Positions 1 through 64,000 of a stretch of 64,000 nucleotides of DNA are shown in pieces. The translations under genes and the position numbers were made by a program. Origin of the DNA: a virus (Duplodnaviria > Caudoviricetes). The notes under the pieces are model-generated. The model saw nothing but the letters and a program-made list of their open reading frames with translations, searched no databases and was not told the DNA's origin. Location: positions 32,001 through 96,000 of IMG/VR virus record IMGVR_UViG_3300037067_013225; one strand, given 5' to 3'. Positions within the stretch are counted from its first letter, which is position 1, and each line of letters begins with the position of its first letter.

Positions 1-2
1 TG

Positions 3-200
3 AAGTGTGGTTATGATAAAGCTTGTTGTTCATTAGAGGTTCACCATTTAGATCCAACAAAAAAAAAGATTAGAGGCTCTTCCTTAAAAAATTATAAAAT
101 AGCCAGTCTTATTGAAGAATTGGATGGTTGTATTTTGCTTTGTTCTAACTGTCATAAAGAGGAACATCACGGAATTCTCCCTCCAATCGGCAATGAATAG
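3..200 (+). CDS. HNH endonuclease, 5'-partial
   Basis: Frame from 3 reads KCGYDKACCSLEVHHLDP...CILLCSNCHKEEHH then TAG at 198-200; zinc-knuckle HNH pattern similar to ORF 53752..54141. Confidence 0.8.
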   Translation, partial: KCGYDKACCSLEVHHLDPTKKKIRGSSLKNYKIASLIEELDGCILLCSNCHKEEHHGILPPIGNE

Positions 201-325
201 AGTGATGGCCGAAGGGATACTTCATTGGGAACTTTGGATGTAGGTTCGATTCCTACCCTCCCGATACCGGGAGGTAGCTTAGCGGCAGAGCAAAAGTAGT
301 AAGACACCCTTCAAATAAATCCTCT
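199..325 (+). ncRNA. yrlA: Y RNA of YrlA type (circularly permuted tRNA mimic)
   Basis: T-arm GTAGG-TTCGATT-CCTAC (240-256), 7-bp acceptor-like stem CCTCCCG/CGGGAGG closed by ATAC loop (257-274), TA then D-arm GCTT-AGCGGCA-GAGC (275-291), ACTTT/AAAGT stem, outer GCCGAAGGG(208-216)/CCCTTC(307-312); lies upstream of Ro60 gene; ends approximate. Confidence 0.88.
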
Positions 326-351
326 TTAATTTCAATATTGTGAGATGAGCA

Positions 352-546
352 ATGAATATCGAATTTTTCCAGAGATTAATGGTAACGGTACTTTTTATAC
401 TTTCCATAATTTATAACATATGGGCAATGGGAGATCATTCATTATCTGATACTCAAAAGATAATACTATTGGGTATTTCTGCCATTTATCTTATCGGTGG
501 CGCTATTATTTCCGCATTGGCGACTATTATTGGCAAGATGAAGTAA
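352..546 (+). CDS. small two-TM membrane protein
   Basis: 64 aa with two hydrophobic segments. Confidence 0.6.
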   Translation: MNIEFFQRLMVTVLFILSIIYNIWAMGDHSLSDTQKIILLGISAIYLIGGAIISALATIIGKMK

Positions 547-576
547 TTTTATTCTAATATATCTTTCTGGAGAGAA

Positions 577-2109
577 ATGATGGCAAAATTCAACAAAACG
601 TCTACGATTCCGGTAGCTCAGAATAAAGCTGGCGGCAAAGCATACAATTTGGATTACAAATCAGAAATCGCAACGATTTTATTATCGTCTTTTCTGAATA
701 ATCAATATTATGCAGCCGGTTCGGAAGTAATTAATAGAATTAAAGAAATCGCACACGATCCTAAAACGGATAAAATGTTCTTGGCAAAAACTGCAATTTA
801 TGCTCGAAATGAATTCGGTATGCGATCTGCAAGTCATGTTTTAATGGCGGAACTTGCATCGGAAATGACGATGAATCCGCTTTACAAATATGCCGTCAAG
901 GCAGTATGTCATCGTCCGGATGATATGACGGAAATTCTCTCGTATTATTGGGCGAATGGTGGCTTAAAGAAACCGCACCACGCTCTACTAAAAGGTCTAG
1001 CATTATCTGTGCATAATTTTAACAGATATCAGCTAGCCAAATACAAGGCTGCATCAAAGGATGTTTCATTGATCGATCTAATTCGCATCACACATCCCTT
1101 GTCCAAGAATATTCTAAAGCTATTACCACCGAATGATCTCGTATTGTTGGATGAGCGGCGCAATGCAATTACGGATTTGATTTATGATCATCTGAAGGAT
1201 GAAACATACCAGACAAAGAAAACCGTTATTGGTCAAAGTGATTCTTCCGACGAAGAAAAGAAATCCATGACGGCAGAAATGTGGTCCGATTTTGTTAACA
1301 ATCCGAAGGTAGAATATTTTGCGTTATTGCGCAATCTAAATAATATCGCAGAGCAGAGCGATTCTTCAACGTTAACAAAGGCACTGGAAGTTCTAACGAA
1401 CGAACAACGCATCAAGCGCAGCATGGTTTTGCCGTTTAGATTTGCGGTAGCGCGCAAGCTATTTATGGGCGATATTATGGGACGCGGAAAGAAGGCCAAT
1501 TTTTCTGCGCAGATTATTTCCGCGCTAGATAAAGCGATGGACATTTCATTGAGCAATGTTCCGGAGTTTGCAGGAAAAACATTGGTTGCGGTCGATGTAT
1601 CGGGAAGTATGTCTGCGGATGCAACGAATGCACACATGTCATGTAGCGAGATTGCTGGATTATTTGCGGCTGCTCTATTCAAAAAGAATGCCGATCTCAT
1701 GTCTTTTGATACGCATGGTCGCTATGTTAGGGTCTCTCCAAATGACAGTATTTCTACCATTGCGGAGAAGATTTATAAATCCGGTTCCGGTGGCACATCA
1801 TTTGCGGCGATTTTTGAAACCGCATCTAAGGTATATGATAGGGTGATTATTCTCTCTGATATGCAGTCATGGAAAGACGATACTCAGTACGGATTGAAAG
1901 AATATCGTGAGAGATTTAGTGCCGATCCGTATATGTATTGCGTGGATTTGGCCGGACACGGTACGACACAATTTAAGAACAAGTTGATTACTTTATCTGG
2001 TTGGAGCGAGAAGCTTTTTGATTTGATTAAGCAGGCCGAACAAGATCCGCAAGTAATGATTCATGCGATTGAATCTGTGAGTTTTGGTAGAGCCAGCACC
2101 GCAAAATAG
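577..2109 (+). CDS. Ro60/Rsr TROVE-domain RNA-binding protein with C-terminal vWA
   Basis: AIYARNEFGMRS, RPDDMTEILSY, YQLAKY, ALLRNL, LPFRF, VAVDVSGSM (MIDAS), GGT, ILSDMQ, SGWSE motifs. Confidence 0.95.
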   Translation: MMAKFNKTSTIPVAQNKAGGKAYNLDYKSEIATILLSSFLNNQYYAAGSEVINRIKEIAHDPKTDKMFLAKTAIYARNEFGMRSASHVLMAELASEMTMNPLYKYAVKAVCHRPDDMTEILSYYWANGGLKKPHHALLKGLALSVHNFNRYQLAKYKAASKDVSLIDLIRITHPLSKNILKLLPPNDLVLLDERRNAITDLIYDHLKDETYQTKKTVIGQSDSSDEEKKSMTAEMWSDFVNNPKVEYFALLRNLNNIAEQSDSSTLTKALEVLTNEQRIKRSMVLPFRFAVARKLFMGDIMGRGKKANFSAQIISALDKAMDISLSNVPEFAGKTLVAVDVSGSMSADATNAHMSCSEIAGLFAAALFKKNADLMSFDTHGRYVRVSPNDSISTIAEKIYKSGSGGTSFAAIFETASKVYDRVIILSDMQSWKDDTQYGLKEYRERFSADPYMYCVDLAGHGTTQFKNKLITLSGWSEKLFDLIKQAEQDPQVMIHAIESVSFGRASTAK

Positions 2110-2134
2110 CTATTCCGTCACCTCCTATAGTCCT

Positions 2135-2157
2135 AGGCGGCGCAAGCCGCCTTTTTG
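2135..2157 (+). terminator. rho-independent terminator
   Basis: AGGCGGC-GCAA-GCCGCCT followed by T run. Confidence 0.85.
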
Positions 2158-2159
2158 TT

Positions 2160-2168
2160 GGGTAAATT
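2160..2168 (+). promoter_or_regulatory. GGG-TAAATT promoter, leaderless start at 2175
   Basis: -10-like hexamer exactly 6 nt before GTG, no SD; same geometry at several structural genes. Confidence 0.6.
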
Positions 2169-2174
2169 AGCCGT

Positions 2175-3521
2175 GTGGCATCCTTTATATATACAACGGG
2201 CAGAATCGGATTAGCGGATGGAACTGAACAATGGGCGAATGCTGCATACGATTACAAAGTTATGCTCGTTTATTCTTCTTACGTCCCAGACATATCAGAT
2301 ACAGTATCCGATATCAGCGCATATGAAGTTACGGGAACCGGGTATGTTCCAGGTTATGCGCAGACTGGACGAAAGGCTCTATCAAATCGATCAATAACGC
2401 ACAACAATAACATAACCAAGTATCTGGCTGGAAGTATTCTATGGGATACTTTAAATGTTGGAACTATTCATGCAATAGTTATTATTAGAGAAACTGGTGG
2501 TTCAGACGCAAGTTCTATTCCTATAGCGTATATTGATTCTGATTTAATGCCGTTATTTCCTATAATTACAGATGGCGGATATGTTGGATTTGATTTTAGC
2601 GTTTCTGGCATTATACAATATCAAGAGGCTACGGCTTACTCTGGGATATCTGGTTACTCCGGGATCAGTGGGTATTCAGGAATGTCCGGTTTGCCAGGAT
2701 TAGGTATCTCAGGCTATTCGGGATCAGGGATATCTGGATATTCGGGAGCGTCCGGATATAGCGGCGCTTCCGGGGCTGGTTATAGCGGTGAGAGCGGTTA
2801 TTCCGGTATTTCAGGGTATTCGGGCATAAGCGGATATTCTGGCGTTTCCGGTTTTTCAGGCTCAGGGATATCGGGATATTCAGGATCGGGCATTTCAGGT
2901 TATTCAGGTGCAGGCGCATCTGGTACTTCCGGTTATTCTGGTTTATCCGGATATAGTGGAAGAAGTGGATATTCGGGAATTTCCGGCTACTCTGGTTCTG
3001 GTATCTCCGGTTATAGTGGGTCAGGTGTTTCAGGATACTCTGGTTCCGGGATATCCGGTTATTCTGGCATAAGTGGTTATTCGGGTAAATCTGGATATTC
3101 TGGCGTTTCTGGTTATAGTGGTATTTCGGGTTACTCTGGGACAAGCGGTTATTCCGGTATTTCGGGTTACTCTGGGACAATCACTGGAACATTCACACAG
3201 GGAATGACTATGTGTAATTCTACTGGGATTGCCAATTCGGCTTTAAATATCATTGCGTGGAGAGCACCATTTTCATGTACCGTGACCAACGTTCGAGGTT
3301 ATAGGGTTGGCGGTACTGGTGCCACTATAAATGCCAGAAAGAATGGAACCGATAATCATTTAGCGTCTGCTTTATCCATATCTGGCACAGATACATGGAT
3401 AGATGGTGGTGCGGTGCAAAATACCTCATATTCTGCGGGTGATAAACTGGAATTGATGTTGGTTTCTACAGCCGGAACCGTAACACAATTGGGATTTTTG
3501 GTGGAGTTTTCAAGATCATGA
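2175..3521 (+). CDS. virion fibre-like protein with collagen-like (G-Y-S/G-I-S)n repeat
   Basis: Phage minor-tail-like N-terminus, about 180 aa of SGYSGISGYSG with Gly at every third residue, beta-rich C-terminus. Confidence 0.7.
   Translation: MASFIYTTGRIGLADGTEQWANAAYDYKVMLVYSSYVPDISDTVSDISAYEVTGTGYVPGYAQTGRKALSNRSITHNNNITKYLAGSILWDTLNVGTIHAIVIIRETGGSDASSIPIAYIDSDLMPLFPIITDGGYVGFDFSVSGIIQYQEATAYSGISGYSGISGYSGMSGLPGLGISGYSGSGISGYSGASGYSGASGAGYSGESGYSGISGYSGISGYSGVSGFSGSGISGYSGSGISGYSGAGASGTSGYSGLSGYSGRSGYSGISGYSGSGISGYSGSGVSGYSGSGISGYSGISGYSGKSGYSGVSGYSGISGYSGTSGYSGISGYSGTITGTFTQGMTMCNSTGIANSALNIIAWRAPFSCTVTNVRGYRVGGTGATINARKNGTDNHLASALSISGTDTWIDGGAVQNTSYSAGDKLELMLVSTAGTVTQLGFLVEFSRS
2635..3180 (+). 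repeat. degenerate 9/18-bp coding repeat (SGY/SGI)
   Basis: Tandem TCN-GGN-TAY/ATN units with synonymous variation. Confidence 0.9.
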
Positions 3522-5467
3522 CCAGATTAAAGACAGTCGAATTTCATATCCCAACACTAGCTGCATTGCCAGACAACACTCTAACAGCCATGCAGCAAAT
3601 AACACTATATGTGCCGGAAGTTGATAACGTTGTAACATGGAAATCATGCGTTATTAACGTCTCATTCAAACAACTATCTGGACACGTTTTGGGAAATATT
3701 AATAGCCGTCAAATTGATGTTAGCGTTAATGGCGCTGCCGCAACGAGCTATATCAATGCGAATCTTTATACTGCTTCTGGAGAGAATATTTGTCTATTTC
3801 ACGGTGCGAATTGCACCGATCATTTTACGTCTAATTGGACGGAAAATCCCACAGCTACATTGGATATCTCTGTCCTGATTGACGATGCATCTGCTACTCC
3901 CGTATGGGGTGGCGTGGATGCCACGATATATTTAACTTACGAATATGACGATACATCAACCACTCAGATTAAGACCGTTTATATTCCGTTAGATGCTCCG
4001 GTAGGAGCCTTTGGGACATCCAAACCCGGCACACCCACTGCAACAATTGCGGCCCTAGATACTGATTTACCAGAATATAGTAAGGTTATCCGGAGTATGT
4101 ATATCGTGTGTCAGGGTAACACGGGGATAACGGCAACGACGGATTATATTGTGAATATGCAAATAGATACATATACTGCGTTTGCATCGCCCACATTAGA
4201 GGGGGGATTGGCATCAGCAAAATGGGAGCGGAATATAGCATCACTGTTATATTATGATGGTACTCCATCGGTACAGGGAATCGGGATGGATACTTCCGCA
4301 TCTCATGGATTCTATCTTTGGGCCAATATAGCCAAACTTAATCATCAGCAAGTATATATGGTAGTCACTTATGAATTCGATGCTTATGATACAAATGATG
4401 TTTTTGTTTCTGTGATGTTGCCAATGAAAATTGATGCACAAATGGGAATGGCTGCTTCTGATTTCCAACGTGGGTTGTCGGAATTGTGGATTGAAGAGGA
4501 AAATATCTCCGTAAAACAAATTGCCTGTTATGCTTTTTGGGATCAGAGTAATGTACTTAGTTCTCTAAATATGCGTATTGGAACGGGGGATTTTGTAACT
4601 TATACCGATTCGGCAGCTACCGTTTGTGGTTCGGTTGGTTGTATGGTGCGAAATGATAATGCTACAATATTGGCAAGGGGGAAAAATCTATTCAATTACG
4701 ATGTGTATCTCACACCTACAAATGCGATATGGGGTTGGGCTGTCAATGGTTTCTGGATCATTAACTATATCGGAAACAAACCTGTGGCTGGTTATGGAGC
4801 AGCCAATCATACCGTTAGATGGAATTTTATCGCACCCTATAGTGGTACTTCGATTGCCACACAAACAAAAACCACCACATCTGCGATTGCCCCAGAAATA
4901 CCCGAAACCGAATATTGGCTAAGCAACGCAGGCACATCCTATACCTATTATACGGACGCTGCCGGTTCCGTAACATATTTGCAGGTATCAATAGAAAATA
5001 CTGCTGATGAGAGCGGGGTGCAGTGGATTCCTGTATTTTTAAATGCAAGTGTTCCAGATTCGGAAACTGGACTACATTCTGTTTTTGCAGACTGTAGTTT
5101 GTATCTCAAACGAGAGCCAAACGATCCGACAAACTGCGATATTATTAAAGCGGCGTGTTTAGATATAGAGACTCCTCGTAGATGGGATGTATTGCATCTT
5201 GGTGGTAGCATATGGGAGTCTCTGGATATGTGGTTTACATATCACACCAACATGTATGAGGTGGCTGGAAATATAACGCAGAGTGCGGGTGGTACTATAA
5301 ATATTCAGGTATGGGATAATGTGACTAAGGAATTAAGGGCAACAACAACGATTGTGGGTGACGGAGCGTATTCCGTTTTAATATACGATAGTGCTCATGA
5401 TATATTTGTGGAGGCTCTGGAAGATTCAACGCATATCGGTCGTTCAAATACAGGGGAAGCAGAATAA
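3518..5467 (+). CDS. putative virion/tail-associated protein
   Basis: 649 aa, T/S/N-rich beta-type composition, overlaps stop of the fibre gene. Confidence 0.55.
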   Translation: MTRLKTVEFHIPTLAALPDNTLTAMQQITLYVPEVDNVVTWKSCVINVSFKQLSGHVLGNINSRQIDVSVNGAAATSYINANLYTASGENICLFHGANCTDHFTSNWTENPTATLDISVLIDDASATPVWGGVDATIYLTYEYDDTSTTQIKTVYIPLDAPVGAFGTSKPGTPTATIAALDTDLPEYSKVIRSMYIVCQGNTGITATTDYIVNMQIDTYTAFASPTLEGGLASAKWERNIASLLYYDGTPSVQGIGMDTSASHGFYLWANIAKLNHQQVYMVVTYEFDAYDTNDVFVSVMLPMKIDAQMGMAASDFQRGLSELWIEEENISVKQIACYAFWDQSNVLSSLNMRIGTGDFVTYTDSAATVCGSVGCMVRNDNATILARGKNLFNYDVYLTPTNAIWGWAVNGFWIINYIGNKPVAGYGAANHTVRWNFIAPYSGTSIATQTKTTTSAIAPEIPETEYWLSNAGTSYTYYTDAAGSVTYLQVSIENTADESGVQWIPVFLNASVPDSETGLHSVFADCSLYLKREPNDPTNCDIIKAACLDIETPRRWDVLHLGGSIWESLDMWFTYHTNMYEVAGNITQSAGGTINIQVWDNVTKELRATTTIVGDGAYSVLIYDSAHDIFVEALEDSTHIGRSNTGEAE

Positions 5468-5586
5468 TGGCATTTGATATCGTATTAAGAGATAACGGAT
5501 CAAATTCTTTTGATATCTCTTTATCTGATGCGCCAACCGCCGAAGAGACATTAATTTTATTGTGGAATAATGAGGGATTGATTTGA
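5467..5586 (+). CDS. small hypothetical protein (39 aa)
   Basis: TAATG coupling; MAFDIVLRDNGSNSFDISLSDAP...; not in ORF track. Confidence 0.5.
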   Translation: MAFDIVLRDNGSNSFDISLSDAPTAEETLILLWNNEGLI

Positions 5587-5966
5587 ATTACGATATTTTT
5601 GTAGAGCCGCTGGTTGATTATCAGATAATTCCGGCACCTATTGCGCTTTATTCAGATTTATGTTTTCAAAAACGGCCATTTGGACGTTTCTCGTACAATA
5701 AAATAATTCCTCAATATACCGGAATTAAACTAATTCGCAGCCTAGATGATCAATATATGTGGGTTGGCACAGCCGGATTGTGGTCCGCTAAAGTCTGGAA
5801 GAACCAACCATACACAAGTGGCGATGCCGGTTTCGGCTACGAAATTCTAAAACGAGCATCCGTGGTGCTCAAGGGGCATCAAACCTACGGTGTCATGTCT
5901 GATATTCCGGCGTTGGAGCAATTTATTAATAAATCGATATATGAGATGCGCAACCAATATCGGTAA
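5583..5966 (+). CDS. hypothetical protein
   Basis: 127-aa ORF in operon. Confidence 0.55.
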   Translation: MNYDIFVEPLVDYQIIPAPIALYSDLCFQKRPFGRFSYNKIIPQYTGIKLIRSLDDQYMWVGTAGLWSAKVWKNQPYTSGDAGFGYEILKRASVVLKGHQTYGVMSDIPALEQFINKSIYEMRNQYR

Positions 5967-5980
5967 TTTTCCGTAACCGC

Positions 5981-6009
5981 TTGACATCGGCACGATGTTG
6001 TGGTATTAT
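5981..6009 (+). promoter_or_regulatory. sigma70-type promoter, leaderless start at 6016
   Basis: TTGACA-17-TATTAT with extended TG, ATG 6 nt downstream. Confidence 0.8.
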
Positions 6010-6015
6010 TAGACC

Positions 6016-6432
6016 ATGCAGCGATTGCGGTATGACGGTTTCGAGGTTGAGTTCGTTTATGATGGCGATCAAAATCTCTTGATCGAATTTGTCGAAATGG
6101 GAGATCGAAGAGATCTCATTGTCGCTCTACGTTATTGGGGAGGCATCCCTCGTTGGACTGGTAAAGTCGGGCAAGTAGCCATACAGGGGAATCAGGCATT
6201 CGTTAAGTGTGATTTCGCACTTGCGCGGAGTTCCGATCCTCTAGGTCAAAGTAAGAACAAAGACAATCATGCATTGCATGAGTTGATTAGATTTGTTCAC
6301 GATGGAGTTTATACAAAGAAGTCTGGTACCATTGCCAAACCATCAGGCTCTATTCCATTTCGTATTACTTCTGGATATGATTTGGAAAAGAGTGGATTTA
6401 GGAATGAAGAATTACAATGGGTAGATTTTTAA
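6016..6432 (+). CDS. hypothetical protein with C-terminal VDF tag
   Basis: Ends EELQWVDF*. Confidence 0.75.
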   Translation: MQRLRYDGFEVEFVYDGDQNLLIEFVEMGDRRDLIVALRYWGGIPRWTGKVGQVAIQGNQAFVKCDFALARSSDPLGQSKNKDNHALHELIRFVHDGVYTKKSGTIAKPSGSIPFRITSGYDLEKSGFRNEELQWVDF

Positions 6433-6448
6433 ATTAAAGGAGTATTGC

Positions 6449-6931
6449 ATGTGTACAGATCCGTATGATTCGACAGATAAGTTGTTCAAACAACTTGTAA
6501 GAGAAAAACGTTGTACTGTGGGATTTTTTGAGCGGGAATATACCGTTGCAGTTGATCCGACACCTCTGCTTTCCCGTCAGGGCGTTTTTGCACGAAACAA
6601 TGATATTGCATTGGCACAAGTATATACGCTTGATACCGTGTGTGTGTTGCGTGTGCCTGGTGGATATATCGTTGGAACTACCGCCCAATCGCCAGAAGAT
6701 ACCGAAGATAGAGAGCTTGCCAAATTCAAGGCATTTCGTCGCGCTCTAGAGAATGCGGTTAAGTCCAAACCGATCCAGTATCAACAGATCGCCAAAACGA
6801 TCAAGGAATCCCTTGCCGAAAAAATCGGCCAAAAATATGGTACATCGTTCAAACATATCGGATTGAAAAACGAAACGTTTGATATCGATGTTGATGAATT
6901 CGTTAAAACGTGTAAAAATCTTGTAGTTTAA
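6449..6931 (+). CDS. hypothetical protein
   Basis: AGGAG SD, 160 aa. Confidence 0.7.
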   Translation: MCTDPYDSTDKLFKQLVREKRCTVGFFEREYTVAVDPTPLLSRQGVFARNNDIALAQVYTLDTVCVLRVPGGYIVGTTAQSPEDTEDRELAKFKAFRRALENAVKSKPIQYQQIAKTIKESLAEKIGQKYGTSFKHIGLKNETFDIDVDEFVKTCKNLVV

Positions 6932-6937
6932 ACGAGA

Positions 6938-7243
6938 GTGAAAAGTATGCCAACCAAATTTGAGACTGAACCAATATGCGCTTTCAGTTTTGCAGTCCCT
7001 CGCAACTGGCGTTACGATGTGAAGAAGGAATTTCATCAGTCTCTTGGTGATGCGTGTCCTCCAGGATTAATCCTGGAGGACACTGATGTTCCTGTAGGGA
7101 ATGCTTTTATCGTCATTACGTTAAAACGATTTCGCGAGAAAGCTGAAAAAGTTATTGCCAAACATATTGATGCATACAATCAGGTCAACACGGCGCGCAA
7201 AGCACAAGATGCTCGTGGGAGCGAAGGGCCACGAATTCTATGA
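6938..7243 (+). CDS. hypothetical protein
   Basis: 101-aa ORF in operon. Confidence 0.6.
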   Translation: MKSMPTKFETEPICAFSFAVPRNWRYDVKKEFHQSLGDACPPGLILEDTDVPVGNAFIVITLKRFREKAEKVIAKHIDAYNQVNTARKAQDARGSEGPRIL

Positions 7244-7875
7244 TTGAACAAATCATCGGTGTTGGTGGTTCTGCGGGTGCTGGCAAAAGCACCCTATGTA
7301 AGGTTGCAAGCAATTTCTTCGGGTTTCAACATCTTGAAATGGCCGATCCTTTACGCAAAATAGCCGCAGTGTTTCAGGCTGATGGGTACGGTTACGAACC
7401 GGCCATAGATTATGCCGATCTGCATCTGGCCTTGGTTAATGCCGGATATATTTTGGATGCGCACGAAACCACTATCGGGTTGAATAAAATTTTAGCGATG
7501 TTTGATATGGTTAACGAATATCGCGAAACAAAATCGGTTCATGATAGAGCCTTTGTGCAGTTTTTAGGTACGGAAGTCATGCGGCATTTGTTTGGTGAAA
7601 ACGTTCATTGTAATGCAGTATGGTCTAATTTACAGCCCTTGGCTCTACCAAAAAAACTTATTATTGGTAGTATACGGTTTCAGAACGAATATGATTTTTG
7701 GAAATCTAAAGCGATTAAATATAGCCAGATTATTATAGATCGTAAAACACCGCAATTAAATCATATTAGTGAGGTATGGTATAGGAGTTTTTCTGGCGAG
7801 AAAACAATCATTAAAAATGACGGATCGATGGCCGATTTCGTTAAAGATTGTGCATACACTATACAAAATATCTAG
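7240..7875 (+). CDS. deoxynucleoside monophosphate kinase-like
   Basis: IIGVGGSAGAGKST P-loop, MADPLR, R..VQFLGTEVMR, IRFQNE, HISE, IKNDGS. Confidence 0.85.
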   Translation: MIEQIIGVGGSAGAGKSTLCKVASNFFGFQHLEMADPLRKIAAVFQADGYGYEPAIDYADLHLALVNAGYILDAHETTIGLNKILAMFDMVNEYRETKSVHDRAFVQFLGTEVMRHLFGENVHCNAVWSNLQPLALPKKLIIGSIRFQNEYDFWKSKAIKYSQIIIDRKTPQLNHISEVWYRSFSGEKTIIKNDGSMADFVKDCAYTIQNI

Positions 7876-7884
7876 GAGTAATAA

Positions 7885-8709
7885 ATGGACGACGAAATCT
7901 ATGTCAAGCCTCAAACCGTAATGAGGATTATCGGAGTGGTTATTCTTTGCGTAGTGCTGTTTTGGGCAGGTTGTTCAGCATTGCGATTTGTTAAACCGGG
8001 AACTGAAGGTGTTCCGATTGTGTTGGGTGCGGTACAAGCCCACACACTTACACCAGGACCGCACATTGTGGCACCATTTATCACGAGTGTTGCTGTTTTG
8101 GAAACGCGAGAGCAAAAGGAGCAAGTCGAAGTAACGGCTGCATCGAAGGATTTGCAGGATGTTAAGAGCATCATCGCTTTGAACTTTCACATTAATCCCG
8201 GAGAGGCTGGCAGGTTGTATCAGGAAATCGGGTTATCTTATAAGGAACGTGTCATTGATCCTGCTCTACAAGAAGCATTCAAATCAGCTACGTCCAAATA
8301 CACGGCAGAGCAATTGATTACTCGGCGAGACGAAGTAAAGACCGTTGCAACAGATTTGCTGAAGACTAGGTTGCAAGATCGATTTATTAGCGTTAATGCG
8401 TTATCTATTGTTAATTTTGAATTCAGCGAGGGATTTACTAAGGCTATTGAGCAAAAGCAGATTGCTGAACAAAACGCATTAAAGGCGAGTCGCGATTTAG
8501 ATCGGATTAAGATCGAAGCCGAACAACGAATCGTTCAGGCGCAGGCCGAAGCGGAATCTCTAAGATTGCAGAAGGATAATCTTTCCGTAGATCTGATTTC
8601 ATTGCGTCAAATCGAATTAATGAAGACTTGGATTGCGAAATGGGATGGCAAAATGCCCATGTATATGAATGGTGGCGATAACGCGATGTTTATGATGCCG
8701 CTAAAATAA
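7885..8709 (+). CDS. SPFH/prohibitin (band 7) protein
   Basis: N-terminal TM, PGPH, ASKDLQDV, YTAEQLITRR, FTKAIEQKQIAEQ, KWDGKMP. Confidence 0.92.
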   Translation: MDDEIYVKPQTVMRIIGVVILCVVLFWAGCSALRFVKPGTEGVPIVLGAVQAHTLTPGPHIVAPFITSVAVLETREQKEQVEVTAASKDLQDVKSIIALNFHINPGEAGRLYQEIGLSYKERVIDPALQEAFKSATSKYTAEQLITRRDEVKTVATDLLKTRLQDRFISVNALSIVNFEFSEGFTKAIEQKQIAEQNALKASRDLDRIKIEAEQRIVQAQAEAESLRLQKDNLSVDLISLRQIELMKTWIAKWDGKMPMYMNGGDNAMFMMPLK

Positions 8710-8719
8710 GGAGATATCC

Positions 8720-8872
8720 ATGAGAGAATATCTAGTATACGAAATCGACTATCCCGAAACAGGTACCATCGTCGAAGCTGACAACGAAGATGAAGCGAAG
8801 AAAATATACAACGAGATGACGGGAAGCCCATTACCATATGACAGTCTAGATGTGTATTTTTGGATGGAATAG
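8720..8872 (+). CDS. small hypothetical protein (50 aa)
   Basis: AAGGAG SD, MREYLVYEID...VEADNEDEAKK; not in ORF track. Confidence 0.6.
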   Translation: MREYLVYEIDYPETGTIVEADNEDEAKKIYNEMTGSPLPYDSLDVYFWME

Positions 8873-8931
8873 TAAGATGATGTCTGCGAAAATTAAACCG
8901 CCAGAATAATTAATTTGTTTCTTTCTGATTT

Positions 8932-8957
8932 TGGAGGCGAAAGCCTCCATTTTTTTT
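8932..8957 (+). terminator. rho-independent terminator
   Basis: TGGAGGC-GAAA-GCCTCCA plus T8, directly followed by GGG-TACAAT. Confidence 0.85.
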
Positions 8958-8972
8958 GGGTACAATTGAGAC

Positions 8973-9914
8973 ATGCGGAAGAAATGTATTCTTGTGGGAA
9001 GCGTTGGTTCAGCTAGGGCGATGTGTTCGACTATCGGATTATTCTATGCTCTCAAATATTATGATTTCGATATCATCGGTATGACGGGTGTTTCTGGTGG
9101 ATCTATCGCGTTACCTTTATTGGCTCAAGATATTTCTATTAATGAATTGGTCCAGACCATTTCAACCGTAGATGGTTCTAAGATACAGGATCAAGATATC
9201 ACCCAGCAGGCAATAGATTGGGTCAGAAATAAATTGGGGATGAAGCGCAAGGGCGATGTTCCATTTACTGGCGTGTTTCGCGGTAATGGGCTGAAGGGAG
9301 AGCTAAAAAAGGTATACGCAAAATATAATGCTTTAACATTTGAAAATGCTAAAATACCATTTAGTGTTATAGCTACCAAGATCGCCATTCCGGAACAATA
9401 CGTTGCTATTACAGAACAAAATCCACATATTACTTTTTTAAATGCGATAACTCGCAATTTTAAAGAAGTATTCAAACATGGTGATGTGCTATGTCCTGTT
9501 AGAGCCTCCACTGCCATTCCTCTAATTTTCCGTCCTGAGAAGATCAACCGGTGTTTGTACGTTGATGGTGGTGCGGTAGAGAGTATCCCGGTGTGGTCTG
9601 CGATACAAGAATATGGTAAATATGATGTATTCGTGGCGGATGCGACTGGAGATATTCTAACGGAGCCAATGTTTGCAGATGATGTTGATTCCCTGATTGA
9701 GATTGGTGTTGCCACCATACACAGCATTATCCGAGAATCCTCATTGCAGAAGTTAAATCAATCCATGACTCTATTAAATTCCATTTCAAAACAAATCGTT
9801 TTAGTTAAACCTAAAATTAAAGTTGGTATGACCGAAGTAAAACAATATGAGCCTGCGATTATGCAAGCTTATGATTATGCCCTGAAATATATTCCGGAGG
9901 TATATAGTGTCTGA
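8973..9914 (+). CDS. patatin-like phospholipase
   Basis: GVSGG nucleophile elbow, RASTAIPLIF, YVDGG; leaderless start after GGGTACAAT. Confidence 0.88.
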   Translation: MRKKCILVGSVGSARAMCSTIGLFYALKYYDFDIIGMTGVSGGSIALPLLAQDISINELVQTISTVDGSKIQDQDITQQAIDWVRNKLGMKRKGDVPFTGVFRGNGLKGELKKVYAKYNALTFENAKIPFSVIATKIAIPEQYVAITEQNPHITFLNAITRNFKEVFKHGDVLCPVRASTAIPLIFRPEKINRCLYVDGGAVESIPVWSAIQEYGKYDVFVADATGDILTEPMFADDVDSLIEIGVATIHSIIRESSLQKLNQSMTLLNSISKQIVLVKPKIKVGMTEVKQYEPAIMQAYDYALKYIPEVYSV

Positions 9915-10449
9915 AATAGCAGATATCCTAAATGCAATAAGTGCATTTATAACTACTCACGGTATGGGATTGACATTTACGATTATTTGGTTTCTTCTAG
10001 TTATTGGACTGATAGTTGTTATTGTGAGATATTTATTCGCGCAAGTAAATAATACCGATAAAGAACATAAAAAAATACAATCCAATATCGAAGATGTAAA
10101 AGATTTTATTGCGAAACAATCCAATATCAAGACGATTGAGAATAGCGTTATTGCTGCTATAACATACAATGCGGATAAAATTGTTGCGCATATAGATAGT
10201 GTTTATACGGATCAGTTAGAATCCTCATATCATACCATTATGGAGCACATTGATAGATTGGATACGGAATTAACTAATGTTGCAGAGAGATTACGAACAT
10301 TACTAGATCAGGCGCAATTTGGTAGAGCCGAAGACACCAAACAACTTTCTTCTACGCTGGAAGCCATACGTAGAGATTTGACATCGTTGGCGGCGAGTAT
10401 CAGGACCACTATAAATATTTTGATTGATAAGAAGGTTGGAGATGAATAA
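9907..10449 (+). CDS. membrane protein (single TM plus coiled coil), possibly holin-like
   Basis: N-terminal TM, helical C-terminus. Confidence 0.5.
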   Translation: MSEIADILNAISAFITTHGMGLTFTIIWFLLVIGLIVVIVRYLFAQVNNTDKEHKKIQSNIEDVKDFIAKQSNIKTIENSVIAAITYNADKIVAHIDSVYTDQLESSYHTIMEHIDRLDTELTNVAERLRTLLDQAQFGRAEDTKQLSSTLEAIRRDLTSLAASIRTTINILIDKKVGDE

Positions 10450-10577
10450 GGTCGATCATCGCCAGTCAAATGAAGACGTTGATGAGTTTGAGGAATTGGC
10501 TCGTGCAGTCAAAAGATTAGTCATGGTGATAGCGGAAGAACGCAAAAAGAAACGTATTCGCGGTAAGTTAATTATTA

Positions 10578-11138
10578 ATGAGTTTAAGAATTCGAAATGA
10601 TGTTCTAGCCATTGATCCCAGCTTAAAGGCTACAGGATACTGTCACTCGTTGTCGGATTATGGTACGCTGAAGTTCTCCCGCACCACCGATAATTGCAAG
10701 GATATCGGCACGATATATCACAGTTTAAGCACCCTCATAACGACCCTCGGCTCTATTAAATATATCTGTAAGGAAAATTACGCTCTAGGATATCATAATG
10801 CAGGTATGACGAGAATTATGGAAGTTGGCGGTGTTATTCAGTTGTTATGTTTTGAACACGATATCAAGCTAATAACTATTGCACCAACCAGCATCAAGAA
10901 AATCATAACTGGTTGTGGTAGCGGAAAGAAAGACGGAGTGATGCGAGAAATAAACACGATATTAAATACACAAATTACCGACGACAATATTACTGACGCA
11001 GTCGCGATTTATTTAGCCGGATGTGGATATTTACAAATTGTAGAAGACAGACAATTATCGACAAGTATTAAAGTTGCTGATTTATCTAGTGATATTGAAC
11101 AGTCAATTCGAGAGTTTAAACATGGCATGCTGCGGTAA
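10578..11138 (+). CDS. ruvC: RuvC-like Holliday junction resolvase
   Basis: LAIDPSLKATGY, KENY, PTSIKKIITGCGSGKK, DDNITDAVAI. Confidence 0.88.
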   Translation: MSLRIRNDVLAIDPSLKATGYCHSLSDYGTLKFSRTTDNCKDIGTIYHSLSTLITTLGSIKYICKENYALGYHNAGMTRIMEVGGVIQLLCFEHDIKLITIAPTSIKKIITGCGSGKKDGVMREINTILNTQITDDNITDAVAIYLAGCGYLQIVEDRQLSTSIKVADLSSDIEQSIREFKHGMLR

Positions 11139-11355
11139 AGGCTCTAATGTTCCAGATATTTATCTCTATATAGATGATAAGGAATATCATTTGGGTCATG
11201 GCGTTTTATCACTATATCTGAGGGGCTTGAGGCAATTCTATGAAGTCGGTTCTCATACGCTTATAATCGAAAACAAAAAAACACAAAGTCGTCAGCAAGG
11301 TATATTAACTTATAAGAGCGGATTTCCATATCTAAATGGAAGAAGGTTGTTCTAA
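11122..11355 (+). CDS. hypothetical protein
   Basis: Likely start MACCGKG; TAATG-coupled to next gene. Confidence 0.55.
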   Translation: MACCGKGSNVPDIYLYIDDKEYHLGHGVLSLYLRGLRQFYEVGSHTLIIENKKTQSRQQGILTYKSGFPYLNGRRLF

Positions 11356-11900
11356 TGCGTGATCCTGCCGATTATAATAAACCAAGTTCTTTTTTGAAAC
11401 TGGCATACAAACAATACAAATATACTTTGCGTCCGGATGTCGCAAGAGACATGAGATTTCGTGTATTGCCGACTTTTATATCTATCAAAGTCAATACCAA
11501 TTCACTGAACGCATTATATTATCCGGGAACAATTACATCTTATTTTTTGAACAAGATGTATGCTCAGAAGGGTTTTGATTTCAAGATCACTTCAAATAAT
11601 GGACAATGTATCTTATATAAAAGAGGATTAACTCGTCATACATCATTTGAATATCAAGTTAGAAATAAACCATATATCTTTTTGGAAGAAATTAATGGTA
11701 ACGGAGAGATATATTTAACATTTGATTATGCTACAATCGGATTGGTTGCCGGACATGTTGATAATTATCAGGTAACATTTAAGACACCGAAAGAGTCTGT
11801 TAGGGCCGATTTAGATTCGGTTACTACATATTACAAATTATACAACTATATTGCCGATTTGTCATTTTATTTGCCGGATATGGGAAACTATATTCAATGA
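11355..11900 (+). CDS. hypothetical protein
   Basis: 181-aa ORF in operon. Confidence 0.65.
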   Translation: MRDPADYNKPSSFLKLAYKQYKYTLRPDVARDMRFRVLPTFISIKVNTNSLNALYYPGTITSYFLNKMYAQKGFDFKITSNNGQCILYKRGLTRHTSFEYQVRNKPYIFLEEINGNGEIYLTFDYATIGLVAGHVDNYQVTFKTPKESVRADLDSVTTYYKLYNYIADLSFYLPDMGNYIQ

Positions 11901-13381
11901 CGATATGCGTTAAACCATTTCGCGGCAATACTGGTATCGGAACCACCAAGACATCATATTCGACTTCGCGTACATCAGCGCCAATAACAAATCCCGCTAT
12001 AAAATCTCCCGATTGGCGTCCAGTTAATCCCATCAAATGGGATTTCCCCACTGTGATTAAAAATCCCAATATCATTGCGCATACTATTAACTTCGAAGAT
12101 CGGCGTATTACATGGACTATTCAATATGATGCTACACCAGATACGCAGACTGGAGATAAATGTCCTGAGAATATTAAGAATAAGTTTGGGTTACTCGGTA
12201 GCGAATATCCATTCAATAAACAGACGAAGAAGACAAAAGTATTGTCTGTCGATTGTGAAACATCTCCAGATGTATTTGCGGCATTTACACATCATGGCGA
12301 AAGCGGGATTAATTTACTAACTGTGCCAAAATCTTATACGGGGAAATATGCCGAGACCTTTTTTATAGACTATTTCATTAACGACATCACTCCGAATGTT
12401 ACATTGCCGGATGCGTATCAGTGTTTGACGGAAGTTCCGCTTTGTATTGAGCCGGATAGTATGTTGCGTAACGTTCCCATATCGGGGCTTGATGTCGCGC
12501 TTCGTTCAATTATAGTCGATGAGGATAGATTACAATATAACCTGCTTATCAATGGTGCTCCAGCGTCCATGCAGGGGACACGTTATGATGATAATATTCC
12601 AATAGGTGCGGATGCGCCAATTCTAAACATCCCGTCATTGGGACTACATCCCTTATTGCAAGAGAGCCTTTCTAATCTGGAAGATGCGGTTGCTGCTGCA
12701 TCTAGTAAGAGTCCTTTTGGTAAGGGCGATGGTGATGCCGCAGATCAAACGCCGCCGTCTGGTTCTGCTGAAGATAAGGCAGATTCTCCCGTTTGTGGCG
12801 GAACTAATTCCGTTACATTTAGCGATATTTTGCCGTTACTGACATTTAACTATTCGTTTTTCCCTGAGCGCATTTTAGATCTGTTTCTCAATATTATATG
12901 GCGCATATTCGAGTTTTTACTGTGGATATTCTTCAATATTCTCCCAGTATGCGAAGTTGAATGGCAAATAGCAGCGGATAAACTTAAAGCGATATTCACA
13001 TTCAACGGACAAGATTGCACACCACCATTTATTAATAAACTCTCAGATCAGATGGTTAAATTCTTTGGTAAAGCAACCTGCTGCAATGTAAAAGAATTAC
13101 TTAAGTATATTTTGCTGGGTCAGTGGCAGAAAGCCCTGCCTCTATTTATCAGATGCGTTGTTTATTGGATAATTTGTTTTTATAGACGCGTATTGCACTA
13201 CTTCTTATTATTATTGATGTCGGTATCTCGATATATCATCAATATTATTTTGTACGGTAGTGATTGCGCTTGTGCCTTTGTTAAAACCGGATCTTTAACA
13301 GATTGCGTACCGCAAGTAGATCTGGATATATCTCGCATGAATGAAAGCACATCTGGTTCTGATAATCAGGTGGGTTTATAG
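11897..13381 (+). CDS. hypothetical protein with Cys-rich hydrophobic C-terminus
   Basis: 494 aa; hydrophobic helices in the last third. Confidence 0.65.
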   Translation: MTICVKPFRGNTGIGTTKTSYSTSRTSAPITNPAIKSPDWRPVNPIKWDFPTVIKNPNIIAHTINFEDRRITWTIQYDATPDTQTGDKCPENIKNKFGLLGSEYPFNKQTKKTKVLSVDCETSPDVFAAFTHHGESGINLLTVPKSYTGKYAETFFIDYFINDITPNVTLPDAYQCLTEVPLCIEPDSMLRNVPISGLDVALRSIIVDEDRLQYNLLINGAPASMQGTRYDDNIPIGADAPILNIPSLGLHPLLQESLSNLEDAVAAASSKSPFGKGDGDAADQTPPSGSAEDKADSPVCGGTNSVTFSDILPLLTFNYSFFPERILDLFLNIIWRIFEFLLWIFFNILPVCEVEWQIAADKLKAIFTFNGQDCTPPFINKLSDQMVKFFGKATCCNVKELLKYILLGQWQKALPLFIRCVVYWIICFYRRVLHYFLLLLMSVSRYIINIILYGSDCACAFVKTGSLTDCVPQVDLDISRMNESTSGSDNQVGL

Positions 13382-13395
13382 GGTAAATTGCGTCT

Positions 13396-14454
13396 GTGAC
13401 AGAACTAGATCCAAATATCTTGCACGAGTTTAAGGCATCACCGTTAGGGTTTGATGATTTTGATCGTCATATGCAATATGCGGCTGGTTTACACGATTAT
13501 TTATCCGATAATGGAGCTATTAGTGCCGATGGTACTCTAGATATCGGGAAGACTCAGGAATCTTTGCAGGATTTAGATCAGAAAGATTTTGCCAAATGGA
13601 AGAATAGAATGGAATCCGGTTATCTTCCAGTCATGGCGCATATTCAACAATTTGTTGGGAAACCTGCAATAGAGACTAATCCTGGATATTTGTCCAATTT
13701 GGGTTCTTTGATATCATCTGGTCGGGGAGATTTATCTCACGATTTCGCATACGAATTTTCCCCACAAGGTGATCTTAGATATCGAAGCCCCAAGCAAACG
13801 CTTCAAGCTATTACATCCGGCAATACCACATATTTATTGCCGGAAAATATCAACCTAGCAAAAAGAGCGCTTAAATATGCGCGTGATGGACGTAAATTAT
13901 TGCAACTTGCGGATAAGGTTGTCAAAATATCCAATATGAGACCAGGACGGGCGAGTACGCCTGTTGGAGTAATGATGGGCCAAAACGCAGCCGGAATGGC
14001 AGCACTAACGCATGCGCCGGGACAGATTAAATCCAGCATGGCGAAATCTGATGTCAAGACAAACCTATATCTGCTGAACGATCTTCTAAATATAGATAGG
14101 AATAGAGCGGTGGCGCTTGCCAAAAACATTTCGGGTTCCGTTCGCGATGTGACAGCTTTCACGGCACAAGACACCAAGGCTCTAAAAAAAGCTATTATTT
14201 TCACTTGGCATATTAAGAAGGGAACAGACTTTAATAAAGCATACATAGATATAAACAACATTCCAATAGATTACGATTTGTTTGAGAAGAAGCGTGGTCA
14301 GTATTCTCGATATAACGTTGAGCCGTCCATGACATCCATTGTGGAGGAGATTGTAAATCAACCGGCAGATTCAGAGTTTATTGACGTTCTGTTACTACGG
14401 CTAGCACTGGACAATTACGTTGAGGACAAACATGCATATCGTCATCCTGCGTAA
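13396..14454 (+). CDS. hypothetical (probable internal head) protein
   Basis: Leaderless after GGGTAAATT (13381); contains MAKS, LKKA, FNKA motifs. Confidence 0.6.
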   Translation: MTELDPNILHEFKASPLGFDDFDRHMQYAAGLHDYLSDNGAISADGTLDIGKTQESLQDLDQKDFAKWKNRMESGYLPVMAHIQQFVGKPAIETNPGYLSNLGSLISSGRGDLSHDFAYEFSPQGDLRYRSPKQTLQAITSGNTTYLLPENINLAKRALKYARDGRKLLQLADKVVKISNMRPGRASTPVGVMMGQNAAGMAALTHAPGQIKSSMAKSDVKTNLYLLNDLLNIDRNRAVALAKNISGSVRDVTAFTAQDTKALKKAIIFTWHIKKGTDFNKAYIDINNIPIDYDLFEKKRGQYSRYNVEPSMTSIVEEIVNQPADSEFIDVLLLRLALDNYVEDKHAYRHPA

Positions 14455-14800
14455 AGAACTATACTCGGATAATTATCAGTCTGTGGATGGTATATTTGAA
14501 GGCGCATTCACGATATATAAGCTGATGAGTATGTTTCCGAACGCATATTTTTTGATTATAAATGACGATATGGAATTTCACGATAGTCGGATTATTAATC
14601 GCAAGCGAATGAAAGAACTATTTAATATCGATGAACGCAATCAAATACGTTGCGAAAATTGTCACACAAAAAACGTTATATCTCGCAAACTATGTCGCCA
14701 GTGCGGATATGAAAATAAATATTGGGAGATATTGCAATATTATTCGGATGATTTCGTAAAAGCGGCTGAATTACGAGGACTAATCGATGAAATATGGTAA
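14420..14800 (+). CDS. hypothetical zinc-ribbon protein
   Basis: CENC...CRQC; start uncertain. Confidence 0.55.
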   Translation: MRTNMHIVILRKELYSDNYQSVDGIFEGAFTIYKLMSMFPNAYFLIINDDMEFHDSRIINRKRMKELFNIDERNQIRCENCHTKNVISRKLCRQCGYENKYWEILQYYSDDFVKAAELRGLIDEIW

Positions 14801-17800
14801 CGCGATAATTGCGAGAAGATTATTGTGTAAGGCGATAAAATATCCATATAGCGAAAAAGATGCCGAAAAAATCGGCAAAAAGATTGGAGCATCTGAGGAA
14901 GAAATAGCTCGTTTACGTCAAGGTATGAACGTAGAGCATGAACACGACCAAGATTCTGAAACTAATGTTGCTCATGGACGGCATAAGATTGTAGCTAAAA
15001 TTGCATTAGCTCATTTGCGCGAAATGCTGGATTATTATGATAAATTAAAAACTATTGAGAAGGGCAATTCGCAATTTCAAGCTTATGCATCAGCTTATAG
15101 TGATTTTAGCAATCTTGCAAACAATGACACGCTACGTAATCTAGATACTTTACAAGATCAATATCTTGAGGCAACAGGTATCGATCATAATTATGCGAAT
15201 CAAGTTTTAGATCAGATAAAAAAAACCGTAGTGCCATTAGCTAAACAATACAACCAAACATGGGATAAATATTCTCAGATTATTGCGGCACCACGTTTAA
15301 TGCAGTTCGGTCTAAATAGATTGGACGAGAATGATTTTGACAATCCCATGTTATTAGCACGGGGACATTTTAGAAATTACGGTAAAGCTTTGAACAATTT
15401 TAAGAATTTTCTCTCGGGTCAATTGACTCAACCACGAGATAATTTTGCCAAAGCCGACAGATATGAAACTCAGCCTGGAAAATCTCTCCTTGATGTGATG
15501 CATCGTGTACTCAAATTCAATTCAGAACATCCGCCCACACCACAGCCAATAGTCACACCCGAAGATAAAAATCGCCACGAACAAATCACTCATATTCACT
15601 CACTACGCGAAACACCCGAAACCGAATCGCCATTTATTGGTGGGGATACCTTTGATAAGGCTTTATCACCGCAACATCATCAGTCCATTCTATCTCAATT
15701 AGAGGGTAAAAATGAGGATGAATTACGAGCGGGTGGTATTTTGGGTGACAGGTTGGGAGAGGGGCTATATAGGCGTGTTTATTCATTAAAACAATATCCG
15801 GGTCTCGTTGTCAAAATACCGTTATCTGATAGGTCCATAGAAAACAATAAAACAGAATATCAGCATTATCAAAAATTTAGAGATTCGGGAGCCAAGAAAT
15901 ATGTAGCTCCCATATACGGCATCACATCTAATGGCATCTCTTTGGCTAAGCGGGTAGACCCACTACCAAAGGATGTAGCAAATCAGCTTGATCGTCTAGA
16001 TATTCTATCCAATCCCATGCATGAGGCTAGGCTGAAAAAGATCGTGGGTCTTGGTGTTGATGATGTGCATTCTGGTAATTTTGGAATAGATCGTGGAAAG
16101 CTAGTATCGTTGGATTATAACAAGGCTATTCCAGATCCTCTAGATACGAGCAAAGATGTGGAACTCGTCGATCAAAGTTTAGAACATTTAGATCCGGATT
16201 TTTCCGAGATGATATTGTCTTTGATTGATAGAGCGAGGGATTTTGGGTTAGAGCTTTATATTAGGGAGGGGTTTCGCACTCGTGCTCGTCAACAATATCT
16301 GAGTGATGTGGTTAATGCGCAGGGTGCTGGTGTCGCACCACCGATATATACACAAGAGGGAATGATTGATTTTGATGAACGCACTTTCCCTCATGGTGCG
16401 GGGTTTGCTGTAGATATTGGGATTAAGGGATTGGAGCAGCAGGAAGATGCGTATCATGCATTTTTGCATAAGTTGTGGGCCGCGATGTATCCCGGAAAGG
16501 TTAATCCAGATCCAATACCGGACGATTTCAACCATTACGAAGCATCTAAAGAATTTATCGATAAAAATTCGCGCGATCTAACAGAGTCCGATCATTATGG
16601 AGAATTTATGGATATCTTTTCCAAGGCACGTCGTGCCATTGCTGGCAAAAGTCGTGCTTGGGGGGATATTTTACATCATTATATTCGCGATATACATACG
16701 CCCGGATTAGATAACAGATCCGTTATTCCGGTTGATAAATATAAGTCTATTTTAGCGAATGCGATATCATATCATATTCGAAATCATCGCCCCGGCGCTC
16801 ACGAATATGAACAGCGCACGCCCGAAGAAACGAAAATTCGCACATCGCTATTTCATAATCTTATGGAAGGTAAGGGACTTGATGACAGATATTTATCCGA
16901 TTTAGATCCGGCGCATGATTCAAAGATACGCGCATTGCAGGGATTGGTTAACGAGACTAATTGGTCATCTAGAGATGATCTAGAAAAGCTAGAACGTAAC
17001 GTCACGCGACTCAATAACGTGCCGTCAGCGCCCGCTACAGCGTCGTCACCACCACCAGGCGCACTTCCTATAAGCGAATTCCTTAATAGAAACAAACCCG
17101 CACCCCAATGGACGCCCCAGGCTCTAAAACCACGTCCAGTAGTCGATCAAGCGTTACTAGATAGATTAACATCCAATACGCCGGGACAAGATTTTATAGA
17201 CGCAAACAAGCAAGCATGGAAGCAGAGTTTCGCCAAACCCGTTCAAGCTATGGCTCAGGGAGTTGAGGGATTGGGGCGAAAGATGGGAGTCATTAAAGCC
17301 ACATATGTGGATCAGATTAAAGAACGCACCGCACAAGATCCATACGAATCAGCCGGATTGAATCAGGGGCAAATAAGTGATTTGGTTCGCAGATTGTCCA
17401 ATGTATCGAATCCCGTACCGCGTAATATGCAACCACTTTTAGTACCTCAGTCTACGCCTGAACCGTCTCAAGATCCATATGAAGCTGCTGGATTAGAGAA
17501 GAAAAAGATATCGGATTTGGTACAGAGATTGTTGAATATTCGATACAAAGAGCCGGAAAATATTCTTCAGCCAGAAACGCAAGAACCCACATCAAGTAGC
17601 GATATTGTTTCGACATCCACAGATACAAACGATTTAATTTCGCAAGCCGAATCGGATTTTGCACCAAAGCCTCGCTTCATGTCCGAACGAAGTTACAATC
17701 AGTTATCTAATCGCAAAAATGTCCGCCCTCAGTTTGCCGAAGCTCTAGCACCGCAACGTCAGTCACGTATCATGGAGGGGATTAATGCCGCCAACACACA

Positions 17801-18113
17801 GCGTCGCCAACAGGAGCGATTTAACGACGTATTGAATCGCGATATAAAAAACACCCTACAGGGTGATACGGATTATATGCCTGGGCCAGAATTTCGTGGG
17901 AAGGTTGGATATTTAAGCCGCATGATGGACAAAAAGATGAAACCGGTTGAAGGTAAGATTGTTGGTGCGCCGGAAACTTTGGGCGGGAATCCTCAGAAAT
18001 TCGACATATATAGCACTCGCGGTATTCATCGTATGGGAACGCCAGAGATTGAAAAAATATATCAGGGCGTTAATGATTTGGCTTCTAAGAGCGAAATCGC
18101 TTTTGATCAATAA
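14787..18113 (+). CDS. multidomain polyprotein: DUF5661-like, kinase-like and M15 peptidase modules
   Basis: GMNVEHEH..KIALAHLRE..DYYDKL; LGEGLYRRVY..VVK..DVHSGNFG..LDY; EGFRT..RQ..PHGAGFAVDI..NHYE; internal QDPYE.AGL repeat. Confidence 0.75.
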   Translation: MKYGNAIIARRLLCKAIKYPYSEKDAEKIGKKIGASEEEIARLRQGMNVEHEHDQDSETNVAHGRHKIVAKIALAHLREMLDYYDKLKTIEKGNSQFQAYASAYSDFSNLANNDTLRNLDTLQDQYLEATGIDHNYANQVLDQIKKTVVPLAKQYNQTWDKYSQIIAAPRLMQFGLNRLDENDFDNPMLLARGHFRNYGKALNNFKNFLSGQLTQPRDNFAKADRYETQPGKSLLDVMHRVLKFNSEHPPTPQPIVTPEDKNRHEQITHIHSLRETPETESPFIGGDTFDKALSPQHHQSILSQLEGKNEDELRAGGILGDRLGEGLYRRVYSLKQYPGLVVKIPLSDRSIENNKTEYQHYQKFRDSGAKKYVAPIYGITSNGISLAKRVDPLPKDVANQLDRLDILSNPMHEARLKKIVGLGVDDVHSGNFGIDRGKLVSLDYNKAIPDPLDTSKDVELVDQSLEHLDPDFSEMILSLIDRARDFGLELYIREGFRTRARQQYLSDVVNAQGAGVAPPIYTQEGMIDFDERTFPHGAGFAVDIGIKGLEQQEDAYHAFLHKLWAAMYPGKVNPDPIPDDFNHYEASKEFIDKNSRDLTESDHYGEFMDIFSKARRAIAGKSRAWGDILHHYIRDIHTPGLDNRSVIPVDKYKSILANAISYHIRNHRPGAHEYEQRTPEETKIRTSLFHNLMEGKGLDDRYLSDLDPAHDSKIRALQGLVNETNWSSRDDLEKLERNVTRLNNVPSAPATASSPPPGALPISEFLNRNKPAPQWTPQALKPRPVVDQALLDRLTSNTPGQDFIDANKQAWKQSFAKPVQAMAQGVEGLGRKMGVIKATYVDQIKERTAQDPYESAGLNQGQISDLVRRLSNVSNPVPRNMQPLLVPQSTPEPSQDPYEAAGLEKKKISDLVQRLLNIRYKEPENILQPETQEPTSSSDIVSTSTDTNDLISQAESDFAPKPRFMSERSYNQLSNRKNVRPQFAEALAPQRQSRIMEGINAANTQRRQQERFNDVLNRDIKNTLQGDTDYMPGPEFRGKVGYLSRMMDKKMKPVEGKIVGAPETLGGNPQKFDIYSTRGIHRMGTPEIEKIYQGVNDLASKSEIAFDQ

Positions 18114-19495
18114 ACCGCAAAACGATTATCCCTAACATGCCCGATAGATAACATCAGAGAGCATACAATATCATCATGTATGCCTTCAAACGTAATATGA
18201 CCTTTCGATGTTTCTTCGGCACGATATCCTAGCAGTTCGTCCTTAATTTCCGGTTCATCCCACATGGCAATATCTTCGCTAGCGAGTTTAACACATAGCC
18301 GTTCTACTAATTGATTTTTCTTGTCGTTGGTAAATTTAAATCCAAGTATTCTGACGCCATAAATACCATACTTATCTTTAAGGCGTCGCTCTACTTCTCT
18401 TGGTATGGACGATCCTTCTCCAGTTGCATCTATAATTACATCTAGCACTCTTCCGCGCGTATACAGACTCGCAATAAACTGACATATACGGTCGATATTC
18501 TGATCATCGCCTAGCTGATTCCATTTGTCATAACCGACCATTTTGTATTCGTCTGTAAATGCCGTACATACGGTACAGTCGTATAAGCGTGCATAATCAA
18601 TCCCGATAGTGATGTGTTCGTTCGGATATGGTGTATAAAATCCGCGTGGAAACCAGATATCTTCAGTAAAGGCGAATACTTCGCCGGTCATTGAATCGAA
18701 ATCGCCATCCCATTCTTTTTTAAATTGGCCGATTTTATATGCGGTTCCGATAGCATATGCTTCTTCTTTGGCGGCATAATAGTCTGTGGATGATGAAAAT
18801 GGGTTATCTAGGATGTGCAATTTAAATGCGCGTAATCTAGCTTTATCTATGTTCGACATTTTTCGTTGTTGGCGATCTGCCAACTTCCACATTTCTTTAA
18901 ACCAGTTATCACCACGCGGACTAGAGATTGCTAGAAATTTGCCCATTCGTGCCGCACGGTTTAATGTTGGTTTCACTAATTCGTATGCTTCATTCTCGAT
19001 AATACCAGCTTCGTCCGCAACTAATAAATCGGTTTCAAAACCAATCACCGCATCTGGATCTTTCGTTGAGAGAACCTTAAGTGTAGAGCCTTGGGTGCCG
19101 ACTTTAAGCGTGATGCTTTGTTCCTGGTTATTTTTTACCATTCTGCCGACTTTGGATTGTAATAATGGGCTGGACATACATGCATTGAAAACTTTATCAA
19201 ACACATAACTACAGTGGTTGTAAGTTGGGCCGATTAAATGTACTTTTCGATTAGGCATTAATAATTCTTCCATCACACGTACTGCGCCGATATGGGATTT
19301 TCCAGTACCACGAGAAGATACCACGTATGTTTCTTTTGCGGGTGTCATTAATATTGGGACTTGTTTGTCATATGGTACTAAGTGTTCTCCGAATTGTTCC
19401 CACAGTGCAATACGCTTATATCCCAGACCAAGCGCGGCATCGCGATCTGTAAGAATTTCCTGATTCATGAACGGCAGCAAGCCATCTCTATTCAT
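18107..19495 (-). CDS. terL: terminase large subunit
   Basis: SSRGTGKS Walker A, LVADEAG Walker B, ISSPRG, IGIDYA and HDDIV nuclease motifs. Confidence 0.93.
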   Translation of the reverse strand: MNRDGLLPFMNQEILTDRDAALGLGYKRIALWEQFGEHLVPYDKQVPILMTPAKETYVVSSRGTGKSHIGAVRVMEELLMPNRKVHLIGPTYNHCSYVFDKVFNACMSSPLLQSKVGRMVKNNQEQSITLKVGTQGSTLKVLSTKDPDAVIGFETDLLVADEAGIIENEAYELVKPTLNRAARMGKFLAISSPRGDNWFKEMWKLADRQQRKMSNIDKARLRAFKLHILDNPFSSSTDYYAAKEEAYAIGTAYKIGQFKKEWDGDFDSMTGEVFAFTEDIWFPRGFYTPYPNEHITIGIDYARLYDCTVCTAFTDEYKMVGYDKWNQLGDDQNIDRICQFIASLYTRGRVLDVIIDATGEGSSIPREVERRLKDKYGIYGVRILGFKFTNDKKNQLVERLCVKLASEDIAMWDEPEIKDELLGYRAEETSKGHITFEGIHDDIVCSLMLSIGHVRDNRFAVY

Positions 19496-20177
19496 TTGGC
19501 TCTACCAATGCATCTGCAAAATCATTCGTAACGTCAGTTTCATCCGATTCTGCGCCATCAATTATATCATTATCTATAACTTCTTCATAATCGACATTGC
19601 GGAATTTCTTAAGATATTCTTCGTTCATTTCGTCTTCATATTTAAGTTTTACACCACGGTCATGCTGAATCAAGATAGTTCTATCTGAGCGATATCCGTA
19701 GAGTTCTGATTCACGTTCTTGTGCTTTCAAAATAACCGCACTCATTTTGGTTAAAGTGTCGAGAAACTTCTGTGGCTCTACTGCTGCCCATTGTTGTTCT
19801 TCTTGAGATAACTGCTCTATAGCAACGCCATTATTTAATTTCGCCATGGCCTGTGCTCTAATGGCGATAGCTTTTGTTTGTTCTGTGTTGAGTGTTTGTT
19901 GTTGGCGTTCCGCTTGCCTAACTAAAACATGTCGTTGGTCTACGGCCTTCTTTGTCTCATTCGACATCTTATCAAGCCATTGACTAGCAACCATAACATA
20001 TTTATAGACTTTATTTCGTCCCCAAGTATATCCATCGGCGCGAAGTTTCTTGTAAACATCGATTGGATCGGTATATCCTTGAGACATTAGCTCCATAACG
20101 ATATATACATCCTCCATTACTTTTTCAAGTGCAGGATTCTTACTTATTTGCGACGGTGTATGTACAATATCCGACAT
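19488..20177 (-). CDS. terminase small subunit (by position)
   Basis: Directly upstream of terL, HTH-like N-terminus and helical body; leaderless after GGGTAAATA (20184-20192). Confidence 0.6.
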   Translation of the reverse strand: MSDIVHTPSQISKNPALEKVMEDVYIVMELMSQGYTDPIDVYKKLRADGYTWGRNKVYKYVMVASQWLDKMSNETKKAVDQRHVLVRQAERQQQTLNTEQTKAIAIRAQAMAKLNNGVAIEQLSQEEQQWAAVEPQKFLDTLTKMSAVILKAQERESELYGYRSDRTILIQHDRGVKLKYEDEMNEEYLKKFRNVDYEEVIDNDIIDGAESDETDVTNDFADALVEPNE

Positions 20178-20192
20178 GCTTGTTATTTACCC

Positions 20193-20219
20193 AAAAAAAT
20201 CCCCCCATTGCTGGGGGGA
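20193..20219 (-). terminator. rho-independent terminator
   Basis: TCCCCCCAG-CAA-TGGGGGGA hairpin plus T run on minus strand. Confidence 0.75.
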
Positions 20220-20243
20220 GAGCTTATAGTGTTAATTATAATA

Positions 20244-20810
20244 TTAAAGATCTTTCCAATTGACAGATAATTGTATTAATTCATTGGCACATATTTGTTT
20301 TGTAATAATATCAAATGTTTTCTCACAGAAAATACCATTCATTAATTCGTGTCCAGACTTGCAACTTTCTCCAGGGTTTGATTTGCGACTAGAAACTGCA
20401 CAACGGAGAGATGAACTTAGCCATTCTGATGGATCTGTTTCGTCATCACCATCTTGATCCGGATATATAGTTTTTGTCATCTGAATTGAATACTGATTAT
20501 TTTCAGTGAAGAACAGTAAACTGCATTTTAATTCATGGTACGTCCATTTCCCCAATGTATCCCTGTATAGCGGATTTTCGCCATTCAAATATGCACGAGT
20601 ATCATTGGTCGTACTAATGGAATAACTGTTGCCAAAGAAAAAATCTCCGATATCGTATTTTTGCGTTACGATATGTGATAGCAGATGCTCCGCCCATTTT
20701 ATAAATTGGGGGAACTCTTTTCGGACGAAATGTAGTATTTCGTTATGCGTGACGTGATTTGGACCGTCTACGTAGTTGTTCATTGTTTTTCCTTTGTCCT
20801 TTTGGGACAC
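20244..20810 (-). CDS. hypothetical protein
   Basis: 188-aa ORF between terS and portal; start may be the internal MNNY. Confidence 0.6.
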   Translation of the reverse strand: MSQKDKGKTMNNYVDGPNHVTHNEILHFVRKEFPQFIKWAEHLLSHIVTQKYDIGDFFFGNSYSISTTNDTRAYLNGENPLYRDTLGKWTYHELKCSLLFFTENNQYSIQMTKTIYPDQDGDDETDPSEWLSSSLRCAVSSRKSNPGESCKSGHELMNGIFCEKTFDIITKQICANELIQLSVNWKDL

Positions 20811-20898
20811 TTTGCGCGATGACTATACAACGTTTCACTCACAAGCGTTATACCCACTTTTATCTATAATTATCGGAATAAGGGGTATATTACTAACG

Positions 20899-23043
20899 AT
20901 GGCTTTTAATATCCTGGATATTTTTCGCACAGATTTTTGGGACTTCCGCAAAGAACGCAAAGCACGCGGTATGGTACGTCCGCCCGCGCGAATTGTATCT
21001 ATCGATCCGGAATATCGTCCGTATGATCGCGGGCGCGGTCAGGATATCAGATCGGAAACCCACTGGCAAATACCTTTTGTTCAACAGAAGGCTCTATATC
21101 AGAGGAATGCTTGGGTTAAAAAATGTATAGATCATATCGCATCTAATGCGGCTGGATTAGAATGGCAAATAACCGTAGAGGATGAGTATCTTTCAGAATT
21201 AGAATCCGATCCTCGTCTCAAACTGGCAAAAGAATTAGTTACACGATTATTTTTACGGCCCAATACATTGGGTATTTCATTCCAAGATATGATTAAGATG
21301 ATCGTTCGAGATCTGAAAATTATGGATGCTGCCGTTATTGAAAAGGTACGAGATCCGAAAGGACGTTTAGTTCAGCTAAAACCATTTGGTGCCGAAACTA
21401 TCCGTATAGATGTTGATGAGCATGGAAAGATTCACCAATATATTCAGCAGTTGCGTGGTACGAATTTGTTTGGTATGTATGCCAATTCATATAAGGCATT
21501 TCCTCGGCTAGATGATCGTAGAGATGATGGTTATATTACTTTCGAACCAGACAACGTTATTTATATGCGCTTGAACCCGCGTTCAGAAAGCCCCTATGGC
21601 TCTAGTCCTATATCTAGTTTAGTAGAGGCATTGTATGCGGATATTTCCACAGATATTAGTTTATATAACTATTTATTTACCGGTGGCGTTAATGTTGGAT
21701 TTCTTTCCATTGGACAGGAATTAGATAACGATAAAGTTGAATATATCAGATATAAATTCCATCAATCATCCTCTCCCGGCAATCATTTTGAATTTCCCAT
21801 TTTAGCATCATCGGAAAATGTCGAATGGCACCCCATGCAGGTACCGAATCAGCAGATGCAGATTGCGGAATTACAGATGGAATTGCGCAATAAAATTCTA
21901 GCGGTTCTGTCCGTTCCTCCAAACGAATTAGGTTTAACTGGTAATACGCGCGGACAGGTTTATTCTCAGCAGGACGTTTTCTGGGGCAATGCTGTTATTC
22001 CTATGATGCGAACGATTGCGGATCGTTTCACGAGAGAAATTTTGTGGGAATTTGATGAGCGTCTAAAGTTTGAGTTTTTACCGCCAAAAGAATATCAATA
22101 CGAATCGGTTATATCGCGTATCGTGGCGTTGGAAAAAGAAGGGCTGATATCGGACAAGACTAAAATGGCTTGGCTCAAGTTGCCGCCATTGGAAGAACCG
22201 CATTACGTACAGAAGAAAAAGCAACTCGAATTGCAGCAAATGGAACTATCAGTTAAGGCACAAGCAATAGAGCTAGCGGTACAGGAAAATAACTGGGACG
22301 TTTTGTTGAAGCAGCCGCAACTACAGTACGAAACACAGATGTTGGAAGCGGAAGGACTGAAACAACAGCTTTCCGGCTCTAACCAAAACGATGATCTAGC
22401 GTTAAAGCAACTAGAGCTACAGAAGCAACAGATATCATTGCAAGATCGTCAGATGAAAAATGAGTTGGTATTAACGGATAAGGAATTTGAATTAAAGAAA
22501 CTAGAAATAGACGGCGCACTAAAACAGTTGCAAAAAGAATATAACATTGCTGTAGTCGGTGGACAACAGCAACCGGAAACTCCGACCAGCCAAATGAGCA
22601 ATGAACAAATTGTTCAAGGTCTTGTCACCGGGCAACTAAACACTTCGGCTCTATCTCAGATGATGCAAAATGGACAAATTAATCCCGAACAATTAAAAGA
22701 TATTCGTTCCGCATCTCAGCTATCTAAGACGTTATCTATGGCAAAATCCATTCATGCTATTACGGGATTGCATAACAATATTGATGAGATTAAACCGATT
22801 AAGCCAAATAATCCTGGATTGCGCATTAAAGAAAATGAGGCTGAACTGAGCGGTCCACGATTCGATTTCGCCCAGATATCCAAGGTATTTAATTCCAGTT
22901 TATTGCAGCAAATTAAACCGGGCGAAGGTTATGTTAAGAAAGATACGCCCGGACGTTTGAACGAATTGGTACAGCCCGATATAGATCAGGTAGAATATGA
23001 GGCACGCGAAAATGTCGAGAATCCCCGACCCGAAAGAATCTGA
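20899..23043 (+). CDS. portal protein with long Q-rich coiled-coil C-terminal extension
   Basis: NAWVKKCIDHIASN, LFLRPN, YGSSPI, LSVPPNELG motifs; start moved to MAFNIL after GGG-TATATT. Confidence 0.88.
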   Translation: MAFNILDIFRTDFWDFRKERKARGMVRPPARIVSIDPEYRPYDRGRGQDIRSETHWQIPFVQQKALYQRNAWVKKCIDHIASNAAGLEWQITVEDEYLSELESDPRLKLAKELVTRLFLRPNTLGISFQDMIKMIVRDLKIMDAAVIEKVRDPKGRLVQLKPFGAETIRIDVDEHGKIHQYIQQLRGTNLFGMYANSYKAFPRLDDRRDDGYITFEPDNVIYMRLNPRSESPYGSSPISSLVEALYADISTDISLYNYLFTGGVNVGFLSIGQELDNDKVEYIRYKFHQSSSPGNHFEFPILASSENVEWHPMQVPNQQMQIAELQMELRNKILAVLSVPPNELGLTGNTRGQVYSQQDVFWGNAVIPMMRTIADRFTREILWEFDERLKFEFLPPKEYQYESVISRIVALEKEGLISDKTKMAWLKLPPLEEPHYVQKKKQLELQQMELSVKAQAIELAVQENNWDVLLKQPQLQYETQMLEAEGLKQQLSGSNQNDDLALKQLELQKQQISLQDRQMKNELVLTDKEFELKKLEIDGALKQLQKEYNIAVVGGQQQPETPTSQMSNEQIVQGLVTGQLNTSALSQMMQNGQINPEQLKDIRSASQLSKTLSMAKSIHAITGLHNNIDEIKPIKPNNPGLRIKENEAELSGPRFDFAQISKVFNSSLLQQIKPGEGYVKKDTPGRLNELVQPDIDQVEYEARENVENPRPERI

Positions 23044-23195
23044 ACCAAAGACAGTTTATAATCCGAGTTTTGTAGAGGCTGGAGATGTTCCAGTAATGTT
23101 TTTAATGTCTTTAACTCGCGGTACAGAAGATGGCCCATTTCTGGGAATCCCGGAAAATGCAAAAGAATTAGGTTAAAATTGGTTAAAATAAGGTT

Positions 23196-23813
23196 ATGGC
23201 AAAGTCTGAAATTGAACGCCTAGATCATGGCTTTAAGTTTAAGCATCATCGTTTGCACAAATTGCTTCATTTTATTATGGATTTGCGCAAAGATAAGGGT
23301 GCAAAATCCTACGATTACGAGCAGCAGATTTTACAATTGGCTAGGATTTTAGTACAGCATCAAGATTTTGCCGATATTTCTAGATGGTCTCCCGAAGAAC
23401 TCTGGCATTACCAAGAGGGGCATCATGATGCCGATTGGAAACGTGCCGTTCGATACATGAATGATTATTTGTGTCCGCCCGAAGGCGATCAAGAACGGAA
23501 AGAATATAACTATCAGATGTATGTACGTAACGTGGAAGATTACGCTTCTACAGTGAACAAGCCACAGATGTCTAGAGGTTTCGCACGCAATACGGAATGG
23601 GAAAATTCTGAAGTGGCTGCGATGAATCCTCCATCATATCCCAAGAGCGATTCAGATCCATCCAATTACGGATTTTATCAAACGCCATTTAAACGTCCCG
23701 ATGCGAATATCTATTTGGAAAATGATCAATTTAATCAAAAACTTATGGAGAAGCTTGCGAATAGCGAATATTTTGCGATGATTTTGCGCAAGAAAGGCCG
23801 GGATAAAAAGTAA
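23196..23813 (+). CDS. hypothetical head-module protein
   Basis: Leaderless after GGT-TAAAAT; lies between portal and protease. Confidence 0.65.
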   Translation: MAKSEIERLDHGFKFKHHRLHKLLHFIMDLRKDKGAKSYDYEQQILQLARILVQHQDFADISRWSPEELWHYQEGHHDADWKRAVRYMNDYLCPPEGDQERKEYNYQMYVRNVEDYASTVNKPQMSRGFARNTEWENSEVAAMNPPSYPKSDSDPSNYGFYQTPFKRPDANIYLENDQFNQKLMEKLANSEYFAMILRKKGRDKK

Positions 23814-25810
23814 TGAGTCCGTATCGTAGTGATCAACAGCGGAAATGGGCGCACACTAAATCTGGGGTAGAGGCATTGGGCAAAGCTGGCGTTAAAGAAT
23901 GGGATAAAAAGTCCAAAGGTAAAAAACTTCCCAAACGAGTCAAGAAGAAGAAAATGAAGAAAGCGATAGCGCCAGATCAGGTAGAGGGGACTTATCATCC
24001 GGATGTCCGTGCTCAGATTCGTAAATATCTTGCACAGCCAAATAGTAATTTTTCAAGGCAAATGAACGCGCAAGCCGAGAGAAATCAGATGATCAATCCT
24101 GCATTCGGGCAATCGCCAACTGGTAGGAATTTAGAGAAATTAGAGTCGAAACAAAACGAGCATGCCTTTCATGATGAAATGGGTATGGATGAACGACTAC
24201 TTAAAGATCAAAATCGTGAAGCAAAATTTCCCATGCGCCCCCCAACATATGGTGATGGTGCTGCATTCGTAAAACCACCTGAATTTAAGGAAAAAGAAAT
24301 GGTTGATGATCGTCGTAACGCAATAGTTAAGGCTCTTGTATTTGAGTTTATCGAAGATGCTCGTGCCAATGGTTATGAGTTGGAGCCTGAAGACACTGCG
24401 CCACTGGCATCATTCGTAATTGATACCCTAGATACTGTACGAAAAGCAGCCAATGTGCCTGATAATCAGTTGACGGATTTCATTGAGCGATTTGACAAAG
24501 ATATTCGCGCCAATGCTCTCAACAAACTTGATTCATGGTATGAAGACCAGATGCTACAAAAATCTGTCAATGAACTAACATACCACCCAGAGCATACTCG
24601 CGCCCATGAAACCGAGGACGAGAATGGTCAGATGTGGCATGAGGGCATGATCAAGAAGGGTCGTATTTACGATTTGCCGGTTGAGTTACGAGAACACCTA
24701 GATAAGTATCATGGTTTCAATAAGGTGTTTCACTGCCATGTTGAAGGTACCGATCCACTAATCTTTGGTAAAAGCGCGACATATCATCGCAACAATGGTG
24801 GCGTTTTAGAGCGTGGATATTTGCACGAAGTTATTCATCGTCTAGATGAGAAAGCTTATCGTGAGCAGATGACCGGACAATACGAGGAAGCAACAGACGA
24901 GCAGATTGCTACCTATGATGACTTTAATAAAGGTACAATATATGCCGGAATGGTTTGGGCTGACGGAGTAATAACTACACCGGAACTAGCAGAACATCTA
25001 AATCTTTTCCATGGTATGGGACACCAAGGCAAGCTAAAGTATCAGCCGCACCCAGTGGAAATTCCCATGATTGGTCCATCTGGTGTACATGTTCAGATGC
25101 AGGCTCTAAAAAAGGCCGCGCCAGTGGTAGAAAATCCAGTTCATGAGAGTAATGCGGTGGATGAACTGAAGGCTCTTTTTGAACAAGGTAAAAAAAAAAG
25201 ATTAATTAAGGCACCGCTAGGCGCTGCTAGTGAAGATGAGGAATCTGCCCGACAGGGTTATCAGTACGAGGAACCCCAAATACCGCAAGCAGAACCAGAT
25301 ACAATGTTAGCTCCGCAACGTGTCTCAGAGTCACCACTAGAACCGGATATTGAGCCTGACGACTATGATTATAGTCAGGAAGATATTGGTCCATCTGACT
25401 ACAATCCCGAAGATGAAAGCCAGTATAATGATGTTATTGGCAAATTATCACCCGTTATGGGCGATTGGCTTAGTTCCAAGATGTCCAAATTGGGTGTTAA
25501 TAGATTAATGCAGCTAAGTGGGAAGGGGATCAAAGATCTCACCTCCAATTTCGTTCACGATGTACAAAATGCCACACACATTTCATCCGCTAATGCGGCC
25601 AAACTAACGAGTGCTTTTAGAGACAGTATGCATCACGGAAGGTTGCGCGAATTTGCATCACTTAGTGGGAATCCAGCGCTAGAACAAATGTACGAAAATG
25701 AAGATCCTCAACTAATCCTGCTTCATAATATGGCTTTCCCCGAAACAACCATCCGGCCCAATCTATTTAATGCGCAAGGGGAGAGCAAGCAGAGTGAGCC
25801 GATTCAGTGA
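23813..25810 (+). CDS. putative internal head polyprotein
   Basis: Basic N-terminal MSPYRSDQQRKWAH..KEWD..GKKLP motif; nine hydrophobic-x-K-[AGS] motifs. Confidence 0.6.
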   Translation: MSPYRSDQQRKWAHTKSGVEALGKAGVKEWDKKSKGKKLPKRVKKKKMKKAIAPDQVEGTYHPDVRAQIRKYLAQPNSNFSRQMNAQAERNQMINPAFGQSPTGRNLEKLESKQNEHAFHDEMGMDERLLKDQNREAKFPMRPPTYGDGAAFVKPPEFKEKEMVDDRRNAIVKALVFEFIEDARANGYELEPEDTAPLASFVIDTLDTVRKAANVPDNQLTDFIERFDKDIRANALNKLDSWYEDQMLQKSVNELTYHPEHTRAHETEDENGQMWHEGMIKKGRIYDLPVELREHLDKYHGFNKVFHCHVEGTDPLIFGKSATYHRNNGGVLERGYLHEVIHRLDEKAYREQMTGQYEEATDEQIATYDDFNKGTIYAGMVWADGVITTPELAEHLNLFHGMGHQGKLKYQPHPVEIPMIGPSGVHVQMQALKKAAPVVENPVHESNAVDELKALFEQGKKKRLIKAPLGAASEDEESARQGYQYEEPQIPQAEPDTMLAPQRVSESPLEPDIEPDDYDYSQEDIGPSDYNPEDESQYNDVIGKLSPVMGDWLSSKMSKLGVNRLMQLSGKGIKDLTSNFVHDVQNATHISSANAAKLTSAFRDSMHHGRLREFASLSGNPALEQMYENEDPQLILLHNMAFPETTIRPNLFNAQGESKQSEPIQ

Positions 25811-27180
25811 TTAGGGACATTGTTTGCGACTTATTAAAGGGGCATCCATATTTCGGGAATGTGGGAGAGTTTGCACAACGTCAGATAATCCGTGCATATA
25901 TTTTGGATGCTCACGAATATGTTTTCAATGATGATAAAGAAACGTATAAGCTTTTGGAGGCTTTGCAAAATTTTGCACCTGATATTCTTAGTAGAGCCTT
26001 GGGGATTGATGAGGCCGCTAAAACGTCTTGCTTTATGTTTGACGAATTAGAGAAAAAAACTATATTTAAGGGTATGTTTGACAAACAAATACCCAACGAG
26101 GATGAATTCTTTTTTGTCATAGAGACAGCTTTGGCGGAACATCCGTTTATAAGATTTTCGCAAGATAAAATGCACTTAAAGTGTGAAACTGGCGCACCGG
26201 TGATAAATTTGGATTTGGTTGATATCGATAAAGTTGTCAAACATCTGCTAAATCCTAATGTAGAAGTGCCGGAAATTCCCGCAAGCCATCTTCTCCCACT
26301 GAAGCACTTACCATTTAAGGATGATATAATTGCCTATCAATATCCATATTTTATAATCGCACTAATACTTAGAGATCTAGGACCGACTATAAGCAAGGCG
26401 ATTGTAAATCAGATAGATCAAACACAATTAGTTAAGGTTATCAATAACTTGACGAATTATCTAACACCAATATTAAGTGGTGATGAAGTCATATATCAGG
26501 GTTCGGACAATCAATTTAATTTACGATCCATGATATATAATCTAGAGATGGAAAGTTATGGTGTTTCTTCTTCAATGATTAATGATGCAAAGCAAACATA
26601 CATCAGAGACATGGCTCTACTAAAACAGCACATGATATCCAAAAATCAAGATGAAGGATATTGGCATGTAATTAATTATCAGATAGAGAAAATACCCTTT
26701 GTTAGAAGTATGGGGGATTTCGCCGGTCCGCAATTATTAAACGCCTGTTATGAGTTCGTTTCCAACAATATGCATGATGAGGGATTTGCGTCGCAGATAC
26801 CGGATTTATTTGAGACGATTCGTTGCAATGTCGAATCAATCATGGAGCAATTCATGGATGAAGCGGTGATGCCGAAAGTGGTGGAGGATTATAAGGATAA
26901 ATTCATGCAATTCAAGCGGATGGTTCCGCAGTCGGTTTTAAATAGCGCTAACGCGCAACAACTAGCAATAGAACTACTCAAACAAGCGCAATTAGTATAT
27001 TTGAAGAAAATAGGCACATTTATTGCTATGGCTGCACAACATTTTAATTTGCCCATGCCCTATATTCGTGTCGGTTGTGCTGGGGATATGACGGAGCAAT
27101 ACGGATTGGAATTAGCTAAATCTGGTGTTCATGTTTCCAATATTGTGCATAAATTTATTCCGGTGAGTTGGGATGATTGA
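25807..27180 (+). CDS. hypothetical head-module protein
   Basis: 457 aa, overlaps previous stop. Confidence 0.65.
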   Translation: MIRDIVCDLLKGHPYFGNVGEFAQRQIIRAYILDAHEYVFNDDKETYKLLEALQNFAPDILSRALGIDEAAKTSCFMFDELEKKTIFKGMFDKQIPNEDEFFFVIETALAEHPFIRFSQDKMHLKCETGAPVINLDLVDIDKVVKHLLNPNVEVPEIPASHLLPLKHLPFKDDIIAYQYPYFIIALILRDLGPTISKAIVNQIDQTQLVKVINNLTNYLTPILSGDEVIYQGSDNQFNLRSMIYNLEMESYGVSSSMINDAKQTYIRDMALLKQHMISKNQDEGYWHVINYQIEKIPFVRSMGDFAGPQLLNACYEFVSNNMHDEGFASQIPDLFETIRCNVESIMEQFMDEAVMPKVVEDYKDKFMQFKRMVPQSVLNSANAQQLAIELLKQAQLVYLKKIGTFIAMAAQHFNLPMPYIRVGCAGDMTEQYGLELAKSGVHVSNIVHKFIPVSWDD

Positions 27181-27937
27181 TTTATCCAGATCAATGGATG
27201 TACCACTTCAGGATAATGCTCTCGGAACATATAACGAAGCGCGCATGGTATTTGTTAGCGATATTATAAATACTTTGCCAGATAAAGAAAGAATCATAAA
27301 GCTATATGGTAGCATTCCGAATCTGGTGCGAGAATATATCAAACAGTTACGCGATATTATTCGCGATAATACGACTATAAATATCATCATAGATACGGAT
27401 ATATTTGGGTGTGGTTGCGCGGGATATTCTAATCTGCAAATATTGCAAACTCTACAGGGAATATATGAGTCAGACACCGCCAAGGCTCTAGATGATAGAA
27501 GGATATTCGACTGGATTAAACAAAATCGTACCAGTGTACAAGATCTAGTATCGTTAGTACAGTTAGATGAAATAGATATGGTTCACGTATCTGATACGGA
27601 TGGGGAATATATCCTATATCAGGGCAGAAAAATTCCCAGCAATTTTTCCAGCAAGCTATCAAAGTCCGCAGTGCAGGAATTGGCCGCAGACAGTAGAGCG
27701 ATGGATCAGGTTATGAGACCGAATCCATCTAGCGGAAGATTGCGCAAACAAACGGATATTCCCAGAGAAACTATGGCGATTCTATTTAGAACATTGTTCG
27801 CTTTACCGGATGCTGCTGATGAACGTGGCGAATTAGCCACAGATGTACATAGAGAAATCGATACAAAGAATACACCAGCCGATCCCAAAACATTCCAAAC
27901 TATTTTCAGAAAGTTTTCTAAAACGGGTAAACTTTAG
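27173..27937 (+). CDS. hypothetical head-module protein
   Basis: 254 aa in operon. Confidence 0.65.
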   Translation: MIDLSRSMDVPLQDNALGTYNEARMVFVSDIINTLPDKERIIKLYGSIPNLVREYIKQLRDIIRDNTTINIIIDTDIFGCGCAGYSNLQILQTLQGIYESDTAKALDDRRIFDWIKQNRTSVQDLVSLVQLDEIDMVHVSDTDGEYILYQGRKIPSNFSSKLSKSAVQELAADSRAMDQVMRPNPSSGRLRKQTDIPRETMAILFRTLFALPDAADERGELATDVHREIDTKNTPADPKTFQTIFRKFSKTGKL

Positions 27938-27939
27938 TT

Positions 27940-29898
27940 ATGCGCAACGCATTTGTAACTGGTTATCCAGTATCAAAATTGGCAAAATTGGAAGATGGCG
28001 ATGTAATTATTGAGGGCAAAGCCGCAACAAATCATCGTGATGTTCAAGGCGATATGATTAGTAAGGGAATGTTGCGTAAAATTGCAGATTCTCTAAATAG
28101 TGGACGACCGTTATATTTGAATCATTATTATCATACGCCGCCCATTGGGCAAGTTCTAAAAGCCCGGTATATGGAAGATGAAGATGAAGCTTATGTGTGG
28201 GTTCGGGCAGTTATAGATACGAACGATTCTGAGATTAAACGTAATGCTGCTGCTGGCAGAATGCCATATTTCTCTATCGGGGGACATTTACTAGATTATA
28301 AGATGAATAAAGCGGGCGGAAAAGAAACTCGCGAATGCTTAGACGGAAATATTTTAGAGCTATCCATAACACCAGCACCGATTAATATTATGGCTGGCTA
28401 TACTATTGCGAAGGGATCTATTATCGATTTACAGCATAATTTAGCGATGTTCAAATCGATTATTGAAAATTACGATTCGGAAAATTATAATAAAATTAAT
28501 ATAGATAGTATTGAGTTTAAAGATGTAGAGTTCGTTAAAAGCGAGGAATCTAACATGGAAGGTAAATCTGGTAAGGCCACCGGTTTTACAGACGTTAAGG
28601 AAAAGACACATCGTGACACTCCTGTTTTCGGCGAAAACGGCGGTACACCGGGTGTTACGGGCGAATTACCATCATTGGGTAACGGATTCAATGGGCAGAC
28701 CAAGTTTGCTGAGGAAAATACAGATAAGTTTGTAAAACCTAGCACTCGTGGTGATTCTCGTGTTGTAGATCCTCTCAATTATACAGCTAATAAGGAAGTA
28801 TTTGAGGGTCACGATTCTAAAGCTATTCCTACCGGTGAAGATTATAACGATTTCGGCGGGAACAGTGAGGGTAACGGATTAGATCCGCATTCTAATTCAT
28901 GGATCGGCTCTCAGAACAGTGCCACGTCTAGCGTGACAAATCCGAGTTCCGGCGCATCTCCGGAACCAGGCAATGCTACGGATAAAACCGGCAGCACTTG
29001 GCTTGAAAAGCATCATTCCGATTATGAGGGAATGAAAAAGTCCATTATGACTTGGGATAAAGCACATAAGGCTGCGTTGGTAGACGCTCTATTACATGAC
29101 TTTGGCTCTACTAATATTTATCAAGAAGATTACGAATCCGATATCGAAGCAATGCACAGATTAATTGAATTGGGTCAAAGCCCGAAGCGATTCCGCAAGG
29201 GCGGTCGGCAACGTGAGATGCTTGAATCTGAGATTATTCAGATTGCGAAAGCAACAGATTTCACACAGGTGGAACGCTCGTTATATGATCGGATGTTTAT
29301 CGGCCATCTAATGGGTATGCATTTGGGTGATTTTGAGAAATATTTAAAAGCGGCTGGTTATGAAGACGAGGAAAGCGATCCTATGGCGGAAAGCGCTGAG
29401 TCTGCTCCTCCGTCTCCGCAGGTAGAATCCGGTGCTCCACCGGCTCAAGAGATGCCACCCGAAGCTTCCGCTGGCGGTGGACAAGCTGATGAATTTCAAC
29501 AGTTAGTGGAGAGTGATCCAGAGTTCCAGCAGGCCGTGATTGCCATTCTACAGAAATATGGCCTGGTTGATGAGTCAGGGCAACCAATCCAAGGCTCTAA
29601 CCCCGATGCAGAGGAGCAAGCCACAGAAGAAATCAAACAATTGTTTGAGCAATACAATGGGCAGGATGAACAGCCCGCGCCTTCTGGTCCGGTACCTTCG
29701 ATGGCTAAATCTATGACAGATATGGACATTCGCAAGGCTGCACGTGATGCATTTGATGAGGCGCAAGCACAGGGGATTCTACGTTCACGGACAATTCCTG
29801 AAGAGCAACAGTATCCCACTGTCAAGGGTGAACCAATCAGCCCATCTCAGATGGCGTTAGCGCAATTTATTAAGCATAACGCTTATGGTAATAGGTAA
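27940..29898 (+). CDS. prohead serine protease fused to scaffold-like region
   Basis: IEGKAA..RDVQGD, LYLNH, PIG, FSIGG, ELSITPAPIN; long acidic low-complexity C-terminus; precedes capsid. Confidence 0.88.
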   Translation: MRNAFVTGYPVSKLAKLEDGDVIIEGKAATNHRDVQGDMISKGMLRKIADSLNSGRPLYLNHYYHTPPIGQVLKARYMEDEDEAYVWVRAVIDTNDSEIKRNAAAGRMPYFSIGGHLLDYKMNKAGGKETRECLDGNILELSITPAPINIMAGYTIAKGSIIDLQHNLAMFKSIIENYDSENYNKINIDSIEFKDVEFVKSEESNMEGKSGKATGFTDVKEKTHRDTPVFGENGGTPGVTGELPSLGNGFNGQTKFAEENTDKFVKPSTRGDSRVVDPLNYTANKEVFEGHDSKAIPTGEDYNDFGGNSEGNGLDPHSNSWIGSQNSATSSVTNPSSGASPEPGNATDKTGSTWLEKHHSDYEGMKKSIMTWDKAHKAALVDALLHDFGSTNIYQEDYESDIEAMHRLIELGQSPKRFRKGGRQREMLESEIIQIAKATDFTQVERSLYDRMFIGHLMGMHLGDFEKYLKAAGYEDEESDPMAESAESAPPSPQVESGAPPAQEMPPEASAGGGQADEFQQLVESDPEFQQAVIAILQKYGLVDESGQPIQGSNPDAEEQATEEIKQLFEQYNGQDEQPAPSGPVPSMAKSMTDMDIRKAARDAFDEAQAQGILRSRTIPEEQQYPTVKGEPISPSQMALAQFIKHNAYGNR

Positions 29899-29908
29899 GG
29901 ATTTCGCA

Positions 29909-31162
29909 ATGAAAAAGAAGCAAAGCTTCCTTAAGGGTTCCAACCCAGAGGCTCTACAAAAAGCAACTACAGTATACAGCCCTTCCGCTGTAACATCTGG
30001 TACATCTGCTGTTGGGTTTAATATTTCTCAACAGGTTGGCGATTTGTCCAGTTTCCCCATCATGGGTACTCCGGGCGTCTCTAACAGTATCGGTGGTCGA
30101 GATTTTCTCTCTGTAGACGTAACTACGGATTTTATTCCGTATATCAACCAGGCGTCCTATATGCGGAGCCATTTCGAAGTATATCCTATGGACGGTCCTT
30201 CCGTATATAAGCCGAAGTTCGCTGGCGCGGCTAACGCTTATGCTACTGGTGAAGGCCAAGTCATGGCACATACTCAGTTCCCAACCACTACGGTGGCGTT
30301 GGTGGCAAAGGCCATGGCCGTATCGTTTAGCGTTCCGCGAGAAATTGCTGACGATGCGATCATTAACCTGATGCCAGCTATTCGTGACCACCTTGTGGAC
30401 CGATTTGTTCTAGCAGAGGAAGAGGCATTCCTTTTGGGCGATCCTACATTTTTCGCTGGAACCGGATCTGTTAGGTCAATGTTCAGTGGTATTTCTAAGC
30501 TAGCCGAATATGATTCCGCTGGCGGCGACGATATCATGGCGAATAACGCCGCTCCGCTTGTCAATGCGGAAGGCAACCCGCTATCCATTGAGCACGTCAA
30601 CGAGGCTATTGAGAATCTCGATCTCATGGCGCAGAATCCTGACGATTTGCTCGGTATCATGAACCGACATCATGCCCGCACATTGCGCGGCGATGGCGTT
30701 GTGTTGAAAGTGCTAACCAATTTCGGACCGTCACCCGTATTTAGAACCGGTCGTATTGGTGAGGTATTTGGTATTAAGTTCGTACAGACAAGTTTGCTTA
30801 ATCCCAAGTATCCTATTGCGTCTAACGACGGCAAGTATTGGTCTTGGGTCGGATTTGGTGGCGAGACTCCGGCTGAGATTACGTCTCCCGGTAGCGATTC
30901 GTTATCCGATTTCGGCACCGGGAACCGTATTTATGCACAGTATAATACCGCAGCCGCCGCTGCGGCTGCTCAAACGACATATAGCGAAATTCTTATTGCG
31001 CATAAGGATTCGTGTGTCATAGGCGACAGGCAAAGTATTGAGCTTGAAAGTAGCGCACATACTATGTTGCCAGCTAGGGCTTTGTTACTCGTAAGCCACC
31101 AAAGAGTGGCCTTCACCGGCCAAATAAGAAAGGGGCTAACAAAAATCGTGCAGCTCTCCTGA
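29909..31162 (+). CDS. major capsid protein (HK97 fold)
   Basis: ATGEG, VALVAKAMA..VPREIADDA, AEEEAFLLGD, GEVFGIKFV; TAAGGA SD before ATG 29909. Confidence 0.9.
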   Translation: MKKKQSFLKGSNPEALQKATTVYSPSAVTSGTSAVGFNISQQVGDLSSFPIMGTPGVSNSIGGRDFLSVDVTTDFIPYINQASYMRSHFEVYPMDGPSVYKPKFAGAANAYATGEGQVMAHTQFPTTTVALVAKAMAVSFSVPREIADDAIINLMPAIRDHLVDRFVLAEEEAFLLGDPTFFAGTGSVRSMFSGISKLAEYDSAGGDDIMANNAAPLVNAEGNPLSIEHVNEAIENLDLMAQNPDDLLGIMNRHHARTLRGDGVVLKVLTNFGPSPVFRTGRIGEVFGIKFVQTSLLNPKYPIASNDGKYWSWVGFGGETPAEITSPGSDSLSDFGTGNRIYAQYNTAAAAAAAQTTYSEILIAHKDSCVIGDRQSIELESSAHTMLPARALLLVSHQRVAFTGQIRKGLTKIVQLS

Positions 31163-31190
31163 TGTCATAGCATATACCATATCGTATACT

Positions 31191-31215
31191 GAGGCTCGAA
31201 AGAGCCTCTTTTTTT
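31191..31215 (+). terminator. rho-independent terminator
   Basis: GAGGCTC-GAAA-GAGCCTC plus T run. Confidence 0.88.
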
Positions 31216-31242
31216 GCAATAAATATCCAATAGAGCCGGTGC

Positions 31243-31271
31243 TTGACAAATCTGATTGCTTGTGGTATAAT
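31243..31271 (+). promoter_or_regulatory. sigma70-type promoter
   Basis: TTGACA-17-TATAAT with TG extension. Confidence 0.85.
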
Positions 31272-31303
31272 GCGTGTGGGTCAAATCGTGTTATGAGGGA
31301 ATA

Positions 31304-32341
31304 ATGGCGTATAAAAAATGGACACCCGAAGATATCGATCTTCTAAAAGAAAAATATGCACAAAGTAGCAAAGAACAATTGCTGGAATTATTTCCCGACG
31401 TTAATTATAGACGCATTATAGATAAGGCTAGCGAATTGCATCTGTTGAAATCCCCCACAGTGGTGAGGAATACAAATATCATTAAATCTGAACAAAGATG
31501 TTCTGATGATATGTATAATTATTTGACGGAAACTGAATTGGCTTATATCGCGGGTATGGTCGATAGTGATGGATATATCTCGATAAAGGGCAATCCTCCC
31601 GCACCGGGATTGTCAATAACTAACATTCATCGTGGTGTTATAGAATGGCTGTGTGATAAGATTGTTGGTTCATCATTCTTTATCAAACCAAGGTACAAGA
31701 ATGATGGGTCAGGTTGGTGTACGAAATTTAGATGCGCTGTTATTCAAAACAAAGCGGTATATTTGTTGGTTTCCAAATTGAAACCATATTTGGTGCAAAA
31801 GAAATATGAGGCGGAATTAGTACAGGAATATTGGGATAATTTGTACGATATGGACGCTAGACATCGGCTAGCGGAGAAAATATCGTCGTTCAAAAAAATA
31901 TTTCCGTCTAAAACTGATGTCAATTTGAAAGGCCAAACCGTAATGAAATTATCAGATACAGAAAGCGCATATTTGGCGGGATTGATCGACGGAGACGGTT
32001 CTATGGCAATTAATGCTGCCAAACAGCACTTCTCGTCAGCCATAGATATCACTAGCTCTAGTTTAGCATTGCTTGATTGGTTTCATGCGCGAAATATCTA
32101 TCCATATATCAAATGTAAAAAAATCAAACCCGGCGTTATTTATACAATCAGATTTCATACCATCGATATGAAAATATCCCTATTAAATAGCATTATCCCA
32201 TATCTGATCGTTAAAAAAGATCAAGCAGAATTATTGCTTAAGTATGTGATAGAGTATACGTCATTAGATCGTATTTGTAGAGCGACCACAAAGAATAGCT
32301 TATCCCGGCTGAAAAGCTACGGTGAGATATCGCATGGATGA
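31304..32341 (+). CDS. free-standing double LAGLIDADG homing endonuclease
   Basis: LAYIAGMVDSDG and SAYLAGLIDGDG, each followed by a PYL..KK motif; KKWTPEDIDLLKE N-terminus; start at MAYKK after SD. Confidence 0.88.
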   Translation: MAYKKWTPEDIDLLKEKYAQSSKEQLLELFPDVNYRRIIDKASELHLLKSPTVVRNTNIIKSEQRCSDDMYNYLTETELAYIAGMVDSDGYISIKGNPPAPGLSITNIHRGVIEWLCDKIVGSSFFIKPRYKNDGSGWCTKFRCAVIQNKAVYLLVSKLKPYLVQKKYEAELVQEYWDNLYDMDARHRLAEKISSFKKIFPSKTDVNLKGQTVMKLSDTESAYLAGLIDGDGSMAINAAKQHFSSAIDITSSSLALLDWFHARNIYPYIKCKKIKPGVIYTIRFHTIDMKISLLNSIIPYLIVKKDQAELLLKYVIEYTSLDRICRATTKNSLSRLKSYGEISHG

Positions 32342-33173
32342 ATGCTGGCAATATCGCTTGCGCAAACAATATCTGGAATCCGATATCGCGGCTCTCGGAT
32401 TTAATGCGGATCAATTATCGCAAATGCGCGTTAAAGATTTCGTATTCGCAAACGAATCGCCAAGTAAAGAAATCACCGATTTTATTTTGAAATATGAATG
32501 GCTCGGATCGATGGCCCAACAGACATCGCATTGTTTTACGGCTAGATATCGTGGTATATTGGCGGGGGTAATAACTCTAGGCACACCGAATACTTTTAGT
32601 AAAATTCTCGGCCCGGAAACAAAAAAAATGGAGCGTCTGATATCGCGAGGTGCTTGTGCATCATGGACACCCAAAAATTTAGCCTCGGCATTAATAATGT
32701 GGTCATTGCGTTGGATGGTTAAAAATACACCTTATCGAGTATTTGTGGGATATTCTGACAGTGAGGCCGGTGAGCAGGGTACGATATATCAGGCTTGCTC
32801 ATTTTATTATTTGGGAGACGATTTCGGTACGGGATATTTATGCCTGTATAATGGTAAGTGGATTTCGCCAAGAAGCTTTACAACATTTGCATCGTTTAGA
32901 AAATACGCCAGAAAGTACAATCTGCCGTGGGAACCAGAATGGAAACGATGTCATCCTCAAGGTATTAATGTTATTCCTAAAGAATTAAAAGATCGTCTGA
33001 TGAAAATTGGGAATGAACTGAGAGATTCTTGCGAAAAGAAAAAAATCCCGCACAAAAGAAAATACGTATGCGTGTTGGGTGCGAATAAATCTGAGGCTCG
33101 TTCACTGGTGCAGGCTCTACTAAAATACACCCCTCGCGCCACTAAAAAATATCCCTTGACAAAAACACTCTGA
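32322..33173 (+). CDS. Mom-like GNAT adenine-modification enzyme
   Basis: FILKYEWLG, GVITLGTP, ISRGAC..PKNLAS, YSDSEAGEQGTIYQA.SFYYLG. Confidence 0.78.
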   Translation: MRYRMDECWQYRLRKQYLESDIAALGFNADQLSQMRVKDFVFANESPSKEITDFILKYEWLGSMAQQTSHCFTARYRGILAGVITLGTPNTFSKILGPETKKMERLISRGACASWTPKNLASALIMWSLRWMVKNTPYRVFVGYSDSEAGEQGTIYQACSFYYLGDDFGTGYLCLYNGKWISPRSFTTFASFRKYARKYNLPWEPEWKRCHPQGINVIPKELKDRLMKIGNELRDSCEKKKIPHKRKYVCVLGANKSEARSLVQALLKYTPRATKKYPLTKTL

Positions 33174-33184
33174 CGCGGTATACT
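33156..33184 (+). promoter_or_regulatory. sigma70-type promoter, leaderless start at 33190
   Basis: TTGACA-17-TATACT. Confidence 0.8.
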
Positions 33185-33189
33185 GAGGT

Positions 33190-33546
33190 ATGTCTAAGTA
33201 TTATGACGAGTTTACGATAGAGTCGCTACGCACCATGTCTCAGGAAGTATGGGATATGTGTGTCCAGCCGTATACCGACTGGACACGGACAGAATGGTTG
33301 AGACTTGAGCCACGTACAGATTATATATTTTATAGAGGGGGTTTGGTGGGGAGTATAAATGCTGTGACCGATGGTTGGCGATTAGATATTTATGATGGTA
33401 GACTTTTGGAACACATTGGTGCTACAGATATGGCATATGGTTGCTCGTTAAATACCTTTTACATAAATTCGATCAAGCGTCTAAAAACATTTCTTGACAT
33501 ACAATATGAGAATCTAGATAAACAGTTTGTGATGATCGATTTCTAA
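33190..33546 (+). CDS. hypothetical protein with C-terminal IDF tag
   Basis: Ends KQFVMIDF*. Confidence 0.75.
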   Translation: MSKYYDEFTIESLRTMSQEVWDMCVQPYTDWTRTEWLRLEPRTDYIFYRGGLVGSINAVTDGWRLDIYDGRLLEHIGATDMAYGCSLNTFYINSIKRLKTFLDIQYENLDKQFVMIDF

Positions 33547-33914
33547 TGGTTAGAAATAACATAAAAATTGAGTTGCTTCAGGATTTACCAGGGAAGATTT
33601 TGCGGACGTTTTCTGCGTGGGATCATAATCACTGGATTGAATATAGTTGTGATAATTTCGAAACCAACGTCTGTATATTCGAAAACGATAGATTTTTAGG
33701 TTTGATTACCTGTCGCGATGCAATTTTCAAATCGGTTTCTGACACTCTTTGGGTTTTTGACGCTATTTGGTATGAAAAATGTGAGTTATATCTTTTGATT
33801 AGCGATGTTACAGTCATAGAGAATACGACTGTGTATAGTCGTGGTACATTTGACGAATTATTATCCTTTCTGGTCGGCACAGATATGTGTTTGATGACCG
33901 AAATCGATTTCTAA
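33546..33914 (+). CDS. hypothetical protein with C-terminal IDF tag
   Basis: Ends LMTEIDF*; TAATG coupling. Confidence 0.75.
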   Translation: MVRNNIKIELLQDLPGKILRTFSAWDHNHWIEYSCDNFETNVCIFENDRFLGLITCRDAIFKSVSDTLWVFDAIWYEKCELYLLISDVTVIENTTVYSRGTFDELLSFLVGTDMCLMTEIDF

Positions 33915-33915
33915 G

Positions 33916-34230
33916 ATGCATGGTACATATACTGAGCATTGCGGATATTTGGATCAGCCTCCGAATTCTATCACGAAGCAGGTTTTTGTTTATTTGCCGG
34001 AATATTTACATCAACGCACGAGGATGTATTCTGCCGGAGGGCGTATTGAATTTATATTAATGGGGGATTCGGGTCGTTGTAAATGGTATTTCACGGGGCG
34101 TTATGACTTTGATGTATTTGAACATGGTCTAAATTATGGAATACTTCGTGAACATCGTGCAAAATGGTTCGCGGCAATGATTCTGTGTGCATATGATGAT
34201 GAGAGAGAATATTGTATGGTGGATTTCTGA
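33916..34230 (+). CDS. hypothetical protein with C-terminal VDF tag
   Basis: Ends REYCMVDF*. Confidence 0.75.
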   Translation: MHGTYTEHCGYLDQPPNSITKQVFVYLPEYLHQRTRMYSAGGRIEFILMGDSGRCKWYFTGRYDFDVFEHGLNYGILREHRAKWFAAMILCAYDDEREYCMVDF

Positions 34231-34270
34231 TGTGCGTGATTAAGAGTGCAAATCACTTGAAGAGCAAAAT

Positions 34271-34849
34271 ATGTATGTGATTACAAACGAAAACATGAAC
34301 AATGATGGTTTGTGGGAAATCGGCATAAAACGTTCCGGTTTTGCTTACGCCAGCCCGGAGCTAGCCGTGCTTGTGCAACTCGCATACGAGAGATTCGAAC
34401 ATTTCAGGATTTTCGAAGCATTGGGAGAGATGAACCATCCTATACGTTCTAACGGTAAGTTTACACTTTTGCGAGAGACCTATGTGCCGGAATTCTCCAC
34501 AAATCAGCGCATTTGGTTTGCGATTCAATGCGCGCTAGCCGTGTGTGATGATCCTGTGTTCGTGTCGTGGGCGAATGCCTGGATTGATGGGACTGATCGA
34601 AGCGTTGAGGCTGCCAAAACTGTTCGTGAGAAGCTTTGGGCCGATGCTATTGCTGATGCTGCTGATGCTGCTGCTTATTATGCTGCTGCTAGTGCTGCTA
34701 GGGCTTTTGGGCCTGCTTTTTATGTCGCTTATGCCGATTATTATGCTGCCGCTCATGCTGCGCACGCCACTCCAAGCATAAATTTCACTGATATCGCCGC
34801 CACCGCTCTGAACTTTGATTTGAGAGAATTCCAAGAAATTGATTTCTGA
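34271..34849 (+). CDS. Ala-rich (Imm5-like) protein with C-terminal IDF tag; paralog of 55382..55984
   Basis: FAIQCALAV..WANAWIDG, poly-Ala tract, ends REFQEIDF*. Confidence 0.75.
   Translation: MYVITNENMNNDGLWEIGIKRSGFAYASPELAVLVQLAYERFEHFRIFEALGEMNHPIRSNGKFTLLRETYVPEFSTNQRIWFAIQCALAVCDDPVFVSWANAWIDGTDRSVEAAKTVREKLWADAIADAADAAAYYAAASAARAFGPAFYVAYADYYAAAHAAHATPSINFTDIAATALNFDLREFQEIDF
34330..34549 (+). repeat. inverted repeat, copy 1 (copy 2 at about 55671-55919)
   Basis: 57 bp identical (34330-34386 vs 55863-55919) plus a ~75-bp block with one mismatch. Confidence 0.9.
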
Positions 34850-34851
34850 GC

Positions 34852-34880
34852 TTGACAAACGTACTGGATTGTGGTAGTAT
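34852..34880 (+). promoter_or_regulatory. sigma70-type promoter, leaderless start at 34886
   Basis: TTGACA-17-TAGTAT. Confidence 0.75.
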
Positions 34881-34885
34881 GGAGT

Positions 34886-35209
34886 ATGAGCGAAGCTGAG
34901 AACGAGTTTGTGGCGCTAACGAATAAGGCATTTGGCCCAAAAGTGCGGCCCGCGCATGACTTTTATCCAGATATCGCATTACCGGCAGATTTGCAAGATG
35001 AATGTATGGAGGCATATATGCGGGGCGATTGGAGAACCGCATGTCTTCTGACAGATATCGCTAGCTGTTATAAGACGGTTTGGGAAAATGGTTCCGTTAA
35101 AGATATCCTTGTCAAACCGGATCGTCTGAAATATTTGTATGAAATTCTATCGCAAACACGATCTCGTGCTGCACAAATATGGATGTATGGAGTACATGAT
35201 GGGACTTGA
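34886..35209 (+). CDS. hypothetical protein
   Basis: ATG 5 nt after the -10. Confidence 0.65.
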   Translation: MSEAENEFVALTNKAFGPKVRPAHDFYPDIALPADLQDECMEAYMRGDWRTACLLTDIASCYKTVWENGSVKDILVKPDRLKYLYEILSQTRSRAAQIWMYGVHDGT

Positions 35210-35597
35210 TGCGTATGTTTGTTATCGAGTGGAAGATCCAGAAATCAGTTCTTGGCACAGATATCCCCTGCTTAATGATTATATGTGGGATCTATATCAG
35301 TTAAAATTGGAATATATCGATGAAGATGCAAACGATAACGATGATTCCTATTATCTTGATAGAATGCGTCGCGATGCAAGTTGGTATGACTTTGAAGTGC
35401 CGCTTAATTTGGTTGATGTGGATAATTTAGAGGCTACTATCAAGGGTGGATTATGGCCTAGGCGGGAAAATTGTACAGATGAGCGTTGGGTTGAGGAGTT
35501 GAAGCGGTTGAATACCTCTCGTGATCTGGAACTGGTAACTGAAATGCGCAAGGTTCTACTTGATGGTAAGAAAATTTATTATCGAGCGGCAGGATGA
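35196..35597 (+). CDS. hypothetical phage protein (MGLDxY N-terminus)
   Basis: GGAG SD then MMGLDAYV; ends KIYYRAAG. Confidence 0.65.
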   Translation: MMGLDAYVCYRVEDPEISSWHRYPLLNDYMWDLYQLKLEYIDEDANDNDDSYYLDRMRRDASWYDFEVPLNLVDVDNLEATIKGGLWPRRENCTDERWVEELKRLNTSRDLELVTEMRKVLLDGKKIYYRAAG

Positions 35598-35791
35598 GAT
35601 ACGATTGTCATTATGTAGTTTCTTGCACCAAAACGCTCCTGACTATGGGCGAAAAACCATATCAGGAAATTGTTGCGGTTTTTCATACGCAAGATGAGGC
35701 GAAAAAATATATAAAATCTCAACCTACCGGTATTATTGGGATATATGATGTCTCTTGCTATGATTATGTTCAAATAGAGAGTGAGGAATAA
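35594..35791 (+). CDS. hypothetical protein
   Basis: ATGA overlap; AVFHTQDEAKKYI. Confidence 0.6.
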   Translation: MRYDCHYVVSCTKTLLTMGEKPYQEIVAVFHTQDEAKKYIKSQPTGIIGIYDVSCYDYVQIESEE

Positions 35792-35865
35792 AAGATGAAT
35801 GATATATCTTACAATATGCAAGCTAAGGGAACGACTATTGTATCCGATATTAACGCTATTAAGTA

Positions 35866-36321
35866 TTACCAAATTATAGATCTTTGTAGAGCCTTGGCTG
35901 CTCTGATATCAGCCATATCTTTTAGAGTTTTCTTTTTATGGCAATTTTTACAAAGCGTTTGTAAATTAGACAAACTCCAATACGATATATCGCGTGGTGC
36001 CAACGCTAACGGGACGATATGATCCATATCCCAATCTATAACAATCTTGCCGCAATGAGCGCATCGGCCCTTATCTCGCTCTCGCACACGACATCGTAAC
36101 CATGCTGGATCTTGCATTTCTAATGCTCTCAGATATTGTTCACGGCAATCTCCATCGCACCAATGGCGCGCCAAGTTAGGAGTGCCGTCTTTTTTCGGCA
36201 GCATCTTTCCGCACAAATGGCAATAACCAACAGGATATTTTTCCGATTTAACTAGCTCGATAATCGGATGCGGTGGCGGTGTTCTATGAGTTGCCCGTTT
36301 TTTAGCCTTGTGCCTTGACAA
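35866..36321 (-). CDS. HNH endonuclease
   Basis: RDKGRCAHCG..MDHIVPL..NLQTLCKNCHKKKT. Confidence 0.88.
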   Translation of the reverse strand: MSRHKAKKRATHRTPPPHPIIELVKSEKYPVGYCHLCGKMLPKKDGTPNLARHWCDGDCREQYLRALEMQDPAWLRCRVRERDKGRCAHCGKIVIDWDMDHIVPLALAPRDISYWSLSNLQTLCKNCHKKKTLKDMADIRAAKALQRSIIW

Positions 36322-36343
36322 TGGACCTTCCCTGTGTTAAACT
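36315..36343 (+). promoter_or_regulatory. sigma70-type promoter (divergent from HNH gene)
   Basis: TTGACA-17-TAAACT. Confidence 0.7.
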
Positions 36344-36375
36344 GTAGAGGCTCTAAAACTATACCCAGGTGGATC

Positions 36376-36624
36376 ATGAATAACGAGATATATGATTTTT
36401 CAGGATGCGCTCATAAATGGATTGACGATGGTGTTTACAAAGATGATGGAAATACTCCCACATATACTTATCAAAAATGTTCTATATGTGGAGCTACCAG
36501 AACACTGGATATAAATGGTGATTGTGTTCAAGGATCGTTTATCTTAATGGACGATATATTGTTTTTACGCGATTTAATGGAAAAAGATATCGAACCGTTA
36601 ATGGAATCCGGAGATATGCGATGA
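36376..36624 (+). CDS. small zinc-finger-like protein
   Basis: CAHKW...KCSICG. Confidence 0.55.
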   Translation: MNNEIYDFSGCAHKWIDDGVYKDDGNTPTYTYQKCSICGATRTLDINGDCVQGSFILMDDILFLRDLMEKDIEPLMESGDMR

Positions 36625-37352
36625 GATATCTAATAATTTTATTGCTATTTTTAACATCGTGTCCGCATAAAACTAGTTCTTTTGATTGGGGAAGTCAGCC
36701 ATATCAGAATATTGTTCCGCCGCCCATCGGTAGATGGGCTGCAACTCCCACGATATCATACAATGGTGAACTTTTCTCATCGCAATCTATTAGGCCCGAT
36801 TGGGCCTTAAATAGCGCTACATCAACGTTTCAGGAAGAATTGATAAATATTTCTAAGTGGTGCGATGGGATCGGTTACAAGATTGGTTCCGGATCTGATA
36901 TAGATGTCTATTTTTATTATGAGCCATATACAAAGAAAACATCCTCTATAGGCGATGATTGTCTAGTCATAGTAGAGCCACCGGGGAAAGCTACAAGCAC
37001 GGCTTCTCCGCCCGCGCCCGGATCTAATTATTCCGGTGTAGCGATTGTAACATCCGATAATCGTACCATTAGTCATGTCGATGTGTGGTTGAATATCAAT
37101 AAATATCAGGTATTTTATGACGAATATAAAATCCGATATCCTAAAGCATCTGATAAAGAATTAAAAACGTGGGCTGTCAAAAAAGAAAATGCGATTTTTG
37201 CAAGGATTATCTGGCACGAGTTGGGTCATGCCCTGTTTGGACTGTCCGATGACAGTCAAGGCTCTACTAATGGAACTATGGTATACGCAACCATGACAAT
37301 ACCATATAATACGGAAGAAACCGCAGTTATCAAATGGATGTACGGATTATGA
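36621..37352 (+). CDS. lipoprotein zinc metalloprotease (zincin)
   Basis: Signal peptide MRYLIILLLFLTSC with lipobox; HELGHALFGLSD; downstream Met-turn-like TM. Confidence 0.75.
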   Translation: MRYLIILLLFLTSCPHKTSSFDWGSQPYQNIVPPPIGRWAATPTISYNGELFSSQSIRPDWALNSATSTFQEELINISKWCDGIGYKIGSGSDIDVYFYYEPYTKKTSSIGDDCLVIVEPPGKATSTASPPAPGSNYSGVAIVTSDNRTISHVDVWLNINKYQVFYDEYKIRYPKASDKELKTWAVKKENAIFARIIWHELGHALFGLSDDSQGSTNGTMVYATMTIPYNTEETAVIKWMYGL

Positions 37353-37693
37353 GATATAATCTCCACAACATACCCGGTAAAAGGTTTGGCCCAGAATATT
37401 TTCCCCATGGTCTTGCATCTTGTGGAGGTTCACGTATCTTTGACAAAATGGCTGGAGACAGAATTCCGTATTTAAGAGGTATGATCTGCATATATAGTGG
37501 TATCGATGATCGTTTAGTTTTTTTATTTTTACCAGATGATTATACCATAATTAGCGTGCAAAGCGATATAGTGTACGAGAACCTTCAAGAACATCTCAAT
37601 GGAGAGGATTTTAGACGATCTCAAGATGAGGTTTGTAATTTTATACTAGATCTTCTAGCCCAGACATATGAATTAACGGAGGTTGATTTCTAA
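37349..37693 (+). CDS. hypothetical protein with C-terminal VDF tag
   Basis: Ends YELTEVDF*; TAATG-coupled to the protease gene. Confidence 0.75.
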   Translation: MRYNLHNIPGKRFGPEYFPHGLASCGGSRIFDKMAGDRIPYLRGMICIYSGIDDRLVFLFLPDDYTIISVQSDIVYENLQEHLNGEDFRRSQDEVCNFILDLLAQTYELTEVDF

Positions 37694-38220
37694 TGACATG
37701 TATTGTTGCGATCAAAACTAAAGATGCCATATTTATGGGTGGTGATTCTGCTGGTGGCAATGCTTACGGAATCCAATCTAGATCCGATCCTAAAGTTTTT
37801 AGAAGTGGTGGATTTGTTATCGGATACACCACTAGTTATCGTATGGGGCAAATTCTACAGCATGGTTTTGAATTTGTTACACCTGAAGGCGATCCTGACG
37901 CGTATATGTTTTCATTGTGTAACGCTGTGGCTAGTAAATTAACTGATTTAAATTATGCAAAATTGGAAAATAATGTTATAGACGGTGGTACTTTCCTTAT
38001 TGGATGGAAAAACCACTTGTATGCAGTTTATGATAATTTTCAGTATGCTCGGTTTAGGGACAATTATGCCGCAATCGGTTCCGGGGAGGAATATGCACTG
38101 GGATCGTTGTTTTCAACTCAAAGTATAGACGATCCCATAAAACGAATCACCATTGCATTAGATGCAGCCACGAAGTTTTCGTCTCTTGTTGCAAAGCCAT
38201 ATATTTTTGAGCATACATAG
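37693..38220 (+). CDS. HslV/proteasome-beta-like Ntn threonine protease
   Basis: M-T-CIVA N-terminal Thr, GGDS, PKVF, AIGSG..YALG. Confidence 0.85.
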   Translation: MTCIVAIKTKDAIFMGGDSAGGNAYGIQSRSDPKVFRSGGFVIGYTTSYRMGQILQHGFEFVTPEGDPDAYMFSLCNAVASKLTDLNYAKLENNVIDGGTFLIGWKNHLYAVYDNFQYARFRDNYAAIGSGEEYALGSLFSTQSIDDPIKRITIALDAATKFSSLVAKPYIFEHT

Positions 38221-38229
38221 AGATAATAT

Positions 38230-38913
38230 TTAATCTTTTATGAGGATAAATCCTAAATTTTTAATATTTCGATACCAAGACGATACTCGATCTGAAGCGT
38301 TGCCCTCAACTGTCCAGATAACAGTATCGGATACAACGGCTCTAACAATACCCGTATGTTTAAATCCAGTAGGACCACCCTTTACTACGAACAAACATCC
38401 AGGATAAATATCTTTAATATCCTCAGTATAGAGCTTGAGTTTGTCGGCTTCTTTTTTTAGACGAGAACTTGAGGATTTTTCTTTTATGGGAGGTTTGTTG
38501 GGTGCTGCTGCAAGTCTGAGGCAGTAATTTAGAGCGAAGTATGCGCACCACGGATATTTTTCACCCTCAAATCCACCGGTATACTTTTTTACAAATGGTC
38601 CGCTATTCGGACCACCGATTTCTTTTGCGCCAGCGGCTAATTCTGTTAGTGCTATTTTTAATAATCTCTCAGCCAAAGATGGATATGCGGAAGTTTTGGC
38701 TTTTGGCAGATTTTTCACCGCAGTTATCAATATGGGGAGTGTTTTTTCACCAACGATGCCATCGATTTCAAGATCATAATCTTTTTGGAATTCTCTCACA
38801 GCGTGTTCTGTGGCGGGTCCGAAAACACCATCTATGACCAGATGTGATCCGTATTTGTCTAGTAGTTTTTGTAGAGCCTTGACTTTGGTTCCTGTGTCGC
38901 CGTTTTGTAACAT
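38230..38913 (-). CDS. endolysin: peptidoglycan-binding domain plus CHAP amidase
   Basis: IDGVFGPATEHAVREFQ..IDGIVG; PWCAYF, HTGIV, TVEGN. Confidence 0.9.
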   Translation of the reverse strand: MLQNGDTGTKVKALQKLLDKYGSHLVIDGVFGPATEHAVREFQKDYDLEIDGIVGEKTLPILITAVKNLPKAKTSAYPSLAERLLKIALTELAAGAKEIGGPNSGPFVKKYTGGFEGEKYPWCAYFALNYCLRLAAAPNKPPIKEKSSSSRLKKEADKLKLYTEDIKDIYPGCLFVVKGGPTGFKHTGIVRAVVSDTVIWTVEGNASDRVSSWYRNIKNLGFILIKD

Positions 38914-39004
38914 ATCTTCTCCGTTTATTGGCTGTTAATATCAGCTTACCCCTTGAATATACCCCGTTTTTGTGGTACAATATAGTGGCAACCAGACCGA
39001 GACC

Positions 39005-40927
39005 ATGATATACGACTGCTTTAGATTTCTAAATGAGAATGATATGTTGGAGATACGTTTCCAACAGCACTCGTTTGCGGATAAATTTGTCATCATCGAA
39101 TCGGATCAAACCACATCTGGATTATCCAAGCCATATAATTTCGATGTGGAGCGATTTAAGAAATATACTGATAAAATTATCTATTTGCAAATCGGTCCGA
39201 TAGATATCGCAAGAGAGAAATATGAATATTTCGAAAACAATATCGAACGATGGAATAGAGAGCTTGTTCATCATGGTGCATTAAAGCAAATATTACCCTT
39301 GCTCACTAATCGTGATATTATTATGTGGTCTGATGTCGATGAAATGTTGAAAAGTCCCCCCATATATGGGAATATAAGATATATTTCTGGATTATATTAC
39401 TACTACTTTAATAATCGTCTATATGATAGGAAAAATAATAATTTCTTATCTTGGAAATATCAGGTAAGTTTCACAAAAAAAACATTAGAGAAATATAATC
39501 CGTTTCATCTTAGGAATAGTAACACTATCAAATGGGATATACATGAGGATGCCGGTTGGCATTTTGCATATATTGGCGATGTAGAAAAGCTTAAATATAA
39601 GCTTGAGGCGGCTGCGCACCAAGAATACAATACCGATAAAGTCAAAGAACAGCTATCTGAGAAGATTAAGCAGGGTGTGGATTTTGCTTCAGACAGATAT
39701 CCCGGCAAACAGACACCAATTAACGAATTACCACAATGTATTATTGATAATCAAGAAAAATATAAGCCATTTATTCTGTTGGATCGTCCGATAGTGGAGA
39801 ATATCTCAGTAAAAGAGCGTAGGATGAAGGATTTGCGTAATTTGCGTGTAGCACAGCGCGCAGAGGCTAGGCGAGTACAAGAGGAATGTAGATTGGAGGC
39901 ACTGCGCAATCTGCATGAGGCTAAAAAGGCAGAACTGCGCCGCATACAGGCGGAAAAGGAGGCCAAAGCAAACGCGGCACAACGTAGGTTGCGTAAACGT
40001 GACAGATATACCGCCCCTCCCATTGTCTCACCGGTTGCTTCCGTTAGCAACGTGGATGAATTTAATATTTTAATGCTTGGATCTTTGGGAGATGTCATAT
40101 GTAACTCGGTAGTTGTCAATAATATTCGCCTATCATATCCAGATGCTAAAATTACATGGTGCATAGCCAAGAAATATCTCAAAATTTCATCCAATATCAT
40201 TGGAGTGGATGATTGGATTGTTGCTGATGATATCGTAGGTCACGATATACACGAAATAGATAGAGAGCAACCAGCATTTAAGGAAATATTTGCGTCAAAA
40301 CCGAATTTAATTGTTTTACGTGACTGTTCCAGTCCATTATACGGTAGTAATTGGACCAATACTGGTGCAAATCTAATGGAAACTGCGATTAGAGATCTGG
40401 CAAGATTTGTATCGGTTCCAATCAGAGAGAAGAAAGGTACTTTTACTATCTTTAGGGACGATATAATTAAATGGCGTGACTGGGTGAAGGATAACGATAA
40501 GTATATTTTCTGGGAATTTACCCCCATCAGCACAACGCCTTTAATGGTGCCGGAAGAATATTTTGCTCTTGCGGACAAATTATATAAAGATCTGCGATGT
40601 AAGTCTATATTCTCATGTTCACCAGAAAATAGGGATAAATATATCTCGTACAATTCAAAAAACATCCGAATATGCGACCTATCGTTAGCTCAAGTAGCAG
40701 CGGGAGTTAAACAGCAAGGCTCTATATTTATGGGATGTACATCAGCACAAACCTGGGCTGTATGTGAGACATCCAATGTCCCAATTTTAGAGCTATTGAA
40801 TCCGGCAGTTACAAAAAAATTGCGTGGAATATCGGTTAAACAATCACACTATACTAATCCTAGCGAAGTAATAACGGTAAAATCATATCAGGTAATAAAA
40901 GATGCGATCACGTCACTACAAAGATAA
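39005..40927 (+). CDS. GT17-like/GT9-like glycosyltransferase fusion
   Basis: MIYDCF..ENDMLEIR, SDVDE, GWHF (GT17); charged helical linker; LGSLGDV..YPDAKITW (GT9-like). Confidence 0.8.
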   Translation: MIYDCFRFLNENDMLEIRFQQHSFADKFVIIESDQTTSGLSKPYNFDVERFKKYTDKIIYLQIGPIDIAREKYEYFENNIERWNRELVHHGALKQILPLLTNRDIIMWSDVDEMLKSPPIYGNIRYISGLYYYYFNNRLYDRKNNNFLSWKYQVSFTKKTLEKYNPFHLRNSNTIKWDIHEDAGWHFAYIGDVEKLKYKLEAAAHQEYNTDKVKEQLSEKIKQGVDFASDRYPGKQTPINELPQCIIDNQEKYKPFILLDRPIVENISVKERRMKDLRNLRVAQRAEARRVQEECRLEALRNLHEAKKAELRRIQAEKEAKANAAQRRLRKRDRYTAPPIVSPVASVSNVDEFNILMLGSLGDVICNSVVVNNIRLSYPDAKITWCIAKKYLKISSNIIGVDDWIVADDIVGHDIHEIDREQPAFKEIFASKPNLIVLRDCSSPLYGSNWTNTGANLMETAIRDLARFVSVPIREKKGTFTIFRDDIIKWRDWVKDNDKYIFWEFTPISTTPLMVPEEYFALADKLYKDLRCKSIFSCSPENRDKYISYNSKNIRICDLSLAQVAAGVKQQGSIFMGCTSAQTWAVCETSNVPILELLNPAVTKKLRGISVKQSHYTNPSEVITVKSYQVIKDAITSLQR

Positions 40928-41873
40928 CACTGATTATATTCTGATCGTGTTATTGGGTGCCGTGGGAGATGCCATATTGGCCTCGATTGTATTAAAGAAT
41001 ATTCGTGCATGTTATCCTGGATCTCAGATACATTGGCTTATTTTAGACAAATATTTCAGTGTTGTGGGGAAGAATATCTCGGATGTGGATCGTTGGATTA
41101 TTGCCGAAAAAGAATTGCCCAGATTCGATTTTTCTGGGACGGCCTATTACTATAAACAGCCGCAAATATTAAAACAATTTTTATCAATATGTAATACGAG
41201 ATATCGTGCCGTTATAAAATTAATAGGTATTGAGAGAGATGAAATACTGGACATTAAGACGAATTATGATGGTCATCAGGCGGAATGTTTTTTAGAGGCA
41301 TGCAATCGTCAATTACCCATTACAAAGGATATCAGATGTGGTTCGTATGCACTGATTGACGAGGATCGTTCTACGTGGAACGGTTGGGTTGACGGGAACA
41401 TTGATCCTAGCAAACAGTATATTTGTTCCGAGTTGTTCGCTAGATCTGCCGGAAAAACTATCTCCGATACAGAGAGGATATTTTTGGCAAGATCCATGCA
41501 CGATATATTTGGTATTCAGACCATATTTATGCATGCCAAATCGGATACAGCTAAAGCACATGAGTTTTATAACGGGATTGTTTTCGGTAGAGACGATAAT
41601 CCATATATTATGTGCGATCTTCCTTTAGGTGCTGCAACTTACGGTGTCAAGGCTTTGGGGAGATTATTTATAAGTTACTGTACTGGACAAAGCTGGGCTG
41701 TTTGTGCTACAAGCCAGCAAACACCGATATTGGAAATTATCAGTCCCACGTTATCCCAAATACATCCCAAAATTGGCAACATATATAATCCATTCGGTGC
41801 AACAAATATTACCTCTTTGGTAACTTGCGATGTCAACCGTATACATGATTCTCTAAGGGAGATGTTATCTTGA
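40902..41873 (+). CDS. GT9-like glycosyltransferase
   Basis: LGAVGDAIL..YPGSQIHW; paralogous to C-terminal half of the previous gene. Confidence 0.7.
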   Translation: MRSRHYKDNTDYILIVLLGAVGDAILASIVLKNIRACYPGSQIHWLILDKYFSVVGKNISDVDRWIIAEKELPRFDFSGTAYYYKQPQILKQFLSICNTRYRAVIKLIGIERDEILDIKTNYDGHQAECFLEACNRQLPITKDIRCGSYALIDEDRSTWNGWVDGNIDPSKQYICSELFARSAGKTISDTERIFLARSMHDIFGIQTIFMHAKSDTAKAHEFYNGIVFGRDDNPYIMCDLPLGAATYGVKALGRLFISYCTGQSWAVCATSQQTPILEIISPTLSQIHPKIGNIYNPFGATNITSLVTCDVNRIHDSLREMLS

Positions 41874-42778
41874 AAATAGCCGTTATCGTTCCATTTTCTG
41901 GTGGCGATATCATATTATCGCAAAAATTGCTTGCGGGGTTGAAACACGATCATCATCAGGTAGACTTCTATACTGATGATCAATTTAAGAATATCGTGGA
42001 ACTTAATCCACATATAGACAAACTTATTACATGTAAGCGAGATATGTTGCCAACGCATCAAGATAAAACTCGTTACGAATCGTTGCTTGCCATTGCCAAC
42101 AATTTATACGATCAATGTCCCAAGGCATCTTATGACAAAGTATATAATTGTCATTCGCTACAATATCCCGGAGATGAGTTCTGGCATAAAATTCGTGACA
42201 AAAAATATACATTGTTTGATTTTGTCATGGATAAGGTTGATATACCCGTTGCTATTGAAGATGTAAATAAAATATATGTGAATGAAGACGATCAGCGTCA
42301 GGCAATGACATTTCTTAATGGTATTCCTAAACGCAAAAATATATGTATAGATTTGATCGCTAAAAGTTATCCATATGATCTCAATAAATTGCCATCGCTC
42401 ATTCATCCCATTGCGTTGCATTCCGATTGCTTTAATTTTATCTTGAATAAGTGTCAAATAGAACAACTGCCGCATGATAGCATATTCAAAAATGCATTTA
42501 ATCTAGATAACGTTTTTATTATCGATAATTATACATGGCGCGAATGGTCTGAGACAATAGCGAGAGCCGATTATTATATCGGAATAGATAGTGGGATATC
42601 GTTTTTAGCTGGATTGCATCGTAAGAAATCGATTATCGTTCGTAGCAATATTTTACCATTAACATATAGTGGATGGCATTATTTATTCGGGCATGATAAC
42701 GCATTGGAATTAAATATTGAAGATGTTGCTCTAGATACTCAATTTAACAATAGGATCGGAGAATGGATAAAAGAATAA
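41870..42778 (+). CDS. GT9-like glycosyltransferase
   Basis: GGDIIL, NPHIDKL, YIGIDSGISFLA. Confidence 0.8.
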   Translation: MKIAVIVPFSGGDIILSQKLLAGLKHDHHQVDFYTDDQFKNIVELNPHIDKLITCKRDMLPTHQDKTRYESLLAIANNLYDQCPKASYDKVYNCHSLQYPGDEFWHKIRDKKYTLFDFVMDKVDIPVAIEDVNKIYVNEDDQRQAMTFLNGIPKRKNICIDLIAKSYPYDLNKLPSLIHPIALHSDCFNFILNKCQIEQLPHDSIFKNAFNLDNVFIIDNYTWREWSETIARADYYIGIDSGISFLAGLHRKKSIIVRSNILPLTYSGWHYLFGHDNALELNIEDVALDTQFNNRIGEWIKE

Positions 42779-43920
42779 TTGGTTTAGCTACAGTGGACAT
42801 TACTGATGCGGAAATAGATGCCGTAGCCAAGGTTCTGAAAAGTGGAAAAATTTCGCCAGGAAGTGTTCAGCGCGAGTTCGAAGATTACGTAGCGAATAAG
42901 CATGGAATGAAATATGGAACGTTTGTTAATAGTGGTCAGAGCGCGCTTCATCTCTCCTTCGAGGCTCTAAAATATGAAAAGGATTATCAATATATCGTTT
43001 GTCCAGCTACCACATATATATCTACTGTTTTTGCCGCTTGGAATGCGGGGCTTGGGGTCAAACTGGTAGACGTTGATTCTGAGACATACAATATGAGGGA
43101 TTTCTCTGATATCAATGATAAAACAGCAATTATGTGTCCGGTTAATTTAATGGGGCTGAGCGCCAATCATCCTAACTATTTCAATATACCATCAGGTGTG
43201 GCTCCGGTGGTGGAGGATAATTGTGAAAGTATATTCGCTCCGTTTAGTGGATATGGCGATTTTATGTGCTTGAGTTTTTATGCTGCGCATCAGATTACTA
43301 CTGGTTCCGGGGGTATGATTTGTACTAATTCTATAGAGCGGGACCGATTGATAAAAAGTATCTGTAATCATGGACGTGCTGATTCCACCAATCTCTATAC
43401 TGCTGATCGTAATGAATCATACGACAAGAGCAAAAAGTTTATATTTGATAAGGTCGGATTTTCTTACAAAATGGGAGATTATATGGCCGCGCTGGGATTG
43501 GTACAAGCGCAGAGATCTGCTGAGATTATCGGTAAAAAGGTAGAGGTTGCCCACAAACTCATAGACAGATTATCTATACATTCTGAGCGCATTCAGTTAC
43601 CAACGAAAATCGGTAACACTTTTATGAATTTCCCCATAGTCGTCAAAGGTAGAAAAACTGGCCTAGTCAATCATCTAAATGATTGGCAGATCGAAACACG
43701 AGATCTTATGCCAGTATTGAATCAACCGATAATTCAAAAAGAATTGCAAAAAAATATTTTCCGTATGGTTCACACCAAGAATATTATTCATCGGTGTAGA
43801 GATTTATCTGTTTCGGAGAGTCTTCTAGACAGTGGATTTTATATCGGATGTCATCAAGGTATGACCGATGAAGACGTAGAGTATGTGGGGGAGGTTTTTG
43901 ATGCCTATTTCCAAGCCTAG
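42763..43920 (+). CDS. DegT/DnrJ-family PLP enzyme, ColD/E1-type 3-dehydratase (His in place of Lys)
   Basis: NSGQSAL, VEDNCES, SFYAAHQITTGSGG. Confidence 0.8.
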   Translation: MDKRIIGLATVDITDAEIDAVAKVLKSGKISPGSVQREFEDYVANKHGMKYGTFVNSGQSALHLSFEALKYEKDYQYIVCPATTYISTVFAAWNAGLGVKLVDVDSETYNMRDFSDINDKTAIMCPVNLMGLSANHPNYFNIPSGVAPVVEDNCESIFAPFSGYGDFMCLSFYAAHQITTGSGGMICTNSIERDRLIKSICNHGRADSTNLYTADRNESYDKSKKFIFDKVGFSYKMGDYMAALGLVQAQRSAEIIGKKVEVAHKLIDRLSIHSERIQLPTKIGNTFMNFPIVVKGRKTGLVNHLNDWQIETRDLMPVLNQPIIQKELQKNIFRMVHTKNIIHRCRDLSVSESLLDSGFYIGCHQGMTDEDVEYVGEVFDAYFQA

Positions 43921-44605
43921 ATTATTGATTCTGGGTAGCGGTCCTAGTGCGCCCACCATACAGCCATATCTGGGACATTTTGATTGTACGCTGGTTATTA
44001 ATGGAGCTATTAAATTGGTGCCAGACGCAACCCATATGATTGTACAGGATCGCGCTGCCGACAAGCAAGATTGGTTTTCCATTCCTACACCGAAAACAGA
44101 GCGTTATATCGATTATTTATTATCTGAAAAAGATCCACAACCCCATATCAAGTGGTTCCCTCAATGGTCTGCCCTGCCAGAATATGAAAAAGAAGCTATA
44201 TCGTATGTTCATTTTAAAAACAATCCGGATAAATTTGTTTTAAGTAAAGATTTACTTCTAAATAATCGTCATCATAAATATTTATTTGGACACTTTTCAT
44301 GTGTGACATTCGCACTTGACTTAGCGTATACACTGGGTTATACGGATGTTTGCATGTGTGGCATCGACATGTGTGATAAGGGTAGAATCTATTATGAGGG
44401 GCTGGGTGAGGATGAATCAATTTATAGTGTTAAGGATACTGAAAAATTCAAATATCCCGTTACAGAATATCAATATTATTGTATCTCTATGCTAAATGCT
44501 ATGACAGATATTTATTCTTCTGAAATGAAAATCGTTGATTTGTCCGATGGAAATCTCAACAAAAGTATATCTGCGGAACAATATTTCAACCATAAGGATA
44601 TTTAA
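43901..44605 (+). CDS. sialyltransferase/Maf-like glycosyltransferase domain protein
   Basis: LILGSGPS, ALDLAYTLGYTDVCMCGIDM. Confidence 0.6.
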   Translation: MPISKPRLLILGSGPSAPTIQPYLGHFDCTLVINGAIKLVPDATHMIVQDRAADKQDWFSIPTPKTERYIDYLLSEKDPQPHIKWFPQWSALPEYEKEAISYVHFKNNPDKFVLSKDLLLNNRHHKYLFGHFSCVTFALDLAYTLGYTDVCMCGIDMCDKGRIYYEGLGEDESIYSVKDTEKFKYPVTEYQYYCISMLNAMTDIYSSEMKIVDLSDGNLNKSISAEQYFNHKDI

Positions 44606-45879
44606 TGCTATATAGTAAGATCATTAACGATTTATGGGATACAAGACGGGATTTAATTTCGGACGGTTACGATAGTGCGATTGATTATCTGCAATCATTG
44701 CTGCCGGATTCTACAATACATTCCTTCCACACCGGATATCGAACTAATCACTGGACGGTTCCTCCAAAGTGGGTGCTGAAACAAGCATATATACAGGATA
44801 ATCTAACTCAGGAAAAAATTATCGACATATCTAAGCATGGATTGCATGTTATGTCATATTCGCAAGCTGTAGATATTCCTCATGCAACATGGGATTTTGT
44901 GAACAAACATTTGTCAGATAATGCGAAATGTCCCAATGGTATACCATTTAAGTTTTCCTACTATAAGGATGAATGGGGATTCTGTTGTTCCACGAAGGAC
45001 AGGAGAAAATTTTCTCGCGAGAAATATGATGCAGATTTCTCCATCAAGATAGACTCTGAATTTCTGCCAGGTGAACTAAAGGTTCTCGAATATGTTGTGC
45101 GTGGTTCTAGAGATAAGGAAATACTTATCATGGCTCATTTAGATCATCCATATCAGATTAATGATGGTTTATCCGGTGTCGCAGCATTAATAGATATTGC
45201 TTTGTCCATTAAAAATCCGAAATATACTTATAGATTTTGGATATTGCCCGAAACGATTGGTTCCATATGTATGCTACACAGGTTCCCCCTTCCGAATATC
45301 GATAGCGCAATCTTTCTAGATATGCTCGGTGCAGACGGACTATTGGTTTGCCAACTTCCCAGTCCCGTCATGTCACCACTGCTTGGCTCTATAAAAAAAT
45401 ACACAATGACGACAAAAAATCTACGTTATATAGGTAATGACGATAGAGTTTTAAATTTCGCCGGTATACCGTGTTATTCGTTTAATCGGATTAATCATCT
45501 TGACAATGCTTTTGGAGACCCATATAAGGAGTATCATACCAGTGAGGATAATGTTTATGGTACGAAAAATATGGATGATGCCATTAGTACGATTTCAAAC
45601 ATACTAAATTATTATGAATGCGATGAAACAGTTAGATGTTTTACTAACGAGATGCCGTGTTTATCCGCAATAAACAGTTTATCTACACAAGCAAATATGT
45701 ATAATTTTATGTCGGATATTTTTTCGTCGTCAGAGAAGGAACAAATATTATCTATATGTCGCGATGATTACATGGAAATTAGAGACTTGTGCGAATTATT
45801 CACTAAAGATTATAGCGATATGTTATTGTTGTTGCAGGAATTTGCAAACAATGGGTTGGTGGTGATTCGCAATGTTTAA
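44605..45879 (+). CDS. DUF4910/DUF2172 aminopeptidase-like protein
   Basis: WTVPPKW, HVMSYS, SYYKDEWGFC, AHLDHP..NDGLSG, YTYRF..PETIGS, EYHTSEDN. Confidence 0.85.
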   Translation: MLYSKIINDLWDTRRDLISDGYDSAIDYLQSLLPDSTIHSFHTGYRTNHWTVPPKWVLKQAYIQDNLTQEKIIDISKHGLHVMSYSQAVDIPHATWDFVNKHLSDNAKCPNGIPFKFSYYKDEWGFCCSTKDRRKFSREKYDADFSIKIDSEFLPGELKVLEYVVRGSRDKEILIMAHLDHPYQINDGLSGVAALIDIALSIKNPKYTYRFWILPETIGSICMLHRFPLPNIDSAIFLDMLGADGLLVCQLPSPVMSPLLGSIKKYTMTTKNLRYIGNDDRVLNFAGIPCYSFNRINHLDNAFGDPYKEYHTSEDNVYGTKNMDDAISTISNILNYYECDETVRCFTNEMPCLSAINSLSTQANMYNFMSDIFSSSEKEQILSICRDDYMEIRDLCELFTKDYSDMLLLLQEFANNGLVVIRNV

Positions 45880-46993
45880 TCGTAATAAACAGCAGCAATT
45901 ATATGATGAGACATATTTGGAATTATATAATCAGGACGATGTTAGGAGATCTCAGGCATATATTGGAGAATTATCTCGCATAAAGAATTTTGTTCCATCG
46001 TCTGGTGCTGTATTGGATATAGGGTGTGGGACTGGTAGTTTTCTCGCGACAGATAAACATTCTATCAAAGTCTTCAAAAACTATACGTTATTTGGTATAG
46101 AGATATCTAAAATTGCGTCGGAATTGGCCGCAGAAAATGGTATATCTATTATAAACGAATGCGATATGGTTGACGATACCTATGACGTTATTATTATGCG
46201 TGGTGTCATTCAACACCTACCCAATCCATTAGACATGATATCTAAATGTTATAGATCATTAAAACCGGGTGGTAGGCTTATATTTTTAGCTACACCAAAC
46301 AGTAATTCGATTTATTATAAATTATGGGGAACGTTGCCTATGCTCAACCCCAAATATAATTTTTTAATCCCCAGCGATACAGAACTGCAAAATATTTTGG
46401 TTAATTTCGGATTCCGGGTTGATGATATAGTTTATCCATACGAAAAACCATATGCTCGACCAACAGATTATATTAAATTTGTTGCAAAATTATTGGGTGC
46501 GAATCTACAATTCGCTTTTCCTCATAACATGATGGAAATATATGCGACGAAGCCAACTCCTATAAAATATGATAAATATTCGGTTATAACATCATTGGGT
46601 GACTTAATAGACTCGATGGAGACAATTCACTTAAAGTTGGAGCATCATAAAGATCCGACAGTATTGGATCGATTAGAAGAACAACGTAAAGTCATAGCTA
46701 TGTCTATTAGGCTGATAGAAAATGGTTCGTGTGCTTTCCTCTCGTTTCCTAAATATAAGGTATATGATGCCGACATAGATATTCCATTTATGGGTTATGG
46801 GGATGCCGTGAATGAACTCAAAAAAACAGTTAGGGATTTATGGGATTTGCAAGAATTTGTCAATCTTAAAAAGTATACCTCAGCTACCAGGGAGGATATG
46901 TTGGCATATATTGCGGAACTAGATTCACTAAACAGAAAGCGAAATTACCTCATAGATAGAATCAACACCATATTTAAGGACGAACATCAATGA
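45872..46993 (+). CDS. class I SAM methyltransferase with helical C-terminal domain
   Basis: VLDIGCGTG, VIQHLPNP, LKPGGRLI..TPN. Confidence 0.85.
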   Translation: MFNRNKQQQLYDETYLELYNQDDVRRSQAYIGELSRIKNFVPSSGAVLDIGCGTGSFLATDKHSIKVFKNYTLFGIEISKIASELAAENGISIINECDMVDDTYDVIIMRGVIQHLPNPLDMISKCYRSLKPGGRLIFLATPNSNSIYYKLWGTLPMLNPKYNFLIPSDTELQNILVNFGFRVDDIVYPYEKPYARPTDYIKFVAKLLGANLQFAFPHNMMEIYATKPTPIKYDKYSVITSLGDLIDSMETIHLKLEHHKDPTVLDRLEEQRKVIAMSIRLIENGSCAFLSFPKYKVYDADIDIPFMGYGDAVNELKKTVRDLWDLQEFVNLKKYTSATREDMLAYIAELDSLNRKRNYLIDRINTIFKDEHQ

Positions 46994-48027
46994 ACGCTCT
47001 AGTAACGGGTATTTCGGGTCAAGATGGGAGTTATCTGGCAGAATTACTTTTAGACGAGGGGATTTCTGTCATCGGTATGTATCGTCGTTCCGCTGCACCA
47101 AATCTATGGCGACTCAAAAATTGCATCAATCATCCCAATCTGCAATTAATCGAGGGGGATCTAACTGACACGCAATCAGTCAACAACATTATTAAAAACG
47201 TTCACCCGACATATCTATTCAATTTGGCAGCTAACTCGTATGTTGCGTCATCATTTATCACACCAGAATCCGTCATAGATATCAATGGAACCGGTGTGGT
47301 TAGGCTACTAGAGGCTCTAAAAAACTATTCACCAGACACCATATTCTATCAAGCTAGTACATCAGAACTATATGGATCTAACTCATCCATATATTCACCA
47401 CAGGATGAACAAACGCCATTTATGCCAGCAAGCCCTTATGGGCTTGCTAAATTATTAGCATATCATGCCGTAAAACATTACAAGAATGCTTATGGGCTTA
47501 AAACATATCAAGGTATACTTTTCAATCACGAAGGTCCGCGCCGTGGCATTAATTTTGTTACAAGAAAAATTTCTCATGCTGTCGCGCAAATGGTATCTGG
47601 CAAGACGGAATGTATGTTACTTGGCAATCTCAACTCGTGTCGCGATTGGGGACATGCTAAGAGCTATGTTAAATGTATGTGGAAGTTGGTCAATCAGGAT
47701 AAAATAGATACCGTTGTAATCGGAACCGGTACCACACATACCGTGAGGGAATTCTGCGAATCAGCTTTTAAATCCGTAGGTATGCATATAAAATGGAGTG
47801 GAGACGGAATTAATGAAATCGGATATGATGATAAAGATATCGCCAGAGTAGCCATTGATCCGAAATATTTTAGACCGGAAGAAGTGGGATATTTGTTATC
47901 TAGGCCGGATTTAGCTAAATCAGTTTTGGGTTGGAATCCACATTCGATTGCTTTCGAAGACATGGTGAGCGAAATGGTGTTTACCGATCTCTACAGGATT
48001 GAACACGGAGTGTTGAATGAGTTTTAA
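46990..48027 (+). CDS. gmd: GDP-mannose 4,6-dehydratase
   Basis: TGISGQDGSYLAE, YQASTSELYG, SPYGLAK, LFNHEGPRRG.NFVTRK, RDWGHA, YFRPEEV. Confidence 0.95.
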   Translation: MNALVTGISGQDGSYLAELLLDEGISVIGMYRRSAAPNLWRLKNCINHPNLQLIEGDLTDTQSVNNIIKNVHPTYLFNLAANSYVASSFITPESVIDINGTGVVRLLEALKNYSPDTIFYQASTSELYGSNSSIYSPQDEQTPFMPASPYGLAKLLAYHAVKHYKNAYGLKTYQGILFNHEGPRRGINFVTRKISHAVAQMVSGKTECMLLGNLNSCRDWGHAKSYVKCMWKLVNQDKIDTVVIGTGTTHTVREFCESAFKSVGMHIKWSGDGINEIGYDDKDIARVAIDPKYFRPEEVGYLLSRPDLAKSVLGWNPHSIAFEDMVSEMVFTDLYRIEHGVLNEF

Positions 48028-48958
48028 GGTGGATGGGATCATTGTTTTGGCTGGCGGAGAAGGAATGCGATTACGCCCATTAACATTTGATATGCCGAAA
48101 ATATTAGTGCCATTTATGCACTACGATACATATTTGCGTTACTTATTAGCATATCTGGATATGTCATTGCCGGGTATTCCTGTGGCGATTTCTGCCGGAT
48201 ATAAAGCCGATCAAATACAGGGACTTTGTTTTCCAGGGAACCCTATGGTGGTTGTGGAGGACGTGCCATTGGGTACTGGTGGGGCAATTGTCGAAGCCAT
48301 TAAACAAACAGGATTTAAGTACCCTCTAATTATGAATGGTGATTGTTTGATGGACGATATCGATTTAGACTATTTCGTGGCAAGCGCTCAAGAAAGAGAT
48401 TGTTGGTGTACTATTTTGGGAGTTTGGAAACATAATGCATCCAGATATGGAAATATTCGGGTAGATGGCGATATCATTAGTGAATTCGTAGAGAAATCCC
48501 CCATACCATTATCGACAATGGATCATAGAGGTCTTATATCGTCGGGTATTTATATTATAGATGCTAAAAAATATCTCGATGTTACATCGCATTGTAATGG
48601 GCGTTTTTCTATAGAAAAAGAGGTATTCGAAAAACATCATGATATCGCTATTGGTTATGATAAATATATTGGATCTAGCGATCTAAATACTTATGTCGAT
48701 ATCGGAACCATAGAATCATATCGAGACAGTCAGGTGCGTTTGGCTGGTGGTAATCCGGTGATTCACAAGACGGCCATTATTGGTTCGACTACCTTAATCG
48801 ATAACAGTATTATACATGAAGGTGTACATATCGGAGATGGTTGCTTAATAGATAGATGTATTATTGCTAGAAATGCCGTTATTGAGGATAATTGTGAGTT
48901 AAAAAATGTATGTATCGCTGCCAAATCAATAATTAAACGAGGTACTAGACTATGTTGA
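48017..48958 (+). CDS. sugar-1-phosphate guanylyltransferase (ManC/HddC-like)
   Basis: LAGGEGMRLRP..PK, PLGTGG, NGD, FVEK, DIGT; C-terminal left-handed beta helix. Confidence 0.88.
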   Translation: MSFKVDGIIVLAGGEGMRLRPLTFDMPKILVPFMHYDTYLRYLLAYLDMSLPGIPVAISAGYKADQIQGLCFPGNPMVVVEDVPLGTGGAIVEAIKQTGFKYPLIMNGDCLMDDIDLDYFVASAQERDCWCTILGVWKHNASRYGNIRVDGDIISEFVEKSPIPLSTMDHRGLISSGIYIIDAKKYLDVTSHCNGRFSIEKEVFEKHHDIAIGYDKYIGSSDLNTYVDIGTIESYRDSQVRLAGGNPVIHKTAIIGSTTLIDNSIIHEGVHIGDGCLIDRCIIARNAVIEDNCELKNVCIAAKSIIKRGTRLC

Positions 48959-50214
48959 TGTTAGGTACAGCCGGTGCTCGATGGGATTCTGATATAAATG
49001 ATAATGAAATAGATTTTCTCATACTAAGATTTTATCGATATATTTGTGAACAAAGAAACAATTATAAATACATTGCTGATAAAATTTATGTTGGTTTTGA
49101 TGCTCGACCGCAAAGTGCCGTTTTAGCTAGAAGGATAAAGGCATTAATAGATATTGCGCCAAACGACGACAGGATACATTTGGTTAATGGTGTTCCGATT
49201 ACAACGCCCATGTTGTGTCGTATCTGCCAAGAACATAGGGCTTATGGTATGATGTTTACTGCTTCGCACAATCCCTCCAACTATGTTGGTGTTAAATTTA
49301 TTACTCCGGACGGGACTTTATTTGAGAGCGGCGATGTTTCACGTATCAATGGATTGCATGTAGGATTGGATGTGGAATATCATCCGGTAATGGAGTTCTA
49401 TCGACTTTTCGATCTGGTTAAGTTTAAAAATAAAGAATACTCATTCAGTACATTGGGCGGGGCTGCAAGGGGATATATAAGGGATATTTTTCAGGGTGGA
49501 ATTGAGGAAGATAATACACCGGCATTGGGTAATTCTTTAGAGCCAAGGGAGAACAATGTTGTTTTGCCGAGACAGAATGGAATAACGTTCGCATTGGATG
49601 GTGATGGTGATCGATTGTTGGTATTCATTGATGGTCAGGCGCTCACACCCAGTGAAACTTTCATGTTATTTGTCAAGGCATCGATGAAATATCGCGCTTT
49701 GTCTCATGCTATAGCGGCATACAATATGTCTAACACAATAGAGCAATATTGTACAGAAAATTATATATCATTTGAATGGAGTAAAATAGGATTCCAGCAT
49801 ATAACCCCCAAATATAAAGCTGTATCTGGTTTTGTTGCTGCTGGTGAGGAATCCGGTGGATTAGCTTTGCATCCCGTTTTCAGTGATCGGGATGGTATAG
49901 CAGCGGCGATAATCCTGATGGAATATAATGAGAATTATGGTCTGCGACATGAATTGAGCTATATTCGCAACAGATTCGGACGTATGCGATATAATAGATA
50001 TGATTTACGCAATCAGACTATATCCGACATTACCAAGAAAATTCCGGAACTAAATTCATTGATGCAGAATATTGATGGAGAAAAATATCTGTTTGAGTCT
50101 GGTTGGATGATGCTTAGAGAATCTGGAACGGAGCCGCTAACTCGCATATATTGCGAAACATATTACGATGATAATTTTGATCTAAAACAATTTATCGATG
50201 GCAGAATATCTTGA
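48952..50214 (+). CDS. phosphomannomutase/phosphoglucomutase
   Basis: TASHNP, DGDGDR, GEESG, RESGTEP. Confidence 0.92.
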   Translation: MLMLGTAGARWDSDINDNEIDFLILRFYRYICEQRNNYKYIADKIYVGFDARPQSAVLARRIKALIDIAPNDDRIHLVNGVPITTPMLCRICQEHRAYGMMFTASHNPSNYVGVKFITPDGTLFESGDVSRINGLHVGLDVEYHPVMEFYRLFDLVKFKNKEYSFSTLGGAARGYIRDIFQGGIEEDNTPALGNSLEPRENNVVLPRQNGITFALDGDGDRLLVFIDGQALTPSETFMLFVKASMKYRALSHAIAAYNMSNTIEQYCTENYISFEWSKIGFQHITPKYKAVSGFVAAGEESGGLALHPVFSDRDGIAAAIILMEYNENYGLRHELSYIRNRFGRMRYNRYDLRNQTISDITKKIPELNSLMQNIDGEKYLFESGWMMLRESGTEPLTRIYCETYYDDNFDLKQFIDGRIS

Positions 50215-50945
50215 TATCTATAGTAACGCCCATACTTGGTAGGGCGGAATTTATACCTATAATTCGTAAGATTGTCGCATCGCAGAAATATGATAGTTTT
50301 GAATGGATTATTGCCGAAGAGAGAGAAAGTTTCAACGCGCATCAGACCAATATACCAGAAGCGAATTATATAATTGTAGACGGTGGAATGAATATCGGTG
50401 ATAAAAGAAATCTCCTAGTAGAACGAGCAAGTGGAGATATCATTGTAAACTTTGACTTAGATGATTATTATTCACCATCATATCTATCTGCCGCAGCACA
50501 ATTAATCTGCAATTATGCGGCTGTGAATCACGATCCGCTATATCTGTATTCATTGCGGAATAGGACTGTACAAAGAGCCATACGCAGGCCGTATTGGGGT
50601 TCTGGAGCCGTCTATACACGCGATATCTGGGCCAAACACACATATCCTGCCGCAACGGTACGTCAGGGCGAAGACACTGTTTTCTTTCGTAGGATCGCTG
50701 AATTGTACGGTCTTAATCGTGTAGGGGGACTTTTGGCAACCTCACAATTATCGGCGCTGATGTTAGCGATACGTCACGGTGCTAATACTACGGTAGATAA
50801 ACGCCGTGGAAGCGTGATACCGGACAATAGTGCTGAGTTTCTAATGGGGCGGGTTCAAGACAGGGATATTTTGGATTTTTATATGGTTAAAGGAGGTTTT
50901 TCTCGATCAGTGCCTTCAACCGCACGAAGTCGTCGGGTGAGATAA
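50211..50945 (+). CDS. family 2 glycosyltransferase
   Basis: ISIVTP, IGDKRN, ASGDIIVNFDLDDYY, GED. Confidence 0.88.
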   Translation: MISIVTPILGRAEFIPIIRKIVASQKYDSFEWIIAEERESFNAHQTNIPEANYIIVDGGMNIGDKRNLLVERASGDIIVNFDLDDYYSPSYLSAAAQLICNYAAVNHDPLYLYSLRNRTVQRAIRRPYWGSGAVYTRDIWAKHTYPAATVRQGEDTVFFRRIAELYGLNRVGGLLATSQLSALMLAIRHGANTTVDKRRGSVIPDNSAEFLMGRVQDRDILDFYMVKGGFSRSVPSTARSRRVR

Positions 50946-51078
50946 GATTGGCACGTTTGGTTGCAATTTCCGTAATCACAGCATTATAGAACACCGTCAA
51001 CAACTCCTTGGCTCTATAAAGATCGTCTATTTTTTCAATAGCATTTAGAGTATTAGTTTCGATGGGTGTTTTAGACAT
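50887..51078 (-). CDS. small hypothetical protein
   Basis: 63 aa, last gene of the minus-strand operon. Confidence 0.5.
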   Translation of the reverse strand: MSKTPIETNTLNAIEKIDDLYRAKELLTVFYNAVITEIATKRANLISPDDFVRLKALIEKNLL

Positions 51079-51079
51079 T

Positions 51080-51529
51080 CTATTCCCTTATTTTATTCAG
51101 TTTAGAGATAATTTCATTGCGCTGCAACTCACCCACATTTCTAAATTCGGTAGTTTTATCTTTGTGGATGAATACCGTTACAGGAATCGTTTCTGCATCA
51201 TATAGGGATACGGCACGATCTGAAAAACCAAATATCCAGGGATATTTCTGATCATGGATATATTTTACGGGATTACCTTGTTTGTCTACCGCGATACTGA
51301 TAAATGTGATATCTTTATAATCCGGATATATTTTGTTTAGTGTTTTTAATTCGCTCAAGCAATACGGACACCACATCGCGAAAAAATTTAACATTATAGG
51401 TTGGTCATAGTCGGATAATTTTGACTCATTCCCATTAAACGTAATAAAATCGAAATCTGGGGCGATTTTAGTTGCGCTAACTAGGAGAAGGGATACCAAT
51501 ACAGTTATGATTAGATATATTTTCCTCAT
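51080..51529 (-). CDS. TlpA/ResA-like exported thiol-disulfide oxidoreductase
   Basis: Signal peptide, APDF, NFFAMWCPYC, IPVTVFI. Confidence 0.88.
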   Translation of the reverse strand: MRKIYLIITVLVSLLLVSATKIAPDFDFITFNGNESKLSDYDQPIMLNFFAMWCPYCLSELKTLNKIYPDYKDITFISIAVDKQGNPVKYIHDQKYPWIFGFSDRAVSLYDAETIPVTVFIHKDKTTEFRNVGELQRNEIISKLNKIRE

Positions 51530-52202
51530 GAATATATTTTGCCCAACTACACATTGAAATTGGGTAAAGGGATTTCAAAATTTTATAGATTTCTTTAGCA
51601 TATTGACGGATTTCATATTGCGCATGATCGTCTAGGCGCAATTTTAAAAAGCGAATCCAATTGAATAAATTGGCACTGATATATGCTGAGGTATAAATAT
51701 TCACAGGCAACACACATCGCGCTAATTCTTTGGACGTACCCATATCAATTAGCGTTTGATACGAGGATAGAGCCTCGTTAGAGGCAGCAATTAGTAATTC
51801 ACGAGCACCATGCGCCACCGATGCGTCTTTGATTGCGCCTTGGGCTTGTATGGAGGTCTTAGACTGCTCTATTTGTAGGCGTTCCAGAGTGGGGATGTAG
51901 AATTCGTTCCAGATTTTCGAAGAAAATCTACCACTAACGAAATTGAAACTCTGAGTTCTGTGCCTGGTCCACTGATTTGCTACAAAAAGCGGCATTTTGA
52001 CGCGGAAAGTAACAAAGCACTGCTCAAATGGACCGGAATGCATGTTTGCGGCCAAATATTCCAATAATTGTTCATCCTTGGCTCTACTAAATTCGGTAGA
52101 TCGCCGTCCAGCCTCAACACTAACTCGTGCGGCATCACAAACTAACTCATCGCTGCCAACACACTGAATTAACTCTATAGATCCATGATCTAGAACATCC
52201 AT
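51477..52202 (-). CDS. thyX: FAD-dependent thymidylate synthase
   Basis: AARVS, HSGPFE, RHRTQSFNFVSGR, ELARCVLP, LRLDDHAQYEIR. Confidence 0.95.
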   Translation of the reverse strand: MDVLDHGSIELIQCVGSDELVCDAARVSVEAGRRSTEFSRAKDEQLLEYLAANMHSGPFEQCFVTFRVKMPLFVANQWTRHRTQSFNFVSGRFSSKIWNEFYIPTLERLQIEQSKTSIQAQGAIKDASVAHGARELLIAASNEALSSYQTLIDMGTSKELARCVLPVNIYTSAYISANLFNWIRFLKLRLDDHAQYEIRQYAKEIYKILKSLYPISMCSWAKYIHEENISNHNCIGIPSPS

Positions 52203-52205
52203 ATA

Positions 52206-52505
52206 TCATCCCCACAAAAATAACACTAGACGCGCAAATGGATTGCGTAATGTATTGTTGCTAGATAGTTTAAACCCCACATAGCAGACAATTTCTAGAG
52301 GGTTATTTCTATCTGCACGAACAATCATATCATATCCTTGTAATTCATTGCTACATTGATTATAATATACTTCCGTTCCACGCACAGATCCGACATGTAT
52401 TGCGTTTTTGGCGACGTCTTTGTAAAATAATTCCGGATCTTCACCAATATTAAATTTCGTCATTACCTTTTCTGCGCCATCGACGCACATGATTTTATAT
52501 TCCAT
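52206..52505 (-). CDS. hypothetical protein
   Basis: AAGGAG SD, 99 aa. Confidence 0.65.
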   Translation of the reverse strand: MEYKIMCVDGAEKVMTKFNIGEDPELFYKDVAKNAIHVGSVRGTEVYYNQCSNELQGYDMIVRADRNNPLEIVCYVGFKLSSNNTLRNPFARLVLFLWG

Positions 52506-52560
52506 TGTTTCTCCTTGGGTATAATATTTTGCTACCTACCGTTGCCCGCGAAAGCGGGCT

Positions 52561-53019
52561 TTAATTTAATTCCAGTTTGAAATTTTTGCCATCATAAGAT
52601 TGTTGCAAAGATATCCTTTTCACATTTAGCGGAGTATAATGTTCATCATTCCGCATAAATCTGATATATTTTGGAGCATTTTCTATAAATACGCATGTTT
52701 GATTATCTTTATCAAATTCAACGTAATAAAATAGCATTTCGATTCTAATAAATGGGTTGCTAATTGTTACTTCCGCTTCCTGCCGTGCCTGGAAACCGCG
52801 TACTCTTGGTTTGGTTTGGCAATCCCACATCTCCGCTAATTCCATCTTACTGTTAGCTACAGCGATATGAGGATATTGACGTTTGAGCCAAGCACGGATC
52901 TGCTCTCCATTAATAAGAAGCGCAGCACTTTCAGATGCCTCCATGGAAAGGGCTAGCGTTATATATTCCTCTTCGTCATAGAGAAAGCTAAATGTATATG
53001 GTGTTTTAACAACAGTCAT
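52561..53019 (-). CDS. hypothetical protein
   Basis: GGAGG SD before MTVVKTP. Confidence 0.65.
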   Translation of the reverse strand: MTVVKTPYTFSFLYDEEEYITLALSMEASESAALLINGEQIRAWLKRQYPHIAVANSKMELAEMWDCQTKPRVRGFQARQEAEVTISNPFIRIEMLFYYVEFDKDNQTCVFIENAPKYIRFMRNDEHYTPLNVKRISLQQSYDGKNFKLELN

Positions 53020-53040
53020 GTGTTCCTCCGAGAATAACCA

Positions 53041-53069
53041 ATTATACCACGCGCGCTCCAAAAAGTCAA
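53041..53069 (-). promoter_or_regulatory. sigma70-type promoter
   Basis: TTGACT-17-TATAAT on minus strand. Confidence 0.8.
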
Positions 53070-53089
53070 GGTGTGGGTATGATATTCGC

Positions 53090-53245
53090 GTGGCAAAAGA
53101 AATACGGATTTGTTATGCGAAGTCAAGTAGAGCCTGGGTGTGGGAAATCTGGGACGATGAAAGTCTACTGGATGAGGGGCTGGAGGACGAAATAACTGAT
53201 GCCTTTGAAGCCGCCAGGTTTGTTCTAGAGAACGATGATGACTGA
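53090..53245 (+). CDS. small acidic protein
   Basis: GTG 6 nt after GGG-TATGAT (53075-53083). Confidence 0.5.
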   Translation: MAKEIRICYAKSSRAWVWEIWDDESLLDEGLEDEITDAFEAARFVLENDDD

Positions 53246-53744
53246 CAAACTTCTTGTTTCATCGATTCCAACAAGAGAATGGAGCTATGCGGATATTCTC
53301 AAGTGGTTGTTTGAGATACGTAGGTCTTGGAATATAAATAATGTTGTCGCAACCACACCGGAACAACTAAGAGATAAGTTAAAAAAGACTGAAGTTCTAG
53401 CTTATATTTATGAGCATTTTTACACAGCAGAACAAATTAAATTAGCAGAGCTAGAGGCTCTACCAAGATACGATTGTTACGATATAATGTATGTAGGGTC
53501 TGATGGCGTTATTAAGATTACTCATAACGGACAGTATGCTATTTTCGCCAAAGGCGTCCTGTATACTTTTTACGATGTTCATGACCCGTTAGTGCAAGAA
53601 ATACTAATCAATTATGTTGATCAATTTACGATATCGGGGCGTAATTATTATTCATACGAAAGTAATCTTATCGATATGAAACACAAAATGCATTTTAAAG
53701 AAAAAGATAAGATATCATCGGATCGATTTTTCCAGGTATATTAG
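53235..53744 (+). CDS. hypothetical protein
   Basis: 169-aa ORF. Confidence 0.65.
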   Translation: MMTDKLLVSSIPTREWSYADILKWLFEIRRSWNINNVVATTPEQLRDKLKKTEVLAYIYEHFYTAEQIKLAELEALPRYDCYDIMYVGSDGVIKITHNGQYAIFAKGVLYTFYDVHDPLVQEILINYVDQFTISGRNYYSYESNLIDMKHKMHFKEKDKISSDRFFQVY

Positions 53745-53751
53745 GAGACAT

Positions 53752-54141
53752 ATGGTAGAGCAACGGCAATGCCGTAAATGTAATACGTTTCGTCCAGTGA
53801 CCGATTTTTATGGAAATGCTCCGATTTGCAAATATTGCAACAGGAATAAAGCCAAAGATCGCCGTGTACAATCCAGAACCACAAATCTTAAACGGGTGCT
53901 GGAATATTTGTTAGCTCATCCATGCGTTGATTGTGGCGAAAAAGATCCCGTTGTTTTAGAATTCGATCATATTCGCGGTGAAAAACGATTTACTATCGGG
54001 AGCCATTTATGGTTTCCGTGGAATAAGATTAAATCCGAAATAGATAAATGTGATGTTAGATGTTCCAACTGTCATAAGCGTCGTCACGCTAGAGAAAATT
54101 GCACATCTATGTTCAAATTAAGCAACGGATATAAAGACTAG
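53752..54141 (+). CDS. HNH endonuclease
   Basis: PCVDCGEKDPVVLEFDH..KCDVRCSNCHKRRH. Confidence 0.85.
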   Translation: MVEQRQCRKCNTFRPVTDFYGNAPICKYCNRNKAKDRRVQSRTTNLKRVLEYLLAHPCVDCGEKDPVVLEFDHIRGEKRFTIGSHLWFPWNKIKSEIDKCDVRCSNCHKRRHARENCTSMFKLSNGYKD

Positions 54142-55079
54142 ATATCTATTTCATATTTGGCGAAAGTTTGTTCGTTTGGATTTGCGTCGGGTCTCATTTT
54201 ATTAAATCGTGGATGTCTTATGGTCCCAGATTTAAACATCTCTTGTCCCGATATTTCACACACTTCGCCGATATATTTTCGTGTATTTAGATCTTTGTAA
54301 AATGTATGACGGTATTCGTCCGTTAATCCGCCACAACTACAACAATGACATAAATTTCCATTGCGATCAAAAAGACCAAGTTCTAACGTCGCGATGCCAT
54401 TACCTAGGAATTTTTTAGATGTACTTGCGGTGTAATCCATTATAACGAAATCCCATGTTTCTACGGCTTTCATTTTTGCCCATGATAAGTGGTGGTATAA
54501 ACCGCATTGAGCTTTTACGATAATACCCTCTGCACCATCTTGTCTGGCAATTTCGAAGGCCATTTGCGAATTATCGGCTCTTATTGTTGGGCATAGTTTG
54601 ACAAATGGATCATCTATGGCTAGCGATTCTAGAAGAAATCTTCTTTCCGAATATGGATGTTTTCTTAAATCTATGATATCAAGATTTCTATACTGTATGA
54701 TATCGAAAATATAATACTTGAGCGGAGCCGTTTGCTGTTGTAGTTCGATGGCTCGTTCTGGAGAGCTTCCAATGATCGAAGTTACCATATTGCTTCCGCC
54801 AAAATCAGACATCAATTCTCCGTCAAAAACGATATCTTTCCCCAAAGATTTCATAAAATTATTTAATTGTGGGCAATGTTGAATTTTATCCAGCATTTTA
54901 TCGTTATAGACAGATCGCCTACGTCCAGTTAGCCGAATATTATTATTGATTTTGGACAATATTTGCCTAGCGCCGTCTAGCTTCACTTCATATGAGCATA
55001 CACCCATTTTCTCCACTCTCTCAACTTTTCCTCCAACTGGGATCGGAGTGAAATCTAGTGGGTCTATCCATTCTGTCAT
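54138..55079 (-). CDS. ATP-dependent DNA ligase
   Basis: EVKLDG, FDGEL, IFDI, EGIIVK, RHPRF..RPD; ends KYEIDI*. Confidence 0.92.
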   Translation of the reverse strand: MTEWIDPLDFTPIPVGGKVERVEKMGVCSYEVKLDGARQILSKINNNIRLTGRRRSVYNDKMLDKIQHCPQLNNFMKSLGKDIVFDGELMSDFGGSNMVTSIIGSSPERAIELQQQTAPLKYYIFDIIQYRNLDIIDLRKHPYSERRFLLESLAIDDPFVKLCPTIRADNSQMAFEIARQDGAEGIIVKAQCGLYHHLSWAKMKAVETWDFVIMDYTASTSKKFLGNGIATLELGLFDRNGNLCHCCSCGGLTDEYRHTFYKDLNTRKYIGEVCEISGQEMFKSGTIRHPRFNKMRPDANPNEQTFAKYEIDI

Positions 55080-55382
55080 TTAAAAATCCACTTCCTTGAA
55101 ATCTTTGTAAGCGGAACAAAACCAATCCAAAGCCTCTACAAAAGAACCACATTCAATTACAGGTGTACAGTTATTCATTTCATCCCGATGATATCTATAT
55201 ATGGAACATTTTGGATTGCACTTTTTATCATAAAGTATATATTTATCAAACAAGATATATCCAAGATATTGTTCGCCCATAAATATGTTTGATTCGTGAT
55301 CTCTACCGTCAGCGCGATATTGTGTGCGAAAGGATCTGTAACGCGGTTCTTCATACGATATCATTTCGTAATCTGTATACAT
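55080..55382 (-). CDS. hypothetical protein with C-terminal VDF tag
   Basis: Ends KDFKEVDF*. Confidence 0.75.
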   Translation of the reverse strand: MYTDYEMISYEEPRYRSFRTQYRADGRDHESNIFMGEQYLGYILFDKYILYDKKCNPKCSIYRYHRDEMNNCTPVIECGSFVEALDWFCSAYKDFKEVDF

Positions 55383-55984
55383 TAGAAATCGATCTCCTGG
55401 AATTCTTTTAAATCAAAGTTTAGGGTAGCAATGGCGATATCAGTGAAGTTTATGCTCGGATTAACTTCCGCTGCATAATAAGCAGCATCAGCAGCAAGAA
55501 TAGTAGCGTTAGCATAAGCGGCACGAACAGCAGCATCAGCAGCCCAAACAACAGAATCATTAGTAGCACGGGCGGCAGTCCGAAGCTTGCTTGAGAGATC
55601 TCTTGCGGTTTCGAAGCTTCGATCCGTTCCATTGATCCAGTTCTCCGCCCACGACACAAATATAGGTTCGTCACACACGGCTAGCGCGCATTGAATCGCA
55701 AACCAAATGCGCTGATTTGTAGAGAATTCCGGCACATAGGTCTCTCTTAAGAGTGTGAACTCACCGCTAGAGTGTAGAAAATCATTTCCTTTGCCAGATG
55801 CTTCGAAAATCTTAAAATGTTTGCCAGATGCTTCGAAAATCTTAAAATGGTCGAACGTATCATATGCGAGTTGCACAAGCACGGCTAGCTCCGGGCTGGC
55901 GTAAGCAAAACCGGAACGTGGTTTCCCGATTTCCCACAAACCATCATTGTGCATATTTTCGTCTGTGATCACGTACATGTTCAT
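55382..55984 (-). CDS. Ala-rich (Imm5-like) protein with IDF tag; paralog of 34271..34849
   Basis: Ends KEFQEIDF*; contains an in-frame 30-bp duplication. Confidence 0.75.
   Translation of the reverse strand: MNMYVITDENMHNDGLWEIGKPRSGFAYASPELAVLVQLAYDTFDHFKIFEASGKHFKIFEASGKGNDFLHSSGEFTLLRETYVPEFSTNQRIWFAIQCALAVCDEPIFVSWAENWINGTDRSFETARDLSSKLRTAARATNDSVVWAADAAVRAAYANATILAADAAYYAAEVNPSINFTDIAIATLNFDLKEFQEIDF
55790..55849. repeat. perfect 30-bp tandem duplication
   Basis: TTTGCCAGATGCTTCGAAAATCTTAAAATG twice (HFKIFEASGK twice). Confidence 0.95.
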
Positions 55985-56262
55985 CAGAAATCAATTTCCG
56001 TTAATTCGTATTCTTTACATTTTATTACCGGTATGCCCCATAATAGATGAGGTATCACTGACATTTTTTGGATTATCTCACATTGTTTTGGTTCCGCGTT
56101 TATTACGATTTGGGCGTTATTGTTCTGATTTTTTATAGAAAGAATTTGTGAACATATATTTGCGAATATTTCATTTGCGGTCATGCAAAGAGGATCAACA
56201 TACACCGTGTTTATACCGTCTGATACACCATCATCCAGCCTCGGCTCTAAGAAATTTTCCAT
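55984..56262 (-). CDS. hypothetical protein with C-terminal IDF tag
   Basis: Ends YELTEIDF*; start reassigned to MENFL, 7 nt after the -10. Confidence 0.72.
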   Translation of the reverse strand: MENFLEPRLDDGVSDGINTVYVDPLCMTANEIFANICSQILSIKNQNNNAQIVINAEPKQCEIIQKMSVIPHLLWGIPVIKCKEYELTEIDF

Positions 56263-56269
56263 CCGGGAC

Positions 56270-56298
56270 ACTATACCATATCTAAACGAGTTTGTCAA
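56270..56298 (-). promoter_or_regulatory. sigma70-type promoter
   Basis: TTGACA-17-TATAGT on minus strand. Confidence 0.8.
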
Positions 56299-56367
56299 GC
56301 GTTGGGGTAAGATGGGATTGTGAAAGATAACATTCTCAGAGATGGCAGGAAGTAAGGAGATTCTACA

Positions 56368-57096
56368 ATGACGTTAATTCCAATTGGTGCAACACTTGGG
56401 TTGCGGTTCGGAAATGATGCCGTAGTTTCAAGAACCGAAATAGAATATTGCACATTAGATCAGATTAAAACATATCTATGGAATCTAGATCTGGATCTAA
56501 AAGGGATCGATGGAGATCCCGAAGATGAAATAAAACGCACATTATCATCCGTAAAAGGGCAAGTAAACGGATGGTGTAAAAACGATTTCAACTATGTGCA
56601 ACGTAGCGAATGGCATGATGGTAGAGCGCAAGATACCATTGTATTGCGATATGCTCCCGTGGTCGATTTAGAATACGTTCGCGCATATAATATCGATTAC
56701 CAGCAATTTTATCAATACACCGGCGACGAAATGATTGTAAGAAATCGTACAGGAATGATTCAGTTCCCCCCGCTATACATTATGAGCAATCCTTATAGAG
56801 CCATCGGCGCATCTTTGAGCGGATTTACCTTTTTCCCCGGTAAAGCTAATATCCAGTTTTTATACACGAGTGGTTTTATGGATTCAGAAGTCCCGCCGGA
56901 GTTTTCAGATGCGGTGGCAAAATGGACGGCGGGACAAATACTGCGCCACGCGGAACTAAAACTCTTTGAAGGCATGCGGCAACGAATCGTCAACGGCACG
57001 CAAGAAACGGGCGGTGGATATAGTAAAATGGGTGATCAATATATCGAGGAGGCGAAGAAATCGCTCCTGCAATTTAGAAGGATCACAATTTGGTAA
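56368..57096 (+). CDS. head-tail adaptor/connector-like protein
   Basis: YCTLDQIK, LRYAPV, YTSGF..VPPE...AV pattern; AAGGAG SD. Confidence 0.7.
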   Translation: MTLIPIGATLGLRFGNDAVVSRTEIEYCTLDQIKTYLWNLDLDLKGIDGDPEDEIKRTLSSVKGQVNGWCKNDFNYVQRSEWHDGRAQDTIVLRYAPVVDLEYVRAYNIDYQQFYQYTGDEMIVRNRTGMIQFPPLYIMSNPYRAIGASLSGFTFFPGKANIQFLYTSGFMDSEVPPEFSDAVAKWTAGQILRHAELKLFEGMRQRIVNGTQETGGGYSKMGDQYIEEAKKSLLQFRRITIW

Positions 57097-57752
57097 AAGA
57101 AAAATATTGCGCTGGATGCGATAAGGTAAAGTCATATTCTGAATTTGGCGTGTGCCGTCGCAATACAACGGGTATTCAAAGTAGATGTCTCGAATGTCAA
57201 GCGGCATATCAGAAAAATCGCTGGGCCAGAATGACGCAGGAAGAGCGCAATATGGAATATGCCAAAAATAGAGACAGACAATTGCAATATTATAAGGACA
57301 GGCGCTTAAAGATGACGGAATGCGATTACGAGAGAGAACGAGCACAGGATCGAGCCTTATATTGGGCCAACCCTGAAAAGTTTCTCACCAAAGATCGTGT
57401 ATATTACCATGAGAATCGTGAAAAATCTATCTCTAGGGTTAGAAGATGGCAAAAGTGCAATCCCGACAAGGTTAAAATTTATTCTCAATTGGCCTACCAT
57501 CGTCGTCACGCACATGGTGGAATTAATTTTGATGATATAAGATATCTAATAGAATCGCAACCATTATGTCCGTATTGCAACGATCTCCTTACCGAAGATA
57601 ATCGCTCCATAGATCATATCGTACCTGTTGTTAAGGGCGGAACGAATGATTTGTATAATTTAACCTTGTGTTGCAAGCCGTGCAACTCCTCTAAGAATAA
57701 GAAAACACTATTATATTGGTTGAATATTAGATCTGATGCGATCACGAGATGA
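57090..57752 (+). CDS. HNH homing endonuclease
   Basis: CAGC..CLEC N-terminus, CPYC..SIDHIVPV.KGG.N..NL..CCKPCNSSK. Confidence 0.9.
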   Translation: MVKEKYCAGCDKVKSYSEFGVCRRNTTGIQSRCLECQAAYQKNRWARMTQEERNMEYAKNRDRQLQYYKDRRLKMTECDYERERAQDRALYWANPEKFLTKDRVYYHENREKSISRVRRWQKCNPDKVKIYSQLAYHRRHAHGGINFDDIRYLIESQPLCPYCNDLLTEDNRSIDHIVPVVKGGTNDLYNLTLCCKPCNSSKNKKTLLYWLNIRSDAITR

Positions 57753-58345
57753 ATATTTTTTCTTTCGGTATGAAATGCGCTACGACATCCATCGGAATGA
57801 TATTTGCCGTTCCGATATCGGACAGTGTAAGCGAACTCTCCACCATCCAAGGCTCTAAAATTACATCATTCGCAGCGCGTGTATATGATACTCGTGTGCA
57901 TGGTAGGAGATTGTTACGTTTATGTAATCGACGCGGTAAACCATGCTATTATTATTCCGCATATTATGTATCTCCGGATAGGAAAGATCCATATACTGGA
58001 ACGATAAATTTATCTGGAACATTAGTAGAGCGAGAGCTGAGCAGTGGGCGCATAGATTCGGAGTCGAATCCCCGTGTTGGATATATGCCGCCCGTGTTTA
58101 TGAAGATTTTGGAGCCAACATACAACACGCAACGTATTACTGATGAAAAAGGTGAATCTGCCGTGGAAGAGGCTATGGTGACGTTTCCTCCGGTATTTTT
58201 GCCGCGCCGTTGGGATCGTTTTAAAATCGGTGTATTTAATCATATCGTAGTAGAGGAACCAAAAGTAATGTACGATAATAAAGGGTTTGTCTTGGGATAT
58301 CTATTGCGTGTACGATCTCTAACGCCTGCCCTGATAGAATATTAA
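57749..58345 (+). CDS. putative head-closure/neck protein
   Basis: Position after adaptor; PRRWDRF beta-barrel-like C-terminus. Confidence 0.45.
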   Translation: MNIFSFGMKCATTSIGMIFAVPISDSVSELSTIQGSKITSFAARVYDTRVHGRRLLRLCNRRGKPCYYYSAYYVSPDRKDPYTGTINLSGTLVERELSSGRIDSESNPRVGYMPPVFMKILEPTYNTQRITDEKGESAVEEAMVTFPPVFLPRRWDRFKIGVFNHIVVEEPKVMYDNKGFVLGYLLRVRSLTPALIEY

Positions 58346-58890
58346 TGTTAGATTATAGTTTTTTGCACAGCTTTAACAACAATATTAGAACCGCTGCTGC
58401 CAGACAGAAGGTTAATGAGATCATTCGATCTGCCGAATTAAAGGCAAAATTTGATATTTATTTGCGGGGTAATAGATTTCGTACTACGGCATCCATGATA
58501 GCAGATAACACTCTACTAAAATTACGCAATATGATCTATTTCCACTATCAAGATACGGGAATCATGGCATACAAGATTCCAGATTTGGGTATCGAGGACG
58601 ATTTTTCTTTCGAATTTGTGGGAAATGAGGAATATGAGAGTCGGGTGTTCGATAAATTCTTTGAACGGGGTAGAATATATACGAGTCAGGATAAATCGAT
58701 TATCCCCACTCCGAGAGAAGAGGCACGCGGTGAAACCGGATTGCGTTTCCGTACATCCAAGGGTGAAACAATATTGGGTGATCCGTTTATTGATGAATTC
58801 ATTCAAGATGAAATGGCTTTAGGTTCTCAATTTTTGGCTTCAGCTTATGAATACGATGCACACATATTCCTTCAAATGGCGAGTTTATAA
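58345..58890 (+). CDS. putative neck/tail-completion protein
   Basis: Position; TAATG coupling. Confidence 0.4.
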   Translation: MLDYSFLHSFNNNIRTAAARQKVNEIIRSAELKAKFDIYLRGNRFRTTASMIADNTLLKLRNMIYFHYQDTGIMAYKIPDLGIEDDFSFEFVGNEEYESRVFDKFFERGRIYTSQDKSIIPTPREEARGETGLRFRTSKGETILGDPFIDEFIQDEMALGSQFLASAYEYDAHIFLQMASL

Positions 58891-58892
58891 AA

Positions 58893-61800
58893 ATGTTTGA
58901 GAAGGTTAACCTACAAACCGGCGCGAATATTTCTGCCTTATGTCTAAACAACATACAGAAATCGTTCGACATATATCTAATAAATCATCAACATGACGGC
59001 GTGGAAGCTCCGCTGATTGATGCAAGATATGTGGATACTGTCGGGTTAGACATCAACCCATTTAATCAGAGTCTCTATGATCATGCACATGACTATTCGA
59101 TACATTCTGCGCACACCGATACGTCAACCAATAATGCAGGTTCAGATAAATTAAGCGAATCCGATTATGTTGAGATCAATCTCATTGATGACTGCAATCA
59201 ATGGACGTTTAACGGATTGTATTGGGAAACATATGTTCGCTTGGGTGAAGCATACGGCGAACCATACATGGTTGAACTACAACCAGTATATGATGGTAGT
59301 TATAGCGATTTTTTCACCAATCTAAATCCAGGTTCTAATTTCGCGAATTTAGATGGTGTTGTTCCCCTAAACAACACCTTGTTAAATATTCATTTAGTAC
59401 CGTGTAATCTTACTTCCACGGGATTCAGTGTCCGCTTATATGCGATAGGTAAAGGGACTCGGCATCAATTAGTCTCTTATGATGAAACTTTGTTCGCCAA
59501 CAAACGCAATGTATATGTTGGCGAGGATATAGCTTTGCCCGTAGTGGGGAATCTTTCCGACGGCGAATTTGAGATCAACTATAAGGGTGGTTTCTCATAT
59601 CTGCCAAAATCTGGAACACTATCTATACGGGTCGATCTGATGCTGAATATTTCAGCAGCCGTTACTGCCAATCGTCGCGAACTTCTGACCGGTGATAGTG
59701 TACAAGCGTTGCCGTTTAATATTGGGCATAATGAATTTTATGCATTTTCCAGTTCTGTCGGTGCATCTTCTGGTATTAATAATGAAGAATTAAAACAATT
59801 GGGATATCTGACTGCGAAAGATATCGAAGTTGTATCGGATTATGGGCTAACTTATCTGGGCGAACAACAGCTAAGAAATATCTCTTTTGACGAGAATAAT
59901 CAAGTTTCCTACAAACAGCGCACATTCGATATCGTGGATCGTTTTAATCAGGAACTATATACGGATGATCTGATTATTCTTAAATCCGATCCATTAGCTA
60001 AAACGTTCATAGTTAATATTACAGAAACAGAGTTTACTCCAGGCTCCTTGGCTCTACAAAAAATACGTAAATTTAGCTTAGCTTTCGAAGATGTAGAGAT
60101 CATATCTAATAATGTTATTAAGGTTAAGGTTGCTGGTGGCAATCTCGTTCCACGTTTAGTTGATGGTTTCGGGAACATCGAATATAGTAATGTTTATCTA
60201 CAAGGTGCCTATGAGGTTGTGGATGATGAACACCTGATTGTTAAAAATGCCACATTTAACGGTATTTCTGCCAAAGATCTATATTATGAACCATCAGAAA
60301 ATGTCTACGTAACTATTGCTGAGGGTGATTCTGTTTATTTAGGTGATGAATCCCCTGTGTCGATTTTCTACGATGATCATAAAATATTGGCAGAAAATCT
60401 TCCCAATATGCCGTCATCTCATTTATTCAATGAAACCATTCAATACAAGACATTAGAAAGCAATATTGCGTCATATCCCAATCTTAGTGAACAATTTGAC
60501 AATTGGGATCAACAATATGCATATGCTAAGAAAAATGTTCGTGGTGCGTTATGCACGAGAATAAAGATCCGTCCCAAATTCTTTAGTATTTCTGAGGGTA
60601 CGACGTTTTTTATTCCTGGTGGCGTTTATATTCGTTTGAAGAAAAATATTATATTGATGAAAAAGGATATCATGACCAATTATGGTGGAACACAGGATCG
60701 TTTCATCATGGATGAGGGACTGAAAACCAACATCAATAAGGCTGAATGTTTCAAAACCCTAAACAGATTAACTTATCATAAACCGGATCAGGCGAGTCAT
60801 TTTTACACCTATTTGAAATATCCCCACATAGATGGCTCATATGAGGAAGCATACGCGGAGATATTTAACAATAACGTCATTAACTATTTAACGAATGATG
60901 TTTTAGATTTCACCAAAAATAGATATCTGGATCGTTATACAATCGGCAATAAATTTGATGGAGCATTCAGCACATATAATGCGTTATCTGGAACACTGAA
61001 ATCTTACCTAGATACCGTAACGAAACGGCGTGTTTATTATATTGAGAGTTTAGAGCCACCCTCTGATATGATTGTGTCTGGTGGCAATAATCCCGATATG
61101 GGGAGCCGTGTCCGAATATTGAGTTATAAGAACCGTCCACTGAATTATTTAGATTCATCCATTGAACCGCAAGATGTTGCGATGGTTTTTGATGATACCG
61201 ATACACCACCTTATGGGGCTTGCAACGATTTATTTCCGGTTTTTGGCACAGTTAAAAGTATTGTAGAACAATCAGACGGTATATGGAATATTAACTTATT
61301 TAGTCCCGCCGATGTAGACGGTGTGAATATTTTGTGGAGTGATGTCGTTTGTCTTAACGATATTCTCAATTCAACATTATTACCGGCAGATGCGGTGAGT
61401 TTAAATGGTGAACCTACATTCTTGTGGAAGAATCCGAAATCGCCCACTATAATTCAACGTGTGTATTGCTCCCTGTCTGGTACATCAACTACGAACAAAA
61501 TCCAAACATTGAACCATAAATATGGCGATATTCCATTTGGTCTGCAACTTTACGACGAAGACCCGACAGCAGATACAATTGAACATTATATGTACATAGG
61601 ATATAGCGTTCCATTCAATTATATAAAGTTTGTTATCGGAACGATACTTAGTGATCTTTTATTGCTTGGTTCCGGTGGCGTGGGGGATTTGGAATACGAG
61701 TATTTGAGTGCTGCCGGATGGTTGCCGATACAATTCCTATCTTACGATATGAACACCAATTGGGATGGCAAGGATTCGAATAGTATAGATTTCGTTGCCT

Positions 61801-64000
61801 TCTCTCGTCCAGATATGAGTGACGATAATCGGTGGTTGTTGTCTACGATTCCTGAGAATCCGAGTGAAAATAAATATTGGATTAAAATCAAAATTCCCGT
61901 TGAATCACATTCCGTTCTGTCATATGAAGATCGTAAAGATCTATATCCCTCATTCCGAGATATAGTCGTTGGTTCCGTATTCGAGGGGGAATGTTCCTAT
62001 ACGGATGGTACCATAACGTATACGTCAACTGGCACAACAACAGGGGAGATTAGGATTGAGGGGCAGGATTTCACAGCATCTTTGTGGGATTATGTTAAAC
62101 AAGGCGATACGATATTCTGGACGGAAGATACAACAGGTGTACGGCGAGTTGGCACCATTTCGGGAACATTCGTTGTTAGTCCCGATGGTGTTTCTATCGA
62201 TGTAAATACACAAGCAGATCTCTCAAGCCATACCATCAGTGAAATATCGATTAGGCGCAATCCATTCGCATTTGTCAAGAATACTAAGTATACTATAGAT
62301 AGGCACGTAAATACTCAGGATGCCAGAGAAAATAGAGCCAATCCGTTCGATCCAGTGGATAGTGCGGGATTTAAACGGAGTCCGGCATATTCAATCAAGA
62401 AACAGCAATGGCTCTTTTATTCGGATGATGCAGCACCAGATGTTTCTGCAACGGCTTTCCCCGCGATTCGAACGGCATATGATCAGTATGAGGTTGGTCA
62501 CTCACCCCAAGGCTCTACTGATATTGATAAACTATTCTTTGATGCTAATTTCATATTTACTTCAGTCAATCCATCAATAAAAGCATCTCGTGTAGACGAT
62601 ATTGTATCTAGTGGTGATACAGTGCGTCTAAATCAACGTCTCTGGATTAATCACTATGCTCCGGCGAACTCTCCATCTAACGATTTGGAACTTTACTATT
62701 ATATTTGCCGACCAGTTGATGAAGACAGATATTATTTAACCGTTATAGCCAACGATCCGTCTTTGCTACCGAATAGCGAGGAGGATCTGAGTGCTTGGAA
62801 TTTAGGTGCATTCAACAACAAATATGGTTATATTTGGAATGAAAATGTACCAATCTTATCCAGATTATATCCATACGAATTACCATATGGTTCGCCAGAT
62901 ACATCTTATAGTTATGATAACCATAGTTTAGATTTCAATCAGCGAATTGAACGATATCATAAAAATAAGAGTGATTCGTTCGGTGGAAACGATGTCATTG
63001 GGTTTATATTCGATACGAATGATATTTTTGAATCATACGATCTGAATAGGCCGGATTTCTACGGACTCACTTACACTCCGAATGGTCAGTTATGGCCCTA
63101 TACCACACCTGGTACGATTAATTTTGATACTGGTGGTTATTATCGTGTGGTTCTACCTATTCATGTAACGAGTTTTGGTGACATTTTTGATAATTATTAT
63201 GCTGGTTCCGGAATACATGGGGGGTTTTATTATTCAAAGCCACGAGCGATTATGACGAAGGAATATGCCATAGATAGTAGCGCTTATCGTGTCAGTTTGT
63301 TGGAATTCCTGAATTCAGCGACATCATATAAGCACGTTGATGATATCGTTAAGGAAGATGCTGATTATGTTATGTTGTTGGATGACACTGATAGATCTGC
63401 CGATATCAATAATATTAGACGTATCTATAATGGTGAATATGATGAATGTTCTCTCGTTATAGATACCAATAATGAACATTATCTGGACATGAGGATTGCA
63501 TATGGCAGGACGCAGGATGATTCGTCATCTATAGATCATTTTTCCGACTTATTAAACAATTTGGTTCCGAAATTTTTAGCGTCAAATAAGGAAGTAGACC
63601 TAGGGAAGAATGCGGATCTAAATGCGAGTATTAGCTATGAATCTCCAGTAGAATATACTATATCGGCGAACAGTAGTGCTAAATCTCTAGCCAATCTAAG
63701 CTTAGACCTGGGTGATGGTTTATATTGTTTTAGCGTTCCGTTGCAGAATATAAAGCATTATAATCCACTCTTGGCTGGAACTCTGTATGGTGTTGATGCA
63801 CAACTTAGCGATTCATATAAACCTGTAGACGATCTATTTAGTGGTGTTAGCGGATGTTATGAAATTACCGGCAAACGGGATTGGATACATCCGGAGAACA
63901 GTCTTATTTGGGCTTTTGGTAAGTTCGGTGGTCGTGCTGGATTATATCTCGCGAACTGGGGCGCAACTGCCGGATTGAATTATGTCAATGATACTTCGGA
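58893..64000 (+). CDS. very large putative virion (tail/baseplate) protein, 3'-partial, over 1700 aa
   Basis: ATG 58893 (MFEKVNLQTG..HQHDG); frame checked open near 60000, 62000 and the window end; absent from ORF track, consistent with no stop in window. Confidence 0.75.
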   Translation, partial: MFEKVNLQTGANISALCLNNIQKSFDIYLINHQHDGVEAPLIDARYVDTVGLDINPFNQSLYDHAHDYSIHSAHTDTSTNNAGSDKLSESDYVEINLIDDCNQWTFNGLYWETYVRLGEAYGEPYMVELQPVYDGSYSDFFTNLNPGSNFANLDGVVPLNNTLLNIHLVPCNLTSTGFSVRLYAIGKGTRHQLVSYDETLFANKRNVYVGEDIALPVVGNLSDGEFEINYKGGFSYLPKSGTLSIRVDLMLNISAAVTANRRELLTGDSVQALPFNIGHNEFYAFSSSVGASSGINNEELKQLGYLTAKDIEVVSDYGLTYLGEQQLRNISFDENNQVSYKQRTFDIVDRFNQELYTDDLIILKSDPLAKTFIVNITETEFTPGSLALQKIRKFSLAFEDVEIISNNVIKVKVAGGNLVPRLVDGFGNIEYSNVYLQGAYEVVDDEHLIVKNATFNGISAKDLYYEPSENVYVTIAEGDSVYLGDESPVSIFYDDHKILAENLPNMPSSHLFNETIQYKTLESNIASYPNLSEQFDNWDQQYAYAKKNVRGALCTRIKIRPKFFSISEGTTFFIPGGVYIRLKKNIILMKKDIMTNYGGTQDRFIMDEGLKTNINKAECFKTLNRLTYHKPDQASHFYTYLKYPHIDGSYEEAYAEIFNNNVINYLTNDVLDFTKNRYLDRYTIGNKFDGAFSTYNALSGTLKSYLDTVTKRRVYYIESLEPPSDMIVSGGNNPDMGSRVRILSYKNRPLNYLDSSIEPQDVAMVFDDTDTPPYGACNDLFPVFGTVKSIVEQSDGIWNINLFSPADVDGVNILWSDVVCLNDILNSTLLPADAVSLNGEPTFLWKNPKSPTIIQRVYCSLSGTSTTNKIQTLNHKYGDIPFGLQLYDEDPTADTIEHYMYIGYSVPFNYIKFVIGTILSDLLLLGSGGVGDLEYEYLSAAGWLPIQFLSYDMNTNWDGKDSNSIDFVAFSRPDMSDDNRWLLSTIPENPSENKYWIKIKIPVESHSVLSYEDRKDLYPSFRDIVVGSVFEGECSYTDGTITYTSTGTTTGEIRIEGQDFTASLWDYVKQGDTIFWTEDTTGVRRVGTISGTFVVSPDGVSIDVNTQADLSSHTISEISIRRNPFAFVKNTKYTIDRHVNTQDARENRANPFDPVDSAGFKRSPAYSIKKQQWLFYSDDAAPDVSATAFPAIRTAYDQYEVGHSPQGSTDIDKLFFDANFIFTSVNPSIKASRVDDIVSSGDTVRLNQRLWINHYAPANSPSNDLELYYYICRPVDEDRYYLTVIANDPSLLPNSEEDLSAWNLGAFNNKYGYIWNENVPILSRLYPYELPYGSPDTSYSYDNHSLDFNQRIERYHKNKSDSFGGNDVIGFIFDTNDIFESYDLNRPDFYGLTYTPNGQLWPYTTPGTINFDTGGYYRVVLPIHVTSFGDIFDNYYAGSGIHGGFYYSKPRAIMTKEYAIDSSAYRVSLLEFLNSATSYKHVDDIVKEDADYVMLLDDTDRSADINNIRRIYNGEYDECSLVIDTNNEHYLDMRIAYGRTQDDSSSIDHFSDLLNNLVPKFLASNKEVDLGKNADLNASISYESPVEYTISANSSAKSLANLSLDLGDGLYCFSVPLQNIKHYNPLLAGTLYGVDAQLSDSYKPVDDLFSGVSGCYEITGKRDWIHPENSLIWAFGKFGGRAGLYLANWGATAGLNYVNDTS

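Follow-up and report, generated by a model that had tools for sequence, protein, structure and literature searches.

A heptamer dispersed through a jumbo phage genome, GGCTCTA, points to a genome-wide signal for the phage's own DNA machinery

Introduction

Known primases require only 3–4 specified bases. Described sites include GGGTC/TGGTC around a 3′-CTG-5′ core for T7 gp4, GTG for pRN1 ORF904, and TTTGGTTA and GTG for the NrS-1 Prim-Pol; they specify 3–5 bases (8 in one NrS-1 site). Priming starts 5′ of the recognition element, which itself stays uncopied. We are aware of no genome that shows genome-wide enrichment of a long primase site, nor of any primase site for which both enrichment and even spacing across a genome have been reported. 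The NrS-1 AEP primase starts 1–4 nt 5′ of an 8-nt recognition site bound by its helix-bundle domain (PMC8718748), and AEP enzymes bind their sites via such a domain (PMC8718748, PMC10345425). Prim-Pols favour purine-purine dinucleotide starts, and CAPP favours the template 3′-R-C-C-5′ (PMC10345425).

Other short words are dispersed over genomes for different reasons. Chi accumulates in phages that depend on host RecBCD, such as E. coli phage LLS and Pseudomonas phage MD8 (PMC12315714, PMC3784561). Chi-rich phages typically carry it almost wholly in one orientation (20:3 and 32:0) and have no recombination module of their own (PMC12315714). The site in these phages is the host's Chi, present about once per 1–2 kb, clustered toward one end and read directionally on one strand. 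The Haemophilus USS and Neisseria DUS occur about once per kb in both orientations and, within genes, in several frames, as a core with an AT-rich flank; they belong to the chromosomes of competent bacteria and spread by uptake bias. T5-like and some Pseudomonas phages have a short asymmetric consensus at dispersed, strand-specific single-strand interruptions, and these sites are few and on one strand only.

Here we analyse the heptamer GGCTCTA in an uncultured, lytic-type jumbo phage, represented by a virus record of 202,677 bp (GC 39.9%); the window is the 64-kb stretch formed by its bases 32001–96000. Like primase sites, GGCTCTA is asymmetric and fits single-strand reading with a start on pyrimidines a few bases 5′. 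The genome encodes an AEP Prim-Pol, and no DnaG-type primase was found. Unlike known primase sites, GGCTCTA has all seven bases fixed, along with flanking preferences; it is enriched 7- to 14-fold and recurs regularly on each strand. It resembles phage Chi in being a short asymmetric word, the most over-represented oligomer and not codon-driven, but it lies in both orientations over the whole genome of a phage that has RecA, Rad52-like, Mre11/Rad50 and Cas4-like genes, and the relatives of this phage have a common core word despite very different GC. With USS/DUS it shares a density of about 1 per kb, both orientations, an intragenic position and an AT-rich flank; it differs from them in its carrier and in changing between related phages. 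Compared with T5-type interruptions, its 186 sites are many, lie on both strands and are known from sequence alone.

Results and discussion

GGCTCTA is exact, abundant and dispersed

The initial annotation had reported about 50 copies of GGCTCTA in the window, roughly tenfold over expectation. All 50 coordinates that it gave were right, but one plus-strand copy (21598) had been overlooked, which brings the total to 51 (34 plus, 17 minus). The strong excess is real and, as measured, slightly higher, at about 13-fold: dinucleotide-preserving shuffles of the window gave 3.76 ± 1.98 copies, with 11 as the largest value. The whole record has 186 copies (109 plus, 77 minus), or 1 per 1.09 kb, where Markov models of orders 0–3 predict 12–18, and GGCTCTA is its strongest outlier among all 5-, 6- and 7-mers. 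The word is exact to the base, since its 21 single-mismatch variants have only 5–51 copies each in the record. Copies in the window, all exact matches (minus copies read TAGAGCC on the plus strand), are listed here with neighbouring elements.

2088–2094, minus, copy
2375–2381, plus, copy
5602–5608, minus, copy
6346–6352, plus, copy
7545–7551, minus, copy
7641–7647, plus, copy
9500–9506, minus, copy
10323–10329, minus, copy
10749–10755, plus, copy
11140–11146, plus, copy at gene boundary (genome 43140)
14178–14184, plus, copy
17120–17126, plus, copy
19084–19090, minus, copy within terminase large-subunit gene
19498–19504, plus, copy
19774–19780, plus, copy
21090–21096, plus, copy in portal gene
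21598–21604, plus, copy in portal gene, the one overlooked
22375–22381, plus, copy in portal gene
22647–22653, plus, copy in portal gene
25102–25108, plus, copy
25992–25998, minus, copy
26613–26619, plus, copy
27484–27490, plus, copy
29104–29110, plus, copy
29593–29599, plus, copy
29950–29956, plus, copy
31191–31208, terminator-like hairpin beside copy 31231
31231–31237, minus, intergenic copy flanked by the hairpin and a sigma-70-type promoter
31243–31271, sigma-70-type promoter (12/12 consensus match), copy 31231 lying 6 nt upstream
33113–33119, plus, copy
35887–35893, minus, copy
36315–36343, promoter-like site (10/12 sigma-70 consensus match) beside copy 36349
36349–36355, plus, intergenic copy just downstream of the promoter-like site
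36973–36979, minus, copy
37260–37266, plus, copy
38338–38344, plus, copy
38872–38878, minus, copy
40718–40724, plus, copy in glycosylation island, the sole listed site matched at the corresponding position of the 220-kb relative
42963–42969, plus, copy in glycosylation island
45385–45391, plus, copy in glycosylation island
47313–47319, plus, copy within GDP-mannose 4,6-dehydratase gene
49538–49544, minus, copy in glycosylation island
51010–51016, plus, intergenic copy (genome 83010)
51768–51774, minus, copy
52080–52086, plus, copy
53128–53134, minus, intergenic copy (genome 85128)
53456–53462, plus, copy
56243–56249, plus, copy
56796–56802, minus, copy
57851–57857, plus, copy
60050–60056, plus, copy in 3726-aa giant gene
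61051–61057, minus, copy in 3726-aa giant gene
62333–62339, minus, copy in 3726-aa giant gene
62511–62517, plus, copy in 3726-aa giant gene

The excess is a DNA-level signal

Genes hold 167 copies, compared with 25 after synonymous-codon permutation (z 28), and frame-aware Markov models of order 1–3 predict 11–21. The excess thus survives both treatments, strong support for the earlier view that the signal lies in the DNA and not in a protein motif. Four of the six reading frames are usable and share the sites about equally (36, 52, 37 and 40); the readings named for them previously (G-S-x, x-A-L, V-E-P and x-R-A) were correct. A stop codon closes the fifth frame, and the sixth requires rare codons. 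Codon pairs that form the word are picked 6–9 times above the codon-usage prediction, and codons overlapping it are conserved in 33% of cases against the relative, compared with 42% for other codons. A dicodon-preserving null, which had been suggested as a test, gave 146 expected copies, although GGCTCTA was still the top 7-mer (z 5.2). This null conditions on too much, as the hexamers GGCTCT and GCTCTA come mostly from GGCTCTA itself.

Copies are evenly spaced on each strand

Copies on one strand lie about 1.8 kb apart, those on the opposite strand about 2.6 kb. The per-strand coefficients of variation, 0.64 and 0.73 compared with 0.99 for random placement, are the two lowest among 55 seven-mers of similar copy number, and same-strand pairs less than 200 bp apart number 2 and 0 where 11 and 5.6 were expected. 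Such even spacing indicates selection for function. It holds for each orientation and not for pooled sites: when orientations were relabelled randomly over the same 186 places, the coefficients rose to 0.85 and 0.88, with a joint P of about 5e-5, so the reader of GGCTCTA is directional or strand-specific. The word is best explained as a recognition signal under selection, specific to one strand and placed by the phage in coding and non-coding DNA alike. Together with the variant words of its relatives (below), it points to an undescribed signal, genome-wide, for the phage's own DNA machinery. The roles first listed (binding, modification, nicking, Chi-like) are all hypothetical, and a directional reader, whether of Chi type, a nickase or a primase (absent from that list), fits better than simple binding.

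A protein that binds double-stranded DNA, such as a nucleoid-organising, compartment-targeting or transcription factor, could coat or mark the phage chromosome through these sites. Their coverage is even and genome-wide, the extended footprint is about 14–16 bp, and intergenic sites of the early region have a common wider context. Some intergenic sites also adjoin promoters, as had been said of copies 31231 and 36349, both of which we found beside promoter-like sites. An orientation-blind binder would not, however, need evenness per orientation; 90% of the sites are within genes, in both senses; and the flank analysis found no conservation at a fixed promoter-like distance. Intergenic inverted pairs (TAGAGC-N10-35-GCTCTA) do occur, but in weak excess (10, with 5.8 expected). 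We regard a duplex binder as quite improbable.

Relatives carry their own words around a common core

The 220-kb relative has only 10 copies of GGCTCTA. Its top DNA-level words are CTCTTTA (204, 60 expected), GCTCTTTA (63, 11.5 expected) and GGCTCTTTA (18, 2.8 expected); its word is fuzzier and evenly spaced on just one of the strands. A 41-kb Logan contig has CCGCTCTA 7 times (0.4 expected), and the word of this relative, TAGAGCGG, ends in AGCGG, while a fourth phage has CGCTCTA 6 times (1.0 expected) and TCTATCT 11 times (1.5 expected). All three relatives have their own enriched word with a common core, CTCT/GCTCT, and the phages compared span GC 32–49%; an unrelated control phage contig had no such enriched word. 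GGCTCTA is specific to this phage and gives way to related words in the others, so its reader is probably phage-encoded. Site positions are not conserved in the 220-kb relative; 1–2 of 80 sites coincide, the only relatives found being at about 40% amino-acid identity. Sampled bacterial genomes have GGCTCTA once per 13–36 kb, and in five from different phyla it is rarer than its reversed control.

These comparisons bear on a Chi-like role, which we consider not very likely. Here a helicase-nuclease moving along the DNA (host AddAB/RecBCD or phage nucleases) would recognise 5′-TAGAGCC-3′ on one of the strands and turn from degradation to RecA loading, protecting phage ends and feeding recombination-dependent replication. 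A directional single-strand reader suits the per-orientation evenness, and the AGCGG that ends the Logan word is the Chi of Bacillus subtilis AddAB. Recombination functions are well represented in the phage, with RecA, a Rad52-like annealer, Mre11/Rad50, a Cas4-like nuclease and a RuvB-like protein. The plus excess begins near the terminase genes. Yet a recombination-rich phage with a 109:77 ratio is unlike the Chi-rich phages, with their single orientation and no such module (PMC12315714). A core common to phages of such different GC would also be hard to square with a host-specified Chi, which varies between related bacteria, and the shortfall relative to the reversed control in the five bacterial genomes speaks against it as well.

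An origin of GGCTCTA in a host sequence of uptake type, or as a side effect of mutation/repair bias or restriction-site avoidance, seems to us highly improbable. Its density, orientations, several frames within genes and AT-rich flank recall USS and DUS, and the genome is heavily edited at the DNA level for restriction avoidance: 17 palindromic hexamers are wholly avoided. But a lytic jumbo phage stands outside transformation drive, and a repair-bias model would require a depletion of near-cognate variants that is not seen. Palindrome avoidance explains nothing more than the lack of G at position −1 of the word (GRGCYC being absent from the genome) and cannot make a single exact, asymmetric 7-mer sevenfold more frequent than expected. 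The even per-strand spacing, which indicates functional selection, and the core common to relatives that differ in GC also count against this reading.

Flanking bases and candidate readers

At positions −4/−3, 26% of sites have CC (background 4.3%), and at +3/+4, 48% have AA (background 9.3%), so that a pyrimidine pair lies on the 5′ side of the word whichever strand is read. Both flanks are thus readable as start sites, so that either strand could be the template, and they fit the Prim-Pol start rules. The A three bases downstream is conserved (74%), and the word has an A-rich tail.

An asymmetric word with these downstream features is also reminiscent of type IIS enzymes, which act at a distance. 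A phage enzyme might nick (as in T5-type interruptions) or modify DNA strand-specifically at or near GGCTCTA, for late transcription, replication restart, packaging or self-marking. Such a strand-specific reader agrees with the relabelling result, and the phage lineage has several HNH-type nucleases. However, this gives no reason for enriched, even sites unless a nick is needed every 2 kb, and no nickase candidate is linked to the word. Modification lacks a candidate enzyme because the sole recognisable DNA methylase, a Dam-like D12 enzyme, tracks GATC (about 900 in G000, none in relatives without the enzyme); a family search found no N6_N4, C5 or N6_Mtase genes in the phage, and the full avoidance of 17 palindromes argues against broadly modified DNA. 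Nicking or modification therefore seems unlikely.

We tentatively favour a priming role, a real possibility that falls somewhat short of probable, in which GGCTCTA copies mark where the primase starts and so determine how far apart Okazaki fragments begin. By elimination and analogy, the reader would be a phage-encoded, directional single-strand enzyme, most likely the phage's own archaeo-eukaryotic-type (AEP) Prim-Pol. The primase would bind GGCTCTA on the lagging-strand template and start the primer a few bases 5′ of it, on the pyrimidine pair, and the density of the word would set an Okazaki-fragment length of about 2 kb. Priming would be largely confined to phage DNA because the word is so sparse in the sampled bacterial genomes, and the enzyme and its word would change in step, so that every lineage ends up with a variant of its own. 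Against this reading, no switch of orientation is seen around any inferred origin, with only a weak plus excess (109:77) concentrated in 50–150 kb of the genome. The putative reader is encoded outside the window.

Genome 163420–164337, AEP Prim-Pol primase gene (Pfam AEP family PF22548)

Its nearest solved structures are of the CAPP Prim-Pol (phmmer E 6e-12; Foldseek E 7e-7). DnaG-type primase was searched for in this phage and the relative and found in neither, and the DnaB-like helicase matches the C-terminal domain only, without the usual N-terminal domain. The AEP enzyme might instead serve only origin priming or repair. Its structural model is poor overall (pLDDT 59), with a C-terminal three-helix bundle at pLDDT 77–91; by analogy with the site-binding bundles of other AEP enzymes, this predicted bundle is a candidate template-recognition domain. 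The orthologue in the 220-kb relative is 44% identical.

GGCTCTA is an exact word of the whole genome

The heptamer GGCTCTA (TAGAGCC on the opposite strand) occurs 51 times as an exact match in the window, 34 times on the plus and 17 times on the minus strand, compared to 3.8 ± 2.0 copies in dinucleotide-preserving shuffles. The initial annotation had counted about 50; the coordinates it listed were all right on recount, and a single plus-strand copy (21598) had been overlooked. The full virus record (202,677 bp, 39.9% GC, estimated to be 91% complete) contains 186 copies (109 plus, 77 minus), with 12–18 predicted by Markov models of order 0–3, and no other 5-, 6-, or 7-mer is as strong an outlier as GGCTCTA. 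Because each of its 21 single-mismatch variants is present in only 5–51 copies, the signal is the exact 7-mer.

The flanks contribute weak information beyond this core. Upstream, positions −4 and −3 favor C, and the pair CC is present in 26% of the sites versus 4.3% in the background (sixfold). Positions −2 and −1 favor A or T, and G at −1 was found in no site, a side effect of GRGCYC missing from the whole genome. Downstream, A occupies position +3 in 74% of the sites, and AA at +3/+4 is present in 48% versus 9.3% in the background (fivefold). A longer repeat or mobile element was rejected, as the flank information is gone beyond about −6 and +6 and a wider context is seen at some early-region intergenic sites only. 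A promoter element was also rejected, given that the sites lie within genes in both senses and are not accompanied by a −10-like element at any constant distance. No preferred offset to GATC or GATATC was detected, and although the 3' half of the tRNA D-arm resembles TAGAGC, this was put down to coincidence. A literature search did not return GGCTCTA in any relevant context, and we know of no described phage equivalent of the pattern.

The word is selected at the DNA level

The gene set consisted of 281 crude longest-ORF calls covering 94% of the genome. Relative to these genes, the word reads in the sense direction at 90 sites and antisense at 77, and the remaining 19 sites lie between genes or at gene boundaries. 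Of its six possible reading frames, four hold 36, 52, 37, and 40 sites; the fifth would contain a TAG stop and the sixth requires the rare codons xGG and CTC. Permutation of synonymous codons within each gene, which keeps the protein and its codon usage fixed, predicted 25 copies in genes where 167 were observed, and GGCTCTA was still the top 7-mer (z 28). Permutation of whole codons predicted 15 copies, and frame-aware Markov models of order 1–3 predicted 11–21. Peptides able to carry the word use the word-forming codon pair in 31–42% of cases versus about 5% expected from codon usage. The proposal in the initial annotation that GGCTCTA is a DNA-level signal was therefore upheld by synonymous permutation, frame use, and the frame-aware models, and a protein motif or codon-usage artefact was rejected on these grounds and on the whole-codon permutation. 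A dicodon-level null, which had been suggested as a check, absorbed most of the excess (146 copies predicted), but only as both hexamers of the word, GGCTCT and GCTCTA, are for the most part pieces of GGCTCTA itself; the word nevertheless still ranked first (z 5.2).

GGCTCTA is also found inside acquired metabolic genes, such as that for GDP-mannose dehydratase. In alignments with a 220-kb relative, codons that overlap the word are 33% identical, whereas the other codons of the same alignments are 42% identical. The word therefore either sits in tolerant positions or has been paid for in protein sequence, and it overrides preferences in codon choice and even in amino acids.

Sites of each orientation are evenly spaced

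When the sites of both strands were pooled, their spacing had a coefficient of variation (CV) of 0.80 versus 0.99 for random placement, and the largest gap was 4.3 kb versus 6.3 kb. The effect was much stronger for each strand separately, with CVs of 0.64 for plus sites (mean spacing 1.8 kb) and 0.73 for minus sites (mean spacing 2.6 kb), the two lowest values among 55 seven-mers of comparable abundance. Same-strand neighbors closer than 200 bp numbered 2 (plus) and 0 (minus) where 11 and 5.6 were expected. Random relabelling of orientation at the same 186 places gave CVs of 0.85 and 0.88, and the observed pair was reached in about 5 of 100,000 trials. Since relabelling destroys the evenness, each orientation is under a constraint of its own. 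Such evenness is a need of a reader of single strands or of one direction, not of an orientation-blind duplex binder. A protein that binds the double-stranded word would fit the promoter-adjacent sites and the wider context common to early intergenic sites, but it leaves the per-orientation evenness unexplained and we regard it as improbable.

Over the whole genome, the orientation of GGCTCTA follows neither gene direction nor GC skew. The skew tracks transcription, and a weak plus-strand excess of the word builds up over 50–150 kb. A replication-polarity switch was rejected because the skew is tied to transcription and the word's orientation flips nowhere. GGCTCTA is a real, statistically extreme, lineage-specific genome-wide word that is even on each strand separately. 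The per-orientation spacing test provides a cheap means to tell directional from non-directional genome words.

Related phages carry variant words

Searches of cultured phages with megablast and tblastn returned Bacillus herelleviruses as the nearest (24% portal identity), and no homologues of the archaeo-eukaryotic-type primase (AEP Prim-Pol) of this phage were found in cultured phages. Public metagenomes contain a small clade around the phage, three members of which were compared:

Relative 1: complete genome of 220,861 bp, 31.7% GC, 99 reciprocal orthologues, mean identity 40%
Relative 2: 41 kb of a 71.6-kb Logan contig, 37% GC
Relative 3 (the fourth phage): two short contigs, about 49% GC

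JGI contigs encode closer proteins (portal of 58% identity on a 134-kb contig, AEP of 68% identity on a 17.8-kb contig); a metagenome scan for closer relatives returned the 220-kb relative alone. GGCTCTA is present in only 10 copies in that relative. Conservation of sites at synonymous positions had been proposed as a further check, and 1–2 of 80 GGCTCTA sites in aligned orthologues coincide with the 220-kb relative's own word, a result that at 40% identity is uninformative.

The same synonymous-shuffle test was applied to each relative. The top words (seen versus expected) were CTCTTTA (204 vs 60), GCTCTTTA (63 vs 11.5), and GGCTCTTTA (18 vs 2.8) in the 220-kb relative; CCGCTCT (11 vs 1.2) and CCGCTCTA (7 vs 0.4) in the Logan contig; and TCTATCT (11 vs 1.5) and CGCTCTA (6 vs 1.0) in the fourth phage. 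A more distant control phage contig had no comparable enriched word. In the relatives the words are less sharply defined, and in the 220-kb genome only one strand has even spacing. Because a CTCT/GCTCT core is common to phages of such different GC content, the sequences suggest that the reader is inherited by the phages and not supplied by their presumably different hosts. Related phages of 32–49% GC carry different words, an argument against an uptake sequence tied to one host lineage. We regard an uptake sequence, a repair bias, and a by-product of restriction avoidance as very unlikely explanations.

Few functional short words shape entire genomes; Chi, uptake sequences, and KOPS are examples, and every one of them gave rise to a field of its own. 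GGCTCTA is unusually clean in being an exact 7-mer at 7–14 times expectation that is replaced by variants in related phages.

Restriction-site avoidance and GATC methylation

Avoidance of restriction sites in this phage genome is extreme. Seventeen 6-bp palindromes, each expected 12–61 times, have zero copies in 203 kb; they are the sites of StuI, ScaI, PvuII, SmaI, SacII, PvuI, EagI, BsiWI, XhoI, PstI, SacI, NaeI, NarI, ApaI, SalI, ApaLI, and MscI. GGATCC is present once with 69 copies expected, and no GRGCYC occurs. Most of the absent set is common to both relatives (23 and 35 absent hexamers). One methylase gene was located:

Genome 151876-152613, minus strand: D12 (Dam-like) methylase, outside the window

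No gene of the DNA methylase families N6_N4, C5, or N6_Mtase was found in the phage, and the D12 enzyme is the sole DNA methylase recognized in it among known families. This phage, the only one with a D12 methylase, keeps about 900 copies of GATC. The 220-kb relative and the 41-kb Logan contig would be expected to have 460 and 116 copies, but they and the SRR22279389 contigs have none at all. Because only the phage that has the enzyme keeps the site, these data suggest that it swapped GATC avoidance for self-methylation.

Methylation of GGCTCTA itself was rejected, as no methylase of matching asymmetric specificity was found among known enzyme families and the presence or absence of D12 tracks whether GATC is kept or lost. 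That the word is a nicking or base-modification site, as the initial annotation had included among its possibilities, appears rather unlikely, for this reading is without a candidate enzyme and the single methylase accounts for something else, namely GATC. A second DNA-level enriched word was detected, GATATC, with 319 copies versus about 150 after synonymous shuffling. It often lies within (A)CGATATC, 60% of its copies are in frame as GAT-ATC, and its spacing is random (CV 1.08), with no fixed relation to GGCTCTA.

A primase is the leading candidate reader

Outside the window, the region for replication and recombination encodes the following:

Replication: DnaE-type polymerase III alpha, 305-residue AEP Prim-Pol, DnaB-like helicase (match limited to the C-terminal domain)
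Recombination: Rad52-like annealing protein, Mre11- and Rad50-like proteins, Cas4-like nuclease, RuvB-like protein, RecA
Further genes: sigma factor, ribonucleotide reductase, SNF2-type helicase, one D12-class (Dam-like) DNA methylase
Genome 163420-164337: AEP Prim-Pol, Pfam PF22548, matching CAPP Prim-Pol by sequence and fold

The recombination genes bear on the main rival reading, a Chi-like signal that is read directionally. In Chi-rich phages, which are without a recombination module of their own, Chi is nearly all in one orientation (PMC12315714), whereas this phage is the opposite on both counts, with RecA, Rad52-like, Mre11/Rad50, Cas4-like, and RuvB-like proteins and an orientation ratio of 109:77. 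Chi is directional as well, and phages can accumulate it to similar densities (PMC12315714). However, a host-specified word fits poorly with a core common to the relatives. In five bacterial genomes of different phyla GGCTCTA shows no excess, occurring once per 13–36 kb, more rarely than the reversed control. A search of prokaryote genomes with the phage Gmd (GDP-mannose 4,6-dehydratase) gave identities of at most 49% across many phyla, and the phage genome has one tRNA only. We consider a Chi-like role unlikely.

The AEP Prim-Pol is a candidate for a primase that could read GGCTCTA. It matched CRISPR-associated Prim-Pol structures with E values of 6e-12 by sequence and 7e-7 by fold, and its orthologue in the 220-kb relative is 44% identical. 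A DnaG-type primase was found in neither of these two phages. In AEP primases the template recognition site is bound by a helix-bundle domain, and the NrS-1 enzyme uses an 8-nt site and starts 1–4 nt on its 5' side (PMC8718748). A C-terminal three-helix bundle is predicted for the phage protein (residues 241–298, pLDDT 77–91) within a whole model that is weak (pLDDT 59); no homology of this bundle to known helix-bundle domains emerged. A Prim-Pol primer opens with two purines, set opposite a pair of pyrimidines, and the best template for CAPP is 3'-R-C-C-5' (PMC10345425). Both strands of the word have a pyrimidine pair on their 5' side, CC before GGCTCTA and TT before TAGAGCC. Together with the per-strand evenness, these flanks are consistent with the published start rules (PMC10345425; PMC8718748). 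Because the flanks offer the pyrimidine pairs that such rules require, we tentatively rank primase start signals first among the mechanisms, a link that rests on elimination and analogy. The density of GGCTCTA would then set a lagging-strand fragment length of about 2 kb, and priming would be confined to phage DNA, given the rarity of the word in the sampled bacterial genomes.

To our knowledge there is no earlier case of a genome tuned to the specificity of its own primase. If GGCTCTA marks primase starts, this would be the first such genome known and would make it possible to approach Okazaki-fragment spacing from sequence; should GGCTCTA instead be a signal of the Chi or nicking type, it would be a new recognition sequence with a new reader, both from an uncultured clade of jumbo phages. 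A broader reading, possible but doubtful, joins these elements into a private replication address code. The Prim-Pol would start lagging-strand primers solely at GGCTCTA, and the genome would have been edited to carry the word about every 2 kb per strand because primers start only there. The phage replisome would be effectively blind to host DNA, and primase and word would co-evolve so that each lineage of the clade has its own dialect (GGCTCTA, CGCTCTA, CCGCTCTA, GCTCTTYA). Were such a code confirmed, it would amount to self/non-self discrimination at the level of replication, and possibly to a barrier between co-infecting relatives.

Other loci

Two further features of the window were annotated:

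Window 38972-50945: GDP-sugar/glycosyltransferase island
Window 58893-64000 and beyond (genome 90893-102073): giant 3726-aa ORF, no family match over the part tested

The island contains a DegT-type enzyme, DUF4910/M28, a SAM methyltransferase, Gmd, a nucleotidyltransferase, and a phosphomannomutase. It is 46–71% identical to its counterpart in the 220-kb relative (genome mean 40%), where it is inverted, and has the lowest density of GGCTCTA (0.42 per kb). Orthologues of the giant ORF in the relatives are 4550 and 3560 aa long. The ORF at window 577-2109 has a match to a PHROG whose annotation is RNA-binding protein. In the Logan relative, a PhoH-like gene carries an intein/homing-endonuclease insertion (Hom_end and LAGLIDADG matches; L026:8164-10026, where L026 is the SRR30862820 contig).

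In the early region, outside the window, intergenic copies of GGCTCTA are accompanied by an upstream inverted near-copy, TAGAGC-N10-16-GCTCTA (genome 11778-11799, 15893-15920, and 26200-26227). Several intergenic sites also have the wider context AAC-NGCWW-GGCTCTA-WGAA in common. Paired and wider-context sites alike may be special ones, for example origins or regulatory elements, and not of the same kind as the dispersed single copies.

What the first reader, a model, noticed from the sequence alone, without database searches (positions are those of the whole stretch)
6016..56262. Nine small proteins share a C-terminal hydrophobic-x-E-[IV]-D-F tag: possible adaptor or docking system
Seen: the last six residues are LQWVDF (6016-6432), FVMIDF (33190-33546), MTEIDF (33546-33914), YCMVDF (33916-34230), FQEIDF (34271-34849), LTEVDF (37349-37693), FKEVDF (55080-55382), FQEIDF (55382-55984) and LTEIDF (55984-56262). 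The ligase ends in the near-match YEIDI. Apart from one paralog pair the bodies look unrelated. Codons vary synonymously (GAA/GAG, ATC/ATT/GTG/GTT/GTA, TTC/TTT, TAA/TGA), pointing to selection on the peptide. All nine lie in operons with TTGACA-type promoters; no structural gene carries the tag. Inference: a free C-terminal motif plugs many different modules into one hub protein. Known analogies are C-terminal activator tails docking on HslV or the proteasome, ClpX IGF loops on ClpP, and the SSB DIPF tail. I do not recognise this tag as described.
Basis: partly seen in the sequence, partly recalled or inferred. Interest (0 to 1): 0.92.

Follow-up and report, generated by a model that had tools for sequence, protein, structure and literature searches.

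The report
Shared tail tag on phage proteins
Forty-eight mostly small, unrelated accessory proteins of this uncultured 203-kb phage, including a homologue of an anti-defence protein, end in the same six-residue tail, which changes in step in related phages and looks like an address label read by one shared partner that is not yet identified.

Summary
Confirmed and larger than reported. All nine tails are real. Genome-wide, 48 genes (46 of 211 small genes, 36 sequence families) end in hydrophobic-x-[EM]-[IV]-D-F-stop, against 0.14 expected; none lies in the structural blocks. The tail is an add-on: outside homologues and two paralogues stop 7-8 residues earlier. Two related phages carry a shifted version, [DE]-[ILV]-[DE]-[ILVF] (15 genes in a complete 221-kb genome, 4 in a contig), and one orthologue pair switches with its genome. 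Selection is mainly on the peptide, but the tag DNA also serves as a translational-coupling and shuffling junction. One tagged protein is a Tad3 (anti-Thoeris) homologue. The proposed HslV-like hub is absent from the tagged relative. My best candidate is the MoxR ATPase / HExxH-vWA (intact MIDAS) module outside the window, shared by both tagged genomes. However, a 333-kb phage has that module and no tag, and no binding is shown. This scan has noted other shared tails, often beside MoxR/vWA, in other phages (unchecked AI notes). I found no paper describing a genome-wide tag of this kind.

The parts
6016..6432 (+). 138-aa orphan protein ending QWVDF; starts 6 nt after a -10 box (probably leaderless)
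33190..33546 (+). 118-aa orphan protein with tag (VMIDF); first gene of a tagged array, stop overlaps the next ATG
33546..33914 (+). 122-aa orphan protein with tag (TEIDF)
33916..34230 (+). 104-aa orphan protein with tag (CMVDF)
34271..34849 (+). 192-aa member of an 11-paralogue family (9 tagged, 2 untagged); the tag is a 7-8 residue extension absent from outside homologues
37349..37693 (+). 114-aa orphan protein with tag (TEVDF); stop overlaps the ATG of the HslV-like gene
55080..55382 (-). 100-aa orphan protein with tag (KEVDF), directly upstream of the ligase
55382..55984 (-). 200-aa tagged paralogue of 34271-34849
55984..56262 (-). 92-aa orphan protein with tag (TEIDF); starts 7 nt after a -10 box
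54138..55079 (-). ATP-dependent DNA ligase ending in the near-match YEIDI; doubtful member, since the orthologue in G001 ends YNIDK and lacks that genome's tag
37693..38220 (+). HslV-like peptidase (phrog_1040, E 4e-20); considered as hub and disfavoured because the tagged relative G001 has no match to it
5981..6009 (+). sigma-70-type promoter consensus upstream of 6016
   Evidence: consensus match only
33156..33184 (+). sigma-70-type promoter consensus upstream of the tagged array 33190-34849
   Evidence: consensus match only
56270..56298 (-). sigma-70-type promoter consensus upstream of the tagged array 56262-55080
   Evidence: consensus match only

Best explanation
The tail is a free C-terminal docking peptide (hydrophobic at -6, -3 and -1, an invariant acid at -2, free carboxylate) that many small, soluble, non-structural accessory proteins have gained, so that one shared partner handles them as a class (about 70% for this step). 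The most likely partner is the phage's own MoxR AAA+ ATPase / 224-aa protein / HExxH-peptidase-vWA module (genome 159209-163036, outside the window; about half of that 70%). The acid or terminal carboxylate would complete the vWA MIDAS metal site, or the tip would dock on the MoxR ring as the NorD C-terminus does on NorQ. The ATPase would then fold, remodel, or strip the tagged protein and whatever host target it holds. Shown: the tail, its enrichment, its add-on nature, its in-step change in relatives, and the module with intact motifs in both tagged genomes. Inferred: binding, the identity of the partner, and what happens to the client. New genes probably gain the tag partly by recombination at the tag-stop-start junction.
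For: 48 tagged genes in 36 families, none with a hydrophobic stretch, against 24 of 160 untagged small genes. The tag is an extension beyond the ancestral end of a family. G001 has 14-15 genes ending [DE][ILV][DE][ILVF] against 0.25 expected, P 3e-20, and none in IDF; the L016 phage has 4 of 39. An orthologue pair (32% identity, E 5e-10) ends VEIDF in one genome and VDLEI in the other; a second, weak syntenic pair (E 0.002) does likewise. The acid at -2 is kept in all 67 tags of three phages. MoxR (Pfam AAA_3, AAA_5, bpMoxR), the 224-aa gene and the HExxH-vWA gene are conserved in G000 and G001 with DxSxS-T-D intact; the vWA fold was confirmed by model and Foldseek; in G000 the module is followed directly by two tagged genes. 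Precedents: a MIDAS binds an acidic residue of the client and CbbQO needs a C-terminal motif of Rubisco (PMC5437159); the last two residues of NorD are needed for NorQ binding (PMC13036017); a MIDAS holds the C-terminal carboxylate of C3b (PMC12847986).
Against: A complete 333-kb phage (G003) has the same three-gene module, plus ClpP and DnaE, and no shared tail in a blind scan (best log10 P -6.9, Lys-rich ends; G000 -96, G001 -12; pseudo-termini -5), so the module does not imply a tag. About 100 other genes are also shared between G000 and G001, so co-occurrence in two genomes singles out nothing. In G001 only one tagged gene lies within 10 kb of the module. The 16 kb around the capsid gene of the closer relative L014 has no tag in 22 ORFs, and two small genes behind the vWA gene in L033 have none. 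The published proposal for a like-built jumbo-phage pair is virion assembly (PMC7824862). The host is unknown, so host readers could not be examined.
Confidence: 0.36

Rival explanations
1. The tag docks on a host protein: the beta clamp (the phage has DnaE but no clamp gene), an SSB-tail-type pocket, or a PDZ-type or other chaperone or protease site. It would then localise the accessory proteins or make them compete for that site.
For: No PF00712 match in G000 although it encodes DnaE. The I-x-F end resembles clamp-binding and class II PDZ motifs (own knowledge). Tag drift between phages could follow different hosts.
Against: The Gln that opens bacterial clamp motifs is not at the right place (position -6 is L/F/Y/W/M). 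The core replication enzymes are untagged: DnaE, primase, RecA, SbcCD. The host is unknown, so this was not testable.
Confidence: 0.17
2. The tag is an IGF-loop mimic or degron for the phage's ClpP-like protease (genome 187811-188431), so that tagged binders such as Tad3 deliver host defence proteins for degradation, or are themselves turned over.
For: A ClpP-like gene with Ser-His-Asp is present in G000 and twice in G001. I-D-F resembles I-G-F. A tagged Tad3 homologue exists.
Against: The two pocket tyrosines are I and E in the phage protein (alignment; pocket residues from own knowledge). G003 has a ClpP-like gene and no tag. Acidic C-termini usually protect from C-terminal proteases (own knowledge).
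Confidence: 0.12
3. The conserved thing is the DNA or RNA junction (Shine-Dalgarno-like GGAG, overlapping stop and start, micro-homology for cassette shuffling); the peptide likeness is a by-product of copying gene ends.
For: The stop overlaps the next ATG by one base in 22 of 48 tagged genes against 25 of 214 untagged. The Glu codon is GAG in 19 of 26 overlapped but 2 of 10 free tags (Fisher P 0.007). ATA is used for Ile in 3 of 42 against 31-40% background. Ten pairs from different families share at least 20 of 30 bases downstream of the stop.
Against: 19 of 48 tags are not coupled. Position -6 uses five hydrophobic residues with unrelated codons, E/M and I/V exchange, and Phe and Asp codons match background (P 0.23 and 0.13). 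The pattern sits only in frame at gene ends (48 of 53). Relatives keep the chemistry with different DNA.
Confidence: 0.1
4. The tag has no single partner: it is a general stabilising or solubilising acidic-aromatic end, or a terminal beta-strand for self-association among tagged proteins, possibly via the small BRCT-like tagged protein.
For: Tagged bodies are acidic (38 of 48 with pI under 6). Tad3 homologues have HVDF or IVEF internally at the aligned place, so in that family the motif may be a native strand. The only clear tagged orthologue pair is the BRCT-like gene.
Against: D-F is invariant in 48 of 48 and switches genome-wide in relatives, which is tighter than a general stability effect needs. 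The BRCT label was not supported by Pfam PF00533 or PHROGs.
Confidence: 0.12
5. The HslV-like peptidase next to a tagged gene (window 37693-38220) is the hub, activated by the tails as HslU tails activate HslV.
For: It is translationally coupled to the tagged gene 37349-37693 and matches phrog_1040.
Against: No blastp or tblastn match in the complete tagged genome G001.
Confidence: 0.03

Closest known systems
CbbQ-CbbO (MoxR AAA+ / vWA) Rubisco activase (Tsai et al. 2015, as reviewed in PMC5437159)
   Same: A MoxR/vWA pair with an intact MIDAS that needs an acidic client residue and a shared C-terminal motif of the client
   Different: One client family; here 36 unrelated families share the tail, the vWA protein is fused to an HExxH peptidase-like domain, and the link to the tag is only inferred
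NorQ-NorD complex (PMC13036017)
   Same: The extreme hydrophobic C-terminus of a partner docks on a MoxR ring; losing two residues abolishes co-purification
   Different: The docking tail belongs to the vWA protein itself; the phage vWA protein does not carry the tag (ends QWDEC)
MoxR / metallopeptidase-vWA pair of group 2.2 jumbo phages (Iyer et al. 2021, PMC7824862)
   Same: Same domain architecture in a large phage
   Different: Proposed there for virion assembly; the passages I read mention no tagged accessory proteins; here an extra 224-aa gene sits between the two, and tagged genes avoid the structural blocks
T4 gp45 clamp-binding C-termini (gp43, gp33, gp55), T7 acidic tails ending in Phe, and the SSB tail (own knowledge)
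   Same: Short acidic-hydrophobic extreme C-termini of unrelated proteins read by one pocket
   Different: One to three core proteins there; here about a fifth of the small genes, almost none of them core replication or transcription proteins, and no phage clamp found
Zincin peptidase plus FxSxx-COOH small proteins of vWA-MoxR ternary systems (Kaur et al. 2020, PMC7159879)
   Same: Variable proteins with a conserved C-terminal peptide near MoxR, vWA and a zincin
   Different: Those are bacterial peptide precursors beside radical-based or peptide-processing genes in one locus; here the tag is on 48-474-aa proteins scattered through a phage genome

Membership tests
One protein family with a conserved end (artefact reading) | Full-length homology among the tagged proteins | tested here: not met
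   36 phmmer families among 48 after removing the last 12 residues
MoxR/vWA client-recognition systems (CbbQO, NorQD type) | MoxR-clade AAA+ gene beside a vWA gene | tested here: met
   Pfam AAA_3, AAA_5, bpMoxR; vWA fold by model and Foldseek, E 9e-5; same order in G001, L033 and G003
MoxR/vWA client-recognition systems (CbbQO, NorQD type) | Intact MIDAS (DxSxS, T, D) | tested here: met
   DVSGS, T452 and D479 invariant or nearly so in 80 homologues
MoxR/vWA client-recognition systems (CbbQO, NorQD type) | Client C-terminus or acid binds the machine and stimulates the ATPase | not testable with these tools
   Needs binding and ATPase assays
MoxR/vWA client-recognition systems (CbbQO, NorQD type) | Tag and machine co-occur across genomes | tested here: inconclusive
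   Both complete tagged genomes have it; complete G003 has the machine without a tag; only three whole genomes examined
ClpX/ClpA IGF loop or ADEP-type activators of ClpP | [LIVM]-G-[FL] motif and a ClpP with the tyrosine-lined pocket | tested here: not met
   The middle residue is D or E, never G; pocket tyrosine positions are I and E in the phage ClpP
Bacterial beta-clamp binding motif | Gln five or six residues before the final hydrophobic residue (QL[SD]LF or QLxLxF) | tested here: not met
   Position -6 is L/F/Y/W/M in all tags; Q at -5 in 15 of 49 only, and not followed by L
HslU-type C-terminal activators of HslV | HslV-like peptidase present wherever the tail is | tested here: not met
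   No match in complete tagged genome G001
Integron-like or other DNA cassette sites | Fixed DNA sequence or structure independent of reading frame | tested here: not met
   Synonymous variation and strict in-frame terminal position; some junction reuse is seen
Tad3 Thoeris inhibitors (for the tagged gene at genome 187115-187513) | Match to PF25185 above cut-off | tested here: met
   95.9 bits against cut-off 27, residues 1-107; ThsB binding itself not tested

The most novel reading that the evidence does not exclude
The phage runs a modular adaptor platform: dozens of fast-changing binder proteins, anti-defence proteins such as Tad3 among them, plug through one C-terminal tag into a phage MoxR-vWA-peptidase machine that remodels or cuts the host proteins they have captured. 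The tag-coding DNA doubles as a recombination and translational-coupling junction that lets new binders be added.
Probability: 0.13. Interest if true: 0.92.

Novelty: new variant of a known kind. Interest (0 to 1): 0.62.

Why it matters
Most small phage genes have no family and no function. A tail shared by about a fifth of them, which switches as a block between related phages, implies a common handling step and gives a simple handle: a six-residue peptide that can be fused to a reporter and used to fish out the partner. If the partner is the MoxR/vWA-peptidase module, it would give this poorly understood phage chaperone pair a client code and revise the proposal that it serves virion assembly. 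The tagged Tad3 homologue suggests the tag may mark a phage's counter-defence repertoire, which would help find new anti-defence proteins. The principle (short C-terminal motifs read by one pocket) is known; the scale and the add-on spread across unrelated families are what I did not find described.

Tried and rejected
Pfam and PHROGs on the nine window proteins: nothing above cut-off; on 66 tagged proteins only Tad3. DNA pattern scan for the tag in viral contigs: no match; in genome contigs: 120+ single hits consistent with chance, not pursued. Phage beta clamp, Hsp20 and Pfam BRCT: not found in G000 or G001. The 224-aa gene: model pLDDT 66, Foldseek no E under 0.001, VIA best Z 6.0 to generic beta-sandwiches; no fold assigned. 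No cultured phage in the collection matches the MoxR or vWA proteins. The first 50 kb of Atu_ph07 show no shared tail, but I did not verify that this phage has the module. Contigs for the closest module homologues P0034 and P0185 were not on record. Three literature searches for such a tag returned nothing relevant; the library lacks most subscription journals. Host not identified: best DnaE matches are about 30%.
Full report
Observation. The window is bases 32001-96000 of a 202,677-bp virus record, G000, 91% complete. It is a tailed phage with portal, capsid, DnaE, sigma-70 and RecA-like genes. All nine ORFs end as stated. Across the genome 48 genes end in [IV]-D-F; 46 of 288 genes of 60 aa or more end in DF, and the next commonest ending occurs 7 times. 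Against the internal frequency 0.14 would be expected (P 1e-101). The consensus is [LFYWM]-x-[EM]-[IV]-D-F-stop, often preceded by an acid. The median tagged protein is 115 aa, none has a membrane-like stretch, 46 of 211 small genes carry it, and none of 71 genes in the two structural blocks does. Each tagged operon in the window has a consensus TTGACA promoter.

It is not one family. With the last 12 residues removed the 48 proteins fall into 36 families. The largest has nine tagged and two untagged paralogues, including window genes 34271-34849 and 55382-55984. Its homologues from other genomes lack the tail, and the alignment shows the tag as a 7-8 residue extension beyond the ancestral end. 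Only one of 66 tagged proteins scanned has a solid family: genome 187115-187513 is a Tad3 homologue (PF25185, E 2e-27). Tad3 binds and inhibits the Thoeris protein ThsB (PMC13402655). A 474-aa radical-SAM protein is also tagged. A caveat: Tad3 homologues have HVDF or IVEF internally at the aligned position, so there the tag may have arisen by truncation at a similar strand.

Peptide or DNA. Phe and Asp codons match background, five different hydrophobic residues occupy -6, and the DNA pattern occurs 48 of 53 times in frame at gene ends, with 5 expected by chance elsewhere. This points to selection on the peptide. There is also a DNA layer. The stop overlaps the next ATG in 22 of 48 tagged against 25 of 214 untagged genes. 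The Glu codon is GAG, giving GGAG, in 19 of 26 overlapped but 2 of 10 free tags (P 0.007). ATA is avoided. Ten pairs of unrelated tagged genes share at least 20 of 30 bases downstream of the stop, mostly because they precede paralogous genes. I read this as the junction being reused for coupling and shuffling, which could be how new genes gain the tag (inference).

Relatives. Capsid homologues gave a small clade. G001, a complete 220,861-bp genome with 62% capsid identity, has no IDF ends but 14-15 genes ending [DE]-[ILV]-[DE]-[ILVF], 0.25 expected; a blind motif scan finds this as its top pattern. A contig at 54% capsid identity has four tandem small genes with the same kind of end behind its capsid gene. 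One orthologue pair (E 5e-10) carries the genome-specific tag in each phage, and a second weak syntenic pair behind the primase does too. An acid at -2 and hydrophobic residues at -1 and -3 are common to all three phages. The 16 kb held for a closer relative (L014, 76%) show no tag; that is a small sample. The ligase orthologue in G001 lacks the tag, so the ligase ending is probably not part of the system.

Candidate readers. The HslV-like gene in the window has no match in G001. No phage beta clamp or Hsp20 was found. A ClpP-like gene with a catalytic triad is shared, but the pocket tyrosines are replaced. Also shared is a three-gene module at genome 159209-163036: MoxR ATPase, a 224-aa protein of unassigned fold, and an HExxH protein with a C-terminal vWA domain and intact MIDAS. 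In G000 it runs directly into two tagged genes and dnaE. Published MoxR/vWA machines read C-termini and acids: CbbQO (PMC5437159) and NorQD (PMC13036017); a MIDAS can hold a terminal carboxylate (PMC12847986). A like-built pair in group 2.2 jumbo phages was proposed to serve virion assembly (PMC7824862). My own test cuts against a simple link: G003, a complete 333-kb phage with the same three-gene module, has no shared tail. The module is therefore not sufficient, and since about 100 genes are shared by the two tagged genomes, co-occurrence does not single it out.

Earlier notes of this scan (unchecked AI notes) describe different shared tails in several other phages and an archaeal island, often naming MoxR/vWA as candidate. 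I used them as leads to papers and to the G003 test, not as support. Other first-stage notes on this genome list the same tags.

Verdict. The feature is real and genome-wide. A peptide read by one shared partner is likely (about 70%); that the partner is the MoxR/vWA-peptidase module is the best single guess (about 36% overall). It works like known C-terminal docking motifs but fails the defining features of clamp motifs, IGF loops and HslU tails as tested here. I class it as a new variant of a known kind, interest 0.62, because the pattern is strong, apparently undescribed in the papers searched and easy to test, while the mechanism is unproven.

Noticed in passing
whole genome; 51 copies in window 1-64000: The heptamer GGCTCTA/TAGAGCC occurs 186 times against 18.5 expected from a third-order model; G001 has only 10 copies but over-represents TAAAGAG and TGAAGAG instead.
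   Followed up: partly
window 6016, 33190, 56262: Start codons lie only 5-7 nt after the -10 box, suggesting leaderless mRNAs; this may be a clue to the host.
   Followed up: no
L008:1115-1513 (genome 187115-187513, minus): Tad3 (type I Thoeris inhibitor) homologue carrying the tag.
   Followed up: partly
L008:7460-8884 (genome 193460-194884): Radical-SAM protein with an N-terminal motif like the one another scan note describes (FATNSSS) and the C-terminal tag as well.
   Followed up: no
window 38972-50945: An 11-gene block of apparent glycosyltransferase and nucleotide-sugar genes, conserved at 33-70% identity in G001; possible DNA or virion glycosylation together with the Mom-like gene at 32322-33173.
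   Followed up: no
L006:9209-13036 (genome 159209-163036, minus): MoxR, 224-aa unknown and HExxH-vWA genes form a fixed trio also in G001, G002, G003 and, in part, L033; the middle protein has no assigned fold.
   Followed up: yes
L008:1811-2431; L022:2757-3398 and 14426-15052: ClpP-like protease in the replication region next to recA, duplicated in G001; one G001 copy has D in place of the catalytic His.
   Followed up: partly
window 577-2109: Large RNA-binding protein (phrog_850, TROVE/Ro-like by my reading), also present in G003.
   Followed up: no
G001 about 77-127 kb (L024-L026): Dozens of 50-75 aa basic, hydrophobic small genes in tandem that do not carry the tag.
   Followed up: no
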